Positions 1 to 64,000 of a DNA stretch of 64,000 nt are shown here, one piece after another; positions within the stretch are counted from its first letter, which is position 1; the number at the start of each line of letters is the position of its first letter. A model generated the notes under the pieces. The model had not been told where the DNA came from, searched no databases, and was given only the letters and a program-made list of their open reading frames with translations. The stretch covers positions 4,340,001 to 4,404,000 of the forward strand of contig NC_135769.1 in the NCBI RefSeq assembly GCF_052425735.1. Reading direction: 5' to 3'. Origin of the DNA: Oculina patagonica (Eukaryota). Both the position numbers and the translations under genes were made by a program.

Positions 1-397
1 ACAAAGCGGACGGCAAAAGTAATGACCACATTATTCTTCAAATCTGCTTTGTGCAAATGGAAAGCTAGCCTCTCCAAACGTACGCTCGAATAAGACGAAT
101 AACAAGTTATTGTTGGGCCTTTTGCTCACGGCGTGTGCGTTGTAAGCAGGCGGGCGTTACGAAAAACGTTTTTAATCCAGGGTTAAATCACAACTCACCG
201 ATTCCGCCTCCTTCTAATCTAAAAACTTAGAACGAAATTGCTGACTACGTCAGATTGCTTCCCCTTTATAAACTGCAATTTTATTGGTTCTGATAGTACC
301 TGAAATCTGATTGGTGTGACAAACACACATACTTCACTGACCCACCGACTGATTACAAGGACACGACGACTAAAGAGCTATTTTTGAAAAAATAACT

Positions 398-1853
398 CAA
401 AAATTTCAACTCGACTTTTTAATTTTTGTTTACGCTTCAGTGATCATTGGTCTAGACAATAAGCCTTTGTAGGGGAGGGAGGGGAGGGGATAGACCTCCT
501 CCCCAGGCTCTTTCGGTTAGATTCCTGCCAGGACGGTGATAAAAGTGGAATGTTGCTTCGATTGGAGCATTTAAATCGTACTCTTATAAATTGTGGGGAA
601 TTGCCTGATTCCTGATCAGGATATCAGGTGAGCTATTAGGTTCTTGGTCTTGTCACAGTTTTCACTAGTTTGACAGAAAAAAAATTGTTTTTTTTTGTGA
701 TATTTGTAGCCTCCAAAGACTTTAAATACTCTGTTCCAGCAGGTTTACCTTTGACATCTTTAACATAAAGACTACATCACAATTTATTTCTTTGTTATGG
801 TATGAAAGCGTAATAAATGATGATCAAATTAGTCCTTTTTTATGAATAGAGTGCACTAACAACTACAACATCTTGCACCATGGATGTTTATCACATATAC
901 ATGTACCTTATAGTAATTTTTCTGGATTCAATTGTTTCCGATGAGTTTTTCTACTACATTTTAATTTACACTTTGATGTCCACCATGCTGGTCTTGCAAA
1001 GGTACGACAGCGACGGATATAAAATGGCCGCTGCAAAAACATATTCAACAAACTACAGACGCCACAAGTCGCTAGTTGGGGAACAAACAAATTAAACAAC
1101 TGAGGAGCGGAAACGTAGACTAACGGAATCAACCTAGTGAAAACTGTGACAAGACCAAGAACCTAATAGCTCACCTAAAATCATGATTCCAGACATAGGT
1201 ATCCTCCTTTCCACCGTCCATTTTTAAAATTTCCAATAGCTCACTGATTTTAGGTACTGTAAACCCATTATCTACTAGGAATATCAGTTGATCCTCTGAT
1301 ACATTAAAAGGAGGGCGACCTTTGCGCCCAGTGAATGAACGGTCTGTCCTGTATGTTGGAACGCTCGATTGCTGTGCACTCGATAAACATGCTATGGCGG
1401 ATCCTATACCAGCCACGATGGAATCAGGCAATTCCCAGAATTTATAGGAGTACGATTTAAATGCTCCAATCGAAGCAACATTCTACTATAATCACCGTCT
1501 TGGCAGGAATCTAACCGAACGAGCCTGGGGAGGAGGTCTATCCCCTCCCCTCCCTCCCCGAGAAAGACTTATTGTCTCGACCAATGATCACTGAAGCGTA
1601 AACAAAAAATTAAAAAGTCGAGTTGAAATTTTTTTTACGTGAGTTAAAAATGTACAGTGAGCAAGGTCAAATACAAACGTTGAGTTAGAAAAAGATAAGT
1701 GTACAACCGATAAGCGTGCAACACATCTCCAACAATGTGAAAGAAGGGTGTAAAATTTTGAATTGTGATGTAAAATTTAATTGTTGAAGTTGAAAATTTA
1801 AATGATGAAGTTAAAATCCAAACAATGAATTTTGGCGAGGATCGTACGCCATA
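398..1853. mobile_element. Rearranged DNA-transposon remnant (IS3EU-like) with an internal fold-back
   Basis: 398-673 is an inverted copy of 1129-1632 lacking about 1192-1420. Minus ORF 1171-1431 has GRPPFNVSEDQLIFLVDNGFTVPKISELL, resembling the N-terminal HTH of eukaryotic IS3/IS481-type DDE transposases. The segment ends in CGTACGCCATA at 1853, fitting a TAY..RTA terminus. Confidence 0.5.
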
Positions 1854-2795
1854 GTTCCGCGCGAAATCGAAATCAGTTTGAAGTGAGACGAACAAACACA
1901 TGAAAGTTTTGCTCTCCAAAATCGAAATAACTGTTCACCAACCGTTGTAAATTTGAAAGGACTAGAAAAGCAGTGGAATTAAAGGCCTCAAAGTTCTTCA
2001 AAAGGCGAGTATTTATTTATTTCTCAGCAAAATTGAGTTATAGTTTGCCGTTCGTAGTTTGCCCGTGTTGTTTGTGCATTTTGCAATGATTTTCACGCCA
2101 TTGCGGTAAACTTCACCGCGCGGTTTTTAGACTCTATCTATGAGTTTAATTGCCATGTTTATCTGTCAAGTTTTGCTAAAACAGAAACTATTTGTCATCA
2201 TTCAAGGAAATGAGATTCTTTGATTAAAAATGGACAATTTAATTATCACAATATTGTGCCGTACGTAGACACTACGCATTTCATTCAGCTTGGCACTGTT
2301 TATCAGAATAAAATTCTGCTGGGAAAAGTGCAGGGATTATTAATTTGTTAAATACAAGTGTGAATAGCTTAAAATACTGTTTTCGAGTCAAAGAGTATTT
2401 TTGAGTCAGAGAAATAGGCTTAACACCCTGCGAGCAAAGATTATTTCAAGTCGTTTCAAAACATTTATCGAGAATTGTTCGGGAAGCCGACTGAAATCGA
2501 TTTAAATGTGTTAAGTTTTGCGGTATATTCGTTCAATATTTATGACTTCATTTGCTTTCCTTGATTCTCTGCAGTGTAAATTAAATATGCTGAACCTTTT
2601 TTTAGTACGGTTCATTTTAAGTGAAGCTATTTTATTCCGAATTAAATAGCAAACAGTATTCTTCACTCTTGCTCGTCGATCGAGTCGGACTCAAATCAAA
2701 TCAAATCAAATCCGCGCGTATACAAACAAAGATTTTGCGACACATTTTTCCTTGGTTAGTTTTCCAAATAAATTAAAGTAGAAAAAGATAAAAAC

Positions 2796-3006
2796 GTTAT
2801 TTGCCGGCCTAGGTCGGTCCGTATTGGGAAAAACTGTACCCTCGGTCTTGAGTCTTAGACTGTTCAAGGGCCCCGAGGGTCGTGAAATATATGTTATTTG
2901 CCGGCCGGGAGGTCCGTATTGGGAAAAACTGTACCCTCGGTCTTGTACGGACCTCCCGGCCGGCAAATAACATATATTTCACGACCCTCGGGGCCCTTGA
3001 ACAGTC
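2796..3006. repeat. Palindromic MITE-like element with perfect 61-bp arms, preceded by a partial direct copy
   Basis: 2858-2918 and 2946-3006 are exact reverse complements around a 27-nt loop; 2796-2850 repeats 2893-2945 directly. Confidence 0.85.
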
Positions 3007-3588
3007 AAATTTAAAATCTGCTAATAGAAATAAAACATTTTGCGACAAGCTATCATTTTTGACAAAAATGAATTTCATAGATTGCCGGTATATTTTTATA
3101 ACTGGTTATTTGTGAACAAACTCAACTTGGGTAGTTTGAAATTGCTTTAGAGCTAAAACTCGTTATCTTAATACCATCAGGCTGCTTAGGAAGGGGGGGG
3201 GGGGGAATTAATACATTTTTAAAAACTCTCATGCCTACCTTGATGTTAAAGCCTGAGATAACAACAAAGCTTGCTGAATGCATGTTGTTGTCTTGATTTG
3301 AGACATTCATGAATCAATTTGAATCATAAAAACGTAGTTTCCTGTGCTAAGCTTGTAAAGCACGCCTTGAATTGGTAAAATCTTCCGTGCTTTAAAATCA
3401 GTTATCATTCTAACCTTTTTTTCTTCTTTTTGATTGGTTTAGAGACCTGGTTATCCGCATTTATGCACTGTTTTTAGCTGTAAATATATTCATGTATAGT
3501 TTATTTATTTTCCGTGAGCATGAAAACAAAATTATCGCACATGGTATATATTTTTTTTAAAACAGCGCACATAAGTCGAATGATAATC

Positions 3589-3740
3589 AATTATTGATTA
3601 CGGATATATCGCAAATATCGTGATTTGTCAACGTCTCACACATCAAATATCTGCCTCCACTTTCGTCATTGACAGTAAATTGATTGCTCGCGGTTGACAA
3701 ATCACGATATTTTGCCCAACGTCGTTGGATAATTGCTAAT
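3589..3740. repeat. Degenerate palindromic dispersed repeat
   Basis: Arms AAATATCGTGATTTGTCAAC and GTTGACAAATCACGATATTT are inverted copies. Confidence 0.6.
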
Positions 3741-4328
3741 TATTGAATGCAAACTTTCGTGATCAATTTTTCAGTTTTTGAAATAAAACAAAATTGTTTG
3801 AAAACCTTATTCTATATTTGCCACTGACTGTTTACTAAATTTCGATTTAATGTTTACGTGCCCTAATTTGTGCAATAGTAATAGAGGTTATTGAATTGGC
3901 TCTTGCCTTACGTAAATTGTTACAGACCAAGATAATAAATATTAGCTAGTAAATTCGAGTGGCGATCCTTTTTCTCTTTAATACAATGCCGTTTTAATGC
4001 CTCTGAGTTTTGTTTTTTTAGAAATACATTCTGCGTATACAGATTTTTTTGTATCTACTTTCAGTATTTAAAATGTACTTATGCTGCAAGCGAAAAGCGG
4101 AAAAAAGCGTTTACTTTCTTTCATTAGCGTGCTTTCTGCATATATTTTTATTTATATTTGATGAAGATGCGATAATTCACTCGTGCTTGTTTTCACAATA
4201 ACATTAACCGTGCTTCTTTCGATTTTGGCTTTAATTCTTTTCGTGGAGTGAAAATATATTTTCTTCATTGAATTTTGACTAATAGGTTTTTAACTAGTGA
4301 ATATAGTTTTTGCAACAAATGCTGAATG

Positions 4329-5291
4329 CTATTTGCCGCATTTAAGCAGTCGTTTGGCGGCTTGTCGAAAATCCGCCCTGTAAAATGAATATATGAATGG
4401 ATTTACACACGACTGCAGAAGGAGAAAAAACATTGACAGTTTCACCAAAAGTGGTGTGACTAGGTCAGCTCGTCCAAACACATAGGCAAAGTTGTAGACG
4501 GAACGAGGTATCCATGACAACACAAATACCAAGACAACCGCAGCGCAAGCGATACTTCCTCTTCTTTTCCGTGAGGTTTCGGCTCGCGTTTCCTCGCAAG
4601 AAATTTCTTGATTTACAGAGCTAATTTCCCTCAAGGGAAACGTTTTTCGTCTCTGCGTTTGAATGGCACGAACGATCATGACGTTTACAAGAGCCATGAT
4701 CACTGCCGGTAGCATGACAAGGAGAAAAACTAAAATAACGTTGTAAACTTTGTTGATAGCTTTGGCCTTTTCCTCTGACTGAGTGTGCCACCATATGTTG
4801 CGCGCTGTCGCAATAAGGGCAGGAAAAACCCAAGTTAAGATGACCATGCAGGTCACCTTGTTCCTCGTCATTTTACTACTGTACTGTAAAGGACACAGAA
4901 CAGCCAGGTATCTGTCATACGTGATGGCCAACAAGCTGAAAAACGACGAACTGAAAACCAAGTCTTTAGTCTGTGCTAAGATCCAACACGTGTCGGAAGA
5001 GAGGTATGGCTTACACCCCGCGCAAAATGAGGTGTAACCCGGTACTACCATGACTGCCATCAAAATGTCGCTCACTGCCAAGCTGACAAGAAAAATGTTC
5101 ATGTATTGCTGTCGAAGCTGCTTTGTTGAGAGAAAGATCACACAAGTAAGCGTGTTTCCTGCCAAAATAATCAAAGCTAGGACCCCGTTGACAAACCAGA
5201 AGATTTTTTGTAATGTCTCATCACAATATGCTGTTTCGGTGCCAGTTGAGTTGGTATCCATGGAAGTGTCGTTTGACGAGAGATCCTTCAT
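4329..5291 (-). CDS. Class A orphan GPCR, cluster family member 1 (320 aa)
   Basis: Seven hydrophobic segments; GN (TM1), SLAVSD (TM2), YDRY, W4.50, SWIP, NPFIY and helix 8 FRQAA; uninterrupted ORF. Confidence 0.95.
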   Translation of the reverse strand: MKDLSSNDTSMDTNSTGTETAYCDETLQKIFWFVNGVLALIILAGNTLTCVIFLSTKQLRQQYMNIFLVSLAVSDILMAVMVVPGYTSFCAGCKPYLSSDTCWILAQTKDLVFSSSFFSLLAITYDRYLAVLCPLQYSSKMTRNKVTCMVILTWVFPALIATARNIWWHTQSEEKAKAINKVYNVILVFLLVMLPAVIMALVNVMIVRAIQTQRRKTFPLREISSVNQEISCEETRAETSRKRRGSIACAAVVLVFVLSWIPRSVYNFAYVFGRADLVTPLLVKLSMFFLLLQSCVNPFIYSFYRADFRQAAKRLLKCGK

Positions 5292-6870
5292 GTTTTATCT
5301 GGTTGAAGAGAAGCTTCCGTTGATGTAGTTTAGAAGGTTGATGTAGATATTGACCGTGACTGTGGTTCGAGCTTCTTTTATATTTTCCTTGTTGTATAAT
5401 TACCAGCTGTGTAGCCTTTGACGTTAGCGGATTTTCTTAATGGCCAATACCTGTCAAAATACATACAAATTCGGATAATTTCCCTTTATTCGGATTTTTA
5501 ATGAGATATCTACGTCGCCCTAGGGGAGCCAAATCATGGTTATTATCTCATGCACATTGTTCAATAATAAACGAGATTTTTATTCTCCTTTGTACAGAGT
5601 TGATCCTAGACGTGGCGGATCTGTGTATCCCCCCTTTTGCTATTGTTCCAAGCTGAAGTTAATCTTGTTTGTTAGGAAACCCCAGAGAATTGCTTGCCTG
5701 CGTAGGTAGTTGTTTGGCCTTCAGAAATGCGCACGCTAGCTAGCAAACTCTTTAAGGGAATTCCCTAAAAAATAGAGCAATTTTAGATTTTGTTATGGAT
5801 TTACCCAAAGAAACCATACAGACAGACCCACTGAAAAGCTCAGTAAACCACGAATTTCTTTTCGTCGTGTTGCGTGAATTCCTTTTTAGTTTGTATACCT
5901 CATGTTAAACTGACTAATTTCCCTGCTGTGTTCGGACGCCAGATTTGACTGGGCAATTCAATAACTGAAATTTATATTGGACTTTTATTTAAACGAAGGA
6001 AAAATTATTTTCTTAATATTGGTCACGCGAAAAGAACTGTTTGAAACTGATTTATAGTTATGGAAATCAGCAATCATTGTTGCGTTGAAATAAATGGCGT
6101 TCTAGAAAATACGTTTCATTGGCGCTTTTTTTTTTGTACGCTGAAAGATACAGGTTGCTTATCTTATAAGCGTCAAAAAAATCACCTACTGACTTTCCCG
6201 TAATGAGAATTAACGTCTTCATGGCATGGAACTAAATTACCAAATGAGAACCAATATATCATTCAAAACAAAGGTCAAGGATAATCTTTTTACATATTCT
6301 TGCCTGCAGGAATAAAACCTTATGGTAATTTTTGCCCCTGAAAGGTCAAAGCGGTGAAATACACTTAATCCTTTGTGATTTCTTGGCTGTAAATAGATCA
6401 TACATTTTTTGTATCTGTTTCGATACCCGTCTCATTTTGTCATTCTAGAAAAGAAACCGTTTTCGAGGGTAAACTGTCATTCAGTTTCGGCTTGTCTATT
6501 TAAAAATCGATTTCTGCTTGAAGTTCATACATAGAGATTTATTTCAGTTTTTATTATATTCTGGCCAAGAACTTCTAGAGATTTCTAGAAATTTCTAGAG
6601 CCGTGTTTTCCCATAAATATTGCTCAACATGTACAACTAAATAAAACTTCTGCTATCCAGAGAAAGCGTTTTTATTTTTAGTTTTTGACGCAAAAATAAA
6701 GATGAAAATGACAGGCTAAATTGTCCTGACAATTGTGCATTGTGGACTTTACCGTGCGTCAGATCGGAATTACGATTAATATTTACTCACAGGAAAAGAA
6801 GTCTAATTTTGGAATTCATGAACTGCATTCGATCTTTTAAGCTCTTTAACATTAACTTTGGGATATATTT

Positions 6871-6993
6871 ACTCACCTAAAATAAAGCCCGTGGGTGTTT
6901 TTGCAATTTTGAAATTCGTGTTAACGAGTTAACTCTTTGAAGTTTCTTGAAGTAGTCTCACTGACTATAACGAATCTGAGCTACTCTTTATAT
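6871..6993 (-). promoter_or_regulatory. Putative TATA + Inr core promoter and non-coding first exon of GPCR 1
   Basis: Minus strand: TATAAAG starting at 6992; TCAGT initiator with its A at 6962, 30 nt downstream; AG|GTGAGT donor at 6877/6876; candidate acceptor TTTTGACAG|G at 5451/5450. Confidence 0.55.
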
Positions 6994-8017
6994 TTTTTCG
7001 CGGTTGCTTAGGACTGAGCCAAGTCTGAGTGCAAGAAATCTACTAAAACGTCCTCTTTCCTGATGATAAAAAGGCATATTTGCTTAAGAATGATAAACAA
7101 GAACAGTTGAATAGATGGTTGACAGGAAAACGTAGCCGAAACAGGAAATTATAAACGCCGCTAATTGGACATGACGTTAGTAATGTTTTGATTTGAATCA
7201 ATGGAGGTGGCACAACTTGAAAACGGAATTTGTTGCGTGGGCTCCGGTCTTAAACATAATTTGGTTATTTAAATTAAAATATCACGTTTTCAAAGAGTTG
7301 TTTCTTAATTCTGTCACGACATTGTACAAAGCACAACAAAGAAATTGAACGCCCGATTCAGCAACTCTACGATTCAGTTCTGACGAAATTTGTCGAGTTT
7401 GGCATTAAGGTTTGAATAATTATTGTGCAGTTTTTAATATTGAAATAAAATTAAGAAACAAGGATTTCTTTTTGAACAAATAATTCTATTTTCGTTCTAA
7501 TTATACACGCTAAAAACTCCAAGGAAGCATTCTGTATGATAGCGAGATAAGTGCTTTATTTTTTTTGCCACGATAAGTTATTAAATAAAATTCTGTATTT
7601 TGAAAGCGTAAATGACGTCATTCGTTCTTTTATTAAAGTCAACTGAATGTGTGTAAGTAAGTGGAAATATTGAAAAAAGATGACAGAAACTCAACATGAA
7701 ATTGTACAATGTGCGCTTTGATGACGTCTGATGTGAAAGGTTTTTTACATTTCTAAGTATTACCTTTTATAGTACTCGATGAAAACGGGTTTATAGTTCA
7801 AATATGATTTTTAAACGTAAATAAGAATTCTCGATCGCCACAAGGTCTGAATTTAAAGCAAACGAAGCTTTCGATCCTCTATATCTCACCTTGAGACGAG
7901 AATTACTATTATTAAAATCAACCAAAGGTCAAGAATAAATATACATAGTCGTAAACTGAGGCTGTATTTTGACTCTTGCTAATTCCTAGAAAAATTATCC
8001 TTCAGATTGTTCCATGG

Positions 8018-8248
8018 CAGGGCCGTAACCAGACCTTTGCCATGGACGAGGCAAGATCTTGCTAGTGGGTTCTGGGGGCATGCCCTCCAGAAAATTTTGA
8101 AATCTAGAAGCTATAAATCTCTTTTAGAGACATTTTTCATGCAGTATTTTTTGATAAAAATCAATCTTGTTCAAATGAAGATTGATTTTTGGGTAAAAAC
8201 TTAGACGAGGCAAGTGCCTCGTCTTGCCTCTTGCTTGTTACGGCCCTT
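8018..8248. mobile_element. MITE with CAGGGCCGTAAC termini
   Basis: TIR CAGGGCCGTAAC...GTTACGGCCCTT, flanked on both sides by CATGG; the same 3' end recurs at 43761-43787. Confidence 0.7.
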
Positions 8249-8902
8249 CATGGAATTGCAATTTTTGTTTTTATTTCGATCAGTCTTTAAGCAGCTAGAC
8301 CACATTGAAATTTTGGTAGCCTTCAAATTCAAAATGTTATAAGCTGCTGATGTTAAAACAGGTCTAAAACAGGTGTTGAAACAAGTATAACACAGTAATT
8401 TTTGGCGATGACAAATTTTGGCGGGAGGAAACCTCGACAAGAAGCACGTATTCCTTATTATATTATTATATCTTATCGCTGTTTCTATTTCTGAACAACA
8501 AATATCTTAATTTTGCAGCCTTAAGTTTGGAATAGGCCTAATAATTGATGCTATTACTTTCGGCCAATGAAAAGTTGGATCACTTGGGATTGACCGACGT
8601 CACCGTCACGTGATCATCGATCTCAACTGAAGTGATTGATGTTTTCAGCAATACAATAAAACGTTTAAGCAATACTATGACGAAAACGCATCTAAAACGT
8701 CAATAAAACGACCAATCATGGCTTACGTTTTGAAAATATTACGTTAGGCTGTGATTACTTAAAAATGTTCAGAACATTTATTTCAAAACTAACATCTTCA
8801 ATGTATGTAATAAGCAGTGCGGTATTAAATAGTCACTGAAATCTGGTGAAAACGTACAATTGATGACCGTCAATAACTTCATGCGATAATACGGTATTGA
8901 AA

Positions 8903-9964
8903 ATGGAAAAAGTGTGGATTAATGACACCAAGTTGGCAAATCTCGTTGACTTTGGCGAAGATGATTCAAACACAAAGACAGATGGTCACTGCATCAGGAC
9001 AATCGAACTCGCTTTTTGGATCTTGTATTCTTTAGTCGGAATCACGATTTTTATTGGAAATAGCTTCACTTGTATCGTTTTTCTAACATCGAAACGCCTT
9101 CGAAAGAACTTTATGAATGTTTTCCTGGTCAGCTTAGCGTTCTGGGACGTCCTAATGGCGATTTTTGTTGTTCCTTTTTATGCTACATACTGTAGCCGCG
9201 GTTGCAAATATTCCCTTACTAAATACTGTTGGCTGTTTAGAAAAGCAAAAGATTGTGTTCTTATTGCGGTGACTTTTAACATCTGTGCAATCACATACGA
9301 CCGGTATTTAGCAGTGGTTCAACCGCTTCACTATGGCGCGAAAATGACCAAGCGGCGTGTCACCGCTATTTTGGCCGGAGTTTGGACGCTGCCCGCTGTG
9401 GTGGCGGGAATCAGGAGCGCTTGGCATCACACAAAGAAAAACGATGACTTGCGTTACGCCAACAAACTGTACGACACTATACTGGTGGTAGTTTTCGTCA
9501 TGTTTGCGATTTTTGTGCTGTTAGTTGTAAACGTGAAGATTATGAGAGCTATTAAGAAGCACAACGAAAGAGAACTCACTGAGCAAAGTAGAAGAACGGC
9601 TTGGAAATCCCGTATGGAGAAAACCAAGCGAAGAAAGGGCACAAGGGCCTGTATCTTAGTGGTCTTTGTTTTTATGATTTGCTGGCTTCCGAGGATTGTC
9701 TATAACTTTAGCTATATAATCAAACCTCCTGGATTAGCTAGCCCTTTGTTTCTTAGGCTTGCTTTCTTTTGCCTTTTCTTGCAGTCTTCTGCAAATCCTT
9801 TTATTTACTCATTCTACAGATCTGAGTTTAGGAGAGCGGCCTTGAGGCTTGTAAGATGGCGCAAATCCGGAAGTAGGATTTACCCATTTGCCGAATTACA
9901 ACTAAGTAAATCCAAAGAAACAAATGACCTCGCTCAATCCGAGGCTGAGTTAACGAAAATGTGA
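8903..9964 (+). CDS. Class A orphan GPCR, family member 2 (about 353 aa)
   Basis: 7TM; GN, SLAFWD, YDRY, CWLP, NPFIY. First ATG is at 8903; the track start at 8897 is TTG. Confidence 0.95.
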   Translation: MEKVWINDTKLANLVDFGEDDSNTKTDGHCIRTIELAFWILYSLVGITIFIGNSFTCIVFLTSKRLRKNFMNVFLVSLAFWDVLMAIFVVPFYATYCSRGCKYSLTKYCWLFRKAKDCVLIAVTFNICAITYDRYLAVVQPLHYGAKMTKRRVTAILAGVWTLPAVVAGIRSAWHHTKKNDDLRYANKLYDTILVVVFVMFAIFVLLVVNVKIMRAIKKHNERELTEQSRRTAWKSRMEKTKRRKGTRACILVVFVFMICWLPRIVYNFSYIIKPPGLASPLFLRLAFFCLFLQSSANPFIYSFYRSEFRRAALRLVRWRKSGSRIYPFAELQLSKSKETNDLAQSEAELTKM

Positions 9965-12117
9965 CGTTGAATTCATCGATTTAGAGAAGCGCCATAAATT
10001 TTACAGTCTGTGCTTATAGTGTTTTTTTTTTTTTCAGAAAAACAAATGTGAATTTGCAATGTAAATGTTTTGTCAAAAGGTTAACATTTAAAAGCATGCA
10101 AAATGTGACAGATATTTGTTGAAATATTTCATACAGTGAATGAATGATGTATGTATATGTCAGTAATAAATAACGGACTAATCTTTACAAAATCGCTTGC
10201 ATGTGTTGTTGTTTTAACATTTTCACAAAATTAAAGGAAGCCTCTCTTTCAGTATTTTAAAGGGGCCAACTGTCAACTAGTATACAGGGCTCCTCCGTAA
10301 AATATATATTTAATGCATTTAATGGATGGATGAAAGATTAAAAGTGATCCCCCATTTTTTTTCTCTTTTCTCTTTTGTTTTTTTGCTTTTTGGCACGGTC
10401 AACCGATGCTACCACCCTCTCCTATCTATTTTCTGTCAAAATTAGCTTTAAAATTTTCAAAGCAATGTGTTCCTTAGTCAAGTTCCCTTTTGACGAGAAT
10501 ACAAATCACCCTCGAGATATGTAAACTGAGAAGAACTCTATATATAGATTACCTGCTATTCTTAAAGAGTTTTCCAGAGAAAATGTGGATTTTTAATGTG
10601 AATGTTCTGCCAAAGAGTTAAAATTAAACAGAGCTTGCATTGCAAAACATGACAAATATTTGTCGACATGGCGGCAATCTATGAATGTTTGTACATATAT
10701 TTACAAAGAAGTAAGAAAATGATCTTGACGAAATAGCTTGTGTTCTCGTTTTAACTTTTTCGCAGAAGAAAGCCTTAATTCGTGATCAAGGGTTTTTATT
10801 AAATGTAGCCACGTATTAACTCCGTATGTTTAATTAACGGATGGGTGAAGGTGAAAAAATTCACTGAAACACAATACCTTTTTTGGCACGATCCTGGCCT
10901 GTTTGTTGCTTTTCAGAATCAACTTTAAAATTTTCACGGCAATATGCTCCTTAACCAAGTTTCTACTGGATGAGAAATAAGCTAAATGACCATCGGTGGT
11001 ATAAAGCCAATTTGCAACTGACAGGTTGACACTGATGCGAGAGAGTTCTTAACTGCGGGGGTTTTTTGTTTATCTCCTTCCCGCGCGGTCCAGATGTTGA
11101 GTGAACTAAATCGCGCAATCTGATTGGTGAATCGAACGCTCCAGGTTATTTCATCTGGACCGCTCGCTCACACAGGCTATTTTTGGGCAGCCTTTTTCCT
11201 TGTTTCTTTTTATTTTATTTTAACCACAAAATAACTCGGTCAATGCGTCCACTTTTAGACCTCACGCTCGCTCAATATCAGTCATTTTTCCCAACTGCAT
11301 AACCGGTGGTTAATGGGTTTTGGCCGGTTTTGGTTGGCATTTATTCATCCGCGAAATTAATGCCTGTTTGAAGTTTTCCGGAGCGGAAGAGAACAAAAAC
11401 AAGTAAACAAATAATGCTGTACGAGATGGCATAAATGTATCAAATAGGTTGTGCCGGCGAAGACAACTGAAAATTTTTTCAAATGCCCATTTATGAGTTC
11501 ACCAAGTGTTTTATATCTAAAACGTGATGGTTAATTTCTTACTGTGTTAAAACAGAATTGAACGAGCTTAGTCAATTTCACCTGCCATCTGTATTTACAT
11601 ACGATTATGGAAATGCCTGACTTTTGCTATGGGTATTAGTTAAGAGAAAGAAAGCTGTCAAAATATAATTTAAAAACAATATTTCTTTTTGATCACGAAA
11701 ACGTTTTAATGCACTCTATTTATTTACTCCTGGTCGGTTTTGTGGACCCGTATGTAAGATTTAACGCTTCGTTTAGCCATAGAACTTGCTGGAAGACATT
11801 ATTTTGGAGTTTGGTTGCTTTAATAAAAAGATTCAGTGCCCTATTGTTGGGTGGTTATTTGGTTTATGAATAATACAAAATTTGTCAGTATAACTAACAT
11901 GGCTCATAAAATACGTCCTAACTAGCAAAAGCTTATCTTTGCCTCAGTAAAGAAAAAATAAAGGTCCTATCTGTTAAAAATACATTAAATGATGTTTTTT
12001 GGTGTAGGCTTAAATAAAGCGTAGCTATTGCCTCGTTTATTTCATTTGAACCCTTTCAAAGGAAAAGCCGATGAAAATTAAAGTATATGATATAAGGCAG
12101 CGCAAAAAATTAAAATT

Positions 12118-13152
12118 CTATTTTTGCACAGTTTTGTACGAGGTCAGAAGAATATTTGGCTTGGCGTGGGTTTTCTCCGATCTTTCCACGGTTCCGGCAT
12201 CAGCTTGGATTTGAGCATTTTCTGAAAGAAAGGACAAAGTTCGAAGAGCCGATAACATTGACTCTGCTCTCTCGACGACAAGATGACATCTTAATAAACG
12301 ATATGCCGCTCGTCTGAACTCCGATCTGTAAAACCAATAAATCAACGGATTAACCGCGGATTGCACAAATAAAAACAGGAAGCATATTCGGAAGAACAAC
12401 GGACTTGCCAGCCCCGGGGGTTCAACAATAAAACTGAAATTGTAAACAGCGCGCGGAAGCCAGCAAATTACAAACACGAGAACTACTGTAACACATGCAA
12501 TGGTCCCTTTGCGTCCCTGAGACGACATTACCGTTACATTGTTTTGTAAGTCGCGTTTTTCTCGTTCAGCTTGTTTTCTTATCGCTCTCAAAATCTTCAA
12601 ATTTGTTCTCAGCATTAGAACAACCAGTAAAACAACAAAACCGAGCACAATTATGCTGTCGTAGAGTTTATTTGCAAAGCGAGGGTCTGCTCCACTGTGT
12701 TGCCAAAAGTTGCGAATTCCCGCCAAAATCATCGGCAAACACCACACGACAGCTAGCATGGCGGTAACTCTTTTCGAAGTTATTTTGGAGCTGTATTGAA
12801 GCGGTTTTAATACTGCAATGTAACGGTCGTAGGTGATGGCGTACAGATTTAGGGTTGTGCCGATTTTGACGCAGTCCTTCGCTCCTCTCATGAGCCAACA
12901 GTAACTACGAAAAGAGTACTCGCACCCACGGCCACAGTAAATGGCATAAAATGGAACAACGAGCACGGACATAAGTATGTCCCACACGGCGAGGCTGACG
13001 AGAAGGACATTCATCTTGCTTTGGCGAAGTTTCTCGGTGGTCAAAAACACAACACATGCGAAAAGATTACCAGTGAAGATTACAACGCCAATAACGCCGT
13101 ATAAAATGAAAAACAAGGTTTCTGTTGACGTATCGCAGGTGGTGTTTCCCAT
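12118..13152 (-). CDS. Class A orphan GPCR, family member 3 (344 aa)
   Basis: 7TM; GN, SLAVWD, YDRY, CWLP, NPLIY; most similar by eye to member 2 (shared PPGLASPL). Confidence 0.95.
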   Translation of the reverse strand: MGNTTCDTSTETLFFILYGVIGVVIFTGNLFACVVFLTTEKLRQSKMNVLLVSLAVWDILMSVLVVPFYAIYCGRGCEYSFRSYCWLMRGAKDCVKIGTTLNLYAITYDRYIAVLKPLQYSSKITSKRVTAMLAVVWCLPMILAGIRNFWQHSGADPRFANKLYDSIIVLGFVVLLVVLMLRTNLKILRAIRKQAEREKRDLQNNVTVMSSQGRKGTIACVTVVLVFVICWLPRAVYNFSFIVEPPGLASPLFFRICFLFLFVQSAVNPLIYWFYRSEFRRAAYRLLRCHLVVERAESMLSALRTLSFLSENAQIQADAGTVERSEKTHAKPNILLTSYKTVQK

Positions 13153-14593
13153 GTGTACTGTGTTGTGCCAACGCTGTTTTTTTCTCAGTTCGGTGTAATG
13201 CGGAAAATATCACAAATACGCGCGAGGTGTTGCTAAGGAGCTTGTCTTCCTTCGCCAAAAAGGTGAAGAAACTACCCGCAAAGGTCGCGCAAAACACTTG
13301 AAGGTTTTTCACCGCCTTCTTGATGTTGGATTCTGCCAAAACACACAGTAATTGTCCTACAGTTTTGAATTAATCATGTCATGTCGAACACTTCTGAGAC
13401 ATCTTCTGTTCTCACACAAAGCCAGTTTGACATTAGTACTTGTGACAAGTTTGTCACCAGCCTTCATAAATACTAAACGTACGCATTTATCAATGACAAC
13501 CTAATGGATCAAACTTACATCTTTGAAATAAAATTATAAAAATAAAAGTAACTGTGGTTTTATTCGAACAATTAATCTTCCTTTTTTCTGAGCTTAACTT
13601 TTGTAAATATAAGTCAATCGTTTGTTTAACATATGTTATCAACTGAGGACATCAAAACCAAGGATTAATAAATAGAAAATCGTTATGAGTCTCTCTACCT
13701 TTCATTAAGTTTTCATTGGCTTGTCTGTGTACACATTGCTTTCAAGTCACTTTCCTGTATTGTGAAATCATTTTATTTGACCTAAGTCCTAATATACATA
13801 TTGCCTCTTTGGAGGGACAACATTTTGCTCCGAAAAACACGCACAGTTGTGCAGGATTCTGATAAAAAATTTAGACAGGTTTTTGGAGTTCTTTGTCAAT
13901 CTAATTCATTCTAAAGGTCGTTTCAGTTCTGTTGTCGTGTAATTTTTTTACGAATAAATTGACAGCCATAAAGTGAAAAATATGAAGAAGTACGGACGGC
14001 TTGCGTCTGCAAAAAACTGAGTTATGCCACGTCTCACTCACTCTCGCATGTTCTCAGCGAAAAACAGTTGCTTTTTGTCAATATTTTGTGCATGAGGCAA
14101 GCGCTCAAACGCGCACGTTTACATAGCGGTTAGACCCATTTTGCACAAATGTAGGTTTGAGTCACGAAGTCCATAACTAATTTATCTTTTTTAAGAGACG
14201 AATATGCCCAGGTCACGTTTAGGTGGCAATTTATATAGAGAAGAATTATTAAGTGCTCATGTAACATGAATAATGACCATAGTTTATCCGACAGCTTAAT
14301 TATCCAATGTGTGATGATGCATATGCACAACTTTTATACATGCGACCTGAAAGGCAGCTGAAACATTCAAATGTTTTTTTTTTTCTGGCAAAATGTCATA
14401 TTCCTTATTCTAAAAAAACTTATTTAATCCATTGGTATCTGTTGAAGTATCTTTTCTTAAATAAAAAAGGTTAAAAATTATGATCATACTTCTTCTAAAA
14501 TTGTCTTGACGCAAGTCTGATGTATATTTCGCGGGATTTTCAATATCAGTTGTTTTTACCGACTGTATTTAGTTTCAGTTCACCTTATGTGAT

Positions 14594-14835
14594 GTGATGG
14601 ATAAGATTTTAACTCTGACGTTTGATCATGAAAACGAAACCGCTTCCATAACCATTCGAATGGAAGCTCTTGAGCAGTACTTTCATGTGGTCAGTCTTAA
14701 TTTATACGTTCATGTGGTGCGGTTAATTATGTTGCACAAAGAGGTTTTAACTTTTAATCCTCTTGAGCCTTTAAAATCTATTGAGCAGTACTTTTATGTT
14801 CTTTCTATGCTGTACAAGGTGGCTTTATACTTAAC
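14594..14835 (+). repeat. Degenerate copies of the ~106-bp satellite also at the window end
   Basis: ACCATTCGAATGGAAGCTCTTGAGCAGTACTTTCATGTGG and ATGCTGTACAAGGTGG match 63790-63980. Confidence 0.7.
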
Positions 14836-15512
14836 TTAAGCATGGTGCCTTTTTCTCTTTAGTATGTGGTTTAAAATCAAGAGAAGCGTATAATATAACC
14901 GTTAATTTCGTTTGAACTGTGTATTTTTCAAGGGGGGCCAGTTTTACGTAATTCGAGCTTAATATAAAGGACATTTATGGTTGCTAAACTTTAATTTTTT
15001 TCATGTTTTCCAAACTTTGCTAACACAAAATTGATTCTTAACAAAATATAAATCTCACCTTGAATGGCACTTCTCTGAACAGTTAATCCTTTGGAAACAC
15101 TTTCTTATCTCTCAATACGTGAGGTGCTTAGCTTTTAAAACTCGTGTTGACCATAAGGATCCAGATGTTTTCTTGGGTTCCTTGGGTAACCAATCAAATG
15201 GTGAAACGGTTCGAACTCATTTTCTAATATAGTGTTTTAGTATGACGTCTTCGAAATGCCGAAATGTAAACTAATTAGCCTAAAAAGCCTCTCTCTTAAT
15301 ATGTTTCCGATATAAGTTATGGTCATGTTCATAAAAAGTTTGTTATTCAAAACCACTTTGAATAATTTACAAATACGTGCGGTTTGAGTTCACTTTTATT
15401 AATAGAACATTTAATTTTTTTAGTAACTACAAAAATATTTCGGGACAGTTAGCTGTATTTTGGAGAACTTCTTACTTAGACTTCTACGAGGGTCTGGATG
15501 AGGTTTTTATTT

Positions 15513-16017
15513 AACAATTAGACTACGAGCCCAAGTTTTCTATGAGCAATTATAGTTCACCACTAAATTTTCTCCGATTCTGATTGGTTTAAATTGAACA
15601 CGTGACGCGATAGTGCCCGCGCGCCGGAGGGCACTATCAGCCCATAGTGCCCTCCCGTGAAAAATGCCCGGATCGATAGTGCCCGCCCGAGCGCACCCGT
15701 GCCATTTTTTGTAAACAAACGTGCCTGCAGACAAAAAAACCCAACCAAATTCACTGCATTTGGTGAGTTTCTCGTCTGGTTTTGTTTCGTTTGTCAAATG
15801 TCGGCTTTCAATTGAGTTTTTTACCCCCAAAAGTAAAAATTATTCACGATGCTTGTTTTTGTATGTGCGCGCGGAAGATAATTTAGTGGTGAACAATAAA
15901 GACAATAGAGTGTTTCTGTCTCGGAACTATCGGTCTGATATTTGCCCCTTGGAAATTTGATGTTCTTAAAACTAGCATATTTGCCCTCGAAGCTTCGCTT
16001 CTCGGGCTAATATTTGT

Positions 16018-16049
<32 letters not shown>

Positions 16050-16406
16050 AAACTTTATTTATCAGCCGTTAGCATAACCACACTGACCTACTATCGGTAA
16101 TCGCGCAATCTGATTGGCTACACAGGTGCCTACTATCGATCCGTACAAGGCTCTCGGAGCGCGCGCTTAGTTTTCGCATAATTTTATCAATCAAAACCTT
16201 CAATAAATCAATTCTAGTGATATTCTGAGTTTAATAGATCGGTCAGTGGGTTATGCTAACACAATTAGACGGCTCGCTCTCGGTTTCTACCGGCTTTTGA
16301 TAGTTGACTCGGGGCTTCGCTCCTCGCCAACTATCAGCCGATAGAAACCTCGAGCTTGCCGTCTAATTGTTAAATAGTTCCTCGACAGAAACACTCTATT
16401 GTTAAA

Positions 16407-16442
<36 letters not shown>

Positions 16443-16443
16443 A

Positions 16444-16471
<28 letters not shown>
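15513..16471. mobile_element. Nested palindromic non-autonomous elements
   Basis: Outer IR AACAATTAGACTAC...GTAGTCTAATTGTT; inner IR 15902/16403; inner IR 16068/16260; hairpin 16260-16372; (ACAT)n at 16021-16048. Confidence 0.7.
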
Positions 16472-16479
<8 letters not shown>

Positions 16480-17356
16480 GAAACTCTAACGGATTGCAGT
16501 CCAAAACATACATATTGTGCACTTTGAAGACAAAAATCAAGAAAATTTACCGCTTAAAGAGCTACGCGAGCGCGCGACTGTTTTCTATCGGCGAATAGAA
16601 ATCAGTGGGAGAACCAATCAGATTCACGGATTTCCAATAGAACACAGCTGAGTTTCTACTAATAATTGATAGCTGGGATATGGTCGAAATTGTAACTGTC
16701 AACTGGGAAACGAAGCGTTTTTTAACCGATAGCTGAGATCTAAGTACGCAAAATTTATTGATAGCTGAGAAATTGGTTAAATTTTAACTGATGGCTGAGA
16801 AATCGCCGAGAGTTTAAGTGATACCACCTGTTGGTATCTTTATTTTACGCATAAATTATACCATCTGAAAACAAATTCCAAGATAATTCAAAATTCCTCT
16901 TGTAGATTTCGATGAAACTCCGCAGAGCTGAAGGCAAACACCCAAGGTATACGTAGCCTGGAGGATCTCGAGAGAAAATGCGGTTAAGGGCTGAAATTCG
17001 ATTCAGAGCAAAAACCTGTGTGACGTCATGGTCACGTGATATTCATTCCGATCTCCCAAAAATTTATATCATATTGTAGTTCAGTCTATGTGTAATCCAT
17101 GTGATATAGTAGATATGTCATTGACATCAATCCCTTTAAGTATGAGGGTTTCAAAGTTGTTAGGTATCGCTAGAAAAAAAACTGGGTCGAGCCACCTTAA
17201 TTCGAAATGTTCTTTCTGCAAATGTCCAGTTAATGAGACCACGTTTACATAGGAGGAAACTTTGCCTGATTTGAAACGAATCGGGAACATTTCGCTGCAT
17301 TAATATTCGTTGCGCCGTTTTCACAATTGTGGACGAATCCGGCGCTGCTATTATAC

Positions 17357-18238
17357 TTAAAAGGCTTTGTCACGGTTTTTACGAGACTTTTGAGCAGCCA
17401 AAATTTATATTTTTCCGCAGGAAACCTAAAAATAATAGTCCATTTTTATTACAAATTGCTATATTAGAGCACTGAAACTGTTAACAAGCGTCTTTGGCTG
17501 CGGATGGCTAGGATGGAAATGGGTTGCAACTTGAAAAATTAAAGCTTAACTTTTCAAGTTGTTTCCGCGCGTCTTTAAAAAATCGATATTTATAGCCGTA
17601 GCTTGATTTCTATTCGCAAATTAAGGTTATACAGTATCTTCCTTAAGATGTTCAAAGACAGTGTTTTTCATGGGTTAAGTTGCCTACCACTAATTTCAGA
17701 GCAATACCGTATTTACTCGAATAAATTTTTCGTCCCTCAAGTGCGGCGCTTATTCGAGGGAGCCGCTTATTTAAAATTTGGACGCCACAAAATTTTTTAT
17801 CTTTTACAGTAACTGAAAAGAGCGTTTTTTGTTGTCAGTATTCGTCTCTTGCTGTGACATAAGAAGCGCTAGCTATCCTGACAAAGTTTGCAGCGTTCAT
17901 AACATTTACAGAACTACGTATTGTAAGAATGTTGAATAGAAAAACTAATGAGCAAGAGGTAAATCAATCACTTTGAACTGCAAAACGTCGCTCTTGATGA
18001 AAAGAAATGTTGAAGCTTGTTTTAGAGTTGCTTTGTAGTGCCACTTATAGTTAAACGAAATTCATCAAATAAGCGCCGCATCGGGACTGCGGCGCTTACT
18101 CGGGGGCGACGCTTATTGACTTTTTTGTCCCAAATGCGGCGCTTATTCGAGGGCGGCGGTTATTCGGGGGCGGCGCTTATTCGAGTAAATACGGTATAGA
18201 CAAAAAATCTGTGAAATCTCCGTGACGTGCTCATTTAA
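17357..18238. mobile_element. TTAA-flanked (Kolobok/piggyBac-like) MITE hosting a nested MITE
   Basis: TTAA at both ends with imperfect TIRs sharing GTCACGG/CCGTGAC. Confidence 0.5.
17707..18194. mobile_element. Tc1/mariner (pogo-like) MITE
   Basis: TA-flanked TIR CCGTATTTACTCGAATAA...TTATTCGAGTAAATACGG with subterminal GCGGCGCTTATTCG repeats. Confidence 0.8.
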
Positions 18239-18380
18239 CGACTTCTCCCGGGTGAAGGTTGCAGACATTAGGGTTTTTTCTTTTCATCTTGCAGTTGATA
18301 CAAGCTCAGTTTCTGATGCCATAGTACTGTGATTGCTTTTGAAACTCCTCCGTGATGCTTTCGGGAATCAGACTAGTTAA

Positions 18381-18485
18381 CAACTATTCACCGAAGTGGA
18401 GATGGCTAGTGGTGGATATTTACCGAGCCACGAAGCGGCAAGGTGAATATCCACCACTAGCCACCGACACTGAGGTGAATAGTTA
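18381..18485. repeat. Palindromic dispersed repeat
   Basis: AACTATTCACC..GCTAGTGGTGGATATT pairs with AATATCCACCACTAGC..GGTGAATAGTT; centre contains CGAAGC. Confidence 0.7.
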
Positions 18486-18786
18486 GTATACACTTAAGCA
18501 GTGAGGTAATATATCCCAAAAGGATGACTTTTGATCAGGTTATTCTGTTAACGAGTGTAGTTTTCGCGCGCGAGTTGCTCGGAGGTGAATGGCAAAGGAT
18601 ATTCGGAGTTTGAGTAGCCAATCAGCGCGCGCCACTAAAAGCAAATATCCACTTTTCGGAAGTACTTCTTTTTCATCCTTCATCCCAACTTCTGTGTAGT
18701 AGTATCTGAATTTGTTCTATACCCATCTTTGGGTGGCATTTGTTGTCTTTCGGGGTTTAAAAGTCGAATACAATTAGTGGAAACGC

Positions 18787-19053
18787 TTATAAACACCCCT
18801 CTGTAACAGACCCAGTGGAATCTGAAAAGGTCACTGGGTTGGCCAATTTCCCACTGGGTCGGCTTATTTGGGCTCGTTCTGTATAGGTTTATTCGACATA
18901 AGTCACAACGCACAGTCACTGGGGAAGCACAAAAATAGGCGGGTAAAATCGAAAAATTCGCTGGGTACCGGGGAGACTAAATTTTCACTGGGTAGATGGA
19001 AATAATCCACTGGGTCGGGTTTCACTGGGTCTGTTACAGAGGGGTGTTTATAA
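18787..19053. mobile_element. MITE with perfect ~31-bp terminal inverted repeats
   Basis: TTATAAACACCCCTCTGTAACAGACCCAGTG...CACTGGGTCTGTTACAGAGGGGTGTTTATAA, with internal CACTGGGT repeats. Confidence 0.85.
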
Positions 19054-19365
19054 ATTTATTGACTGCCTTAAATGGGCAGTATGACGAGAATTCTTATAAG
19101 TTTTTGTGTAAAATATGATTGAATTATGAGGGTGCACTCAGTGATCAACGAAATAACCTTTGAACAACAAAGAAAGGCATATATTTATTCTACAACATGG
19201 GTGTGAATAAATGTAATCAATGGTTTATAAGTGATTTTCCCTCATGTAGCACTGTCAAACTTGTTAACGTCGGCCCGACTTTTTCAAAGTTGAGGCCACT
19301 ACTGCCTATCCGTGCATAGCCAAACCACCTTTTTACAATTTTCCTGACTAGTAAAGTACATTTTA

Positions 19366-19669
19366 GCAATGTCAGGCCACTATAAGTGGATTTCTAATTA
19401 ATACCAACACCTTTTGGCATTTTCAAGTACCATTAAATTATGGTGACACTGTCCCTTTATAGGTCGGTGAATCCAGAATGATTTGTGAATCAGGAAACAT
19501 TTCCTCTAGTGCAATGTCAGGCCACTATTAGTGCTTTTTTCAATTAATACCAACACGTTTATGGCATTTTCAAGTAACGCTAAATCATATGGTGACACCA
19601 CTGTCCCCGCTTTAAATGTCGGTGAATTCAGAAAGATAAATGAATCCGAAAACATTTCCTCCAGTGCAA
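19366..19669. repeat. Diverged tandem duplication (~145-158 bp x2) just 3' of GPCR 4
   Basis: GCAATGTCAGGCCACTAT...AAACATTTCCTC occurs twice head to tail. Confidence 0.8.
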
Positions 19670-19701
19670 ACGTCGTTTCAGCAGGTGTTAGCTATTGCTA
19701 A

Positions 19702-20682
19702 TTAAATATTGAGATCATTAAGCGACGTAGTGGCGACTCTTCTAGATCCTGTAAATTTACAACAAATTAAGGCAAGCCCAGCTTGCCTGAAATCCGATCT
19801 GCAAAACGAATAAATAAACGGGTTGGCAGAAGATTGCATAAATAGCAACAACCATGCAATCTTCACTAAAACATCACTGACTAAATCAGGCCTGCCGAGC
19901 ACGAAACTAAAATTGACAAAAGCTAATGGCAGCCAGCTAACGAGAAAAACGAACACGACTAAAACGCACGATATTGTTCCCTTCCTGGCTTTTGTTCTTT
20001 CAAATCTAGTGTCCTGTTCTGTTCTCGCTTCGCTCACGCTATTTCTTTCTTGGCGCACACGTTGATTTTGCCGTCGTATCGCTTTGATTATCTTTACATT
20101 AATCACAAGAATGACAAGAATAGGCAACAAGGCAAAGGCGAAGATCAATGTACTGTTGTAAATCTTGTCTATTTTTCGCGCCTCCTCTTCGGACTCTGTG
20201 TGAAGCCATACGTTACGTAAAAGAGCAACAATAGAACTTAAAACCCAGACCCCAACCAAAATAAAGCTGACGGTTCTCTTTGTCATATAGTTGTGGTAGT
20301 GTAAAGGACGTAGCACCGCCAGGAATCTGTCAAAAGATATCGCAGCTAAATTAAACACTGTTCCTCCAAAGGCAATGTCTTTTAGTCCAGCCATCAACCA
20401 GCAGTGCTTGGACAGATCATATTTGCAGCCGTTACAGAAAACGGCATATCCAGGAACAACAAAAACCGCCATCATAATATCAGCTACTGCCAAGCTAACT
20501 AAGAAAATGTTCATGTAGCTTCGTCGAAGCCTTTTCGTTGTGACGAAGACCAGGAAAGTAAAGAGGTTTCCCGCCAATATAACAATGCCCGCGCTGCCAT
20601 ACAGAATCCAGAAAACCATTTCCAAAGTCTCGTTGCAGAGAGGGGTGATTTGAGTTGGTTTACTAGTTTTAACCGCTTCCAT
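19702..20682 (-). CDS. Class A orphan GPCR, family member 4 (about 326 aa)
   Basis: 7TM; GN, SLAVAD, FDRF, SWLP, NPFIY. First ATG is at 20682 (MEAVK). Confidence 0.95.
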   Translation of the reverse strand: MEAVKTSKPTQITPLCNETLEMVFWILYGSAGIVILAGNLFTFLVFVTTKRLRRSYMNIFLVSLAVADIMMAVFVVPGYAVFCNGCKYDLSKHCWLMAGLKDIAFGGTVFNLAAISFDRFLAVLRPLHYHNYMTKRTVSFILVGVWVLSSIVALLRNVWLHTESEEEARKIDKIYNSTLIFAFALLPILVILVINVKIIKAIRRQNQRVRQERNSVSEARTEQDTRFERTKARKGTISCVLVVFVFLVSWLPLAFVNFSFVLGRPDLVSDVLVKIAWLLLFMQSSANPFIYSFCRSDFRQAGLALICCKFTGSRRVATTSLNDLNI

Positions 20683-23599
20683 TCCGTTCAGAGTAATGAC
20701 TTTTCGGCTCCTTTTGGCTGAGCGAAGATACTGAATGTGTTCTATCAATTAAGCTAGGTAAATAATGGACTCAGTGGTATTACATGTCAGTGTATAATAT
20801 CAGAAGACTGCTGAAATATCTCACTTTTTAAGCCAATGAAATGTCCCGATATTCTACTTAATTTTGATGTATGCGTTTGCCTAATTATTGGAGAAAATTA
20901 CCGCCTTCACATCTTAACTACATCGCCGCCAGATATTTAGATAAAACGATATGGGACATGGTTGAAATGTTACGGTGACAAGAACTTTCCACGGAGAGTA
21001 ACTGAAGTCAAGTTTAAAAAATTAGGAGTGAGTTGATCGCGTATTTCGGTCGTTCTTCTATGAATTAAATTTAATTTTAGCAATGACTCATAGTGAATCA
21101 TCAAGAAAAAAGACGGAAATTAATTGCAGCTGGCCACGGAAATGCACTCAGAATTTGCCTTTTTTAACTTTAGACGGGGAAAAAGATAAAAGCCCATATT
21201 GTAGTGAGAATGTTTTCCGTCTTGTTTCGGAAGCCTTTTTTTAGCTAATTTTTACTTTTATTAACTAGAATTTGCAATTGCACCAAGAAGTATTTTAGGA
21301 TGTTAAGTACTTTTTTAAGTTTTTTTTAGTTGTTTTAATGTTTTGCAGACATTGTAATGCGCAGGTGAAAATCTCCTATTTATACTTGCGCAATATAAGT
21401 TAATTTTTATTATTATTTTTCATTGTCTTGTAAACGTGGTTTTGACTAAAAAGAAGAGAAAAAGGTGGTACTAAACAGAATAATAATGATGTTATTTAAT
21501 TTAGATTAAGAAACCCACCGCCGGTGTTTTGTGCTCTTAGAAACTTCGAAAGATAAGTACTGCGAATTTAATCATCTTTGTTTAAAAAGTATTAAATTTA
21601 AGCGTGTAGTATGTGTTTTAAGTTTCTTTTCAAAAGGAAACGTTTAACAGTGTTAATTGTAATCTTTATTCATATACGGTACCTGAATAACTTATTTCTT
21701 TTCCATATTATTCAAGCTCGTAATGGTCTACAACTTAGCTATGATTATAAACATTTCTTTATAATTTAGAAAGTTTTACTGTATACACGATAATAAACAA
21801 CGTTTATATCCTTTACTCTTGCATGTGTACTTTGTTGATAAAAATGGAAATACTTCGAAAATTACATAACTCTTGCTCTATTTATAATTAAATGTGATTT
21901 TAGATTCTATTTTGTCTAACCTCCAGATGTAAGCATGCACCGTTCCATATCATCCTGTATTTGTCATGTTCTGAAACAGTATCTACAATGATGTTGTGTA
22001 ATTTTGAAATTGTCTGTCAATAGAGATGGCTATATTCGACCAATAGTGATCAGTATAGTCATCCCTTTTTTGGTTAACAGCATAAGAAGCGCTTGCGTCA
22101 TGACAAACAAACCTAAGATAAGAGACCTACACATGACGCAAATTCACGCAGTCATTTCACCGCCATAGCCTGGGTGAAACGGACGATTAATTAACTACGG
22201 CGACGCTGATGCATGTGTATAGGTGTCAGAACTATCTTCCAGCTTAAAGCGTAAACACTTCGGACCCGGCATTGTTGGATTTAAACTGAGATATGAAAAC
22301 TTTGCCGTCGCTGTCCACACTCTCCAAACTACGTATTGTATTTGCAGACCATTGCACACTGTTCGTTAAATCTTTTGTTTAACACCGTTCTCGTTGTTAT
22401 TGCTCTAGGTCTGTGGTGGTTTTCAAGCTCATATCTGCTTCATATGGGTATCGGAGGGGGAGGGGGTTATCTTGGAATAATTGTTTTGCTGTTTGTAAAG
22501 TTGTATCGACCTATCATCTTGAAAAGGAGGGATGTGCTTACATTTGGGCTTAGAAGAGCAGTTTTGTTTGAGTTTCTACGGGTAATACTTTATCACCGCA
22601 CGCGCGCGCAAAGGATACGTTCAACATTTGAAATTAATTATCTTACAACCCATTATCATGTTTCCAAATTATAAAAGACTTCAACAGACCATTTCTCAGT
22701 AACCGTCAAATCAATTAAGATTCAACCGCAAACCGTTAAAATCAATGTTTAAAGTGCGCCGACGAAAGTGCCCCTCTTACCCCCCCCCCCCCTCGTTTAT
22801 AAAAAGCAAATAAACTGTTTGTTTCCATCTCACCAAAAGTAGAAATTCGGGTTTTTAATACAAGGACGTGCGCATTTTCAAAATCGCCAATTTTCAATGT
22901 GCAGGTGTTTACAGCAATTTCCCGCCAAATTTATAGCCAATCGCATTATTCTAACTGAACAAACGGAAATTTGAAGGCGATACAATGAAGTTTTCAATTG
23001 TAATGCAAAACCCGACACTTGGAAGCTATTGAGACTAAATGCTCGACTTATAGTACTTTGCACTCTAGGCTATTGGTTTAAGAATTGTAAGCAATTTGAT
23101 GGTTAGTACATCGTGCTTTTGAAAAGACGGTAAATAATATGTGTCAAAGGTGAAGCCGAAAAAAACCCATAATGTTTTGGATATTTTCCCACCAACACTG
23201 ATAATTTATGGATCAGACAAAATAAGATAGCCCTATGTAAAACCATAGTTAGTTGAGGGGACCCTTCTACTAACTATGGCAACACCTGCTTTGCTCCAAG
23301 CTAGGAAAAGTACCCACTAAAGCAAGCATGCACACGGTCCCACAATTTAAATTTGATTTATTAACGTTTTGGTCAATTAATTGGAATTTATCTTAAAAAC
23401 TCCGAAGACAAATTTTAACGCTATCGGCGCAGTGTCGGTCGACCATGTTTGCTAGCTCGGCCTTAAATCGTTATCATTTGTGTGAGAATAATGAATAATT
23501 ATTTTACATAGTTTATTATTATCATTATTAGTTTTACTTCGTAAGGTTTACGTCAGTTTATTTACAGCTTCAAAGCATTATATCGTCTTGACAAGTCCA

Positions 23600-24637
23600 T
23601 TATTTTGTTTTTCGGGATGAAACCATAATTACAGATATATTATCATCCGATGAGTTTTGACATCGCAGTAAACGAATGGCAGCTTGCCGAAACTCTACTC
23701 TGTAAAATGAGTAAATAAATGGGTTTAAAGACGATTGAAGAAACAGGAAAAACAAGGATAACTGGATTAGTATTGGACTGACTAAATCTGCACGGCGAAA
23801 CAGAAAGCAAAAATTGTAATAAATACGAGGAAGCCAGCATAAGATGTAAACTAACACTACTACAACACACGCTAAAGTGCCTTTCAGTTTTTTAACATTG
23901 TTTACTGCTATACGGCTGTTTCTTCTTGAAAAACTTAAACGCATATTGGTAGAATTGGCGGCCTGGATTCTTTGAACTTGTTTTTTGATAACGTACAGGA
24001 TCCTGAAGTTAATCACCAGTAATAAAAAGAAAGGGAATATGACAAAAATAAAGATAAGGATATTTGAGTAAATTCTGTCAATGTGCAATGCTTCGTCTTT
24101 AAATTTACTGTGCTGCCAGATATTTCTTACGCCGGTAACAAGAACTGGTATTCCCCAAACTGCTGTCAAAATTAAAGTCATTTTCTTCTTTGTCATACTA
24201 GAGGCATAACGTAGAGGGCTGAAGAAGGCTTCGTGTCGGTCGAGTGAAATAGTCAGCAAATTGAGTATATTTGCTCCAAATGTGACTCCCTTGAGCGCTC
24301 TGATCAGCCAGCAGTGCTGAGTCAGCGAATATTTACATCCCTGGCAAAATACGGAGTAAAAAGGCATAACCAGTGCACCCATACATATGTCTGAAATGGC
24401 CAAGCTCACTAGATAGATGTTCATGTAGCTGCGACGTAGATGGCGCGTTTTCAGGAACACCGCGCAAGCCAGGCTATTTCCCGCCAAAATGAGGGCAGCA
24501 AGGACGCCGTTTACGACCCAGAAGATCATATCTAATGTCAGGTTGCATGGCAGGCCCAAAAATCCTTTTGTTGCGTGAAATGATACGTTGGTAGCCGTCC
24601 CAACATGAGAGGTGTTCATGTTTATGTGACTGCTCAT
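23600..24637 (-). CDS. Class A orphan GPCR, family member 5 (345 aa)
   Basis: 7TM; GN, SLAISD, LDRH, CWLP, NPFIY; N-glycosylation sequons in the N-terminus. Confidence 0.95.
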   Translation of the reverse strand: MSSHINMNTSHVGTATNVSFHATKGFLGLPCNLTLDMIFWVVNGVLAALILAGNSLACAVFLKTRHLRRSYMNIYLVSLAISDICMGALVMPFYSVFCQGCKYSLTQHCWLIRALKGVTFGANILNLLTISLDRHEAFFSPLRYASSMTKKKMTLILTAVWGIPVLVTGVRNIWQHSKFKDEALHIDRIYSNILIFIFVIFPFFLLLVINFRILYVIKKQVQRIQAANSTNMRLSFSRRNSRIAVNNVKKLKGTLACVVVVLVYILCWLPRIYYNFCFLFRRADLVSPILIQLSLFFLFLQSSLNPFIYSFYRVEFRQAAIRLLRCQNSSDDNISVIMVSSRKTK

Positions 24638-27600
24638 CTCTATGTAATACGCCTCTTTGTAGAATGTTTGCTTGAACGTGTTTGCTCAGATCGGAATATG
24701 ACAACATACTGATTTACGGACGTGATAACTACAGCTTATAGTGAGGTTAATAATCTTTGGTATTACAATTGACATGATATCGGCTATCAATCAGATAAAT
24801 CCCTCAAAGAGCCTACTTTTCAGACTTTTATTCGTAGCATCTTAAGTTACGAGCCATCCTTTATCTTTTTTTTTTCAATACTAAATGAACTCCATTGTTG
24901 GCAAAAATAACATCCGGCCTTATTAAATTCGAAATGACCGATGTGCTAGGAAAATGCACTTTTTATTGCGCCAAACCTGATCTTCTTTTGATATATTTGA
25001 TGTAGTTTTTCCTCAACGGTATCTCTTTAACGTTTGGGAACCTTTTGTACAGTAAAAAAAGCTGAAAAGTACACAGTTGTGCATTCAATGAAGCTTCGCC
25101 GCTTTTTGTGTATTTTTTCCCCTTTTGTAACACAATTAAGACTGTGGAACATTTCTCCCGCACTGTAATATAAAGGCAAATTAAAAGTCACAATAATAAA
25201 AGGGGGAACAGAGATTACATCCCTAATTATTTCTTCTTTGGTGAGATAACAATGCGCGTATATTTATTACATTTGAGCCTTTTTAAAATTCAATTTTAAT
25301 CTCGGACAGTTAATATCAGGTAAAGCTACAACTACCAATGTAAATAGTACATTTATTAATTTTATCCAGCGGGGAAAATCAAATAGAAGCGAACATGGAG
25401 GGGTCTTTTTTATCTTGTCCGTTCAGGAAATGTGTAACGATATCATTTTCTCAATCGACACTTGAAAATTGCTTGTTATTTCGCTTTTTATTTCAATGTA
25501 TTTAGCGCTTTAATGAACTCGCACTTGATTAAACAATATATGGATCAAGAGTACCACACTGCTTGAAAGGCATGAATAGGACACAAAAGGTTGTATTATC
25601 ATTATTCTAAAGTTCTGTCGTAGATTTTGAAGCCTACGCAATCAAAAGTTAAAAGGAGTTAGGATTATTAACATAACAAAATCTTTTGATCCTGAGGACC
25701 AGATTTGACTGTTTTAAATGTGGGAAGGAAACTGGAAAAGCCCGAAAATTTCAAACAATCTAATGCAAATTCTGCATTTTAAACAGCAGTTGAATTACTG
25801 ATTCGTGAGTTTTCGAATTCATCTAAGTTAAGTGCTGTTTTTCCTGTTTAATGATGCACTCTGTCATACAGTTTCACATGAAGTAACCCTACGTGAGGCT
25901 CTCTTGTGATTATTATAGCCTCTGCAGCCGCTTGAAAAATCGAAAGTTTTAAGTGTAGCTATCATTGTTACTTGTCAGATTGTATAGAACATGAATTATG
26001 AATATCAACAATGCTGCATGAGTTTGTCAGTTGCAGCTGTTAAAGTTTGCCAGTGAAACTCTAATATTCTGTTCACCTTGAAATTTGTCTTTGTCTCTTT
26101 CCGCCAAAAAGTATTTCACAAGGAGCAAAATCAAACGTTTCGCAAATACAGTGGAGACCTCCTTAATCAACCGATCGTCTGAATTTACCAAGAACCAAGA
26201 AAGTGGCTGAACATTTATTTTCGTGCCAAAAGAAAGTTTCAATACAAACGTGTCGTAAGGAAGGGTTTTACTGTATTGAGGGTAGACCAAGGAAGGATCC
26301 TCTCTTGGTTTAGAACCCATATTTAATATTTTGGAACATCAATTGTATACATTGGTTGCAAATAAATTAATTGTCTACGACTAATACTCAGGGCGAGTGA
26401 GTGGTACGTTGGGTCGCGAATAGCAACGAAGCAACCCAAAGATTAAGCAAAGCCGTTGTAAAAATTCAAGTTGCTTTATATTCCCTGTGCATCACAGTTC
26501 AAAAGAAGCGATCTGGGATAGAGAGAGCACTGGGAAGGGGAATAAGCTTGAGTGGGATTGAGGAAGGGTTAGTGGGACGGTCCCTCCTTCGATGACTTTC
26601 CTTCTCCGCGCCAATGCTGTCTGTACCACCCACCCCCCCCCCCCCCCGGCCAAAAAAAAGGTTCTTTGAGCTACGTTGTCTGCAAGGAAAAGGATTTACT
26701 TTTTACTTAACCTTTTCACTCCCAAACGCACATTTGGCGTTATTTGAAGGCGCGGTCATTGAACCACTTGTGACGTCATCAATAAGCCACGTAAGTGGAT
26801 TTTTGTGATAAGCAGCTGATAGAGCTAGGATTAACCTTTCTATAGGACTGTTCATTTTGAATATCGGTTGCAATCTGACAGAGCTAAGAAAAACACGATC
26901 CGTTTTTGGTGCAAAATCGGTGCCTAAACAGGCCAATACACCTGTATTTTTTCAAGGTCCCTTTTCAAGGTTTTCCAATGATTACGTCAAAACTTTTTTC
27001 GGCCAGAAGTAAGGATATGAAGCGTAGAAAGTAACAAGAATAAGAAACCCGTAAAAACGAAAGGAAAGGAACGGTTCCGCAAAAAAGTCCATATTTTGGC
27101 TTATGTGCATGCACCAAAGTGAAATATTGTACATTTTTACATGGAATCTTTATCAAAATGTTGCTGCAGTGAGAAAAAGTGCTTTTCTAGCAAAGTTTAG
27201 GATCATAGATCCTAAAAACTCGCTTTAACGGTTAAAAAACGCGTTTTTGGGGGAAAATTCGCGAATGAAAGGGTTAAGGCATGCTGAGTACCTTTCTCTA
27301 CCTTCAGGCTTGATTTGCATTCCTGTTGCGCGATTCAACTGTTGTAAAATGTTTGTGTTTACATAACTTACACCGAACATTTTCGATTATTTACTCATCT
27401 TCATGAATAATTAAAGATATTTCATGTGGAAATAGTTTAATTTGCAATGTAACAATGGACTTTATTTTTTAAAAGAAGGCTATTTTTGGCTGATTTTATC
27501 TTACGTTGAAAGTGTCAATGGCTGATATGATCATACTCTGGAAAAGGTGTGACAAGGGTTTTGTTTTGAGTTTGTAGCTCAAAAATTAATTTTTAATTTT

Positions 27601-28612
27601 TAAATATTTTATTACTTTTAAGCGTTTTATATTTTTTCGTTCAAAAATCTTTAACGTTTCTGCATTGGAACCTCACTCTTCGGAACCCGTCGAATAACAT
27701 GGGCACTTTTGCGTGTCCCTTTGGTGTTTGTATAAACCAGGTTGCAATATGTTTTTTAATAATACATATTGGTATAAACCTTTTAAAGAAAGGCACGGTG
27801 TTGCGTAGCCTTACTGGTTGCAGAAACATTAATGTTCCCTTTAAGATGTTATTATTTTTTTAGGAATAACATAAACAATATGAAAAAAGAACTACCAAAA
27901 CCTATATTACATACGTATTGAAACGGTTTGAATTCACTAATATGCTTTATTCACACAGAGCCAGGTGGAAATTTTCCATTTTTAATTTGTTTTGTTCGTT
28001 TGCTAACGAATAGTCATTAACACTTCGCTTCTTTTTTGAGAAACACCCAATGCAATAAAAATAATATTAATATGTCATTTTTCGCTATCGCTAAAATTAG
28101 AATCTTTCATGGTCATTTCAGTTTCCAATGATATACAGCACAGCGTCCACGAAATCATTAACTGGGTAAAACTTCTTTTGTATCGAGCTAGTTTTTTTGA
28201 AAACAAACAGAGGCGTTCATTTAAACGACACTCGTTACAAAGCCAAAGAGAGTTAACATCGGAGTTAGATTAAATTCAGTAATGCACGCCAACTGGATTT
28301 GTCTAATTTTTGCTGTTTAAAGTCAAATAAGATGACAATTTAATGTAAATATAGTTTAAGCTTATACCATTGGCTGCTTGATCAGTAGAGACGTAAATGA
28401 ATTAATAAAGACTTGTTTTAACTCCCTGTTAGAGTCGTGGCCAAAACAAATATGCTTCATTCCGCAAAGCAAACCACCTGTCTTTTCATTACAGAGCGGC
28501 ACTGAACTCATCTCGATTGCTGCCAGCTTTTCTTCAAAGGAAAAAAAACACGAAGGTCAAATTCACTTTTTACAACGATCAGGTACAGCAGTTTTCATTT
28601 TCATTGGTTGAA

Positions 28613-29707
28613 ATGAAGACTTTGGAGGAGGCAAACTCTTCTGATCGACTTACAGATAGTAGCAAAAACTATCACTGCAGCAAAGCATTAGACGAAGCAT
28701 TTTTAATCGTTTATGCTGTTTTAGGACTCGCCATTCTCGTTGGAAATACGTTTTGCTGTGTAGTGTTCTTGGCTACGCCAAAGCTTCGAAGGTGCTTCAT
28801 GAACATATTTTTGGTGAGTCTCGGATTTGCTGATATTTTTGTCGCGACCTTCGTGATTCCAGGCCATTGTGCTTTCTGTACAAGCTGCTCCAAGGATTTT
28901 AGTTTGCATAACGTGGACAGTGGAACTTGTGGATTCTTAGACGCTGTGAAGGACTACGTTTGGCTAGCGTCCGTTTTGAGTCTGCTTGGGATTACTTATG
29001 ATAGATATGTAGCGGTGATTCAACCACTACGCTATCAGTGCAAGATAAACCAGCGCACAGTCCTCAATATTTTGTCGGCAATTTGGCTATTACCCATTCC
29101 ATTTTCCTTCATAAAACCGATATTGAACGCTGCAAATGTGGACTTTCTTAAAGACGAATCTCGCAGTGAATCTATCTTTGACATAGTCGTGGTATCAGTA
29201 ATGATTATTCTACCGATGGCGATTTTATTCATCGTAAATATTATGATTACAAAAGCCATAAGAAATCAGCATCGAAAAGTGCAATGCGAAAGAAGTCAAA
29301 GCAAGGGGGACTTGAAACCGAAGGAAAGCCGCAGAAAAACAATTTCCTGCCTAATCGTTGTCCTTATATTTCTAGTTTGTTGGTTTCCCCGTTGTTTGCT
29401 TAATTTTCTGTTTTTATTTCAAATTCTCGATGCTAAGGGCTTGCGCCTTCTCGAGAAGATCTCATTGGTTTTTCTTTTTGTGCAATCTTCTGCAAACCCT
29501 TTCCTGTATTCTTTATACAGAAGAGACTTTTGCCAAGCTGCTAAGAGATTACTTCGACAAATGGTTCCTTTTGGATCAAGAATTTCTCCTTTTTTCAACC
29601 AAGTGAGACCTTATCTTGACAGCGAAGCCACGAGTCGAGTGGAACCCGTGTTTTTAAATTGTCAATCTCGACGTCAATCGACTGAAATTAAACTGCAGGA
29701 AATGTAA
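28613..29707 (+). CDS. Class A orphan GPCR, divergent family member 6 (about 364 aa)
   Basis: 7TM; GN, SLGFAD, YDRY, CWFP, NPFLY. First ATG is at 28613 (MKTLEE); longer ECL1 and C-tail ending EIKLQEM. Confidence 0.93.
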   Translation: MKTLEEANSSDRLTDSSKNYHCSKALDEAFLIVYAVLGLAILVGNTFCCVVFLATPKLRRCFMNIFLVSLGFADIFVATFVIPGHCAFCTSCSKDFSLHNVDSGTCGFLDAVKDYVWLASVLSLLGITYDRYVAVIQPLRYQCKINQRTVLNILSAIWLLPIPFSFIKPILNAANVDFLKDESRSESIFDIVVVSVMIILPMAILFIVNIMITKAIRNQHRKVQCERSQSKGDLKPKESRRKTISCLIVVLIFLVCWFPRCLLNFLFLFQILDAKGLRLLEKISLVFLFVQSSANPFLYSLYRRDFCQAAKRLLRQMVPFGSRISPFFNQVRPYLDSEATSRVEPVFLNCQSRRQSTEIKLQEM

Positions 29708-30224
29708 AAGGTTCTTTCAACATACACTAGAGTGATTTGCTCTTGAAACGGTAGAGTTAAGGACCTTTAAAATTAATTTCAGTATTTGTATATAATTCTT
29801 GATAATAATCGTCACGAAAACGCTGTACATGTATATAAATGATTCATTCTGTTGAGTAACTCAAACTATAGTAAAAACATAATTTTTGCCATAGTTTTTT
29901 ATTGCGAAATACATCTGAAGTCTAAAGTCACAATAAAATATTATAATTATAAATATGCAGTAAAATTGTTGTTTCCTTTAGAAAACAAAATGTTGTCTGG
30001 TTTGGCATGTGCCAATTCGCCAGTCATCGCTGTTCACTTTTCATTTCAGCAGGAGACAAAAACAATAATTAAATTTTAACTTCTGAACATTTTTGCCTAT
30101 AGAGTTTTATTCCGATGCATTTACAAAAGCATGCTGTACTCTCATTCCAAAAAGCAAAAAGCACTTCATCGGTAATAAAATTAAAAATAACATACACTTT
30201 TTTGAAAACTGACATTCTATTAAG

Positions 30225-31195
30225 GAGAGTAATTAACTTCAAGAATAGGTTTGCTCACCTTTACATTAAAGTGTTGTACCAGCTGCTACGGCATGACAGG
30301 TCATTTGCGCTTATTCTAACAACTTCACAAAAAGGAACTTTGAGAAAACTTAGAATGACGTTGCAAAATGGGGTATCGCGTGAGGAGACTTTTCCGTTTG
30401 ACGCGCGAAAAATGACACGTTTGTGCAACAATGTAAATTTGCCCAAAGTGCAGTTTTTTATCACACAGAGAGAGCATTGTGAGAAGTGTTCAATTTAATT
30501 AAAATTGGAAAACATCAAGAACGTTGACATAGTAGAACTGTGGTCAGGTGGCAGCATGGATCCATATGAATATATAATGTCATGTGACTGACAGCCTTCT
30601 ATCGTGAATCCCACTGTAACAGATCTGGTGAAACATTGATATGCCGCAAAAATTCGATACAAAACTCTCAGAAGGACAGCCAAAAAGCCACCAGAGTTTT
30701 TCTCGAGCCCGAAAAACGGACGACAACAAAAAGAGCTCGTCCTACGGTTTAAGCAATAACAAATTCCCCGAATTCGGCCAAAATGACCTTTAAAAACACA
30801 TTATCGAACATCAATATTTCCTTCCGTATGGTAAAGGTATAAGCCTTTAATTTCTTGGGTTCGGCGTATTTTCGCTGCGACATAATCCCTATCACAGGGA
30901 GAAAAAAATATTCCACAGGGGATTTGTTAAAATCATTTAGAGGGCCTTTTATAGTTAGTGAGGAAAACTGGACCGAGCATCCTCGGGCAATTAAAATGCA
31001 CGAGAACGAGGTCAGTCGCAGTCTAGCCTCGTTCTTATGCAACTCAGCCTCAGTGCACGACCATTTATAGGATTGGAATAAAGTAACTAATCGTTTCATT
31101 AGGTTTTATTGGGTTGTAGCGTTAAGCGAACAGACGTGGCTTTACGATGGGAGAAGGTAATCAAAGCTAATCAAAGATGCCCAACTGAATCTCAT
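30225..31195 (+). repeat. Segmental duplication copy B (direct paralog at 34310-36250)
   Basis: Colinear diverged match to 34310-34552, 35238-35805 and 36190-36250. Confidence 0.85.
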
Positions 31196-31679
31196 AAACT
31201 ACATAAAAAGCTTTAGTCCATTATGCTTTTGAGCAAGTTCGTGGACAGTGGAACTACACTTGGCCGTCTTGGTGCAGTCTACATAAATTGCAAAGAGACT
31301 GGGAACCAGTTAACTGCATGTGGGATCGAGCAAACGTTTTCGCTGTAAAACAAGATGGCGGAAGAAACTTGCGGCTAAAATTTCTGTAATTCTGGCAAAT
31401 TAGAGAAAGCGTTAGGGTTTGACGTCACTTATGTTTTTGAAGGGTTGGATGACTCGGGGAGGTAGCTGAAACCTTTTCAAACATCAAATTTGGCCAAGTG
31501 CAGAGAGAACAACGTGAAACAGTGTTATCAACGAACGCAATAGAAAGGTGAAATATAACTGATGAATATAAAATTGCTATTGAGAGTATCTCCAGGCAGT
31601 AAACACGGCTATGCGAGTCAAACAGAAGGGTTGCAAACATTACGTGTGGCCTGCTTTTAAAATTCTGAGCCCGGTTATT

Positions 31680-32188
31680 GGGATCGTTAATATCGTTTTG
31701 ATCTTTTAGATCGTTTGGGATCTTTGGGATCGTGTGGATCTTTTGGATCGTTTGAATCGTTTGGAATCTTTGGGAACTTTTGGATCGTTTGGGATCTTTT
31801 GGATCGTGTGGGATCTTTTGGATCTTTTGAATCGTTTGGATCGATCTTTTGGATCTTTCGGAACGTGTGGGATCTTTTTTATCTTTAAGATCGTTTGGGA
31901 TCTTTGGGATCTTTGGATCTTTTGGATCTTTTGGGATCTTTTTTATCTTTTTGATCGTTTGGGATCTTTGGGATCGTGTAGATCTTTTGGATCGTTTGAG
32001 ATCTTTTGGATCGTGTGGGATTTTTTTGATCTTTTGGATCTTTTGGATCGTGTGGGATCTTTTTGATCTTTTGGATCTTTTCGATCGTTCGAATCGTTGT
32101 GGGATCTTTTGGATCGTGTGGGATCTTTTGGATCTTTTGGATCGTGTGGGATCTTTTGGATCGTGTGGGATCTTTTAGATCGTTTGGA
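31680..32188 (+). repeat. GGATC-core minisatellite (9-10 bp units: GGATCTTTT, GGATCGTTT, GGATCGTGTG)
   Basis: Dense tandem repetition is directly visible. Confidence 0.95.
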
Positions 32189-32227
32189 GGAGAGTACAAC
32201 AGACTTTTTATTTGCTCGATCCAAAAT

Positions 32228-32700
32228 ATGCACCGGAAAAAACACCTATACGCAAAAATGTTCAGAAGTCAAAAATTAATTACAGTTTTGGTATCCTACT
32301 GAAATGAAAAGTGAACAGCTATGCCTGATGAATGGCACATGCCAACCAACGCAACATTTTGTTTTCTGAAGGAAACTACAATTTTACTGCATGTTTATAA
32401 TATTTTATTTTGACTTTAGACTTCAGATGTATTTCGCAATAAAATACTATGGCGAAAATTATGCTTTTACTAGCTTGAGTTACAGAACAAAACGAATCAT
32501 TATATACATGCATATACAGCGTTTTACATGAAGATTGTAATCAAGAATTATATACAAATACTGAAATTAATTTTAAAGGCCCTTAACTCTACCGTTTCAA
32601 GAGCAAATCACCCTAGTGTATGTTAAAAGAACCTTTTACATTTCCTGTAGTTTAATCTCTTTCGATTGACGTCGAGGTTCCACTTGGCTCGTGGATTTGG
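32228..32700 (-). repeat. Inverted copy of the GPCR 6 C-tail and 3' flank (about 29615-30120)
   Basis: The reverse complement matches, e.g. CTCTTGAAACGGTAGAGTTAAGG and ACATCTGAAGTCTAAAGTCA. Confidence 0.9.
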
Positions 32701-33213
32701 TCAACGACTTTTTCAACGCCTGTCGATAAGCCGGCAATCGCCAAGCATAAATAAAAACATCCAGTGCCACCTTGAGTAACAGTAACAGATCTCTAATCCG
32801 TAGAGCCATAAATATATAATACACTCCCTCTAGGGGAAGGTCTGCATACAGCCACACAAACTGGGTGGTCACGGTTGCAATTGATTGTCCCACATCGTAC
32901 AGACGAGAAATCAATGCGAGATGTTTTTGGGTCCGCGCAGAAAACGCATGATGTAAAATACTGCGAAAATTCGTTCGGTTGTTGCGCCGGTCAAAAGGTC
33001 CGCTATTCCAAGCCCAATTATGAAATACGTAGTTGGCGAGCGAAAGCTTTTCTCGGGGTCTTTCCATATTGCTATCAGGAGTAAAATGTTGGCGGATACA
33101 GTTAACACTGACATGATGGAAAGACAGACTCCCTCGGCGAGTTCAAACTTCATGTACAACGAGCGAAGATTTTCCACATGGGCGGAGCTATCCGTACTTC
33201 CATTCACAGCCAT
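32636..33213 (-). pseudogene. Chimeric GPCR pseudogene: copy of the 41104 receptor fused to the GPCR 6 C-tail
   Basis: Nearly identical to the 41104 protein up to RGPKNI. It then has a 1-bp frameshift near 32920 and a deletion equivalent to about 41453-41880 (mid TM3 to TM6), resumes at QFVWLY, and ends STSQVEPRRQSKEIKLQEM as in GPCR 6. Confidence 0.9.
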
Positions 33214-34309
33214 ATTCCGGTCTCGACAGGCTGGCTAACAAGATTTCTTTCCTTTCCAGTTAAATCGACTCCTTCTTTTTTCCTCTCTTCTCGGGAGCTA
33301 GCAGTGTTAATGTAATAAAATCTAAGATTGTCCTTTCCTATCAGGTTGAGCTTGCGTGTAAGTTTGTTTTCCTATTGCTGTTGTTAATTTTGACACACCA
33401 AGACCCACTGACCTCCCCCCCCCCCCCCCAGCGATAAAGAGACCCTGGCTGAGTTATTCGATGAGTCGAGATAAAACAACGTTTGAAGGCTGTTTTTCCT
33501 GGCAGCCTTATATCCGTTGTTGCTTGTATGCCCACGGCGATATCTCCTTAGGATACTTCCCTCCAGTTGAATAATTTTTCAGCTCATTTGAAAAACAAAG
33601 CAATCAATATTCAAACATTTTCCTTGATCCTTATATGCTAAAGAGGAGTGCAATGTGGCCCACCGAGATTCCTCGAAGACTTTTTCCCGTCTTGTCAACC
33701 GCGTGTGTTTTTGTGATATACGCCGACGAAAATGTAAAAACCAGATACCTTTTCCTTGTGTAACCGCAGTTATGAGGCGCTCTGCACAAACTTAATACAT
33801 AGAAGCGAAACTTTGTCCTCCCAATAGGTCTTCAGAGAGTCGCTTATGGCTGCGTGCTCTTTTCTAAGGACAAACGACCATCACTTCACACCATATAGGA
33901 AATCCTTTGATCCACTTTAAGATTCCTCGAATTAAACTGTAGAAAGATCTAGTTACTGTTGCGTACTGTTAAAAGATTTTCTCAGGTTCTTAACTGTCCG
34001 GCAACAGTTTCATATACACTTGACTGAATTTCGCCGGGTAACAGCGAACTGCTTCAAAACACGATTTATATCCATTTAAATGTCCAAGTTTACGAAAACA
34101 ATCGTGATGGGAGAGATGATACTGCACATCTGGCTAGCTATAATATTTTAAATTAAAAGATTTTTACTTTTTCCCCACTTCTGTCGATAATAGTAATAAA
34201 TAAATCCCAATGTTACCGGATTTCATGGGATTGCAACCCAGTTGAGCAACTGCTGACCATTAAACTAGTAGCAAAATAACTTCTTTTAATGGTTTTCCAA
34301 GAGGCAGCG
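33214..34309 (-). repeat. Inverted copy of the upstream region of the 41104 gene (about 39778-41103)
   Basis: Reverse-complement matches, e.g. CAGTTGCTCAACTGGGTTGCAATCCCATGAAA and GAATCTTAAAGTGGATCAAAGGATTT. Confidence 0.9.
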
Positions 34310-34569
34310 AGAGTACTTAACTTCAAGAATAATTTTGCTCGCATTTACATTAAAGTGTTGTACCAGTTGCTACAACATGACAGGCCATATGCGCTTACTC
34401 TAACAACTTCTCAAAAATTAAGGAACTTTGAGAAAACTTAGAATGACGTTGCAAATGGGATATCGCGTGAGAAGACTTTTCCGTTTGACGCGCCAAAAAT
34501 GACACGTACGTTCAACAATGTAAATTTGCCCAAAGTGCAGTTTTCATCACACATGCTCACATGAATTAA

Positions 34570-35224
34570 GGAATGACTCTTACTAGTATTTATGCGATGT
34601 TTTGGTCATTTCTACTATATGCGGTCTTTTTCTCAAAAACTTGGCTTCTAGTAGTGTGTTTAGATGGGAAACCAAACTTTCTGATGATTGGCTCAGCTCT
34701 AAGTGGTCACGTGACTGACCACGCCCTAAAATGTAAGTATTGTGACCAGTTAAGTTAATAGATGTAAACGTACTAGAAATCTATCGGTTTTTCTCTCAAA
34801 ACCTTTACATCACCTGGCCATACTTCGTTCTAAACGGGGATTCTGAAAAACGTTTATTGTTTCTTCGTTATTTCCTATTTTTACCTAGTCCCAGTCCCTC
34901 TCCAAAGGAAAGACGTTGTAATTAAGACAAAAGAAATAAATTTGTAAATCCCCGTTTAGATCACTAAACTTAATGGTTACAGCCATTCGTAAAAATTAAA
35001 ATTAGTCAAACATAATATCTGCAAGATCTCGTAAATTTGGATTCAAATTTATATCAATAATTGGGTGTGGTATGTCAGGTGACCAAGCAGCAAAGTTCAT
35101 TAATCCGAAAAATGAAATATTTCATAAAAATACTTCGTCCTATGCAAGTTGTTAAGCAATAGCTCCAATATATTTTACATAAGACCACCCCCTCCAAAAA
35201 CAATAAATTAGTGGGACTCTTTCC
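34570..35224. mobile_element. Kolobok-like non-autonomous insertion (TTAA|GG...CC|TTAA)
   Basis: Absent from the paralogous copy near 30465; TTAA flanks and imperfect 16-bp TIRs. Confidence 0.65.
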
Positions 35225-35804
35225 TTAATTCACTATCGCAGAGAACATTGTTAGAAGTGTTGAATTTAATTAAAATTGGAAAACATGAAGAAAGTTGACA
35301 CTGAGTACAACTGTAGTCAGGTGGCAGTATAGATCCATACGAATATATAATGATATGTGACTGACAGCTTTACATTCATTTCTACCGTGGATCTCACTGT
35401 AACAGAACTGGTGAAACCTTGAAGGACAGATAAGAAAAACACGGGTGTTCGTCGAGCCCGAAAAAGGACGACCACAAAAAAGCTCCTCCTACGATTCAAT
35501 CAATAATACAATCCTCGAAGAAATCGGCCAAAATGACCATTAAACAAAGTTTACAATTCCTTTCGTAGCTGGAACCCGTATTCCTAAGGTAAACTTTTTT
35601 TATTTTCATGGGTTTGGCGTGTTTTCGCGACGACATACAGAAAGAAAAACACTCATCAGGGAATTTGTTAAAGTCAATAGAGGAAACTGGCCGAGCATCC
35701 CTCGGCAAAACGCACAAGAACGAGATCAGTCGCAGTCTAGCTTGGTCCTGGGCAACCTTGGTCCGACTGCACATCCATTAACATGGAAGGGAATAAAATA
35801 ACTG

Positions 35805-36188
35805 ATACATACATACATCACTTTTGTTTACCCTCCGATTTGTAGAGTAGCTTATACAGCTAATATCTCCGAGTATTTCACAGTACGCAGCACCATGGGC
35901 AAAGACCAGACCACAACACCGGCAACTCCATGCCGTTCTCTTTACGATAAGTGTGTGGGTTCTTTTACGTCCCCTGCTAGTCGTGACACTGTAGATGAGG
36001 AGACGGAGCCACAGTTTATCGTCCTTATCCGAGAAGACAGAATATCAAACCATTTGCAGATGCCATTGAAAAGGCAGCATATTTTCCTCAATCATTTTAA
36101 GACCCTGGTCCGGTCGGGACTCGAACCCGACACCTCTCGCACGGTATACGTAGTCCGTCGCTCTACCAACTGAGCTAACCGGTCGCGG
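35805..36188 (-). mobile_element. tRNA-derived SINE with Deu/Nin-like central domain and (ATGT)n tail
   Basis: Minus strand: A box TAGCTCAGTTGG, B box GGTTCGAGTCC, body TCGGATAAGGACGATAAA..GGACGTAAAAGAACCCACACACTTATCGTAAAGAG, tail ATGTATGTATGT. It interrupts the duplicated segment. Confidence 0.85.
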
Positions 36189-36465
36189 TTCGGACAGCCC
36201 GAAATATGTGGTTTTACGTGGGAGAGTAATCAAGATGTCCACTGAAACCATGTGGAGCAGCAGGACAGGTTTAAAGAACCGGTGGAAGTGGCACCAGGAG
36301 GGGAGCACCGCAACGTTAGGGTAAGAAATAACCCTAGGGGGAGTTCGCCAATGAGAGGCTGTGGAAGAAAAACACCTGCCATCAACTATTCCCATGGTAA
36401 ACGTCTAAGGTCTACGCAAATTTTCCGGAACTGGGCACGCTCAGCGTTGGGGTTGCGTTTCTCAT

Positions 36466-37295
36466 CCATACGATCCAGAGTCAACCTACGATCCAGACAC
36501 AGCCAAACGATCAGAGCAGCCAAACGATCCAGAGTCAACCATACGATCCAGACACAGCCATGCAATCCAGACACAGCCAAACGATCCAGAGTCAGCAATA
36601 CGATCCAGACACGGCCATGCGATCCAGAGTAACAGCCATACGATCCAAAAACATCCATACGACCCAGAGTCAGCCATAAGATCCAAAAACATCCAAACGA
36701 TGCAAAAACATTTAAAGGATACAAAACTATTGATACGATCCAAACGATCCAAACGATCCAAAATCATCTATATGAACCAAAAACATCGAAACGATCCATA
36801 AAATATTTAAAGGATACAAAACTATCCATACGATCCAGAAACATCCATACCATCGAAAAACATTTAAAGGATCCAAAACTATTCACACGATCCAAAACCC
36901 AAACGATCCAAAATCGTCCATATGTACCAAAAACATCCAAACGATCGAAACACATCCAAAGTCCGTTAGAGACTGAAACTACCGATAACTAATAAGATTG
37001 TCGAGAAGACAGCTGACACCTCAGACTACCAAAGTACACGGCTCACTATGATCTAAAAGATTAAAAAGGTCCAAATGATTCAAAAGATCTCAAACGATGT
37101 GAAAGTTGCAAACGATCCGGGAGATCCCAAACGATCTAAAAGATCCCAAACGATCTGAAAGTTCCGAACAATCCAAAAGATCCAAAACGATCCAATAGAT
37201 TCAAACGATTCAAACCATCTAAACGATCCATAAGATTCCAATGGATCTTGACGATCTAAATGATTCACACGAATCTAAACGATCTAAAAGATCAT
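36466..37295 (-). repeat. GATCC-core minisatellite blocks (36466-36960, 37050-37295), opposite in orientation to 31680-32188
   Basis: Repeated ACGATCCAGA, AAACGATCC and AAAGATCC units. Confidence 0.9.
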
Positions 37296-37491
37296 AACTA
37301 AACAATATGTTGAAGAGATGTGCTTACGCTATCGTCTGGCTCTGATGGTGGTGACTTGCATCAACCCCACTTTCCTTAGCTAAACAGGGAGAAAGCGGAC
37401 TAGCTTCAGTCCCCCTCCACATCAATTAAGGCTGTACCAGAGTTTATGTATGCCCGTTTCAACGCCCGCTGACGTCCTGCTCATTCATGTC

Positions 37492-38499
37492 CTCAGAGCC
37501 GGCCGCCTGCCCCTCTTAGCCGACAGAGCTCGGGGTAGAAAGAAAAAGTGGCTCTGGGAACACATGATCTGAATGGCTAGATGCTAACAAAGACAATTCA
37601 GATCTAGCCAATCAAGTCAAGTCCCTTTGTTGTTAGGGATGGCTTTCGTTTCGAAAACCGCCTGTCCCTCTTAGCCGACAGAGTCTGGGATAGGAAGAAC
37701 AAGTGGCTATGCGAACACATGATCTAAAGGGCTAGATTTTTAAAAAAGATAAATAAAATCTAGCCAATCAATTCAAGTCCCTGTTGTTGTTAGGGATGGA
37801 GTTCGTTCCCAGAGCCACCTGTCCGTCTTAGCGGACAGAGCCTGAGGGGGTGGCCCCAAGAGCGCAGTGCTCGCACGCGCCGCAATGCTCGCAAATTAAT
37901 GGGTGCCGTGCCGTGCCGCACCATACAAGTGCTCAATGCTCGGAGGGGGGGGAAGTGCTCGGCGCAAGGCTAACGTCGCTCGTGCCGCAAAGAAACGCGG
38001 CCGGGCCGCAAAGCTCGCAAAGACCATTCGATACCCCTAGCCTGGGGCAGGAAGAACAAGTGGCTCTAGGAACACATGATCTGAATGGCTAGATTTTTAA
38101 AAAAGATAAATAAAATCTAGCCAATCAATTCAAGTCCCTTTGTTGTTAGAGATGGAGTTCGTTCCCAGAGCCACCTGTCCGTCTTAGCCGACAGAGCCTG
38201 GGGCAGGAAGAACAAGTGGCTCTAGGAACACATGATCTGAATGGCTAGATTTTAACAAAGATAATTCAAATCTAGCCAATCAAGTCAGGTCCCTATGTTG
38301 TGAGGGATGGCTTTCGTTACCAGTGCCGCCTGTCCATCCTAGCCGACAGAGCCTGGTATAGGAAGAACAACTGGCTCTGGGAACACATGATCTGAATGGC
38401 TAGATGTTAACAAAGATAATTCAAATCTAGCCAATCAAGTCAAGTCCCTTTGTTGTTAGGGATGGATCTCGTCCCATGAACTGCCTGTCCGTCTTAGCC
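37492..38499. repeat. Tandem array of ~155-157-bp self-complementary units (5 copies plus a partial)
   Basis: CACATGATCT recurs at 37561, 37716, 38073, 38229 and 38384; the third unit carries an insertion. Confidence 0.95.
37845..38038 (-). mobile_element. 194-bp non-autonomous element, AGGGG...CCCCT termini, 6-bp TSD
   Basis: TSD AGCCTG on both sides, with the empty site visible in neighbouring units; one end matches 47262. Confidence 0.85.
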
Positions 38500-41103
38500 A
38501 TCGGGGCCACATCGACCAGAACAATCACAACCGCCAACGCCAACAATGAAGGCAATTTGTCGAACCAGGTTTCCCTTGAAAATTTTAGATTTTACGATCC
38601 CACTGTATTTATGCAGATAACTATTTTTTTGATGTCGGACTAATTTTTCTACACAACTTCGCACCCTTTTGATTGTAAAGACACATTTGATACTAAACTT
38701 ATACTAAACATGGTCAGCAAGTTTATCATGAATCGTTATTTTTTTTAATCATTCAAGATAAAAGTGAAGCTTATAATAAGTGCAAATCTACCTGACCTAG
38801 AAGACTCAACACTAATGGTCAAATAAATTGTTCTTCGTCTATGGTATTTAAACAATCGTAGCAGTCGTCTGGATCTGCATGCGATAACTCGAAGGAAAAC
38901 CCAAACTGTTCCGTTTCCCCGTAATTGTTCGAGTCATCGGTTGTTGATCTACTGCATTTTCTTCAGTGGCATCATTACTAAATGCATGTTGAGAAATACC
39001 ACATACATACTTTTTCACTACATCTGTTTATTTTTTTTTATTCCTTTGATCGAGGAAATATCACATACACACCAGTTAATCCCGACACGTTTCCAAGTAA
39101 CTTTGATGAACGCTAAAAATTTTGATTGCGTCAATTTATTATCGGTGACTGAAGTATAATTATCTCCTTTACAAAAGATTTAATATAAAGTTAGTGTCAT
39201 TTTTTCGTTACTAAATCGGCAGAAATGGTTACCTGAGAGAAACCTTCCATCTACTCTTTATTTTGAGGTAAAGGTCATTTTTCATTAACGAAAATCTTGA
39301 ACAATACCCCCAAACTTGTAGGTTGTTTGTTTATTTTGAGTGCCCGTGAAAGCAAATTTAAATCATCAGAGAAACACATTATGCATAGATTAATGTAGAT
39401 TTATGTTTTATATCGGCGGCGACACAAGGTTAAGCCTCGCACTGAACAAATGTCATCAAGTTAAAATGACTTTTTTAACTAGCAGTTTGTATTTATCTCT
39501 ATGCCTCAGTGGTGGTAAAAACAACTTGCTCATTTCAGGCAATCTCGCCATTATTGAGCTTACTTTAATTTCTGAAAGTGCAATTACTGCGGAAAGAAAT
39601 TAAATCGTTTTCGATGGCGGAATCATTAGTTTTAATGAAAAAGCTGAAGTTATCGGTTTCAGTATCAAGGAAAATTGGTCAACAGAAACAATAAGAAACA
39701 AAAAGTCTTTATTAAAAAAGCTGGTTTGCACAAAGGGAAAAAGAATCCCACTCGGAAAACATTATGGTTAGCGCAAACCGCTGCCAGTTGGAAAGACATT
39801 AAAAGAAGTTATTTTGCCACTAGCTATAGTTTAATGGACAACAGTTGCTCAACTGGGTTGCAATCCCATGAAAACCGGTAATGTAGGGTGTAATTTATCA
39901 CTATTATCGACAGTATTGGGGAAAAAGTCGCAATCTTTTAAAACATTATTGGTTTCCTGCGGTGATTATATCTACGAGTTGTTTGCAAAACAGAGTAATA
40001 AAAATCCAGCCAGATGCTTAGTCTCATCTCTCCCATTATAATTGTTTGTGTGAACCTGAACATTAAGTTGAATATGAATCATTTTCAAGCAGTTCGCGGC
40101 GAGATTCAGTCTGGTAAATATGGGACTGTGGTCAGATTATAAAAAAAATGAGATATTCTTTCAACGCAAACGGAATGTTTCGTCGGTTTAATGCGAAGAA
40201 TCTTAAAGTGGATCAAAGGATTTTCCAGATGGTGTAAAGTGGTGGCCTTTTGTCTTTTAAAAGCAGCGGACAGTTAAAAGCGACACCCTGTAGAGACATT
40301 ACGAGGGCGAAGTTTCGCTTCTATATATTAAGTTTACGCAGCATATCTTATAATTGTGATTACACACGAGAAAGGTATCTGGTTTAAAGATTATCAGGGG
40401 TGTATATTGTGCACACGGTTGACAAGACAGAAAAAAAACTTTGAGGAATCTCGGCGAGCCACACTGAACTGTAGACCACCTAAGTTATCATGGAAAATGA
40501 TTGAATATTGATTGTTTTGTTTTTCAAATGAGCTGAAAAATCCATAACAGGTTTCCCGGCAGGATATTCAATTAGGACGACAGCGGGGACCATATAAATG
40601 AAGTGACAAACCTGTCGAGCTGTCCTTGTGCTCTTGAAGAGGAAGACAACTTTGACATGCTTTTTTGGACAGGTGCGTACAAATAGAAAGTGAATAAACG
40701 GTCTGAGCGTTTGCACGGAAAAACAGTTCAATTGATTATTCAACGGGAGAGAGGTATCCTCAGGAGATATCGCCGTGGGGATAAGAGCATTCAAAGATAT
40801 CAGTCTGCGAAGAAAAACGGGCCTTTAAGCGCTGTGTTATCTCGACTCATCGAATAACACAACCAGGCGCTCTTTCGCTGGGGAGGTGAACGTGTCGTGG
40901 TGTGTCAAAATTAACAACGGCAGCAAGAAAACAAACTTACACGCAAGCACAATAGGAAAAGGAGACAAGTTTCCTATTAAAAGGCGACAATCTTACATTT
41001 TATTAGGTTAACGCTGCTAGCTACCGCAGAGAGAAGGAAAACGAGAAAAGACGATTTAAAGAAAGAAAGGAAATCTTGTTAGCCAGCTTGTCAAAACCGG
41101 ATT

Positions 41104-42099
41104 ATGGCTGTGAATGAAAGCACGGATAGTTCCGCCCATCTGGAAAATCTTCGCTCGTTGTACATGAAGTTTGAACTCACCGAGGGAATCTGTCTTTCCA
41201 TAATGTCGGTGTTAACTGTATCCGCGAACATTTTACTCTTAATAGCAATATGGAAAGACCCCGAGAAAAGCTTTCGTTCGCCAACAACATATTTCTTAAT
41301 TGGGCTTGGAATAGCGGACCTTTTGACCGGCGCAACAACCGAACCATTTTTCGCAGTATTCTACATAATGCGTTATCTACGCGGACCCAAAAACATCCCT
41401 GCATTGATCTCTCGTCTGTACGACGTGGGACAATCAATTTCAACCGTGACCATAAGCTCCTCGTATTTGATAATCCTCGGTTTGTCGATATCGCAATATA
41501 TTGCCATTAAGTGGCCTCATAAGTATAAAGTTTTCATCACGAGAAATCGTGTTATTGTCAGCGTCTTGCTTAGCTGGCTGTACTTCATATGTTTCATACT
41601 GGTGCTGTCTTTTACCCCGAACATCGATACAGTTTTATTCCTGAAGGTAGACTTGGCATTGCACCCTGTGCTAATTTCATCCGTTTTGCTCATAACTTTG
41701 ATTTTACTGTACAGGGTCTTTACCAAGCAAGTGCAGCAGAGAAAATCTTTCCGAGACTCCGCGAAAACCGTAAAAGACGGCGCTAAAGGAAGAGCGGATA
41801 ATCTTCAACGGCAGTTTACCATCGTTACGTTTTACTTAGCCGCGGTTCTTCTAATCTCAGCTCTGCCTCACATTGCTGTTCAGTTTGTGTGGCTGTACGC
41901 GGATCTTCCCCTAGAGGGAGTGTATTATATTTTTATGGCTCTGCGGATTAGAGATTTGTTACTGTTCCTCAAGGTGGCGCTGGATGCTTTTATTTACGCT
42001 TGGAGATTGCCTGCTTATCGACAGGCGTTGAAAAAGTCGTTGAATTGTTCAAATATCACAGGAAAACCGCGATCAGAAACGGAAGAAATACAGTTGTGA
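41104..42099 (+). CDS. Atypical class A orphan GPCR (331 aa), not of the nine-member family
   Basis: 7TM; AN (TM1), GLGIAD (TM2), SQY in place of DRY, W4.50, SALP, DAFIY in place of NPxxY, helix 8 YRQAL. Confidence 0.9.
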   Translation: MAVNESTDSSAHLENLRSLYMKFELTEGICLSIMSVLTVSANILLLIAIWKDPEKSFRSPTTYFLIGLGIADLLTGATTEPFFAVFYIMRYLRGPKNIPALISRLYDVGQSISTVTISSSYLIILGLSISQYIAIKWPHKYKVFITRNRVIVSVLLSWLYFICFILVLSFTPNIDTVLFLKVDLALHPVLISSVLLITLILLYRVFTKQVQQRKSFRDSAKTVKDGAKGRADNLQRQFTIVTFYLAAVLLISALPHIAVQFVWLYADLPLEGVYYIFMALRIRDLLLFLKVALDAFIYAWRLPAYRQALKKSLNCSNITGKPRSETEEIQL

Positions 42100-44224
42100 T
42101 TGCGTTCAAGATCAAAATACGATATTGAGGTTTAAAAAATTAAAATTAATGCGGTAACACACCCTTTTAGAATGTAGTTGTTGCTGTTTCTAGAAAGAGT
42201 TCTTATGTAAACTATGATAAATTAGACCGGAAAGCCACGTCTTGTACAGACAGACTATTTGGAAACTAAACGAAAACGAAAGCAATGTTTAATCACATCG
42301 CTCCGCGTTGCTAGTTTAAAAAGAATCTGTAATATCTGTGACGACCAAATTTATTACGTCAAGAATTTACCGCCTTATCAGTTACGAGAAGAATATACCT
42401 TTACTTTCGACAGTTTTATCAGTAATCAATACCGCAAAGCAAAGAGATAGCCTATACGTTTGGAATAAGAGATTCTTAATAAATAATTCAGTAACAAAAT
42501 AGGAAATAGATTATTATGAGAAAACCCAATGACATTGACACATTGACATGTGTCAAGAATCTTGGTCCAATCACATTGCTTATTGACCGAGACTGGTTTT
42601 ATTGACCCGCTTTGACAAGTTTGATTCCGATATATTTTCCGCGTCGTTGGTAAATAAATGTCTGTTTTATTTTTTATCTTATTCTGGTTTGCATTATCTG
42701 TTTAAAAGCTTGAAAATTGCAGTGGGTGCATCTGCTGCGATGAGGGGATTTGCTGGGCGTGAAGTCAGAATACCAACTTGGTTGTTTGCATATAACACGT
42801 CTTCTAACAAAACCTAACAAGAAACTGACAGAAAACTCAAGGAATAGATTTTTGCGCGCACGAACAAGAAGGATTGGTAGTTTACCGCAAGGGGTACTTT
42901 AAAAGTACTATTACTGCGATTTGCTACACTTTTGGTCAAAATAATCTAAAACTATATCTGAGTACTTTCTTTTATACACAAAATATTCCTAGAGGTATTA
43001 AGTGAATAGCCGAAGGAAGAGCAAATTGTAAAGCGATTTTGGCTATTATTCCTAGACACAACGACAGAATTTGAGAAAGTTTGCCGGACTTTTTTAATTC
43101 GAAGACCAAAACCCTGTGCACGGGTAATTCACGATAACACCCCCTTTATAGCTTCAACTTACTAGTATAGTAATGTTTAACAAAACTACACCTATTTTTC
43201 AGCTTTCCATCAATGTAAGTGCGTTCTTTGGCTTTTGAATTTTCAATGTCATGCTCACGATATTTTTTTTTTATTTACAAAATGTCCCTGTCATAACTTT
43301 CCTTGACCGCCAAGGATAGCGCGACGTGACAAGAGTATTAATAAAGTTAGTTCAGTCTTCAACCGTGTTTAATTAAGACAATCAGTAGAAGTTTTTTCTT
43401 GGCACTATATGCATATTTTGACTTTGCTAAATTGGTTTTAGCGACATGTCTGTCAATTTACCTAACCAACTTATGGCGCGGAACGAAAACTGAAATAATT
43501 GGGGTCAATTTCCGGCACTCTAAGCAGCCCGGTTTTCGTTCTATCCCTCGTTTGAGCGCTGGCTTATTTTTCTCGGCACGGTTAACGTTTGGTACCATGT
43601 CTAAAAACCCCCAAAACACTGCATGTTATATAAAACGTGGGTTTCTAGCTATTGTTTGGCAAAACCATCAAAATGTTCCTTAACTTTATGCGTTGGGCTA
43701 ATTACTCTCAGGTAAGAATAGAAAGCCTGGCCAACGGTGAATAATTATCATATCTGTGAGTCTTGCCTCTTGCTTGTTACGGCCCTGGAAGCAGAGAGAG
43801 TTTCTGGGTTCTCAACGTGGCATTTTTTCTGAGCCGGACCGTTATTGCTTTTGACAGCTAAATACAGTGTTCAAATCCAGTTTAGAAACGTTGAGCGACT
43901 TTAATCATAAAACTGTCGGCGATCTCTCATTTGTCAAACTAACTGAATTCAAAACATGAGTTTAAGGGGCCACGTTCCCACGATTTGAATAAATTAAGTT
44001 CGACGTTTGAAATGGAACTCGAGGCCGTGACAATGGCGCCCCAGGGTCGACCCTATTTAAATTGATTAACCCTATTCAGACCAGAATGCATGGGGAATCT
44101 GTATAAACCGACTCAGGCTAAATAGCTTTTTTAATATTTAAGAAAATGACACTAAACTTTTCTAACCTAACTTGAAGTTACCATGGCAACAATATTTTGA
44201 CAGTCCTATTTTTCAAAATTTAAC

Positions 44225-45662
44225 ATGTCATCGCACGCGTGTCATTGCACGCGTGTCATTGCACGCGTGTCGTTGCACGCGTGTCCTTGCACGCGTGTCA
44301 TCGCACGCGTGTCATGGCACGCGTGTCATCGCACGCCTGTCATCGCACGCGTGTCATGGCACGCGTGTCATCGCACGCGTGTCATCGCACGCGTGTCATG
44401 GCACGCGTGTCATGGCACGCGTGTCATGGCACGCGTGTCATCGCACGCGTGTCATGGCACGCGTGTCATCGCACGCGTGTCATCGCACGCGTGTCATGGC
44501 ACGCGTGTCATCGCACGCGTGTCATGGCACGCGTGTCATGGCACGCGTGTCATGGCACGCGTGTCATGGCACGCGTGTCATCGCACGCGTGTCATGGCAC
44601 GCGTGTCATCGCACGCGTGTCATCGCACGCGTGTCATCGCACGCGTGTCATGGCACGCGTGTCATCGCACGCGTGTCATCGCACGCGTGTCATGGCACGC
44701 GTGTCATGGCACGCGTGTCATGGCACGCGTGTCATGGCACGCGTGCGATGACACGCGTGCCATGACACGCGTGCCATGACACGCGTGCCATGACACGCGT
44801 GGATGACACGCGTGCCATGACACGCGTGCAATGACACGCGTGCCATGACAGCGTCGGTGACACGCGTGAATGACACGCGTGCGATGACACGCGTGTGATG
44901 ACAGCGTGCCATGACACGCGTAAATGACACGCGTGCATGACACGCGTGCCATGACACGCGTGCGATGACACGCGTGCGATGACACGCGTGCCATGACACG
45001 CGTGCAATGACACGCGTGCGATGACACGCGTGCGATGACACGCGTGTCATCGCACGCGTGTCATTGCACGCGTGTCATCGCACGCGTGTCATCGCACGCG
45101 TGTCATCGCACGCGTGTCATCGCACGCGTGTCATCGCACGCGTGTCATGGCACGCGTGTCATTGCACGCGTGTCATGGCACGCGTGTCATTGTACGCGTG
45201 TCATGGCACGCGTGTCATGGCACGCGTGTCATCGCACGCGTGTCATTGCACGCGTGTCACCGCACGCGTGTCATGGCACGCGTGTCATTGCACGCGTGTC
45301 ATGGCACGCGTGTCATGGCACGCGTGTCATCGCACGCATGTCATCGCACGCGTGTCATGGCACGTGTCATCGCACGCGTGTCATCGCACGCGTGTCATGG
45401 CACGCGTGTCATCGCACGCGTGTCATGGCACGCGTGTTATGGCACGCGTGTCATGGCACGCGTGTCATGGCACGCGTGTCATGGCACGCGTGTCATCGCA
45501 CGCGTGTCATCGCACGCGTTTCATGGCACGCGTGTCATCGCACGCGTGTCATCGCACGCGTGTCGTGGCACGCGTGTCATGGCACGCGTGTCATCGCACG
45601 CGTGTCATGGCACGCGTGTCATCGCACGCGTGTCATTGCATGCGTCGTGTCATGGCACGTGT
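44225..45662. repeat. 14-bp CpG-rich satellite GTCAT(G/C/T)GCACGCGT with an internal inverted block
   Basis: About 100 tandem units; orientation is reversed between about 44745 and 45040. Confidence 0.97.
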
Positions 45663-47261
45663 TTGAACAATTAAGAGGCAACATGTTAACTAGTGGTAAC
45701 CACAGGTTAGAAAGTGCGGGCCTCGATGCAGTTAAGAGAAGTTACTGGGAGGGAAGTGTTTCAGACAGTGTCGATAAATCACTGGACAAAAGAAAATTTT
45801 TCCGAGTCAGGTCGAGTAACGCGTCACGCTTAAGTCACGAATGTTTTTTATCGTTTCCTATTGCCGCGAACCAATTAGAGTTGTTTTTTTGATTGACAGT
45901 TTTGCGAAATATAGTCGAGCACGCGGTGTGAATTGAGATGTGATTTTCGTCCGTCGGCAAACTCGCTTTGTTGTCAGTGTTATAAGGAATTTCTCGAGAA
46001 TAACCGTTGGAATCATTCGCTTTGCCGTAGTTTATCTGTGATATAATCACAGCAGATCTTCTCAAAAGCAACACCTATAAAACAACGAACGTAAAACGTA
46101 ATGTCTGCAAGACAGAAGCCTCGATCTAATGTGACAAACTGTTGATTTTTCGCATTCTTATCGCTCTTGGAGACAAGATTTTTCTCTTCCGGTATTACGA
46201 CAAACTGTCGTGATTGACACATTTTTTGCATTCCGATCGTTCTTAGTGGAAGAACAAAATTTTCAACTTCAGGTTTGCAGATAGCCTTTATAAACGTGGC
46301 GCGCACGCGTAATACGCAATCCGCTGGTCACTGTCAAGATTAGGGTTGCGGGCCTCTCTTGGGCCCGCAACAACAAAATTGAAAGGTTTCGCCATTTAAC
46401 CATGTGTAGATTTTTAATCCAACTCTTCCCTCTCTTTAGCTCTTTTCCAACTTAAACCTGCTTATGTGTTCCACCCCTCACCCTCCCATTCCACTATTTC
46501 CACTATCATGGGTAGTGCATCTGAACAGTGAGGATCCCATCCCTTCTACTGCCCTCTCCTACCCTAACCATTTTCCATCGCATTTTCCTCTCCTCGTCGC
46601 TTAGGTAGTGGTGTCGGCCGAGTGGAGGTGTGGGGGTGAGTAACTGTGCGGCAAAAACGAAAAAAAGAATTTGAACTAATTAAGAACTGTTATCGTAAAA
46701 TAATATCGCGGAATAAGCTGTCTTAATCAAAGGCTCCTTGAGTTGTCTTGTGTACTGAACAGAGTCTTCATCTCTGCATTGTCTGCATGCGCCGCGCTTG
46801 GGTCTCTTGAGGCGTTAAAATAATAATTTAACTGCAGCACGTTAACCGCCCGCCAGAACATGAATCCTTTCGATTTGTAGTAAAAAGTATGGATACCTTA
46901 ATAGAACTACCCCCTCTGTATTTTGTGGCAAATAAATGCTTGGTCGGTTGTTGTTAAATGCCCAGACATAAAGCATATAAAATGTATCAGAAGGTAAGAA
47001 ATCTTGCTTCTTGTTTGCTTCTCGGTCTTACAACCTTTATTCATATTGATTAAGCACACAGAATAGGACTTGACGCGACTTAGCTGAGTGCTCTCATGAC
47101 GTCATAAAATAGCTTCAGTGCACTCTTTCACGCACGTTCCCACGCTCCCTCTTTAACCCACGCGTCCACAAACACTCGCTCACTTGCCAATGCACGCACG
47201 CTTGCTCTCTCGCTCGCTCGCTCGCCTACTTATTCACCTGTTCAGTTTGTTACAATTACAT

Positions 47262-47495
47262 AGGGGTATCAAATGGTCTTTGCGAGCATGCGAGCACAGC
47301 GTTTTTCTTTGCGAGCACGAGCATTGACAAAAATTAGCCTTGCGAGCAACGAGCACTTTTCAAAAACCTACCTCTACTAAAAACCGAGCATGCGAGCACT
47401 TGTAAAAATGTGCGAGCACGAGCAAACGAGCACCCATTAAAATTTTGCGAGCATTGCGAGCACTGCGACATTTTGAGGGACCTTTCTTGAGTCCT
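47262..47495 (+). mobile_element. Non-autonomous element, AGG...CCT termini, 6-bp TSD, internal GCGAGCA repeats
   Basis: TTACAT on both flanks; its start AGGGGTATCAAATGGTCTTTGCGAGC is shared with the 37845-38038 element. Confidence 0.8.
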
Positions 47496-47854
47496 TTACA
47501 TGATACATGAACGCATTAGGCAGTTTAGCAGTTGAGGCGAATTAGACATTATTTACAATTTAACCTTAATATACTCAACAGTTTTAAATGACGTTTTTAT
47601 CAAGTCTGCATAGCCAATTAATCTCAGTGTTTCCACTCTAGTGAGTTCCCGTCGTCTTAAGTTCACCGTGAGCCGTCGTCTGCTACCTTTAGCTGTTGTC
47701 TCGCGCTAAGTGTTCAGCTTGGTAGAGAAGGGTAGCCAATTAAAGCTCCTGATTGACCACTGTGTCTATTCGTCGATCTGCATGACGACGCATCTCTTAT
47801 CGGTGGCAGGATCGTGTCATGTGTTTTACATGAAGTGTCCTTTACACAAATGTT

Positions 47855-48802
47855 TTAGAATCTATTACATGACAGCAATTTAACAGCAGCACGTCGGAGG
47901 TCAGCTCTGTAAAACGAATAGATAAGTGGGTTAACAGATGACTGCACGATGAAGAGAAATATCGACATCTTCTGCAGTAGTATATTAACCCGTCCTCCGC
48001 TTATCAGATACTGGACGTTGAATGAGACTCGTGGAATCCACGACACCACAAACACTATCACAACAAGGGCGCAAGCCAATGTCCCCTTTCGTGTTCGAGC
48101 AACTTCTGCTTGAGTCTCTGGGTTTACAGCTTCGTCTGCCGCATTCTGAGGATGTCCGAGGGCGAAGACCTGACGCACCTGCTGTCGGATGGTCAATATG
48201 ATCTTGATATTTACCACAGAAATTATCGTGGATGGTATCAGGAGAACTACCAGCAGAAGTATGTTATTGTACAGGCCATTAAGCGCGATTAATTCAGCTC
48301 CAGTTGTTGTGTGTTGCCAAAAATTGCGGATTGAAGCGATGGTTAAGGACGCGCTCCAGACCATGATCATGATAAAGAAAGCTCTACGTCTAGTCATTAC
48401 GTCGGAGTAACGAAGGGGTCTGTAGACTGCCAAAGCGCGATCATAAGAAATTGTAAGCAAATTGTAGATACTCGAAGCGAGAGCGATGTCTTTCGAACCT
48501 TTGAAGAACCAACAGTGCTTGCTTAGCGCGTACTCGAAACAGCCAACGCAGAACAGCGAATAACCCGGAACGACGCACGAAGCCATTATGATGTCGGTGA
48601 CAGCCAGCGACGCGATAAATAGGTTCATCGGTTGCTGTCGAAGTCGGGGACTCGTTGCTATGGACAGGAACACCAGAACGTTGCCAAGGAGGATGACGGC
48701 GCCTACGGTAAGGTTGAGAACCATGAATGTTGTCTCGATGGACTGATCGCAGGATGAGGGTTCGGTTATGTTTGTTGCCGGTACTGAATTGCTCGTTGAC
48801 AT
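47855..48802 (-). CDS. Class A orphan GPCR, family member 7 (315 aa)
   Basis: 7TM; GN, SLAVTD, YDRA, SWIP, NPLIY. Confidence 0.95.
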   Translation of the reverse strand: MSTSNSVPATNITEPSSCDQSIETTFMVLNLTVGAVILLGNVLVFLSIATSPRLRQQPMNLFIASLAVTDIIMASCVVPGYSLFCVGCFEYALSKHCWFFKGSKDIALASSIYNLLTISYDRALAVYRPLRYSDVMTRRRAFFIMIMVWSASLTIASIRNFWQHTTTGAELIALNGLYNNILLLVVLLIPSTIISVVNIKIILTIRQQVRQVFALGHPQNAADEAVNPETQAEVARTRKGTLACALVVIVFVVSWIPRVSFNVQYLISGGRVNILLQKMSIFLFIVQSSVNPLIYSFYRADLRRAAVKLLSCNRF

Positions 48803-49588
48803 CTTAGTATGCCGGTCTTGTGATCTTAACGCAATTTGTACTGGTGTGGCAAGATCGCGAAGATGGTTTCTGATGAAGAATTTTCAGAAACGTTTTTAGA
48901 ACAGTTAGATTGTGTGATCTTATTTAACTTTTGTTCCTTTGAGGCCTGGGAAGGTCGCAAAGAACATGTTTGTTGGTAAATTGCCAGGAAATTGCTAAAC
49001 AACACGCACCTGATTTAACGGCTGGCCAGCAAGATCGCGAAGATGGTTTTCTGATCTAACGATAAATTGTCGGAGAACCATTCAAAGATTAGTTTGTCGA
49101 CTGTCTGTTCTGATCACAGTTGCTGTTCTGTCGTTAAAAGATGGTTAGTTTTCCCAGATGACCGTGTTTCCGCATTTATCGATGATTCCTCACTCGCGTA
49201 ACATTAACCGAACTGATCTTTTTAAGTGTAGCTTCAATATTTAAGAAGCTCGATCTTAATGGATTTTTTTAATACAAATGAACTGATGCCAAATGGATTT
49301 AGCGCACAACAATGGACTGTACCAAAATAGAATAAAAAGAAAAGAATCCTCGATCATTTGGACATGTAGTGATGCATTCATTTGAAATATTTAAAAGAAC
49401 TAAATATATTAAATTGCGAATAACTTTTATTGATTCTAATGCGCGGTTTATGTAAAACCTTTGATTTTTTCCGCCATAACATTGAAAATAATTATTTTCG
49501 CCAAGGTTTTTGTCAGTTTTAATACACAGTTTATTTGAAAGGTTTTGCTTCTTCTCGATAACATTTTTCGTGCATTACCAAGGATATA

Positions 49589-49639
49589 AAATATTATTAG
49601 ATGAAAAATATTATTAGATGACAAATATTATTAGATGAC
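49589..49639 (+). repeat. Short tandem repeat AAATATTATTAGATGA x3
   Basis: Directly visible. Confidence 0.8.
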
Positions 49640-51133
49640 AGCTTAATAGATTTTTTCGCTGGCTACTTATAAGGAGCACTAAAAATAGTTATTGAAAAAC
49701 AAATTGCTGCAAAAGGCCACTTGAAGCTAAGTTAATTTGGTTTTATTGAAATCTCCTTTTTCAGCAGCTGTAAGACTTAAAAGTACTACTTTATACTTTT
49801 CCAAGTTGCAATATTATAGCAAAAAGGGTCAAAAAGTACAATGCAAAACACTGAGAATAGCCGTTACACTTTTAAGTTTCCGGTGGAAGAAGAATTATGG
49901 CAGGAAAAGTACAAAACACTTAGAAGAGTAATGGCTGGAATGAATTATTAAATATTTTTTATCGATTTGTCTCCTTGTTAAAAAAATATCAAAAGCAGAA
50001 AATTCGCATACATTTGTTTGCATTTAGTAATTGAAGGCATGTTGATAAATAATGTTTAAACTGCTGCGAATTCTAACAAATGTTTAACTTGGTCGATAGG
50101 CTTACATGTATGCAATGTAAGTTCTGACAACGTATGCACTGACCGAGAAATATTTGGCTAATGTTATTGAAGCAGATATCTTATCTAAAATTCTTATTTT
50201 GATTCTTGTAGCTCTCAGTGAAAAGAGTTTTTTTTCTTGTGGCGTTTCATATTGTGATAAAGCGTCGTAACATGAAACTTATTCTTAATCTAAGGCCATC
50301 GATGTTTTTCTAACGTTTTTCCTGTCGCGCGAAAATCTCTTTTGAATCACCAATTCATGTACGTGAGGCGAAGGGGCAGAAAAGTGCCTTTACTTGAATA
50401 GCCTTTTATTGCAGACAGAATTAAATTGATCCTTCGAAGAACATCTTTGTTAGCTTGGCCACTTAAAATACAAGGACTAAAAAGAAGAAACAAAAGCAAA
50501 TCTCCGTAATATCCTTTAGAGATGATGAAAATATTACCCAAATGGAAAAGGGCTTCGTAATAGACCGATGCCGCAAAATTGAAGTTGTTAAAAAAGCATT
50601 TTACAGTAATTTGGAGGGATCGTCCATTGTAAAGCATGGAAATTAACAAAACCCTTTCCGGTTGCGGAAAATTTAGATTGAGTTTCAAAGGTTTTCTTTT
50701 CTCGATTCTAAATCATAGGCGGTGAATTTGCCCGACGTCTACTTTTTCGCATAATTAATTAAAGCTGTTATATACAATAAAAGATCGTGAACAAGTGGCA
50801 ATGTTTTTAGCTATCCACTGATATTAAAAATTATTTCAAAAAGTAAGAAATGCAATAAGAAGTTGGGAAGTATATTAGTTTTTAACCAAATTGGAAGGTT
50901 ATTAATTGCACTTTCTTCTAGGAAAAGAATTAAAAATTGAAATTTTTCTCGCTTAGTACAAAACAAAAACTTGACACGCGAACCGATTTTTTGTGTAAGA
51001 TTCAGTAATATTTGCCGAGATCTGGTAAAAGTTTTTTCTTCGCTTCTACTGTCCCAGTGAAGTATTCCAATTTAGAAAAGAATTTTCACAATATTCATCT
51101 TGTCGCAATCCAGAAATTTAATCAATCGACCTC

Positions 51134-51178
51134 ATCGCCTGGTGAAGAGTAGCAGTAAAGCAGTCGAAACGTCGCGAT
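51134..51178 (+). ncRNA. Degenerate minimal type-I hammerhead motif (Penelope-like)
   Basis: ATCGC-CTGGTGA-(imperfect stem II)-GAAAC-GTC-GCGAT; stem I pairs, stem III is palindromic ACGT, core A6 is G. Confidence 0.55.
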
Positions 51179-51848
51179 CAACAACTCAAGGTGACTCCGC
51201 CATCGTGAAACAAACGAACAAAAGTTATCCTTCAAACCACGATCAACAATAAACCCCATCTTTTTAACATCGTCCCAATAATTATAAGACTGATATCGTT
51301 GGTTCTACTGTTCAAGTAAGCGTAATTTTCTTCACGAATTCTACGACATTAACTAAAAAAGTGAACTTTTTCGATCTAAATTATCCTGCATAGTAAATGA
51401 TTTTATTTTTGAAGAGTGCGAGAGCCGCGTCAAAATGCTTGACTCATTATATCCACCTGAACCTTTCGAATCAATGCACGGAATATTTATTTCTATTATT
51501 GCCGATTGTTATATATATCTATATTTTGTATATATATTTATATCTGTCTATTCGTTTCACCTAATTCCCTGATAGTATATTGAATATGAGTGGGAAGGAT
51601 ATAATGTTGATCATACTTTCGTACCATCTGGTCTTGAAAGAGGAATTGAGCCGACAGTTTTCAAATCAGCTGATCAGAAAAACTCAAGACACCAGTTTTC
51701 GAATACCTCGCAACTAAAAACGCGCTTTTCGCCTGGACAAAAACGTATCACAAGACATGTTTACGCCTCAAAACTCTTTAACTTCCTACTGCAAATTTGC
51801 GAGGGCGTCGCATAGCCTAGAATGATACTGAAAAAAATCGATCAAAAT

Positions 51849-52244
51849 TAAACACCCGCGTGTAAGAACCTACATTTCAATTTGCAAAATAGGTTCTTGT
51901 ATTGGGGGTAGTTATTGGTATTTAGGCTAAGTAGTTCTTAATACGGTTCTTAATTTCTAAGGAGGAGCCATAGTTTTTGATTGTACGAGAAGAAAAAAAA
52001 TGGTTTGTCCTTCATTATACAGCATTTATTCATACTTATTCTTCAAGCCTCATGCAAGGTCCAAAGAAGACAATTACATCTATGTGAATCTGTCTTTTCT
52101 TTATTTTAAATAATTTGGATTTTTAAAAATGTTCCTATTTCTAGCCCAGAACCTCGTTGCTTCACGGTTCTTTTTAGGTATTAAAATAGCAAATTCTCCA
52201 GCAGGTTCTTAAACCACAAGGTTCTTACACGCGGGTGTTTACTG
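51849..52244. mobile_element. Tc1/mariner-like MITE
   Basis: TIR TAAACACCCGCGTGTAAGAACCT...AGGTTCTTACACGCGGGTGTTTA(CTG|TA); internal GGTTCTTA repeats. Confidence 0.8.
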
Positions 52245-54587
52245 TAGAAAAAAAAGGAATAATTCCGTTTCCAGTATTGAGGGTCTTGATCGAAGGAACG
52301 AAACTCCCTGCTTTCATTGTGTTACCCCGCGAAGGCTACGATTGTCGAATTGTATCCCGCGCGGGCTGCATTTGAATTTAGTCGTTAGCACGTGACCAAG
52401 AAGCAACCAATGAGAGTGCGCGTTAGATCCTCAAAACTGCAGCTGTGCACTGTAAACATGTCTTTTGTAAATTACTATGCCAGTGTACTTATGCTAAAAA
52501 CAAGCCATATTATTGATGCCATCAGGAACTTTAGTTCTCAACCTGAAAAAAGTAAGCTGACTTTTTATTTCGTTTCCTCAGAGGCGAAATGGCATTGTTT
52601 TGGATTCGATGCGAACTAGGGGTCTACTATCCAATCAGAAGAACGCTCGTAATCACAATGTCCACACGTTTTAGATGAAGCAAACAACTTGGTAAAAACA
52701 TGTCCTTCAATATCAAAAATATATTCGTCAGGAAGATGAAAAGTTATACAGGTTGATTACAAATAGAATACCTGACGACTGCGATACTTCTTAGTTCGAT
52801 TCAGTGATGTTTTGGTGACAAAATATAGTAAGAACCCTTTCCGTGTTTAATTGTTATGAAAATATTCTAGATATACTTTCTATCAGATACCCATGTTTCT
52901 ATTCAATGGTTGACTTTGTAAATTTTCCACCAATAAGAGCGCTTAGCTGAGAACAAACAAGACTGGATGTCTTCGGATGTCTCGTGTTTGCTGGCATGGA
53001 AGGGTAAAGGAATTTGCATGCATGCAAAAAACTTGACTGTTTCGCAATTCTCGACCTAGGATGTTGGCAATTAATTTACAAACCCATCAATCTTCGACCT
53101 TTCCCGCCATACTTTTCACTTATATTTTTATTTTGCTTATCGTTCCGCCATCCGGAAACGATTTAGTTTGAAATAGCTGCTTGTTGAAGTTCTGCCCGCC
53201 TTGTGGCCTGGAAAACAGCCAAAAACTTACAACCTCACCCGTCTTGCTTCAGCAGCAATTCACTTTATGTCTTCATCTTGATGTTCTAGGCGCATTCCGT
53301 GTAGGAGCGAGAGTACTTCGCCAATTTCAGTACTTTTTACTAAAGAGCACGCGATAAATCGCCGTGACAGTGTCCCTTTATAAGTAACCAGCATGAACTA
53401 TAACTGTTCCATGGTTTCCAAAGACAACCATGAACTAAGAAATTAAACACAAGTCGTGATCATGCACATAGGAAATTTGGCAAAAGAGTCCATTAATCCG
53501 GCTCGGATTCACTGATATTTTGCAAAAGCGAGCGTTTCTTATCTCTGTACGGTCAATCAACAACAACAAATTAAACAAGTCTTTCTTAAAATCAATAATG
53601 CGTGCTTATTTCTCGTTTCGTCCCAAACGATAACGACAATTAAGGACCGATGGGTCTATAAGTCTACGGTTAATAATTACAGTAATGACCGCCCCGGTAA
53701 CAATCTTTTTCATTTTTAGCCGAAATGTACTCAAATCTGACATTGGCTGGTATTATTAGATCGTATCCTGTTTATTCAATGAACACTACAATCGGTCTTT
53801 ATTAATATACTGGACAAAAACTTGACGATCTGCAGTTTTTATTAAAGAATTTATTAAGTTTCCTACAAGATTCATAAACTCTTCCGCTTCAGTTCTTGCA
53901 TCAGGAAACGGTTTCAGTCATATACTTTTCACCATTGCAGTTTCAATCCGTTTAAATCTGCAGAATTCCTCGTTTCGGTAAACACAAATTTATTTTCTTT
54001 TACACTCGCCGAAAGCAAACATCCTTACTTTCAGTAAATACAACTGGGTATGTAAATCGAAATTTTCCCCAATCGTTACTATTTAAATGAGATCTAGAGT
54101 GAAGCGCACGATTATTACTCTAAAGCTCAAACGTAGTGACTAAGATTTTCGTACGGAGTGGACGACAGCTCAATTCAAGGTTGTTAAAGCGCATTGACTT
54201 GAATTTCTAATCGAGATTTTGCGATACAAGTTCAAAAGGAAACAACAATAGTAGCGCTATTCTGATCTATGGTGAAGATCAGCAGCTGTCCATACGCAGC
54301 TAACGAAATATTCCCCCAGGTATCAACATTTGCAGGCAAGACAGGCAAGGACGTCTCTTTGCGGTCAGCACAGCAAGGCCCAGATTTCATTAGAAAGCAA
54401 GGAAGCACAGTCTCTTTGCAAAATACTTGAATGATATTTATTTTATTGTTATTATTGACGTGTAGGAAGTTAAACTTTGGAAAAAGAAACATTTTCGGTA
54501 TAGCTGTTGCGAAGTGCATCAAGAAAGCAGCCACTGGCAACGGACAGTAGGAACGTTTTCAGGTATTTGTCATCTTGAAAATTCCAG

Positions 54588-55634
54588 ATGAATTCCTCGA
54601 TTTCGGGCTTGGCTCCAGAAAACTTTACTTTAATACCAGGCCAAACTTTGCAGCCGCAAAATGAATCTGATTACAAGACATCATATTGCGACCATCGACT
54701 TGATGTGGTGTTTTGGGTGGTCAATGGCATAATCGGTGTGGTTATCTTACTAGGGAACAGTTTTACATGCGCTGTATTCTTATCCAACTCTTACTTGAGA
54801 CGGAATTACATGAATATCTATCTGATAAGCCTTTCTATGGCCGATATTTCAATGGCAGTGTTAGTGGTGCCGGGTTTTGCCGCATTTTGTAGTGGTTGCA
54901 CTTATAAATGGAGCGAGTACTGCTGGTTTTTCGGAGGCGCGCGAGACATTGCGTTTCCTGCTACCGTCCTCAATCTACTGGCCATCACCTATGATAGATA
55001 CACAGCCGTTATAAGACCGTTGCATTACGCAGCGACGATGACAAATCGCAAGGTTTTCACCATTCTTCTAGCTGTCTGGTTGACACCGCTAATCGTTTCG
55101 TCCCTGAGAAATATTTGGCATCATTCGTGGAGCGAAGAAGCGGTCAAAAACGCTGAAACAGTTTACAACGCAGTACTGGCTACAATGTTTGCGTTGTCGC
55201 CACTCCCTGTGTTGCTAATAGTGAACCTTAAGATTATGAGAGCTATAAAGAACCATGGACAGCGAATTCACGCAGATATGGTAGAGCGAATGTCTTTCAC
55301 GAATCACACGGACAGAGGATTTTCCACCCGGCAAATCGATAAAGAATTCGGCAGTAGTGCTGCAATAAACGAACAAAATCGCAGAAATACTTCACGAAGG
55401 AGAAAAGGAACCATGTCCTGTGTTTTTGTTGTTTTGATTTTTATTATTTCTTGGCTTCCGAGAGCTTATCTGAATTTGTGCAGCCTTTTCGGCCGACAAG
55501 ACTTAACGAGCCCATTGCTCGTAAAACTTTCTTTGTTTTTTCTCTTTTTCCAGTCTTCGGTCAACCCTGTAATTTATTCTTTTTTTAGAAATGATTTTCG
55601 CCAAGCGGCCCGCCGATTAATTAAACGGCACTAA
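54588..55634 (+). CDS. Class A orphan GPCR, family member 8 (348 aa)
   Basis: 7TM; GN, SLSMAD, YDRY, SWLP, NPVIY; longest ICL3. Confidence 0.95.
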   Translation: MNSSISGLAPENFTLIPGQTLQPQNESDYKTSYCDHRLDVVFWVVNGIIGVVILLGNSFTCAVFLSNSYLRRNYMNIYLISLSMADISMAVLVVPGFAAFCSGCTYKWSEYCWFFGGARDIAFPATVLNLLAITYDRYTAVIRPLHYAATMTNRKVFTILLAVWLTPLIVSSLRNIWHHSWSEEAVKNAETVYNAVLATMFALSPLPVLLIVNLKIMRAIKNHGQRIHADMVERMSFTNHTDRGFSTRQIDKEFGSSAAINEQNRRNTSRRRKGTMSCVFVVLIFIISWLPRAYLNLCSLFGRQDLTSPLLVKLSLFFLFFQSSVNPVIYSFFRNDFRQAARRLIKRH

Positions 55635-55789
55635 CTGGGCAAATCTGCAATATGCCCGGCGAAAGTTTAAAGTAAATTCAGCTAAGATCTGACAGATCGG
55701 TGCGAAAAAGCTCTTTTCCGTAAACTCATTGAAGATACGTTTCTGGTTGGTACAGAAAGTGTGAAAGCACTCAGTCAAAATTAACTAAA

Positions 55790-57810
55790 GTAAGGACTAG
55801 AGGGCTAATTAGGGACGCGCCAAAGATGGGGAGCCGATTCTCTACAGCAAACACCATCAGAGTGATGTGGATGACGCCTCTGAGAGACCCCCCAGTGGCA
55901 CAGGTGCCCCGCCACCAGAACAGATCCCCCCCGACTGGGAGAATCCACCCCGGAGCGCAGGTGGGGCCAGTGCGAGGCCCACCCAGGAGCCCCCGCAGCC
56001 CCAGCTCCCGCCCACCCGACACCCGAGAGGGGGGGGGGGGGGAGCCCCCCCCCGCCAGCCCCGGGCCCGGAGCGTCAAATAATTTCGCTCGCTTTTACGA
56101 ACTCCGGGGAGGGGCTCCTCCTCCACCCCCCCTTGTACGATGTGGGGTGTGATTGCTTGTACGTCCGAGTAGTTAGATACCGCAGTCCGTGCTTTTTGTC
56201 GTGCTTTTTGTTTTTTGGTTCTTGCGGTCGTTGGGTTTTCTTCTGCTTTTTCTTTTCTTTTTCTTGTTTTCTTGTTAGTGGCGGTCTGGGTAGTTCAGTC
56301 CTGTTGTGCAGTATGAGCTCTGTGCCTAGTCAGCGACTGCGCTTTCCTTCCCGTTTCCTTTCCGCTGTTTTGAGCGCCTTTCAGTTGTCTCTTTAGTCGA
56401 CATAAGGGGTCTTTGATTGTGAGAGCGTTTCAGTGTCTCGTGCGGAGTAGTGCTTACACTCTTTTTCTCTTTCGAGGTCTTGTGACTTTTTCATTTTGCG
56501 AGTTTTATTTCTGTTTGTCTTTTTTTCCCGATATACTATTTAGATCTGATGCCACCTTTGTATGATTTTCTCTTTTTTGATTCTTTTCCCTCGTTTTTTT
56601 TTCCCGTATTGTGAGGGCGTGTTCTCCTCTGTTTCGGGTTCCTTCCCTGCGCGAGGTCCCGCGTTTGTTCTATTATTTTTTGTTTAATTCTTTTGTTTTT
56701 TATTTTTCATTTTAGATGTGTGCTTTGTTCTTTTTGTTTTCTTGAGTTGATTTCCGAGGCTCAGCGGTGTCGCTAGTGTCTTGCGTCTGCTCGCGTCCTT
56801 CTTTTCGGCGCGGCGGAGGGCCTCGGGTGCCGGAGTGTGCGTTTGTTTTCTTTTTTTTGCTGTCGTCTGTGTGGCGGTTCAGCTGCTTGTTGTCGTGTCT
56901 TTTTCTTTCGTGGCGCGGTGCGGCTCGCTAGTGCCTGTGATGCGGTGTGCCGCCGGCTTTGCCTTGTTTTTTTTAGGATCGTTCGGGGGTGTGTGTTTTC
57001 TTCTTTTTCCTGAAGCTTTTTAGCCCCGTTAGTGCCCGGGTCCTCTGCGTTCGCCCATCTTTGTGTTTTTTCTTTTTTTTTTTTTTTGTTCAGTACAGTT
57101 CCCCCCTCCAACACATCTTCTCTTCTCCAGTGCCCATTTTGGTAGCTCTTTCTTTTGCTATTCTTTGTGCTTTGAATTAGATGTGTTGGTTCTGTTGTAG
57201 TCCTATTCAGAAGCGTTGTAGATTCTCATCGTTCTTAAGATTGCTAGGTGCTTTTTTTCTCTTTTCTTGTGTCTCTGTTTGTTGTTGTGTTTTGTTAGAG
57301 GAGCTTGCGGTGGTGGTGTTTGTTTTGGTGGTCGCATCGCATGCAGTCGCTTTTTTTTTTGTGTTCTGAGTCCTGTCTCTGGTGTCAGTGATTGAGAGCT
57401 CCCTAGTGTGACGCGCCGCTGCCTAGTGTGTAGCACTTCTCTTTTGCTCTCGTGGTGGTGCTTTGAGTGTTGTGGTGGTCGTCTCGACTGTTTGCTCTGA
57501 CCGCTTTTTCTGTGAATCGGTCGTGCTGATGGGACTGTCTTTGGGCCCCAGTAGGGGGGGGGGGTGGTGGAGCCTGGGGGGTAGCGGAGCCTAGCGTTGA
57601 GTTGTGTGACGGAGCGTCTGATCGCGTAGCAGGGAATCTTTGGTTGTCAGGTGTCTTTGTGCTCCCCCCCTTACTGAGAAGTGATAGTTTTATTGTAGTG
57701 CGGGCTAGAGGTGATATTGTGTTTGTTCGCTGCTCTTAGTTCTGTTTGTTGGGGTTTGTTGTCTGTCTGGGTTGCCCCCTTCTGGGTCTTTTGTCTGTTT
57801 CTCTGACAAT
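55790..57810 (-). mobile_element. Extremely degenerate LINE (RTE-like) remnant or low-accuracy sequence
   Basis: Sharp A depletion on the plus strand and many homopolymers. Minus-strand translations weakly echo the RTE endonuclease (GGTVL..K..W ~ GGTLF.HK..TW) and the RTE C-terminal W.GH...GKR.RGRP region. Confidence 0.4.
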
Positions 57811-58136
57811 GACACTTAAAGCAAAAATAAATGGCTTGTTCTTGAACGTTTAAAAAATGGTTTAATGTTGTTCTTTGCTGCCTTTAAGTAGTACACCAGA
57901 CGAATTGCCCACAAAAATTTAAAATAGAATCAACAAAATACTAAACGACAGAAAATCCTAAAAGCAATTTTATTAACCATATCATTCGAGAACGTGTTTA
58001 CGTGGGAGCAGGTGAAATATTTGACGACCCTATTTATGTATCTCTAGGCTGCACATTCTTAAATATTTTTCCAAAATATCCAAAACAATACCAACCAGAC
58101 CAAAGTGGCTCAGAGACTCAAAATCAGGGGGCTGCA

Positions 58137-58239
58137 TAACCTGCGATCAGGCGTTCTTTTTTTTCGCGGCTGAAGGAAAGAGAAAAAAGGAACTTATTTT
58201 TCCTCCCGCTGCAAAATAAGAATGCCTGATCGCAGGTTA
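58137..58239. mobile_element. 103-bp MITE, 22-bp TIR, 9-bp TSD
   Basis: GGGGCTGCA|TAACCTGCGATCAGGC...GCCTGATCGCAGGTTA|GGGGCTGCA. Confidence 0.9.
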
Positions 58240-60358
58240 GGGGCTGCATTAAACCAATTACTGGAGAAATAGTTACAAAGCAATTGGTGATTTTCAAAAG
58301 TCTTCTCCGGGGAAACTTGGTGGGTCTTCGATTATTCCAGCTACTATTATCTGCTGCGTTTAATAACTTTAACCACCATTCGGATATCATCATGAAAAAA
58401 TATATATCAATTTTTAATTACACTTGTTTTCATTTGTTTATATACTGTTCTTATTATGCGTTTTAAAGTGCCGATCTCTGGAAAGAGTTAATCACTTAAA
58501 TGGGAGTTTCATATTAGATTTCTGTTTTCAAAATATAAGGCGTTTACGCAGCTCTGACGGACTAGAGAGCCCAAAGAAGATATCCATTGAATGCTTAGTG
58601 TTTTTTGTAAATGCAGCTTTGCGATTATTTCTCTGGCCTGTATTCAGTTTGTCTTTTGTTGTCAGATTATCCTTAAACAGAATCGGCCTATCAGGCGAGT
58701 TTGTTCGAGCTATGGTTCGTATTTGGCGAAAAGCAGTCAATCAAAAATACCCATGGCGGGACCAAACGAGCCTGATTTGCCGCCGAGGCGAAATACGATT
58801 GGGTATTTGCCGTTCCCAAGTTCAGCTTAACCTCAGCAAAGGACTTGATATATATCGCAGGAAATCGATCAGGACAGTATACAAGGCTTCCGATTGGCTT
58901 ATTGCGACTTTAGGCACGATAACAGGCTCACGTTTAATTTGGGTCACATTCACGAGCCTTTTCGCTCGCGGACTCAAGCCCGCGGCCTTGCGATCGCGAG
59001 AGTGACCCAAATGTGGCTGCTAGAACTAAAGAGAACTGAAGATAGTAATTCCCCTCTTACTCTATAAAAAGGAGAATTATTTCACTGTCAAGACTGTCAA
59101 TAGAATTAAGTTGCAAGAATCATGAACCGTGGCCGTGGCTTGTATGACGCAGCGTTTCGTCCCAGCCAAGGGACTTTTCAGATACTTAGCTTTCCTGAAG
59201 GAGTCAAGGTTGACTAGGCGCAACAAATGCTATTTTTTTTCTCCTAATCCCTCGATCCGCAACTATTTTCGTTTAATCCGAATGCGCATTACTTGAAAGT
59301 TCCTGTTGTATAGTTTCACTGCAACGACTGTAGTTGTTAATTTTTTTAAACCGATTGTTTAAGAAGTTTCCTATTATCGATCGCTATTTTATATGAATGT
59401 TAAGTTACAGAATTATGTTAAACATTAATATAATCCCTAAACGAAGTTCCCATGATCCGAACCTCAGGCAGACAGAGCCTGGAATCCAGGCCAAATTTCT
59501 CAGCTGATCTTGGTTACGCCGTACGACGGTAGTTTCGAAATCCACGAATCCGCTCAATTTATGTCAAAGGTCCGCATCCCTGCGCGTTTTAATGCCAAAT
59601 TTGTCCATCCGCGAACCTATTCATCCCCCCCCCCCCCCCTTGAAGAGACGTCCCTTTGCCGAGAGGAGACGCAGCGAAACACTAGCCATGATTTACGAAT
59701 TCGCTTATATTTAATTTGGTCCGTTTCGTGTTGTTGTTCAGGACTGAAGTGCTCCAAATACCAGGCACGGGATATCAACTCTAACCCAGTCCCTACTTAT
59801 TACAAATAAGTCGAGAAGGCATGGGCCTTGAAGGATGATCAAGGGCGCGTGTAGTCTTGGGAGGAATGATTACTGGTTTGCAATAAACTCGCGCTTTAAC
59901 AGAAAGCGATCTACAAAACACGTGGTGCGAATTTATACGCGTGTACGCGTGTGCACGTGGCACGATTTTATACACCTGTTCGGACAGACCTAAGCAAGTT
60001 TTTTATAAGTTTGTAAAAAAACGGAAGTTTCGAAATTAAAACTGCGCCGTGTCAAATCAATCATTTGTTAAAGCTTCAGCGCCTTTGAGAATAAGCCAAC
60101 CATTTAATTTACTTCTCACCCGTAATGCATCTGTTATTTACACTGGCAACACTAAACGTGACTTAAAACAACTGCTGAAAAAATAACATCGAGCTCCTAA
60201 GTGCTTTAATTAGGCAGCTTTATCCGCTGCAATATAACTTTTCCTGCAAATTGATTTAGTACATGCAAGGTAAATTAAATGAATCGTACTCTAGGCAGTC
60301 AGTTTTGTTTAAGCTAGCTCACAGTACGTGCAGAATTTGGATCTTTGTAAGCTCAGCT

Positions 60359-61348
60359 ATGTCGAACATTTCTCAGTTAAATAATTCAAATCGTATGCTA
60401 TCTAGCCCTCCAAAACTTCCCGTCTTCCAACCCGATGTTGATGAAATTAACGACGATGAAAACTGCAGCAGAGAGCTGGATTTTCTCTTCTGGATTATAA
60501 ACGGCGTCATCGGAGCTTTCATTCTGCTGGGAAACACTCTAACATGTGCAGCTTTTCTACGCTTTGAGAATCTCCGACGTAGCTGCATGAATGTTCTTTT
60601 GCTCAGCCTGGCCATTTGTGATGTTCTTATGGGGGTGACAGTAACGCCTGGCTACGCTGCATTCTGCACTGGCTGCACATACGGCTTCAGTAAGCTCTGC
60701 TGGCTTTTCGAAGGCGGGAAAGATGTCTGCTTTCTGAACTCCACGTTTAATCTTCTAGCGATCTCCTATGACAGGCAGCTAGCCATTTTTCAGCCGCTGA
60801 AATATCAGGCCAAGATGTCGCGAAGGAAAATTCGCTGGATTTTGACCGCAGTTTGGATCGTGCCTGTGTGTCTTGCCGCTGTAAGAAACATTTGGTCTCA
60901 CAACCAACCGGCGAATGTCGTCGAAGAGTGGAACAGGACCTATTCATACATTTTACTGTGTGTTTTTGTGATAGTCCCCATTATCACTGTCAGCGTTATC
61001 AATGTCGCAATTTTCTGCGCCATTAGAAAACAAAGACGAAAAATAACAGGTTTCGACTACAACAATTATAAATACTGGTGGAAAAAGAAGAATCGTATGC
61101 AATATATTCAACTGCGAAAGGGCACGCTTTCATGCGTTTTAGTAGTTATCGCATTTGTAGTTTGCTGGCTTCCTAGAGCTTTTTATTACTTCTTTTATTT
61201 GTTCGGCCGTCCCGAGTTAGTTACGCCGTTTCTGCGTAAAATTTCGGTGACTTTTCTGCTGTTTCAATCTTCGACAAATCCTTTTATTTACTCTTTTTAC
61301 AGAAGGGAGTTCCGACAAGCTGTCAGAATTTTAATTAAATGTCAGTAG
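60359..61348 (+). CDS. Class A orphan GPCR, family member 9 (329 aa from 60359; in-frame upstream ATG at 60263)
   Basis: 7TM; GN, SLAICD, YDRQ, CWLP, NPFIY; start codon ambiguous. Confidence 0.93.
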   Translation: MSNISQLNNSNRMLSSPPKLPVFQPDVDEINDDENCSRELDFLFWIINGVIGAFILLGNTLTCAAFLRFENLRRSCMNVLLLSLAICDVLMGVTVTPGYAAFCTGCTYGFSKLCWLFEGGKDVCFLNSTFNLLAISYDRQLAIFQPLKYQAKMSRRKIRWILTAVWIVPVCLAAVRNIWSHNQPANVVEEWNRTYSYILLCVFVIVPIITVSVINVAIFCAIRKQRRKITGFDYNNYKYWWKKKNRMQYIQLRKGTLSCVLVVIAFVVCWLPRAFYYFFYLFGRPELVTPFLRKISVTFLLFQSSTNPFIYSFYRREFRQAVRILIKCQ

Positions 61349-62273
61349 TCTTGAGCAAGCCTCAAGCAGGTTTAACTTTATAGCTTACGTCAATCGGCTA
61401 ATTTATGTCGATCACTGTACCGAAACAGCTGAAGGAAAGAATAAAAATGCCACATTTATTAATTTTCTAGTGTTTTCTTCCAGTACATATCATTTTTGTT
61501 TCAGCTAACACTAATAAAGTTATAGCTAAGGTTAAAGCTTCCCTGTCATTCAAGTTTATGTGCATAGACTGCATGATATGTACATCTATTCTTTTATTTG
61601 TCGGAAAAAGTGTTTGTCTTTCTCCCCTTTCCGGGTTAGGTAAAATTTGGCTGCTTCTGCGGGCTTCTTTACTGTGCGCTAATAAAACACAGACATGCAA
61701 TGTGATTTGGGGTTAAATGGCAAATCCTCTATAGATCGGTTTTCAGTCGAGTGTCGCAAGACCAAAACCACAGCAAAACCAATCATAGCAAACTTGAACA
61801 ACACGACGAACCAATGAAAACTCGAAGGGCATACATGTGACCGACATCAAGCGCGAGATCACGCGTGCTACCAAGTCGCGATTTGCTTTTTTTTTTTTTG
61901 CATCTGATTGGCTGCAGTGAGTTTGTTGACCAATCATTGTGCTATTTTTTGATGGGACAATGAAATCGAGACATGCTTCAACGTAGATCTTCCAGTCTGC
62001 CGACTGTTTTCGCACGCGCATTGCGCCTAGTCGTCTCTTATAGGCTACGGAAAGTCAGTAAGAGGTATCGGGGAGACTGTGCAGCTCTCAGGCCTTAGTG
62101 TATTGCAAAAATAATTTTAAAAGCCAACAATTTGGTGCTCACATTGACCTTACACTCAACCAATTGTCAACATGGAGCTTTGCAAAATTTTCAGACGCTT
62201 AAATTCTGGATAGGTTAATTTTAATCAAAACTTGTCCGATATATTTAGGTTTCAATTTCTGGGCAGGTTGTAA

Positions 62274-62620
62274 GAGACGCGGTAGACTGATGGTTAGTGC
62301 GCTGGGCTTGGAACATCCTCGGAGACCCAGGGGCAGTTTGGGGGCGGGGGAAAGACTGCCCCTGGGTCTCCGAGGATGGGCTTGGAATAGAGCGTTCCTG
62401 GGTCGAGCCCTAATCTGGGCCTCTGCGTTGTGTTCTTAGACAGGGAACTTCACTTCTACATTGCCTGTCTCCACCCAGATGTAAAAATAGCTACTGGAAA
62501 TTCATACCGGGGTAGCTCTGCGATGGATTAGCATCCCATCCAGGGGGAAGTAGAAATACTCCTAGTCGCTTAATGCTACGGGAACCGGGATAAGCTTCGG
62601 CATGATGGGCCACAAGGCTA
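62274..62620 (+). mobile_element. tRNA-derived SINE with V-SINE-like body
   Basis: Degenerate A and B boxes (TGATGGTTAGTGCG, GGGTCGAGCCC); body CTCCACCCAGATGTAAA..GCGATGGATTAGCATCCCATCCAGGGGGAAGTAGAAATACTCCTAGTCGCTT..GGGATAAGCT. Confidence 0.75.
62314..62378. mobile_element. 65-bp hairpin MITE, perfect 24-bp TIR, 9-bp TSD, inserted in the SINE head
   Basis: GGCTTGGAA|CATCCTCGGAGACCCAGGGGCAGT...ACTGCCCCTGGGTCTCCGAGGATG|GGCTTGGAA. Confidence 0.92.
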
Positions 62621-63779
62621 GAATACAGATGATACAGAACATAAGGCGATAGAAACAATCTACACACAAGAGTTTCAATAGCAGTAAAATGCACGGTTTA
62701 TTAGCAAAGTGAGTTTGACTGTCCATGATCAGCTATCCGACAAGAAGATAGATGTTTTCTTACAATCAATATTTATTTTGTTTGGGTTGTTACAAATTTA
62801 ATATCGAAGAATATAAATATACAAAGGTACAAAATAAATACGAACGAAGTTTGAGTTCTGGTAGTCATTTCTTACAAATATTCGAGGGTTTTAAAAAATT
62901 TGCCATTGGAAATAGTCCTTAATTTTATGTACTTTACGTCAGATTATTAAACGAACATTGAACTAATTAAGTCATGAAATCAGTACTTCGATGACGCGAA
63001 AACATGAGAACAAAAGAATACATACTATACACATATAAAACCTACATAAGTGAAATTTAACGTTCGAAAGGAATGCTTTCCACGGATGCTTTGTGCAAAA
63101 GCATTGCGGCGGTATGTCGCAGCTTGATGAATGCATTGTTTGAGAAACTATTCGCTCTTCAGCACTTCTCACTGTTGAGCGACTAAGTTATGCCCGACAA
63201 GAAAAAAAAATGTTAATTTAACACCAACTATAACCCCTATAGAGCCCAAATTTATAATTTCATTGAAACGCTGCCTAACTTTGACTTTTACTACTAACTT
63301 GACTAACTTAGCTGACTAAATAACAGAGATTTACTAAGCACTCTATAGATTTTCACACATGTACTAAAACTAAACTAAACACTAGTTTAAAATAACTCTA
63401 AGTATTCTAGTCGCTATTTAGACCACAGAACTTTGCCTATTACTCTTTCGTATTGGGGTTTCATGACGATTGTGCGAGTATTATGAGATGGAAAAATATT
63501 ATTTCATGCTTCAGGTTGAGTGATGGGTGTCCTGTCAACTGAATCTTGCCATCTTGGCGGGGATTTCTGGACAAGAAAAGAAAATAAGAAAAATATATTA
63601 GAAAAAGAGTAATCTGCGGCTAAAAGCAGTGACCATTCAAATGTAGTAGAAGTTTTATTAGATGTTAGTAGAGGTGTGGACAATAAAAAAAAACCAAAAG
63701 CAAAGAAAGAACCTAAATGTTCAGACAAGGTTTTAAGAAATATTAAAAAGACATCTATTTACAAAAGTGAATGAGTGTC

Positions 63780-63982
63780 ATGTGTTTTTCAATGCTGTCC
63801 AAAGGTAGTCCTAGCTTTAAAGTCTGTGGGAGAAAACCTAGTGTGTGACCATTCAAATGAACGCTACTGAGCAGTACTTTCATGTGGTACTGTTTATTAT
63901 GCTGTACAAGGTGGTACTAACTTTTAAGTCCTGAGATGAAACCCTAGTGTGTGACCATTCAAATGAAAGCTATTGAACAGTT
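63780..63982 (+). repeat. ~106-bp satellite units
   Basis: GTGTGTGACCATTCAAATGAA occurs at 63841 and 63947. Confidence 0.85.
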
Positions 63983-64000
63983 CTTGTAAGTCACGTTAGT

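Follow-up and report, generated by a model that had tools for sequence, protein, structure and literature searches.

Between positions 4329 and 61348 of the Oculina patagonica window (the whole stretch of 64,000 nt that was analyzed, which contains no N) lie nine uninterrupted single-exon genes for G protein-coupled receptors (GPCRs) that are of class A and of one family. The explanation that we consider best, with a probability of about 0.7, is that they form an old, syntenic tandem array in which each receptor is a long-lived subtype and the ligands are not amines; the functional part of this explanation we infer from residues and from the evolutionary pattern. An open reading frame list and tblastn place the genes as follows, with E-values for the Pfam 7tm_1 profile. 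G1 (4329-5291, minus strand), an intact single-exon ORF of 320 aa (1.9e-37), is arranged head-to-head with G2 (8903-9964, plus; 353 aa counted from the first ATG; 1.4e-36). G3 (12118-13152, minus; 344 aa; 4.3e-35), whose closest paralog is G2 (53%), is followed by G4 (19702-20682, minus; 326 aa from the first ATG; 4e-41) and G5 (23600-24637, minus; 345 aa; 6.5e-34). G6 (28613-29707, plus; 364 aa from the first ATG; 3.9e-32) is the most divergent of the nine (30-39% identical to the others), has a longer first extracellular loop (ECL1) and groups in the tree with proteins that have a long ICL3. G8 (47855-48802, minus; 315 aa; 1.6e-33) has the strongest secondary match to Pfam 7tm_4 (45.9 bits), and G9 (54588-55634, plus; 348 aa; 1.9e-33) has Arg at position 3.32 and the longest ICL3 of the set. 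The last gene, G10 (60263-61348, plus; 4.1e-32), is a 361-aa ORF with Tyr at 6.55; its start is probably Met33, at 60359, which would give a protein of 329 aa, matching the lengths of its orthologs.

In all nine, 7tm_1 (PF00001) is matched over its full length (profile positions 1-260, E 1e-32 to 1e-41) with scores of 112-142 bits, against a gathering cut-off of 30.5, which places them in class A. Pairwise identity among the paralogs is 30-53% (mean 41%), and no DNA-level repeat connects them. Thus, the description in an initial annotation of this DNA, of nine intact paralogs in mixed orientation and strongly diverged, holds. So does its statement that no recognizable non-GPCR gene lies among them, within the reach of the screen: the ten longest other ORFs have no Pfam match, and an Rfam search yields one weak tRNA-like match and nothing else, in a procedure that could miss a multi-exon gene with short exons inside the array. 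Apart from the nine, the span contains as genes only G7 (41104-42099, plus) and a broken partial copy of it (~32228-33213, minus, located by tblastn). G7 is an unrelated, degenerate GPCR that matches 7tm_1 at merely E 5e-14, is 19% identical to G1, has neither DRY nor NPxxY and is not a member of the family. Its copy is inverted relative to it, matches G7 residues 1-98 at 92% (tblastn) and forms a 337-nt inverted repeat with 41061-41397 (92% identity); the ORF is split and the middle part is gone, while what remains on the 3' side can be aligned in L009 with the G6 ortholog's 3' end and the flank next to it. Five motifs that the initial annotation took to be private to the receptors are indeed rare outside the family (among the 95 GPCRs closest to it, only 0-2 contain them), but they are consensus features rather than invariant ones: the literal L.R..MN..L.SL, RN.W.H, RKGT..C, QSS.NP and YSFYR..FR match 5, 7, 6, 7 and 4 of the nine, respectively.

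The family is sharply bounded. It is monophyletic (100% SH-aLRT) with respect to H2, D1 (DopR1), 5-HT1 and A2b-type outgroups, and it nests neither inside the bilaterian monoamine receptor clade nor in another characterized receptor clade of that tree, which comes from a quick search with a limited outgroup sample. In a profile search its members score at least 300 bits and non-members at most 188 bits; outside the family, D1-type dopamine, H2 and "octopamine beta-like" receptors come nearest. A profile search of the PDB returns H2, D2, beta1 and D1 receptors at the top (E 1e-42 to 1e-44), and identity to the nearest relatives (monoamine, histamine H2 and adenosine receptors) is only about 24%. 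An AF2 model of G4 (pLDDT 79.6, pTM 0.78) retrieves beta1-adrenergic, A1/A2A, MT2 and H2 receptors as its top Foldseek matches (TM 0.7-0.8, ~24% identity). Judged from its sequences, the family is orphan and hexacoral-specific, and it belongs among the rhodopsin-like receptors to the alpha branch, the one related to monoamine and adenosine receptors. Automatic names of its members include "adenosine receptor A2a", "tyramine receptor Ser-2-like", "D(1)-like dopamine receptor" and "melanopsin-like"; six different names within one family carry no information. That the family is an orphan one, and that pipelines would mislabel it as aminergic or adenosine-like, had both been anticipated correctly.

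In other corals, every one of the nine paralogs is matched by a separate group of orthologs (54-91% identity). For G1 the orthologs are 91% (P0038), 87.5% (L003) and 80% (Stylophora, L001) identical; for G2, 65-90%, with the Stylophora "tyramine receptor Ser-2-like" at 72%; for G3, 79-80% (L003, L009); for G4, with about 28 orthologs, 60-90%; for G5, 71-86%. The G6 ortholog in L009 is 88% identical; those of G8 comprise P0071 (64%), a Pocillopora damicornis group (P0133) and a Stylophora protein (54%); those of G9 are 74-90% identical; and those of G10 (317-330 aa, 69-90%) are found in the Orbicella "D(1)-like dopamine receptor" group, as a "melanopsin-like" protein in Stylophora, and in Montipora. 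G1-G5 are under purifying selection, with dN/dS of about 0.09-0.19 at dS 0.45-1.25 in eight ortholog pairs (G1, 0.09-0.13; G2, 0.13-0.17; G3, 0.14-0.16; G4, 0.14-0.20; G5, 0.14-0.19), a range that is neither relaxed nor diversifying.

Gene order and orientation are also identical in three other coral assemblies, Stylophora included. L003 has G1(-) G2(+) G3(-) G4(-); contig ERZ25067872 has G6, G5, G4, G3, (G2), with G9 and G10 36 kb away; on the Stylophora scaffold LSMT01000149.1, G1-G3 lie at 463-477 kb, and G8, G9 and G10 at 502-512 kb, followed after G10 by a bromodomain gene, the flank of which aligns to 62.2-64.0 kb of the window. Some turnover is evident in the merely fragmentary alignment of the Stylophora G3 and G9 orthologs and in the existence of further ortholog groups of the family outside this window. 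In Nematostella a G10-like gene has a G6-like gene 5.5 kb downstream of it; a Nematostella gene of 510 aa has G6 as its best match, there are additional family members beyond the tandem pair, and the anemone group is nested within the family in the tree. Part of the array, on this comparison of genes and their positions, already existed in the ancestor that corals share with sea anemones. An array that is old, and whose order is kept across coral genera, is therefore not a fast-evolving cluster of the smell-receptor type.

These facts bear directly on the alternative that survives best, that of an environmental chemoreceptor array, whose receptors, like TAARs, would sit in larval or polyp sensory cells and detect waterborne cues such as settlement inducers, prey or symbiont metabolites. 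We hold it to be unlikely. A single tandem cluster of single-exon genes is what it calls for, as are pocket residues that are specific to subtypes, a polar, charged pocket suitable for water-soluble cues, and the low depth of transcripts in bulk RNA that is expected if few cells express the genes; Pfam 7tm_4 and some families of nematode chemoreceptors also turn up as weak, secondary hits, and the most common tandemly amplified gene families of corals are rhodopsin-like GPCRs (PMC10236652). Against it stand the 1:1 orthology without species-specific expansion, the conserved order and the anemone pair, the low dN/dS of G1-G5, and the absence from the window of any pseudogene of the family (tblastn); the 7tm_4 matches, at 21-46 bits, also lie far below those to 7tm_1. 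The same evidence does not support the initial annotation's inference of a lineage-expanded, birth-and-death array of OR/TAAR type; that the genes are clustered and single-exon stands, with splice joints absent from the transcripts of G2 and G3.

Comparison with known chemoreceptors points the same way. TAARs come from the monoamine-receptor branch, are single-exon, and lie in one tandem cluster of ~6-15 genes whose subtypes have orthologs across species; the coral array matches this architecture and conservation. Most TAARs keep D3.32, whereas the coral family carries Lys or Arg there, and the TAAR TM7 signature, which we take to be NSxxNPxx[YH]xxx[YF]xWF, is present in none of the nine. Because the coral family is hexacoral-specific, its relation to TAARs is not one of orthology. 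The odorant-receptor motifs MAYDRY and KAxxTxxxH (KAxxTC..H) are absent from all nine. Closer to home, single-exon, tandem, rhodopsin-like "OR-like" genes of Nematostella have been proposed as chemoreceptor candidates (Churcher and Taylor 2011, PMC3017388), and the coral array resembles them in all these respects and in its anthozoan host. Their motif, L..P.Y.L...L...D........P, is not matched by the nine in an alignment compared by eye: the ICL1-TM2 segment of the family, LRRSYMNIFLVSLAVAD, is missing Pro and Tyr at the motif places and has one residue extra.

The residue signature of the family was tabulated for 103 of its sequences, with the register set by an ungapped alignment to H2R from C3.25 to DRY. 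The conserved core of class A is retained: N1.50, D2.50, D3.49-R3.50, W4.50, W6.48-P6.50 and N7.49-P7.50-Y7.53 are each found in 101-103 of the 103 sequences and in all nine of the window, and C3.25, DRY, CWxP and NPxxY are present. Position 5.58, typically Tyr in the class, is Asn in every sequence; Gln replaces Asn at 7.45, in a TM7 that reads QSSxNPFIYSFYRxxFR; and E6.30 is missing. ECL2 is short and helical, the N-terminus is short (AF2 model and alignment), and none of the nine has a cysteine in ECL2 to make the class-typical disulfide with C3.25. Four conserved cysteines lie instead in the N-terminus (97 of 103) and in a CxGC motif of ECL1 (103 and 97 of 103), as well as in TM3. Class A membership stands, because Tyr5.58 and the TM3-ECL2 disulfide are typical of the class but not strictly defining. 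The combination of N5.58 with the loss of E6.30 is nevertheless unusual, and could make for atypical or constitutive activation.

In the putative pocket, 83 of the 103 sequences carry Lys at 3.32, 19 carry Arg and one carries Ala, where all aligned aminergic references have Asp; 3.33 is Asp (Gly in G5). The TM5 positions that provide aminergic Ser/Thr are hydrophobic (5.42 Leu, 5.43 Ile/Val, 5.46 Phe). Position 6.51 is Arg (Leu in the G4 ortholog group) and 6.52 is Ala or Ile, which eliminates the aminergic aromatic pair; N6.55 is kept in 91 of 103; 7.36 is conserved as Lys or Arg; 7.40 is Phe or Leu and 7.42 is Leu. The most common residues at 7.43 are Phe (77 of 103), Leu (16), Tyr (5) and Ile (3). 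An identity as opsins, for which the "melanopsin-like" name might be taken, is rejected, the Schiff-base Lys being absent from the residues common at 7.43. Residues 3.29, 3.37, 5.36, 6.57 and 7.39 are fixed inside subtypes and differ between them. Diversity between subtypes is modestly greater in the extracellular halves of the receptors than in the intracellular halves (3.62 vs 3.09 residue types, p = 0.015).

One tentative reading, which we consider rather doubtful, is that a proto-monoamine receptor with a changed class of ligand gave rise to a hexacoral-specific signaling system, whose subtypes would sense anionic or zwitterionic small molecules. The cysteine-knotted N-terminus and ECL1 might then form a lid that substitutes for the ECL2 disulfide, and candidate ligands, one per subtype, would be amino acids, betaines, DMSP-type osmolytes and phospholipid head groups. 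A possible parallel is offered by the receptors for lysophospholipids (S1P/LPA) and cannabinoids: they lack the TM3-ECL2 disulfide, and hold a charged head group with an adjacent basic/acidic pair in TM3 and a basic residue at ~7.34-7.36. The coral family likewise has a Cys-free ECL2, the K/R3.32-D3.33 pair and the conserved basic residue at 7.36; it differs in placing its charged pair one helical turn deeper (3.32/3.33 vs 3.28/3.29) and in keeping C3.25. The best matches of the PDB profile search and of Foldseek include no lipid receptor.

That the nine are neuropeptide receptors, belonging to the independently expanded peptidergic system of cnidarians, is improbable. Nine conserved subtypes would be compatible with a set of endogenous peptides, many cnidarian class A peptide receptors have no bilaterian orthologs (PMC11087051), and no family-specific word occurs in that study's list of 161 peptide-tested receptors, which includes protein sequences. 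Sequence and fold, on the other hand, place the family in the small-molecule (monoamine/adenosine/melatonin) cluster and not in that of the peptide receptors; its short helical ECL2 and short N-terminus are unlike those of most peptide receptors; and the file of Thiel et al. tags the Nematostella member EDO36056 "MAR" and leaves EDO36054 untagged, peptide-receptor candidates being tagged "NPR".

Genuine monoamine or adenosine receptors, mediating the reported effects of dopamine, adrenaline and serotonin on coral larvae, are more improbable still. H2, D1-like dopamine and beta-adrenergic receptors are the best matches in sequence and fold, with D2 and adenosine receptors close by, and they have DRY, CWxP, NPxxY and C3.25 in common with the family. 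Their D3.32, TM5 serines, W7.40, Y7.43, E6.30, Y5.58, N7.45 and ECL2 cysteine are what the family does not share. Adenosine receptors resemble it in N6.55 (kept also in beta-adrenergic receptors), in similar length, in a short ICL3 and in fold (TM ~0.7-0.8). Their ECL2 cysteines tie ECL2 to ECL1 and TM3, whereas ECL2 of the coral family is short and Cys-free; they have Val/Leu at 3.32/3.33, where the coral family is charged, and Ser/His at 7.42/7.43, where it has Leu and Phe. The position of the family outside all these clades, its ~24% identity and the conflict among its six automatic names further weaken this alternative. Goulty et al. (2023, PMC10244343) describe a cnidarian-only GPCR clade that is sister to bilaterian monoamine receptors, with adenosine receptors sister to the wider group, and speculate that it may mediate cnidarian monoamine responses. 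Placement of the family in that clade would agree with its nearest outsiders and with the "MAR" tag of EDO36056; both are cnidarian-only and near the monoamine receptors. That clade is large and known from a tree only, whereas the coral family is sharply bounded, with a residue signature of its own and a conserved genomic array. A ligand that contains an amine could still be accommodated if D3.33, next to 3.32, were to pair with its cationic group.

Low-level transcription is seen for at least G2, G3 and G4 in assembler contigs of bulk runs (word depth 3-14) whose RNA nature is guessed. For G2, contigs of run X1 span 8797-9947 without a joint, and those of X2 and X4 extend to about 10163; for G3, an X1 contig spans 12104-13484 and X2/X4 contigs span 11750-13657, again without a joint; for G4, 93% of sampled words are present in X1. 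Contigs of X1, X2 and X4 are confined in the G2-G3 region to gene bodies and UTRs, and the intergenic DNA has zero depth in these runs save for a short repeat-derived piece (~10872-11257), whereas the DNA-like run X14 covers everything there at about 35x.

According to the preferred explanation, of a long-lived array with non-amine ligands, the nine would act as ordinary ligand-activated, G protein-coupled receptors, to judge by the switches that they keep. The basic 3.32 and the loss of the TM5 serines, W7.40 and Y7.43, and of S7.42 and H7.43, suggest a ligand that is neither a classical monoamine nor adenosine. With K/R3.32, D3.33, R6.51 (replaced by Leu in the G4 group), N6.55 and K/R7.36, the pocket would suit a ligand that is polar and probably either anionic or zwitterionic, and the subtype-fixed pocket positions suggest that each subtype has a ligand of its own, or its own variant of one, which is conserved. 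Such a stable set would be a better fit for endogenous (paracrine or metabolite) signals or fixed ecological cues than for an odorant repertoire that is open-ended.

Orphan GPCRs number in the hundreds in corals, and for almost none of these has a ligand been found. Among the amplified gene families of coral genomes, tandem arrays of rhodopsin-like genes are the most common; this one differs from the usual genus-specific expansions in being a fixed set of nine subtypes with its order kept across genera, and in predating, in part, the split of corals and anemones, which implies nine functions that are distinct and have long been maintained. The residue signature (basic 3.32, Asn5.58, Cys-free ECL2) is a concrete reason for distrusting database names, and it moves classical amines off the top of the list of candidate ligands. 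The family informs the diversification of the monoamine-receptor branch before and outside Bilateria, and, being small, intronless, about 330 aa in length and provided with Nematostella orthologs, it is a tractable set for deorphanization. Should its subtypes turn out to sense anionic or zwitterionic small molecules, such molecules would matter in the exchange between corals and their symbionts or microbes.

The window holds ten full-length GPCR open reading frames and one broken copy (reading frames were listed mechanically and their products mapped onto the window by tblastn), in AT-rich DNA (GC 0.36-0.50) that has no N. Nine of the ten are single-exon class A paralogs of one orphan family ("the family"): with strand and best ortholog identity in brackets, these are G1 at 4329-5291 (-, 91%), G2 at 8903-9964 (+, 90%), G3 at 12118-13152 (-, 80%), G4 at 19702-20682 (-, 90%), G5 at 23600-24637 (-, 86%), G6 at 28613-29707 (+, 88%), G8 at 47855-48802 (-, 64%), G9 at 54588-55634 (+, 90%) and G10 at 60263-61348 (+, 90%). 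Each gives a full-length match to Pfam 7tm_1, at 112-142 bits (cut-off 30.5), and the nine uninterrupted reading frames that the initial annotation had picked out are thus confirmed by the ORF listing, tblastn and 7tm_1. Codons 1-32 of the G10 reading frame (60263-60358) are probably 5' UTR: the likely start is Met33 (60359), giving a protein of 329 aa, because the orthologs are 317-330 aa long and align from that residue. Pairwise identity among the nine proteins is 30-53% (mean 41%), and neither nucleotide-level repeats nor recent gene conversion was found among their genes. The spacers of the array span 2.2-7.9 kb; no other genes were found in them, the ten longest remaining ORFs of the window being without a Pfam match and Rfam yielding only one weak tRNA-like match.

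The family is sharply bounded. A profile built from the nine proteins and searched against 1.84 billion representative proteins retrieves ~27 full-length 50%-identity clusters at 300-450 bits and then, after a gap, everything else at no more than 188 bits. Leading the non-family sequences are D1-type dopamine receptors of arthropods, a histamine H2 receptor from a gecko, an 'octopamine beta-1R-like' protein of Actinia and one scyphozoan protein. In a quick tree search against ten outgroups drawn from these nearest outsiders the family is monophyletic at 100% SH-aLRT, the deep branches within it being poorly resolved. The score gap and the monophyly together uphold its proposed standing as a separate, orphan family. 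The five sequence motifs described as private to it fare less evenly: they are near-private (found in 0-2 of the 95 nearest non-family GPCRs) but not invariant, the literal patterns matching only 4-7 of the nine proteins. Homologs are found in scleractinian corals (Stylophora, Porites, Orbicella, Pocillopora, Montipora) and in sea anemones (Nematostella, Actinia, Actinostola). The suspicion that annotation pipelines would mislabel such proteins was well founded: members go under the automatic names 'adenosine receptor A2a', 'adenosine receptor A2a-like', 'tyramine receptor Ser-2-like', 'D(1)-like dopamine receptor', 'D(1) dopamine receptor-like', 'melanopsin-like' and 'hypothetical protein'.

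The family is very probably part of the large cnidarian-specific clade of undetermined function that Goulty et al. 2023 (PMC10244343) placed near the canonical monoamine receptors. In the study of Thiel et al. 2024 (PMC11087051), a peptide screen of 161 Nematostella GPCRs, members of the family are present in the catalogue (EDO36056 is tagged 'MAR'), but family-specific words (WILDGIIAIV, YSFYR, CWLPR, WLPRA and others) are absent from the list of the 161 tested receptors, which does contain protein sequences. Thus, the family was not among the receptors tested with peptides in that screen. A full-text literature search with six family accession numbers returned no papers, and a Pocillopora receptome paper contains nothing specific to the family.

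The array had been proposed as the product of birth-and-death evolution and lineage-specific expansion, and it is this part of the initial interpretation that is not borne out. Each family gene of the window falls into its own well-supported ortholog group in the tree, together with proteins from other samples, and at least three additional family ortholog groups have no member in the window. An ENA coral contig carries G1(-), G2(+), G3(-) and G4(-) at 87.5%, 84%, 79% and 78% identity, with nearly the spacing of the window. In another assembly, a contig of 1.51 Mb has G6, G5, G4, G3 and the beginning of G2, ordered and oriented relative to one another as in the window, and then, at a distance of 36 kb (40 kb in the window), G9 and G10. 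In Stylophora (LSMT01000149.1), G1(-) at 80%, G2(+) at 71% and G3(-) at 62% lie at 463-477 kb; G8(-) at 54%, G9(+) and G10(+) at 74% follow at 502-512 kb, and then a bromodomain gene. Non-coding Stylophora DNA adjoining the 3' end of this KIAA2026-like bromodomain gene, the neighbour of the array (locus L007, 15500-17300), aligns to 62200-64000 of the window in short blocks of 64-80% identity with stops in all frames. Because this flank is conserved at 62.2-64.0 kb, the array probably ends on the right with G10 in the window too. A G10 ortholog is also present in Montipora.

Purifying selection acts on the five genes for which it was measured: for eight ortholog pairs of G1-G5, two methods give dN/dS of 0.09-0.19 (dS 0.45-1.25), the calculation being confined to orthologs since paralog dS is saturated at 41% identity. 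Nematostella has at least four family members, one of them solitary, and additional members are found in a published sequence file. On its scaffold DS469680.1 a G10-like gene is followed, 5.5 kb downstream, by a gene for a 510-aa protein (16557-18089 of locus L006) with a long ICL3 insertion, whose best match is G6; other long-ICL3 proteins (451-785 aa) also group with G6. An anemone ortholog group is nested within the family in the tree. Taken together, orthology, conserved order and orientation, selection and the anemone members indicate that the duplications are old, several of them predating the split of the sampled coral genera, and at least one tandem pair is older than the split between anemones and corals. 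A recent species-specific expansion is rejected on synteny and orthology. The pattern, as read from the compared loci, is unlike that of a rapidly turning-over chemoreceptor cluster. It is also the opposite case to the tandemly amplified gene families of corals surveyed by Noel et al. 2023 (PMC10236652), among which rhodopsin-like GPCRs are the commonest and mostly genus-specific: the present array is conserved. Some loss is indicated; the Stylophora orthologs of G3 (locus L001, 19080-20382) and G9 (L007, 5858-6856) align only in fragments and give no full gene call, which could mean that they have become pseudogenes or that the assembly is at fault. The array contains RVT_1 retrotransposon ORFs both in Stylophora (L001, 14409-17978) and in a second coral (L008, 7033-8679).

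The tenth receptor, G7 (41104-42099, +), is an intact GPCR lying between G6 and G8 and outside the family. It is 19% identical to G1, matches 7tm_1 at merely E 5e-14, and has the letters SISQY, SALPH and DAFIY where DRY, CWxP and NPxxY would stand. A broken, partial copy of it lies inverted at ~32228-33213 (-): residues 1-98 are 92% identical to G7, beyond which the reading frame is disrupted and the central part is lacking. In its tail (…VEPRRQSKEIKLQEM) and 3' flank it is similar to the end of G6, and these parts align with the G6 ortholog's 3' end at another coral locus (L009). Beside and downstream of the broken copy are 9/19-bp microsatellite arrays (ATCTTTTGG-type) at 31692-32188 and 36463-36960, which are mutual reverse complements. 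Tandem repeats of 155 bp occupy 37502-38499 and 19366-19669, and a GC-rich minisatellite fills 44226-45659 (14-bp unit, TGTCATGGCACGCG; ~103 copies at 92% match); the latter is self-complementary, and gives rise to several spurious ORFs, 170-285 aa long, across all frames. The Rfam tRNA-like match at 36107-36184 (-) is weak (30.3 bits, cut-off 29); because ~185 nt around it recur three times in Stylophora (L001 3829-4015 and 19515-19703, L007 11383-11552), recurrence suggests a tRNA-derived SINE common to corals. The interval between G9 and G10 is richer in GC (0.45) at 55700-59000, with a strong AT skew (-0.26) and overlapping low-complexity ORFs of 139-195 aa that have no Pfam matches.

G2, G3 and G4 are transcribed, at low depth. 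Run X1, from the same species (all five mapped contigs at least 99% identical; presumed to be RNA; size 316 million letters), contains 93% of the sampled words of G4 and 35% of those of 4329-13152, a figure equal to the coding share of that stretch, for which reason G1 is probably transcribed also. Mapping over 8500-14400 (G2, G3 and intergenic DNA) places X1 contigs on 8797-9947 for G2, including ~106 nt of 5' UTR, and on 12104-13484 for G3, including ~330 nt of 5' UTR. These gene bodies are also covered in X2 and X4, both of them runs of a related organism, as far as ~10163 for G2 and over 11750-13657 for G3. Intergenic depth in all three runs is zero across 8500-14400 except for a short piece at ~10872-11257, whereas the DNA-like run X14 covers the entire stretch evenly at ~35x. 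The empty intergenic DNA serves as the control for DNA contamination, and transcription of the three genes follows from it. The exceptional piece belongs, in X1 and X2, to contigs that continue into unrelated sequence, and its part at 10872-10982 (111 nt at depth 26, under a 1465-nt X1 contig) is for that reason probably an expressed repeat, separate from the G2 and G3 transcripts. No splice joints were found in the G2 and G3 contigs of 8500-14400; these contigs and the single ORFs corroborate the description of the genes as intronless and clustered. Single-exon tandem 'OR-like' genes have been proposed in Nematostella by Churcher and Taylor 2011 (PMC3017388); the nine family proteins do not match the motifs of those genes.

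The AF2 model of G4 (pLDDT 79.6, pTM 0.78) shows the usual 7TM bundle, a helix 8 and a very short, mainly helical ECL2. Its best structural matches in the PDB are the beta1-adrenergic, adenosine A1/A2A, melatonin MT2 and histamine H2 receptors (TM 0.7-0.76, ~24% identity); matches among Swiss-Prot models are D1-type dopamine, beta3-adrenergic and adenosine A1/A3 receptors, and PDB sequence profile searches return H2, D2, beta1 and D1. For a residue-level comparison of 103 family sequences with aminergic and adenosine references, positions were numbered from conserved anchors, with the TM3 register set by ungapped alignment from C3.25 to DRY with H2R. The family retains N1.50, D2.50, D3.49-R3.50, W4.50, F6.44, W6.48, P6.50, N7.49, P7.50 and Y7.53, and the class A activation machinery is thereby seen to be kept in nine intact, conserved receptor genes. 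Other positions differ. Position 3.32, Asp in aminergic references, is Lys/Arg in 102 of 103 sequences, and 3.33 (Val/Phe/Leu in references) is Asp in 88; 5.42, 5.43 and 5.46, mostly polar (Ser/Thr/Asp) in aminergic references, are hydrophobic; 6.51 is Arg in 73 and Leu in the G4 group (references Tyr/Leu/Phe); 6.55 is Asn in 91 and 7.36 Lys/Arg in 95 (references vary at both, with Asn6.55 in the A2b-type reference); 7.40 is Phe/Leu, in place of the Trp of H2 and 5-HT1; and 7.42 and 7.43 are Leu and Phe, where the A2b-type reference has Ser and His and the aminergic references have Tyr7.43. In addition, 6.30 is non-Glu (references Glu), and Asn5.58 and Gln7.45 are invariant (103/103 each; references Tyr and Asn), which may alter basal activity or G-protein coupling. 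The ECL2 cysteine is absent from all nine genes, and cysteines are conserved just before TM1 (97/103), in a CxGC motif of ECL1 (103 and 97/103) and at 3.25 (102/103): the suggested arrangement, its pairing inferred, is an N-terminus/ECL1/TM3 disulfide knot that replaces the canonical TM3-ECL2 bridge. The pocket positions 3.29, 3.37, 3.40, 5.36, 6.57 and 7.39 are among those that are constant inside an ortholog group and differ from group to group; between-group diversity is only modestly higher in the extracellular than in the intracellular half (3.62 and 3.09 residue types, p = 0.015).

The nine genes would encode ligand-activated GPCRs with nine separate, conserved specificities. A TAAR-like chemosensory role, toward which the initial annotation leaned, is still a serious alternative, at about one chance in five by our estimate: the intronless, clustered layout stands, but the subtype set is fixed and ancient. 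Classical monoamines are disfavoured by the absence of D3.32, of the TM5 serines and of W7.40 and Y7.43, and adenosine by the absence of S7.42/H7.43 and by an ECL2 that is different. Membership of the opsins is ruled out (F/L at 7.43 instead of K7.43), as is that of the TAARs or ORs, whose signature motifs are absent. With two or three basic residues beside a single acidic one, the pocket suggests a polar, anionic or zwitterionic ligand. Lysophospholipid receptors have an adjacent basic/acidic pair in TM3, a basic 7.36 and no ECL2 disulfide, and the family pocket pair, basic 7.36 and disulfide-free ECL2 recall them; unlike monoamine- and adenosine-type receptors, however, lipid receptors are absent from the best matches to the family. 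The family is an uncharacterised, sharply bounded hexacoral class A subfamily whose residue signature is unusual and whose genomic array is unusually stable, and, because its subtype set is fixed and ancient, signals that are endogenous or are metabolites, or else an unchanging set of ecological cues, would suit its receptors better than an open-ended odorant repertoire.

Follow-up and report, generated by a model that had tools for sequence, protein, structure and literature searches.

Few features of class A GPCRs are as conserved as the disulfide between TM3 and ECL2, a bond that shapes the lid of the ligand pocket and is usual in the class, though not required of it. Melanocortin, S1P/LPA, cannabinoid and MRGPR receptors and GPR20 do without it, and these generally lack C3.25 or have substitute disulfides that lie inside ECL2 or ECL3, join the N-terminus to ECL3, or connect TM4 with TM5; among them, we know of no receptor in which C3.25 is bonded to the end of TM2. 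In the adenosine A2A receptor, TM2 ends in F-C-x-x-C and C3.25 follows, as in the receptors described here, and both ECL1 cysteines and C3.25 are bonded to three cysteines of ECL2, with a separate CPDC motif in ECL3 forming a small intraloop disulfide. Aminergic receptors use Asp3.32 as the counter-ion of the amine. GPR20 is described as having an ECL2 that is short and lacks the conserved disulfide, along with a functional N-terminal cap (PMC12444479).

Cnidarians possess a large clade of their own beside the monoamine receptors (Goulty et al. 2023, PMC10244343), and the receptors of the monoamine-related cluster lay outside the screen of Thiel et al. 2024 and are still orphan (PMC11087051). 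The four-Cys family analyzed here sits in this orphan, monoamine-related cnidarian cluster; its Nematostella member EDO36055 is listed as GPR184, with the tag MAR, in the supplement of Thiel et al. 2024 (PMC11087051). The main texts of Thiel et al. 2024 (PMC11087051) and Goulty et al. 2023 (PMC10244343) do not mention the cysteine arrangement, and the literature searched contained neither a published description of it nor a characterized member. Names in the protein atlas are those of generic amine-like clusters, with nothing specific, and several homologs are automatically named 'adenosine receptor A2a-like'.

Nine receptor genes in Oculina patagonica

The window, meaning the whole 64,000-nucleotide stretch of O. 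patagonica DNA analyzed, contains nine intact, intronless class A GPCR paralogs, R1 to R9, at the positions given in Table 1, which were verified by an ORF check; tblastn found no further copies of the hexacorallian four-Cys receptor family in the window. These genes form a tandem array of a single family of orphan, monoamine-related class A GPCRs of stony corals and sea anemones (Hexacorallia). Membership in class A is evident from Pfam PF00001 (7tm_1), which scores 129.6 and 116.5 bits against a gathering cutoff of 30.5, and from the signatures N1.50, D2.50, D/E-R-Y, W4.50, P5.50, W6.48-x-P6.50 and NPxxY, each present in at least 90% of the family. Pairwise identity among the nine ranges from 30 to 52% (mean 40%), and 41 columns are invariant, five of them cysteines, as against 3% cysteine overall. 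The ORF list starts R2, R4 and R6 at TTG (8897 in R2), with the first ATG at 8903, 20682 and 28613, respectively. Contigs from runs labelled RNA cover 4300-5452 at R1 and 8797-9990 at R2 while leaving the DNA between the two genes uncovered, a coverage that makes transcription of R1 and R2 likely.

Table 1. Receptor genes of the array and the codons of their four extracellular cysteines (window positions).
Gene	Feature	Position	Strand	C1.27	C2.65	C2.68/2.69	C3.25	Basis
R1	Class A GPCR, 320 aa; second ECL1 Cys at 2.68	4329..5291	-	5223-5225	5022-5024	5013-5015	4986-4988	ORF; Pfam 7tm_1 E 1.9e-37; anchored numbering
R2	Class A GPCR, CxxxC	8903..9964	+	8990-8992	9191-9193	9203-9205	9227-9229	ORF, anchored numbering
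R3	Class A GPCR, CxxxC; N-terminus very short (residue 6 = Cys)	12118..13152	-	13135-13137	12934-12936	12922-12924	12898-12900	
R4	Class A GPCR	19702..20682	-	20635-20637	20434-20436	20425-20427	20401-20403	ORF, anchored numbering
R5	Class A GPCR, DRH replaces DRY	23600..24637	-	24545-24547	24344-24346	24335-24337	24311-24313	
R6	Class A GPCR, most divergent of the nine	28613..29707	+	28676-28678	28877-28879	28886-28888	28928-28930	
R7	Class A GPCR	47855..48802	-	48749-48751	48548-48550	48539-48541	48512-48514	ORF, anchored numbering
R8	Class A GPCR	54588..55634	+	54687-54689	54888-54890	54897-54899	54921-54923	ORF, anchored numbering
R9	Class A GPCR	60263..61348	+	60464-60466	60665-60667	60674-60676	60698-60700	ORF, anchored numbering

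Cysteine positions were counted from the anchors N1.50, D2.50 and R3.50, a procedure that needs no multiple alignment. All position claims rest on this counting, since MAFFT and hmmalign place the outgroup TM3 cysteine under the second ECL1 cysteine of the family, ECL1 being longer in the four-Cys family. With anchored numbering, the four extracellular cysteines reported by the first-pass annotation are found in all nine genes at 1.27 (23 residues before N1.50), 2.65, 2.68/2.69 and 3.25; the fifth invariant cysteine, at 6.37, is intracellular. The same annotation had described the ECL1 motif as CxxC: the cysteine pair is indeed universal in the array, but its spacing is not, as R2 and R3 carry one residue more. 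ECL2 proper was correctly read as Cys-free in all nine genes, the sole nearby cysteine of R9 sitting within TM5, and the reported W-x-H at the end of TM4 occurs in eight of them. The exception, R6, also has a long ECL1, with 13 residues from the second ECL1 cysteine to C3.25, and an additional cysteine at 2.62. Across the wider family W-x-H is weaker, with His in 51% and Trp in 73%.

A hexacorallian family with a Cys-free ECL2

The homolog set comprised 156 full-length sequences of stony corals and sea anemones. An exhaustive search of representatives with R8 as the query delimits a discrete subclade, with 42 representatives at E < 1e-30 followed by a gap, and a third search, for which P0118 was the seed, yielded nothing new beyond close relatives of the P0118 clade. 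In the tree, the four-Cys family is one strongly supported clade (support 98-100). The pattern noticed in the window extends to these wider homologs, all four cysteines being present in 144 of the 156, and is a family trait not confined to the window; among representatives at 80% identity, C2.65 and C3.25 are conserved in 99% and 100%, respectively. The cysteines come almost exclusively in even sets, with exactly four extracellular ones in 110 of 149 members; the number is odd in 30 of 149 when extracellular segments are drawn generously. Between 4.56 and 5.45, 143 of the 156 homologs have no cysteine and the remainder carry only sporadic intramembrane ones, in contrast to the outgroup, where an ECL2 cysteine is present in 48 of the 52 sequences in which C3.25 is aligned. 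The family thus keeps C3.25 but lacks the ECL2 partner (45.50) of the canonical disulfide.

This conservation also bears on the simplest explanation of the pattern, namely that nothing about the cysteines is special and that they are shared only because the genes of the array duplicated recently. R1 to R9 are tandem duplicates, as that reading supposes, but paralogs sharing only 30-52% of their residues make it barely credible, and it is refuted by sea-anemone homologs at about 40% identity, Nematostella and Actinostola among them, which retain the same cysteines.

Besides C1.27, C2.65, C2.68/2.69 and C3.25, the family is characterized by its Cys-free ECL2, a W4.50-P5.50 distance of about 41 residues, K/R3.32-D3.33, N5.58, C6.37, R6.51 and Q7.45. 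The four cysteines, N5.58 and Q7.45 are present in all nine window genes; deviations at other positions are G3.33 in R5, L6.51 in R4 and Y6.55 in R9. The best PDB matches in sequence and fold are aminergic receptors (D1, beta-1, H2 and TAAR1), with which the family shares P2.59, DRY, CWxP and NPxxY, and its TM4-end Trp aligns with the 'SWH' of D1. Nevertheless, position 3.32, Asp in aminergic receptors, is K or R in 98% of the family (K 75%, R 23%), so the family is not aminergic; the TM3-ECL2 disulfide is also absent, and 5.58 is Asn instead of the aminergic Tyr. The A2A receptor (about 22-26% identity) likewise ranks among the top matches in sequence and fold, and N6.55, conserved in 89% of the family, is common to both. 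An adenosine receptor identity was nonetheless rejected, as of the adenosine receptor hallmarks (ECL1 cysteines bonded to ECL2 cysteines, a long ECL2 bearing an aromatic lid, N6.55 and S7.42/H7.43) only N6.55 is shared: ECL2 is Cys-free and about 20 residues shorter than in A2A, the TM2 cysteines lie four residues earlier (2.65/2.68 versus 2.69/2.72), and 7.42/7.43 are L/F and not S/H. Melanocortin, S1P/LPA, cannabinoid and MRGPR receptors and GPR20 resemble the family in their short or untethered ECL2 and in having alternative disulfides elsewhere, but are not close sequence relatives. The four-Cys family varies the structure of an established receptor class and is not a new type of system.

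Candidate pairing of the extracellular cysteines

An AF2 model of R1 (pLDDT 87.9), whose fold agrees with those of solved class A receptors at a query-normalized TM-score of about 0.7, places C2.65 (residue 90) at the end of TM2, C3.25 (residue 102) at the start of TM3 and C1.27 two residues ahead of TM1. ECL1 is its least confident part (residues 91-100, mean pLDDT 62). TM4 (143-170) and TM5 (173-224) are connected by a two-residue turn, and since ECL2 is this Cys-free turn between two extended helices, the usual TM3-ECL2 disulfide is impossible. In the class A sodium site D2.50 faces S3.39, and the antiparallel register of TM2 and TM3, in which position numbers sum to about 5.89, would set 2.64/2.65 level with 3.25/3.23.

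Natural variants that retain fewer cysteines bear on the pairing. Both C1.27 and C2.68 are missing from P0068, P0080, P0090, P0074, P0118 and P0126, as well as from P0280 and P0283; such two-Cys members are few, and the pair they keep is always C2.65 and C3.25. Exceptions to joint loss are P0011, which lacks C2.68 only, and P0121, which lacks C2.68 but has extra Cys elsewhere. The joint absence represents one or two lineages: the free tree requires two changes, whereas a tree holding the first six of these sequences together fits equally well or better (AU test, p-AU 0.60), so both cysteines may have disappeared in one event. A test of independent pairs had no power, and we make no claim of replicated covariation. 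A second, well-supported anthozoan clade of about 20 representatives, with members in Actinia, Actinostola and Montipora, has only C2.64 and C3.23, separated by 5-7 residues. Its ECL2 is also short and Cys-free, with a W4.50-to-P5.50 distance of about 40-42 residues, and it adjoins the four-Cys family in the tree through a weakly supported join (28).

Of the three possible pairings, the one preferred by the first-pass annotation, in which one disulfide links the N-terminus to ECL1 and another links ECL1 to TM3, is favored by these sequences, as two-Cys members and two-Cys clade alike keep a cysteine at the end of TM2 and one at the start of TM3. We therefore hold it reasonably probable that C3.25 pairs with C2.65 and C1.27 with C2.68/2.69, over a Cys-free ECL2. 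The core of the arrangement is probably a TM2-TM3 staple closing ECL1, this being the only cysteine pair that the two-Cys lineages and the two-Cys clade keep, and the bridge from the N-terminus to ECL1 looks like an added unit.

A crossed arrangement, C1.27-C2.65 with C2.68/2.69-C3.25, has in its favor that the four cysteines lie at a common membrane-water boundary and near each other in sequence, and that the loop of 7-17 residues that separates the second ECL1 cysteine from C3.25 across the family could sterically accommodate the bond. It is unlikely, because the two-Cys members and the entire two-Cys clade retain cysteines at the end of TM2 and the start of TM3, and not C2.68 and C3.25; moreover, C1.27 without C2.68 is never seen where the N-terminus is complete, the record of P0011 notwithstanding.

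A disulfide within the ECL1 CxxC, accompanied by a C1.27-C3.25 bond, has precedent insofar as small intraloop disulfides are known in class A receptors, and x2 is the commonest spacing in the family. This spacing is not constant, however (x2 in 98, x3 in 40 and x4 in 9 of 147 members), and with such a bond C2.65 and C2.68 would be expected to disappear as a pair, whereas the observed co-loss is of C1.27 and C2.68 with C2.65 and C3.25 kept. None of the 156 homologs has C1.27 and C3.25 but neither ECL1 cysteine, and we give this pairing little chance.

The same variation weakens the proposal, already rated less likely in the first-pass annotation, that some or all of the cysteines, with or without the TM4-end His, form an extracellular metal-binding site or redox switch and not permanent disulfides. 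Four clustered cysteines, some of them arranged as CxxC, with W-x-H nearby in eight of the nine window genes, invite such a reading. Yet only about half of the family has that His and some three quarters the Trp, the variable spacing departs from the fixed C-x-x-C with conserved partner ligands of thioredoxin-like sites, and functional-looking two-Cys relatives exist. Extracellular cysteines in even sets are normally oxidized. A metal or redox site is thus unlikely, with only a very slim probability.

If the preferred pairs, C2.65-C3.25 and C1.27-C2.68/2.69, are oxidized, the first would bond C3.25 to the final residue of TM2, stapling TM2 to TM3 and turning ECL1 into a covalent ring, while the second, an accessory disulfide, would tie C1.27, just ahead of TM1, to the second ECL1 cysteine. 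Together they would stiffen the extracellular face on its TM1-TM2-TM3 side; the pocket on the TM3-TM7 side would lack an ECL2 lid. This pocket is lined by the conserved K/R3.32, D3.33, R6.51, N6.55 and K/R7.36; its basic residues (K/R3.32, R6.51 and K/R7.36), together with D3.33, disfavor amine ligands. More tentatively, as a possibility we would not yet expect to hold, these receptors may constitute an undescribed class A subclass: hexacorallian monoamine-related GPCRs in which an ECL1-closing TM2-TM3 staple replaces the TM3-ECL2 disulfide, ECL2 is reduced to a helical hairpin, and, in the family of the window, a disulfide-tethered N-terminus covers a strongly basic pocket as its lid or as a ligand built into the receptor.

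In keeping C3.25 while its partner has seemingly moved to the end of TM2, this large and old radiation of receptors offers a natural experiment in rebuilding the extracellular face. The basic pocket together with D3.33 limits the ligands to be considered for these receptors, which may bear on chemosensing or on the settlement of coral larvae. When such orphan receptors of corals and anemones are modeled by homology or screened for ligands with AlphaFold models, the correct disulfides should be imposed, and expression constructs should retain the N-terminal cysteine.

Receptor genes of the window

Eleven open reading frames of at least 220 aa are present in the window, and nine of them encode seven-helix proteins related to one another, the paralogs R1 to R9, with pairwise identities of 30-52% (mean 40%) in a nine-way alignment. 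ORF calling also accepts TTG starts, and R2, R4 and R6 are therefore reported from their first ATG; these three starts had to be adjusted. R1 and R8, the two members scanned, score far over the cutoff for Pfam 7tm_1. A tblastn search of the window with the nine proteins returned no additional family copies or fragments, its sole other match being a distant one to an unrelated tenth GPCR. At E 1e-5 or better it also gave nothing at 32228-33213, where any likeness to the family is therefore short. The homologs mark the DNA as that of a stony coral: the closest named one is from Orbicella faveolata (86% identity), with further homologs in Montipora, Stylophora and Pocillopora and in the sea anemones Nematostella and Actinostola. 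R1 (4300-5452) and R2 (8797-9990) are covered by contigs of RNA-labelled runs, while the DNA between them is uncovered save for one dispersed repeat and some faint patches, which suggests that both genes are transcribed.

Features of the window, in window positions
Feature	Position	Strand	Description
R1	4329-5291	minus	family GPCR ORF
Repeat element	8018-8247		230-bp element with sharp ends
R2	8903-9964	plus	family GPCR ORF, start at first ATG
R3	12118-13152	minus	family GPCR ORF
R4	19702-20682	minus	family GPCR ORF, start at first ATG
R5	23600-24637	minus	family GPCR ORF
R6	28613-29707	plus	family GPCR ORF, start at first ATG
Tenth GPCR	41104-42099	plus	unrelated to the family, mid-array
Repeat fragment	43760-43786		27-bp fragment of the 230-bp element
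Repeat ORF	45035-45892	plus	285-aa ORF of tandem peptide repeat
R7	47855-48802	minus	family GPCR ORF
R8	54588-55634	plus	family GPCR ORF
Composition outlier	56001-60000		directly upstream of R9
R9	60263-61348	plus	family GPCR ORF

Cysteine pattern and its conservation

Counted from N1.50, D2.50 and R3.50, without reliance on any alignment, four extracellular Cys are invariant in R1-R9: 1.27, 2.65, 2.68 (2.69 in R2 and R3) and 3.25. The nine-way alignment holds 41 invariant columns, five of them Cys, vs 3% of residues overall; the fifth Cys, 6.37, is intracellular. All nine lack Cys in ECL2, and eight have W-x-H at the TM4 end. The first-pass annotation had described just this N-terminal Cys (now placed at 1.27), C3.25, Cys-free ECL2 and W-x-H count, all of which are borne out; the Cys pair it saw after TM2 is also present in all nine, but CxxC is not universal, two genes having CxxxC.

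Searched exhaustively, a set of 1.84 billion representatives yields a discrete family: 42 representatives at E < 1e-30 are followed by a fall to generic class A scores. Among 156 full-length family sequences pooled from several homolog searches, 144 carry all four Cys, so that the conservation in wider homologs on which the first-pass annotation had staked its reading holds; in representatives thinned to 80% identity, C2.65 is conserved in 99% and C3.25 in 100%. The whole 4.56-5.45 stretch is Cys-free in 143 of the 156, and W4.50 lies 36-43 residues (median 41) from P5.50. An ECL2 Cys is found in 48 of 52 outgroup sequences having an aligned C3.25.

Pairing of the four cysteines

The four Cys are probably joined in two disulfides, whatever the pairing. 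The best-supported arrangement, drawn from natural Cys states, a neighbouring clade and geometry, is the one proposed at the outset, with one bond from the N-terminus to ECL1 and another from ECL1 to TM3. Its exact form, which we favour with moderate confidence, would be C2.65-C3.25 together with C1.27-C2.68/2.69: the former would act as a TM2-TM3 staple that closes ECL1 and substitutes for the canonical TM3-ECL2 bond, and the latter as an accessory bond tying the N-terminus to ECL1.

Exactly four extracellular Cys occur in 110 of 149 members. Among the collected homologs, the two-Cys members P0068, P0080, P0090, P0118 and P0126, like their close relatives P0280 and P0283, invariably have C2.65 and C3.25, and C1.27 and C2.68 are always absent jointly, a state with which both other pairings of the four Cys are at odds. 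In P0074 the canonical C1.27 and C2.68 are missing too, and its N-terminus carries two Cys elsewhere, at 1.17 and 1.24. Wherever the N-terminus is complete, family sequences without C1.27 have no C2.68 either. Two sequences depart from the joint absence: P0011, in which C2.68 alone is missing, and P0121, in which C2.68 is missing and extra Cys occur in the N-terminus and at 3.26. The two-Cys state takes two changes on the free tree, but a tree uniting all six sequences lacking C1.27 and C2.68 in one clade is not rejected by the AU test (p 0.60), so the joint absence may reflect one event rather than two. The covariation that the first-pass annotation had suggested looking for is thus seen as a suggestive co-loss, not as replicated covariation.

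A second anthozoan clade of about 20 representatives, the named ones from Actinia, Actinostola and Montipora, has an ECL2 as short as that of the window family, and its only extracellular Cys are 2.64 and 3.23, 5-7 residues apart; with Cys absent from both the N-terminus and ECL2, these two can pair only with each other. Tree support is 100 for this clade and 100 for the window family, their join being weak (28).

In the AF2 model of R1 (mean pLDDT 87.9, pTM 0.85), C2.65 (residue 90) is the exact end of TM2, C3.25 (residue 102) the exact start of TM3, and C1.27 lies two residues ahead of TM1; ECL1 is the weakest region (pLDDT about 62). In class A receptors D2.50 lies opposite S3.39 at the sodium site, and by the same antiparallel register 2.64/2.65 would be level with 3.25/3.23. 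TM4 (143-170) and TM5 (173-224) are linked by a two-residue turn, and ECL2 is therefore modelled as a helical hairpin, not a lid. A metal or redox site, offered as the less likely reading in the first-pass annotation, is at odds with the variable Cys-Cys spacing of ECL1 (x2 n=98, x3 n=40, x4 n=9) and with the poorly conserved His of W-x-H, kept in only 51% of the family (Trp in 73%).

Cnidarian context and known receptors

A third related clade (P0204, P0173, P0188, P0183 and relatives), from the octocoral Dendronephthya and the scyphozoan jellyfish Sanderia and Rhopilema, likewise has a short ECL2 and contains no Cys in ECL1, the top of TM3 or ECL2; presumably it has no extracellular disulfide at all on that side, and loss of the canonical bond thus appears widespread in this cnidarian radiation. 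Among the clades compared, the TM2-TM3 Cys pair is found in hexacorallians only, and the four-Cys form is its most elaborate version. The tree backbone is weak and does not fix the order of events (C3.25 retained vs re-gained). Three Nematostella members, EDO36055, EDO36058 and EDO36056 (P0126, P0115, P0288), lie on one 474-kb scaffold with consecutive accession numbers, so sea anemones, too, seem to have the family in an array; EDO36055 is a natural two-Cys form, adjoined there by four-Cys members.

The family signature comprises K/R3.32 (98%), D3.33 (90%), N5.58 (100%, in place of the activation-switch Tyr), R6.51 (90%) and K/R7.36 (93%), together with C6.37, N6.55 and Q7.45; it spans all nine genes (e.g., R1 residues 109-110, 203, 263 and 284). 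So basic a pocket is a hint that the ligands are anions or peptides, not amines. Among solved structures, sequence and fold both come closest to those of the D1 dopamine, beta-1 adrenergic, H2, TAAR1 and adenosine A2A receptors (about 22-26% identity). An aminergic identity is ruled out by the K or R at 3.32, and an adenosine-like one because the likeness ends at N6.55, which adenosine receptors share, and an only superficially similar F-C-x-x-C at the TM2 end.

Several class A receptors dispense with the TM3-ECL2 bond through other solutions, among them melanocortin, S1P/LPA, cannabinoid and MRGPR receptors. Neither these nor GPR20 are known to have C3.25 bonded to TM2. GPR20 also lacks the TM3-ECL2 bond and uses another solution (PMC12444479). 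The Cys arrangement, of which no published description was found in the literature searched, is a real observation and a new structural variant inside a known receptor class. The family that carries it is orphan, and public databases already contain its sequences under misleading automatic names. Thiel et al. 2024 (PMC11087051) list EDO36055 as GPR184, tagged MAR, among their supplementary sequences and name monoamine-related receptors as future candidates outside the tested set, and Goulty et al. 2023 (PMC10244343) describe a large cnidarian-specific clade adjoining monoamine receptors.

The tenth GPCR shares 23% identity with the family (Pfam 7tm_1, 52.8 bits), lacks C3.25 and has S-Q-Y at the DRY site and D-A-F-I-Y at the NPxxY site. 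The repeat ORF, with units like RVIARVSSHACH, lies in a 44-48 kb stretch of GC 0.50 and is probably a minisatellite, not a gene; a sub-threshold Pfam match to Galaxin-like repeats (17.9 bits vs a cutoff of 28) seems to be an artefact of low complexity. The 230-bp element, without a match in Rfam, reaches a summed depth of up to about 6500 across all four RNA-labelled runs with flanks that vary from contig to contig, and thus behaves as a dispersed repeat of SINE or MITE type present in many transcripts; elsewhere in the window it recurs as just the one fragment. The outlier upstream of R9 has an AT skew of -0.26 and GC of 0.45, vs about 0.37-0.40 across most of the window.

Follow-up and report, generated by a model that had tools for sequence, protein, structure and literature searches.

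The window analysed here, a stretch of 64,000 nucleotides of contig NC_135769.1 of Oculina patagonica, contains nine open reading frames (ORFs; members m1-m9), which are intronless, neighbouring and arranged in a tandem array (Table 1). Each of them matches the Pfam family 7tm_1 (PF00001) with E values of 4e-32 to 4e-41 and scores of 112-142 bits, the gathering score being 30.5 bits; all nine are class-A (rhodopsin-type) G-protein-coupled receptors (GPCRs). As for class-A motifs, N1.50, D2.50, D/ERY, W4.50, P5.50, CWxP and NPxxY are invariant or nearly so (A1, A2), variants of DRY being found in m5 (DRH) and m9 (DRQ). The nine members align without indels from C3.25 to R3.50, and position numbers were counted from R3.50, W4.50, P6.50 and P7.50. 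An internal Met at residue 33 of m9 may be the true start of this protein.

Table 1. Class-A receptor genes of the window, with residues at ligand-pocket and neighbouring positions.
Member	Positions	Strand	Length (aa)	Residues	Remarks
m1	4329-5291	-	320	K109(3.32) D110 R164(4.60) R263(6.51) N267 K284(7.36)	7tm_1 E 1.9e-37
m2	8903-9964	+	353	R3.29 K3.32 D3.33 R4.60 D5.39 R6.51 N6.55 R7.36	length from first ATG
m3	12118-13152	-	344	R3.29 K3.32 D3.33 K3.36 R4.60 D5.39 R6.51 N6.55 R7.36	
m4	19702-20682	-	326	K3.32 D3.33 R4.60 L6.51 N6.55 D7.32 K7.36 W7.39	length from first ATG
m5	23600-24637	-	345	R3.29 K3.32 G3.33 R4.60 R6.51 N6.55 Q7.36	DRH replaces DRY
m6	28613-29707	+	364	D3.29 K3.32 D3.33 K4.60 D5.39 R6.51 N6.55 E7.35 K7.36	length from first ATG
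m7	47855-48802	-	315	K3.29 K3.32 D3.33 R4.60 R6.51 N6.55 K7.36	
m8	54588-55634	+	348	R3.32 D3.33 R4.60 R6.51 N6.55 K7.36	
m9	60263-61348	+	361	E3.29 K3.32 D3.33 R4.60 R6.51 Y6.55 R7.35 K7.36	length of ORF

The genes of the array are apparently transcribed. Contigs of run X1, taken by guess to be RNA, span m1 colinearly (4300-5452) with one mismatch, and at m2 they span 8797-9947 and leave the intergenic DNA uncovered. In four runs, for which the RNA nature is likewise a guess, contigs are restricted to the ORF regions at m1 and m2, in a transcript-like manner.

The AF2 model of m1 shows seven helices and helix 8 (pLDDT 88.9, pTM 0.85), and its second extracellular loop (ECL2) has only about 2 non-helical residues. 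With ECL2 shrunk to a tight turn, the cavity has no lid. A search of the TM4-TM5 interval of all nine members revealed no Cys; hence, the disulfide between 3.25 and ECL2 is absent. Inspection of the nine members by eye gave the impression of a conserved acidic pair in ECL2, but no ECL2 column is acidic in 60% or more of the family, and ECL2 acids were rejected as an internal counter-charge.

Four positions of the extracellular half carry basic residues: 3.32 in all nine members (Lys in eight, Arg in m8), 4.60 also in all nine (Arg in eight, Lys in m6), 6.51 in eight (Arg, with Leu in m4) and 7.36 in eight (Lys or Arg, with Gln in m5). In addition, Asp is found at 3.33 in eight of the nine (Gly in m5), and Asn at 6.55 in eight (Tyr in m9). 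The preliminary description had given the same counts for these positions, and all of them proved exact when each codon was verified on the DNA. Among 61 family sequences with mutual identity below 75%, the basic state is kept at 3.32 in 97%, at 4.60 in 98%, at 6.51 in 93% and at 7.36 in 88%, and the acidic state at 3.33 in 89%; D/E1.32, also at 89%, is the only other conserved acid of the extracellular half. The outgroup, consisting of the 75 nearest full-length non-family representatives, has Lys or Arg at 3.32 in one sequence, at 4.60 in four, at 6.51 in none and at 7.36 in seven (0-9%), and two or more of the four bases occur together in only 1/75. D3.32 is found in 35 and Pro4.60 in 41 of these sequences. 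The signature is almost absent from 10 paralogues of the same genome too. In sequence terms, the basic residues amount to a constant signature specific to the clade, beyond chance. A Schiff-base lysine at 3.32 was considered and rejected, because at this position roughly one family sequence in four has Arg in place of Lys.

The family comprises 11 genes in the genome, nine of them inside the window, and is sharply bounded: its genes score 367-499 bits, and no other GPCR of the genome exceeds 166 bits. The sequences form a single clade with SH-aLRT 100 and a long stem, within which anemone sequences fall between coral paralogues; as judged from this tree, the clade predates the anemone/coral split. 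Nematostella, whose family members include EDO36053, EDO36054, EDO36056 and the gene of P0053, also has a tandem pair of family genes, and the Nematostella protein EDO36053 together with an Exaiptasia protein is sister to the m6 clade. All named family members come from stony corals or sea anemones, most matches being nameless; so far, this orphan subfamily has been seen in these two groups only. Neither a reported ligand nor an earlier description of the signature was found in the literature.

The best matches among solved structures and Swiss-Prot entries are the histamine H2, beta-1, D1, TAAR1 and A2A receptors. For the aminergic ones, profile matches to solved chains reached E values of 4e-42 to 1e-36, and fold matches had TM-scores of 0.7-0.8 and identities of 21-26%. 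Several members are automatically annotated in databases as 'adenosine receptor A2a-like', the Nematostella members carry the label _MAR in Thiel et al., and a look-up in the ESM Atlas returned only generic amine-receptor-like clusters. It is proposed that the subfamily arose from the amine/adenosine-like part of class A and that its orthosteric site was rebuilt afterwards. Like the Gs-coupled aminergic receptors H2, beta-1, D1 and TAAR1, the family has D2.50, DRY, CWxP and NPxxY, and it shares N6.55 with the beta receptors. Unlike aminergic receptors, it has Lys or Arg in place of Asp3.32 (in 9/9 members and 97% of the family), Arg, or Leu in m4, in place of the aromatic residue (Phe) at 6.51, L5.42 for Ser, Q7.45 for Asn and R/K4.60 for Pro, an ECL2 of about 2 residues without Cys, and no 3.25-ECL2 disulfide. 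With the A2A and A1 adenosine receptors it has N6.55 (8/9) and extra ECL1 cysteines in common. A2A combines hydrophobic residues at 3.32, 3.33 and 6.51 with His7.43 and a long ECL2 providing Phe/Glu contacts, and its N6.55 hydrogen-bonds adenine. The family, unlike A2A, is charged at 3.32, 3.33 and 6.51 and has Leu or Phe at 7.43, and it lacks the long ECL2 through which adenosine receptors make the Phe/Glu ligand contacts.

Given that amine receptors are the nearest relatives, the members might be amine receptors with a shifted anchor, in which D3.33, conserved at 89%, assumes the role of D3.32. Teleost TAARs offer a parallel of non-classical amine recognition (PMC4695389), some fish olfactory TAARs using a non-classical Asp. 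A shifted anchor is nevertheless very unlikely here, since a protonated amine should meet repulsion from two to four cationic side chains, at least three lineages have dispensed with D3.33 and are otherwise unchanged, and both the 6.51/6.52 aromatic cage and the TM5 serines are absent.

The orientation of side chains was judged from published cavity sets and from arguments of depth. The 28-position class-A cavity set contains 3.32, 3.33, 6.51, 6.55 and 7.45, while 4.60 and 7.36 lie outside it (PMC3162937). From class-A geometry, K3.32 and R6.51 would sit too far down in the bilayer for their side chains to be turned towards lipid. The earlier proposal that the four bases point to anionic ligands is thus partly supported, by 3.32 and 6.51, which are fixed in the clade and belong to the cavity set, but not in the same way by 4.60 and 7.36, which are outside the set. 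The accompanying description of the pocket as charge-reversed needs correction: the bases are indeed conserved, but D3.33 adjoins K3.32, and the pocket, as read from its residues, is bipolar rather than simply charge-reversed. A bipolar pocket would suit zwitterions at least as well as pure anions. When 4.60 and 7.36 are left aside, the net pocket charge is +1 in m1, m2, m8 and m9, 0 in m4 and -2 in m6; the charged residues tallied for m6 are four acids and four bases.

D3.33 can neutralise at most one base, and D/E1.32 is the sole other conserved acid of the outer half, so that, D3.33 apart, no counter-charge is dedicated to K3.32 and R6.51. Neutralisation of the bases by D3.33, raised in the preliminary description as a possible objection, fits poorly with the 14 family sequences that have no acid at 3.33, since these mostly keep the bases (3.32 in 14, 4.60 in 13 and 6.51 in 13). 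The acid was lost in at least three lineages, being replaced by Phe in P0026-P0032 and P0038, by Tyr in m10, P0059 and P0061, and by Gly in m5 and P0118. In the subclade P0114/P0122, position 6.51 is His or Tyr and the TM6 charge is relocated to K6.55, a shift to be expected under selection for a TM6 positive charge that faces the cavity.

D3.33 could pair with K3.32, R4.60 or R6.51, and D/E1.32 with K7.36. Salt bridges of D3.33 with R4.60 or R6.51 and of D/E1.32 with K7.36, possibly together with an inorganic anion, might make up an internal network that lends stability to the lid-less extracellular half or determines constitutive activity, and the charges would then be little informative about the ligand. 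Such a network accords with the fact that two conserved acids (D3.33 and D/E1.32, 89% each) share one half of the bundle with the four bases, with a pocket core that is conserved to the degree of a structural one and in which paralogue-specific residues are not in excess, and with R4.60 standing for a helix-shaping Pro (41/75 in the outgroup). It is rather improbable, however, because four bases face two acids, the bases survive the loss of D3.33, K7.36 is kept in 22/24 sequences with Gln or Lys at 1.32, and the move of the charge from 6.51 to 6.55 in P0114/P0122 is hard to square with a fixed salt bridge. No coupling of D3.33 or D/E1.32 with the bases was seen in a covariation analysis, in which informative sequences were few.

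Several class-A receptors are known to bind acidic ligands. In FFAR1, P2Y11, P2Y13 and the prostacyclin receptor, this is achieved by cavity Arg, Lys or His residues, with anion contacts at 3.29, 5.39, 6.55, 7.35, 7.39 and 7.40 in the reference sets, and in no known anion-sensing class-A receptor is the anion bound through 3.32 or 6.51 (PMC3162937). These four receptors belong to another class-A branch than the family. Among m1-m9, 3.29 is basic only in m2, m3, m5 and m7 and 7.35 only in m9, and no base is found at 5.39 (Asn, Asp or Ser) or 6.55 (Asn or Tyr). The closest functional analogy is with LPA1 and S1P1/S1P4. In LPA1, K7.36 and R3.28 salt-bridge the phosphate, D3.33 is near the ligand and 3.25 is Trp, not Cys (bioRxiv 10.64898/2025.12.09.693124), so LPA1 is also without the usual 3.25 disulfide. 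In S1P receptors, an adjoining base/acid pair of TM3, R3.28/E3.29, reads the phosphate/ammonium head of S1P (PMC514652). The family shares K7.36 and D3.33 with LPA1, but nothing further of the head-group site: its TM3 pair is placed one turn deeper than in LPA1 and S1P receptors (3.32/3.33 vs 3.28/3.29), its R6.51 corresponds to Gly6.51 of LPA1, and instead of the lysophospholipid pair R3.28 and Q/E3.29 its members have Leu, Phe, Met or Ile at 3.28 and a variable 3.29. Lysophospholipid receptors are missing among the best matches of the family and are not its sequence relatives.

Known cnidarian neuropeptides are for the most part amidated, and often they are basic; such peptides suit a pocket of +3 to +4 poorly. 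Moreover, the family lies in the amine/adenosine-like part of class A, outside the clusters of peptide receptors, as its top matches (H2, beta-1, D1, TAAR1 and A2A) and the _MAR label of Thiel et al. also indicate. It is thus unlikely that these are neuropeptide receptors, whose open, lid-less cavity would take a cnidarian peptide and whose bases would touch its backbone carbonyls, its acidic side chains or its free C-terminus instead of a small anion. Several observations would fit such receptors: the very short ECL2 of the m1 model gives an open vestibule, and K3.32 binds the ligand in GnRHR, as does 4.60 in V1aR (reference sets, PMC3162937). Furthermore, no signature string of the family occurs among the 161 Nematostella GPCRs tested against 64 peptides by Thiel et al., in the supplements of which the Nematostella members were found only in the all-GPCR file, by a string search that variant motif spellings could escape.

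The deviations of m4 (L6.51, D7.32 and W7.39) are fixed in its orthologues P0035, P0041, P0042, P0044 and P0105, and P0118, the orthologue of m5, likewise has G3.33, Q7.36 and DRH, which fits the earlier suggestion that m4 and m5 may have shifted specificity. The charge pattern of m6 holds across its orthogroup of 27 sequences, and Tyr or Phe is fixed at 6.55 in the m9 orthologues P0048, P0106, P0051, P0055 and P0056. The core of the pocket is common to all paralogues, the main differences being at 7.39, 3.29, 7.35 and 6.52; related ligands, rather than unrelated chemistries, are therefore expected. Cavity positions were not enriched in orthogroup-specific residues (Mann-Whitney p = 0.67; outer half p = 0.94), so there is no statistical sign of ligand diversification. 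The possibility that a conserved anchor is combined with a variable remainder that diversifies the ligands was statistically unsupported by the same values.

Our best guess, with roughly equal chances of being right or wrong, is that the ligand is anionic or zwitterionic. The explanation as a whole, in which our confidence is evenly balanced, is that of an orphan subfamily, derived from amine/adenosine-like receptors, whose rebuilt site would hold an acid-bearing agonist clamped by K/R3.32 and R6.51. In the rebuilding of the orthosteric site, Lys or Arg would have taken the place of the amine-binding Asp3.32, with Asp at the adjoining 3.33, and further swaps would have brought Arg for the aromatic 6.51, Arg or Lys for Pro4.60, Lys or Arg to 7.36 and Gln for Asn7.45. 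The putative agonist would bear an acidic group (carboxylate, phosphate or sulfate/sulfonate), which may be clamped across the cavity by K/R3.32 and R6.51, at a level immediately above the W6.48 switch. Counter-charge and hydrogen bonds would come from D3.33 and N6.55, so that zwitterions, for example amino acids or metabolites resembling them, might fit no less well than a pure anion. The anion site may be enlarged by R4.60 and K7.36, in the way that K7.36 contributes to it in LPA1.

To our knowledge, most cnidarian class-A GPCRs are orphans. The sole large screen paired peptides with peptide-like receptors; as far as a string search shows, this family was not included in it. The stinging-cell discharge of anemones is tuned by N-acetylneuraminic-acid-type sugars, and glutathione and amino acids trigger feeding. 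A more far-reaching reading, which we consider quite improbable, is that the family consists of G-protein-coupled chemoreceptors for acidic external cues, with K3.32 and R6.51 as a new anion clamp. The candidate cues could include N-acetylneuraminic-acid-type sugars, glutathione, amino acids, nucleotides and sulfated algal or symbiont metabolites, and the clamp could have an evolutionary origin separate from that of the bilaterian receptors for carboxylates, nucleotides and lipid phosphates. Sulfated algal or symbiont metabolites would, under such a chemoreceptor function, be of relevance to coral settlement and symbiosis.

The sharply bounded, ancient subfamily leads to a concrete deorphanisation hypothesis, acids and zwitterions, and it is small, with 11 genes here and a handful in Nematostella, a laboratory model. 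Should the activators turn out to be amines or amidated peptides, pocket charge would be a poor guide to the ligand class in distant lineages. If the acid-bearing agonist is correct, the family would represent a third, independent way to build a class-A anion site, and its members would be possible receptors for metabolites or cues in the biology of corals and anemones.

Nine intact ORFs of 315-364 aa, each a single exon, lie on the two strands of the window between 4329 and 61348 (members m1 to m9, listed in the table), and all match Pfam 7tm_1 far above threshold. The window is AT-rich (GC about 0.37-0.40, zero N) and belongs to a 33.5 Mb contig of an assembly of 529 Mb. The starts of m2, m4 and m6 were set at the first ATG (8903, 20682 and 28613), where the ORF listing gave bacterial TTG starts. 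Members m2-m9 are 39-46% identical to m1, whose nearest public proteins are from stony corals (Orbicella 86%, Stylophora 83% and Montipora 69% identity), which marks the genome as scleractinian. Searched in six frames with a nine-member profile, the whole genome yielded eleven genes at 367-499 bits and no other match above 166 bits; the family is therefore sharply bounded. Since one further member is located just upstream, the array comprises ten genes, and the count of nine is an effect of the window edge.

Family genes and other features in and around the array (window positions, unless a genomic record is named)
Feature	Position	Strand	Remark
m1	4329-5291	-	
m2	8903-9964	+	
m3	12118-13152	-	
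m4	19702-20682	-	
m5	23600-24637	-	
m6	28613-29707	+	
m7	47855-48802	-	
m8	54588-55634	+	
m9	60263-61348	+	
Extra family gene	G000:C12:4330672-4331598 (L001:449-1411:+)		9 kb upstream of window; R3.32/D3.33/R4.60/K6.51/N6.55/R7.36
Extra family gene	G000:C5:33240440-33241354 (L002:541-1509:-)		another chromosome-scale contig; R3.32/Y3.33/R4.60/R6.51/N6.55/K7.36
Other GPCR ORF	41104-42099	+	331 aa
Broken GPCR copy	32636-33213	-	pieces 32911-33213 (100 aa) and 32636-33067 (143 aa)
14-bp satellite	44226-45659		about 103 copies, 92% matches
Spurious repeat ORF	45035-45892		285 aa
9/19-bp arrays	31692-32188 and 36463-36960		about 26 copies of 19-mer each
Interspersed repeat	8017-8250		

A tenth intact GPCR ORF inside the array, with a weak 7tm_1 match (E 5e-14), was rejected as a family member, as it is without the signature and absent from the family-level matches of the genome search. 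Two overlapping ORF pieces in different frames are copies of the N-terminal and C-terminal parts of this gene and lack what lies between, from about TM3 to TM6; the tail at the end resembles that of m6 (…EIKLQEM). This locus looks like a broken, internally deleted copy, not an intact chimeric receptor. It is flanked by two arrays in opposite orientation, with the unit ATCTTTTGG and its reverse complement. The satellite TGTCATGGCACGCG lifts the local GC to 0.50 and gives rise to the spurious ORF.

No run on record is labelled RNA, and four runs are RNA only by guess. On 4300-10000 the contigs of these runs cover 4300-5452 (m1 plus some 160 nt before its ATG) and about 8797-9947 (m2), and they also match the repeat between the two genes, with little other intergenic DNA covered. 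In sequencing run X1 the match to m1 has 1 mismatch in 1153 nt and no joints. The coverage pattern over m1 and m2 is that of unspliced transcripts, on the guess that the runs are RNA. That the ORFs have stayed intact over long times in different genera, as in the m1 orthogroup (71-95% identity), argues independently for function. The repeat itself is a short element that reaches a depth in the thousands in each of the four runs, from many different contigs whose flanks vary and which have internal deletions; probably it is an interspersed repeat, SINE- or MITE-like, of very high abundance in these corals.

On all tested features the nine genes are class-A GPCRs. The family profile matched solved structures of the histamine H2, dopamine D1, beta-1 adrenergic, alpha-2, D2/D3, muscarinic, 5-HT4 and adenosine A2A receptors (E 4e-42 to 1e-31), and a confident AlphaFold2 model of m1 from 63 family sequences (pLDDT 88.9, pTM 0.85) best matched the beta-1, H2, D1, TAAR1, octopamine and A2A receptors (TM 0.7-0.8, 20-26% identity). 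Aminergic receptors were rejected, because a base replaces D3.32, 6.51 is non-aromatic, Leu is at 5.42 and a TM4-TM5 cysteine is missing; the binding of an amine via the neighbouring acid D3.33 appears improbable. With adenosine receptors the family has in common N6.55 and an ECL1 rich in cysteine, but it is without their long ECL2 and is charged at sites that are hydrophobic in A2A. The database names of members ('adenosine receptor A2a-like', 'alpha-2B adrenergic receptor-like') are similarity labels only, and misleading.

Signature positions were counted from R3.50, W4.50, P6.50 and P7.50, TM3 being gap-free from C3.25 to R3.50 and the other anchors invariant, and each codon was read from the DNA. 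Eight of the nine members carry Lys at 3.32 (Arg in m8), Asp at 3.33 (Gly in m5), Arg at 4.60 (Lys in m6), Arg at 6.51 (Leu in m4), Asn at 6.55 (Tyr in m9) and Lys or Arg at 7.36 (Gln in m5), and all counts in the preliminary description proved correct. Among 61 family sequences of <75% mutual identity, drawn from two very large collections of proteins, the charge state is conserved at 3.32 (basic, 97%), 3.33 (acidic, 89%), 4.60 (basic, 98%), 6.51 (basic, 93%) and 7.36 (basic, 88%), and Gln7.45 is invariant. The 75 nearest full-length non-family representatives have Lys or Arg at 3.32 in one case, at 4.60 in four, at 6.51 in none and at 7.36 in seven, and carry instead D3.32 (35/75), P4.60 (41/75), F/Y/L6.51 and N7.45 (67/75); the pattern is also absent from all ten next-best paralogues in the same genome. 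Since one long branch (length 0.67, SH-aLRT 100) separates the 60 family sequences from all others in the maximum-likelihood tree, the signature is a derived character of one clade, which confirms the initial observation and extends it.

In class-A receptors 6.51 lies one residue past P6.50 and three past the W6.48 switch, near mid-bilayer, and 3.32 sits roughly two turns inward from the outer end of TM3. Because a conserved Arg or Lys facing lipid at such depth would carry a large penalty, general class-A geometry suggests that K/R3.32 and R6.51 point into the cavity from opposite walls. The published 28 cavity-facing class-A positions include 3.32, 3.33, 6.51, 6.55 and 7.45 and exclude 4.60 and 7.36 (PMC3162937). 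The latter two are at interface depth and so may possibly face inwards, with precedents for ligand binding at 4.60 in the V1a receptor (PMC3162937) and at K7.36, a phosphate contact, in LPA1 (bioRxiv 10.64898/2025.12.09.693124). The net charge over the 28 positions is +1 in m1, m2, m8 and m9, +2 in m3 and m7, +3 in m5, 0 in m4 and -2 in m6; with 4.60 and 7.36 added it is, from m1 to m9, +3, +3, +4, +2, +4, 0, +4, +3 and +3. The pocket described initially as cationic is therefore so in most members only if both sites face the cavity, and m6 is an exception either way, its whole orthogroup having four acids (D3.29, D3.33, D5.39, E7.35) against four bases.

Conserved acids in the outer bundle half are D3.33 and D/E1.32 only (89% each). 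Internal neutralisation by D3.33, named in the preliminary description as a counter-argument, could account for one base at most, and the bases persist where this acid is missing: among the 14 family sequences without it (F, Y or G in three lineages), a base is retained at 3.32 in 14/14, at 4.60 in 13/14 and at 6.51 in 13/14. Likewise, K/R7.36 is kept in 22/24 sequences without an acid at 1.32, and the subclade P0114/P0122 has H or Y at 6.51 with Lys at 6.55, the positive charge having shifted by one turn along the same TM6 face. These patterns, from few independent events, fit selection for a positive charge that faces the cavity better than they fit structural salt bridges of fixed position, and a network of internal charges that would tell little about the ligand seems rather unlikely.

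The alignment has no cysteine between TM4 and TM5 in any of the nine members, so that the canonical 3.25-ECL2 disulfide cannot form; four conserved cysteines (one just before TM1, two in a TM2-ECL1 motif, and C3.25) presumably link TM3 with the N-terminus and ECL1. As TM4 extends to residue 170 and TM5 begins at 173 in the m1 model, ECL2 is a two-residue turn, unable to cap the cavity. A peptide ligand in such an open cavity is conceivable, if unlikely.

The members that carry a name belong to Scleractinia (Orbicella, Stylophora, Pocillopora, Montipora) or Actiniaria (Nematostella, Exaiptasia, Actinostola). The coral m6 clade has Nematostella EDO36053 and an Exaiptasia protein as its sister in the tree, and Nematostella P0053 and Actinostola P0063 fall with the m8 clade; several paralogues are thus older than the split of anemones and corals. 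The tandem arrangement is old too, as in Nematostella the m9-like EDO36054 (Y6.55 motif) and the m6-like EDO36053 (long third loop) are 5.5 kb apart on the same strand. A long tandem-repeat ORF lies between them (L013:4764-6436). The third intracellular loop has 150-450 residues in P0110, P0114, P0115, P0117, P0119, P0121 and P0122 (451-785 aa in total), the only named one being EDO36053 (P0117); the coral members in the window have short third loops throughout.

Nematostella members are present in the all-GPCR file of Thiel et al. (eLife 2024, PMC11087051) under the suffix _MAR (GPR169 = EDO36053, GPR182 = EDO36056), and the signature strings are absent from its table of 161 tested receptors, which is searchable for receptor sequence. 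The clade is untreated in a 2025 placozoan monoamine receptor preprint and in the Pocillopora receptome paper, and a literature search found neither a ligand for the family nor a prior account of the signature. Databases already contain the genes; a defined orphan clade with this pocket signature appears to be undescribed.

On the best reading, with about an even chance, an acid-bearing agonist would be clamped above W6.48, its acid group held by K/R3.32 and R6.51. A further group of the agonist, polar or cationic, would interact with D3.33 and N6.55, and amino-acid-like zwitterions are therefore as likely as pure anions. The proposal of anionic ligands is plausible, partly supported and somewhat overstated. 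The nearest functional analogies, in mechanism and not in kinship, are the adjacent R3.28/E3.29 pair of S1P receptors, which reads phosphate and ammonium (PMC514652), and the R3.28/K7.36 phosphate site of LPA1, where D3.33 is also near the ligand (bioRxiv 10.64898/2025.12.09.693124). Since known carboxylate and nucleotide receptors have their bases at 3.29, 5.39, 6.55, 7.35 and 7.39 (PMC3162937), a 3.32/6.51 clamp would be a new solution.

Member m4 combines L6.51 with D7.32 and W7.39, all fixed in five orthologues from other corals, and m5 shares G3.33, Q7.36 and DRH with its orthologue P0118. These deviations are fixed in paralogues of long standing, in agreement with the suggestion that m4 and m5 may have shifted specificity; the charge-balanced m6 and m9 (Y6.55, R7.35) deserve the same remark. 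Different ligands bound via a common anchor should give cavity residues that are fixed within and differ between orthogroups, and cavity sites were not enriched for such residues (Mann-Whitney p = 0.67; outer half of helices, p = 0.94). The paralogues have a common cavity core (F1.35, I1.46, V2.57, C2.65, K/R3.32, D3.33, Y5.38, L5.42, F6.44, W6.48, R6.51, N6.55, Q7.45), and strong differences among them in the cavity are limited to 7.39 (which ranks first among all helix positions), 3.29, 7.35 and 6.52. Because of this common core and the lack of enrichment, the paralogues would be expected to bind closely related ligands.
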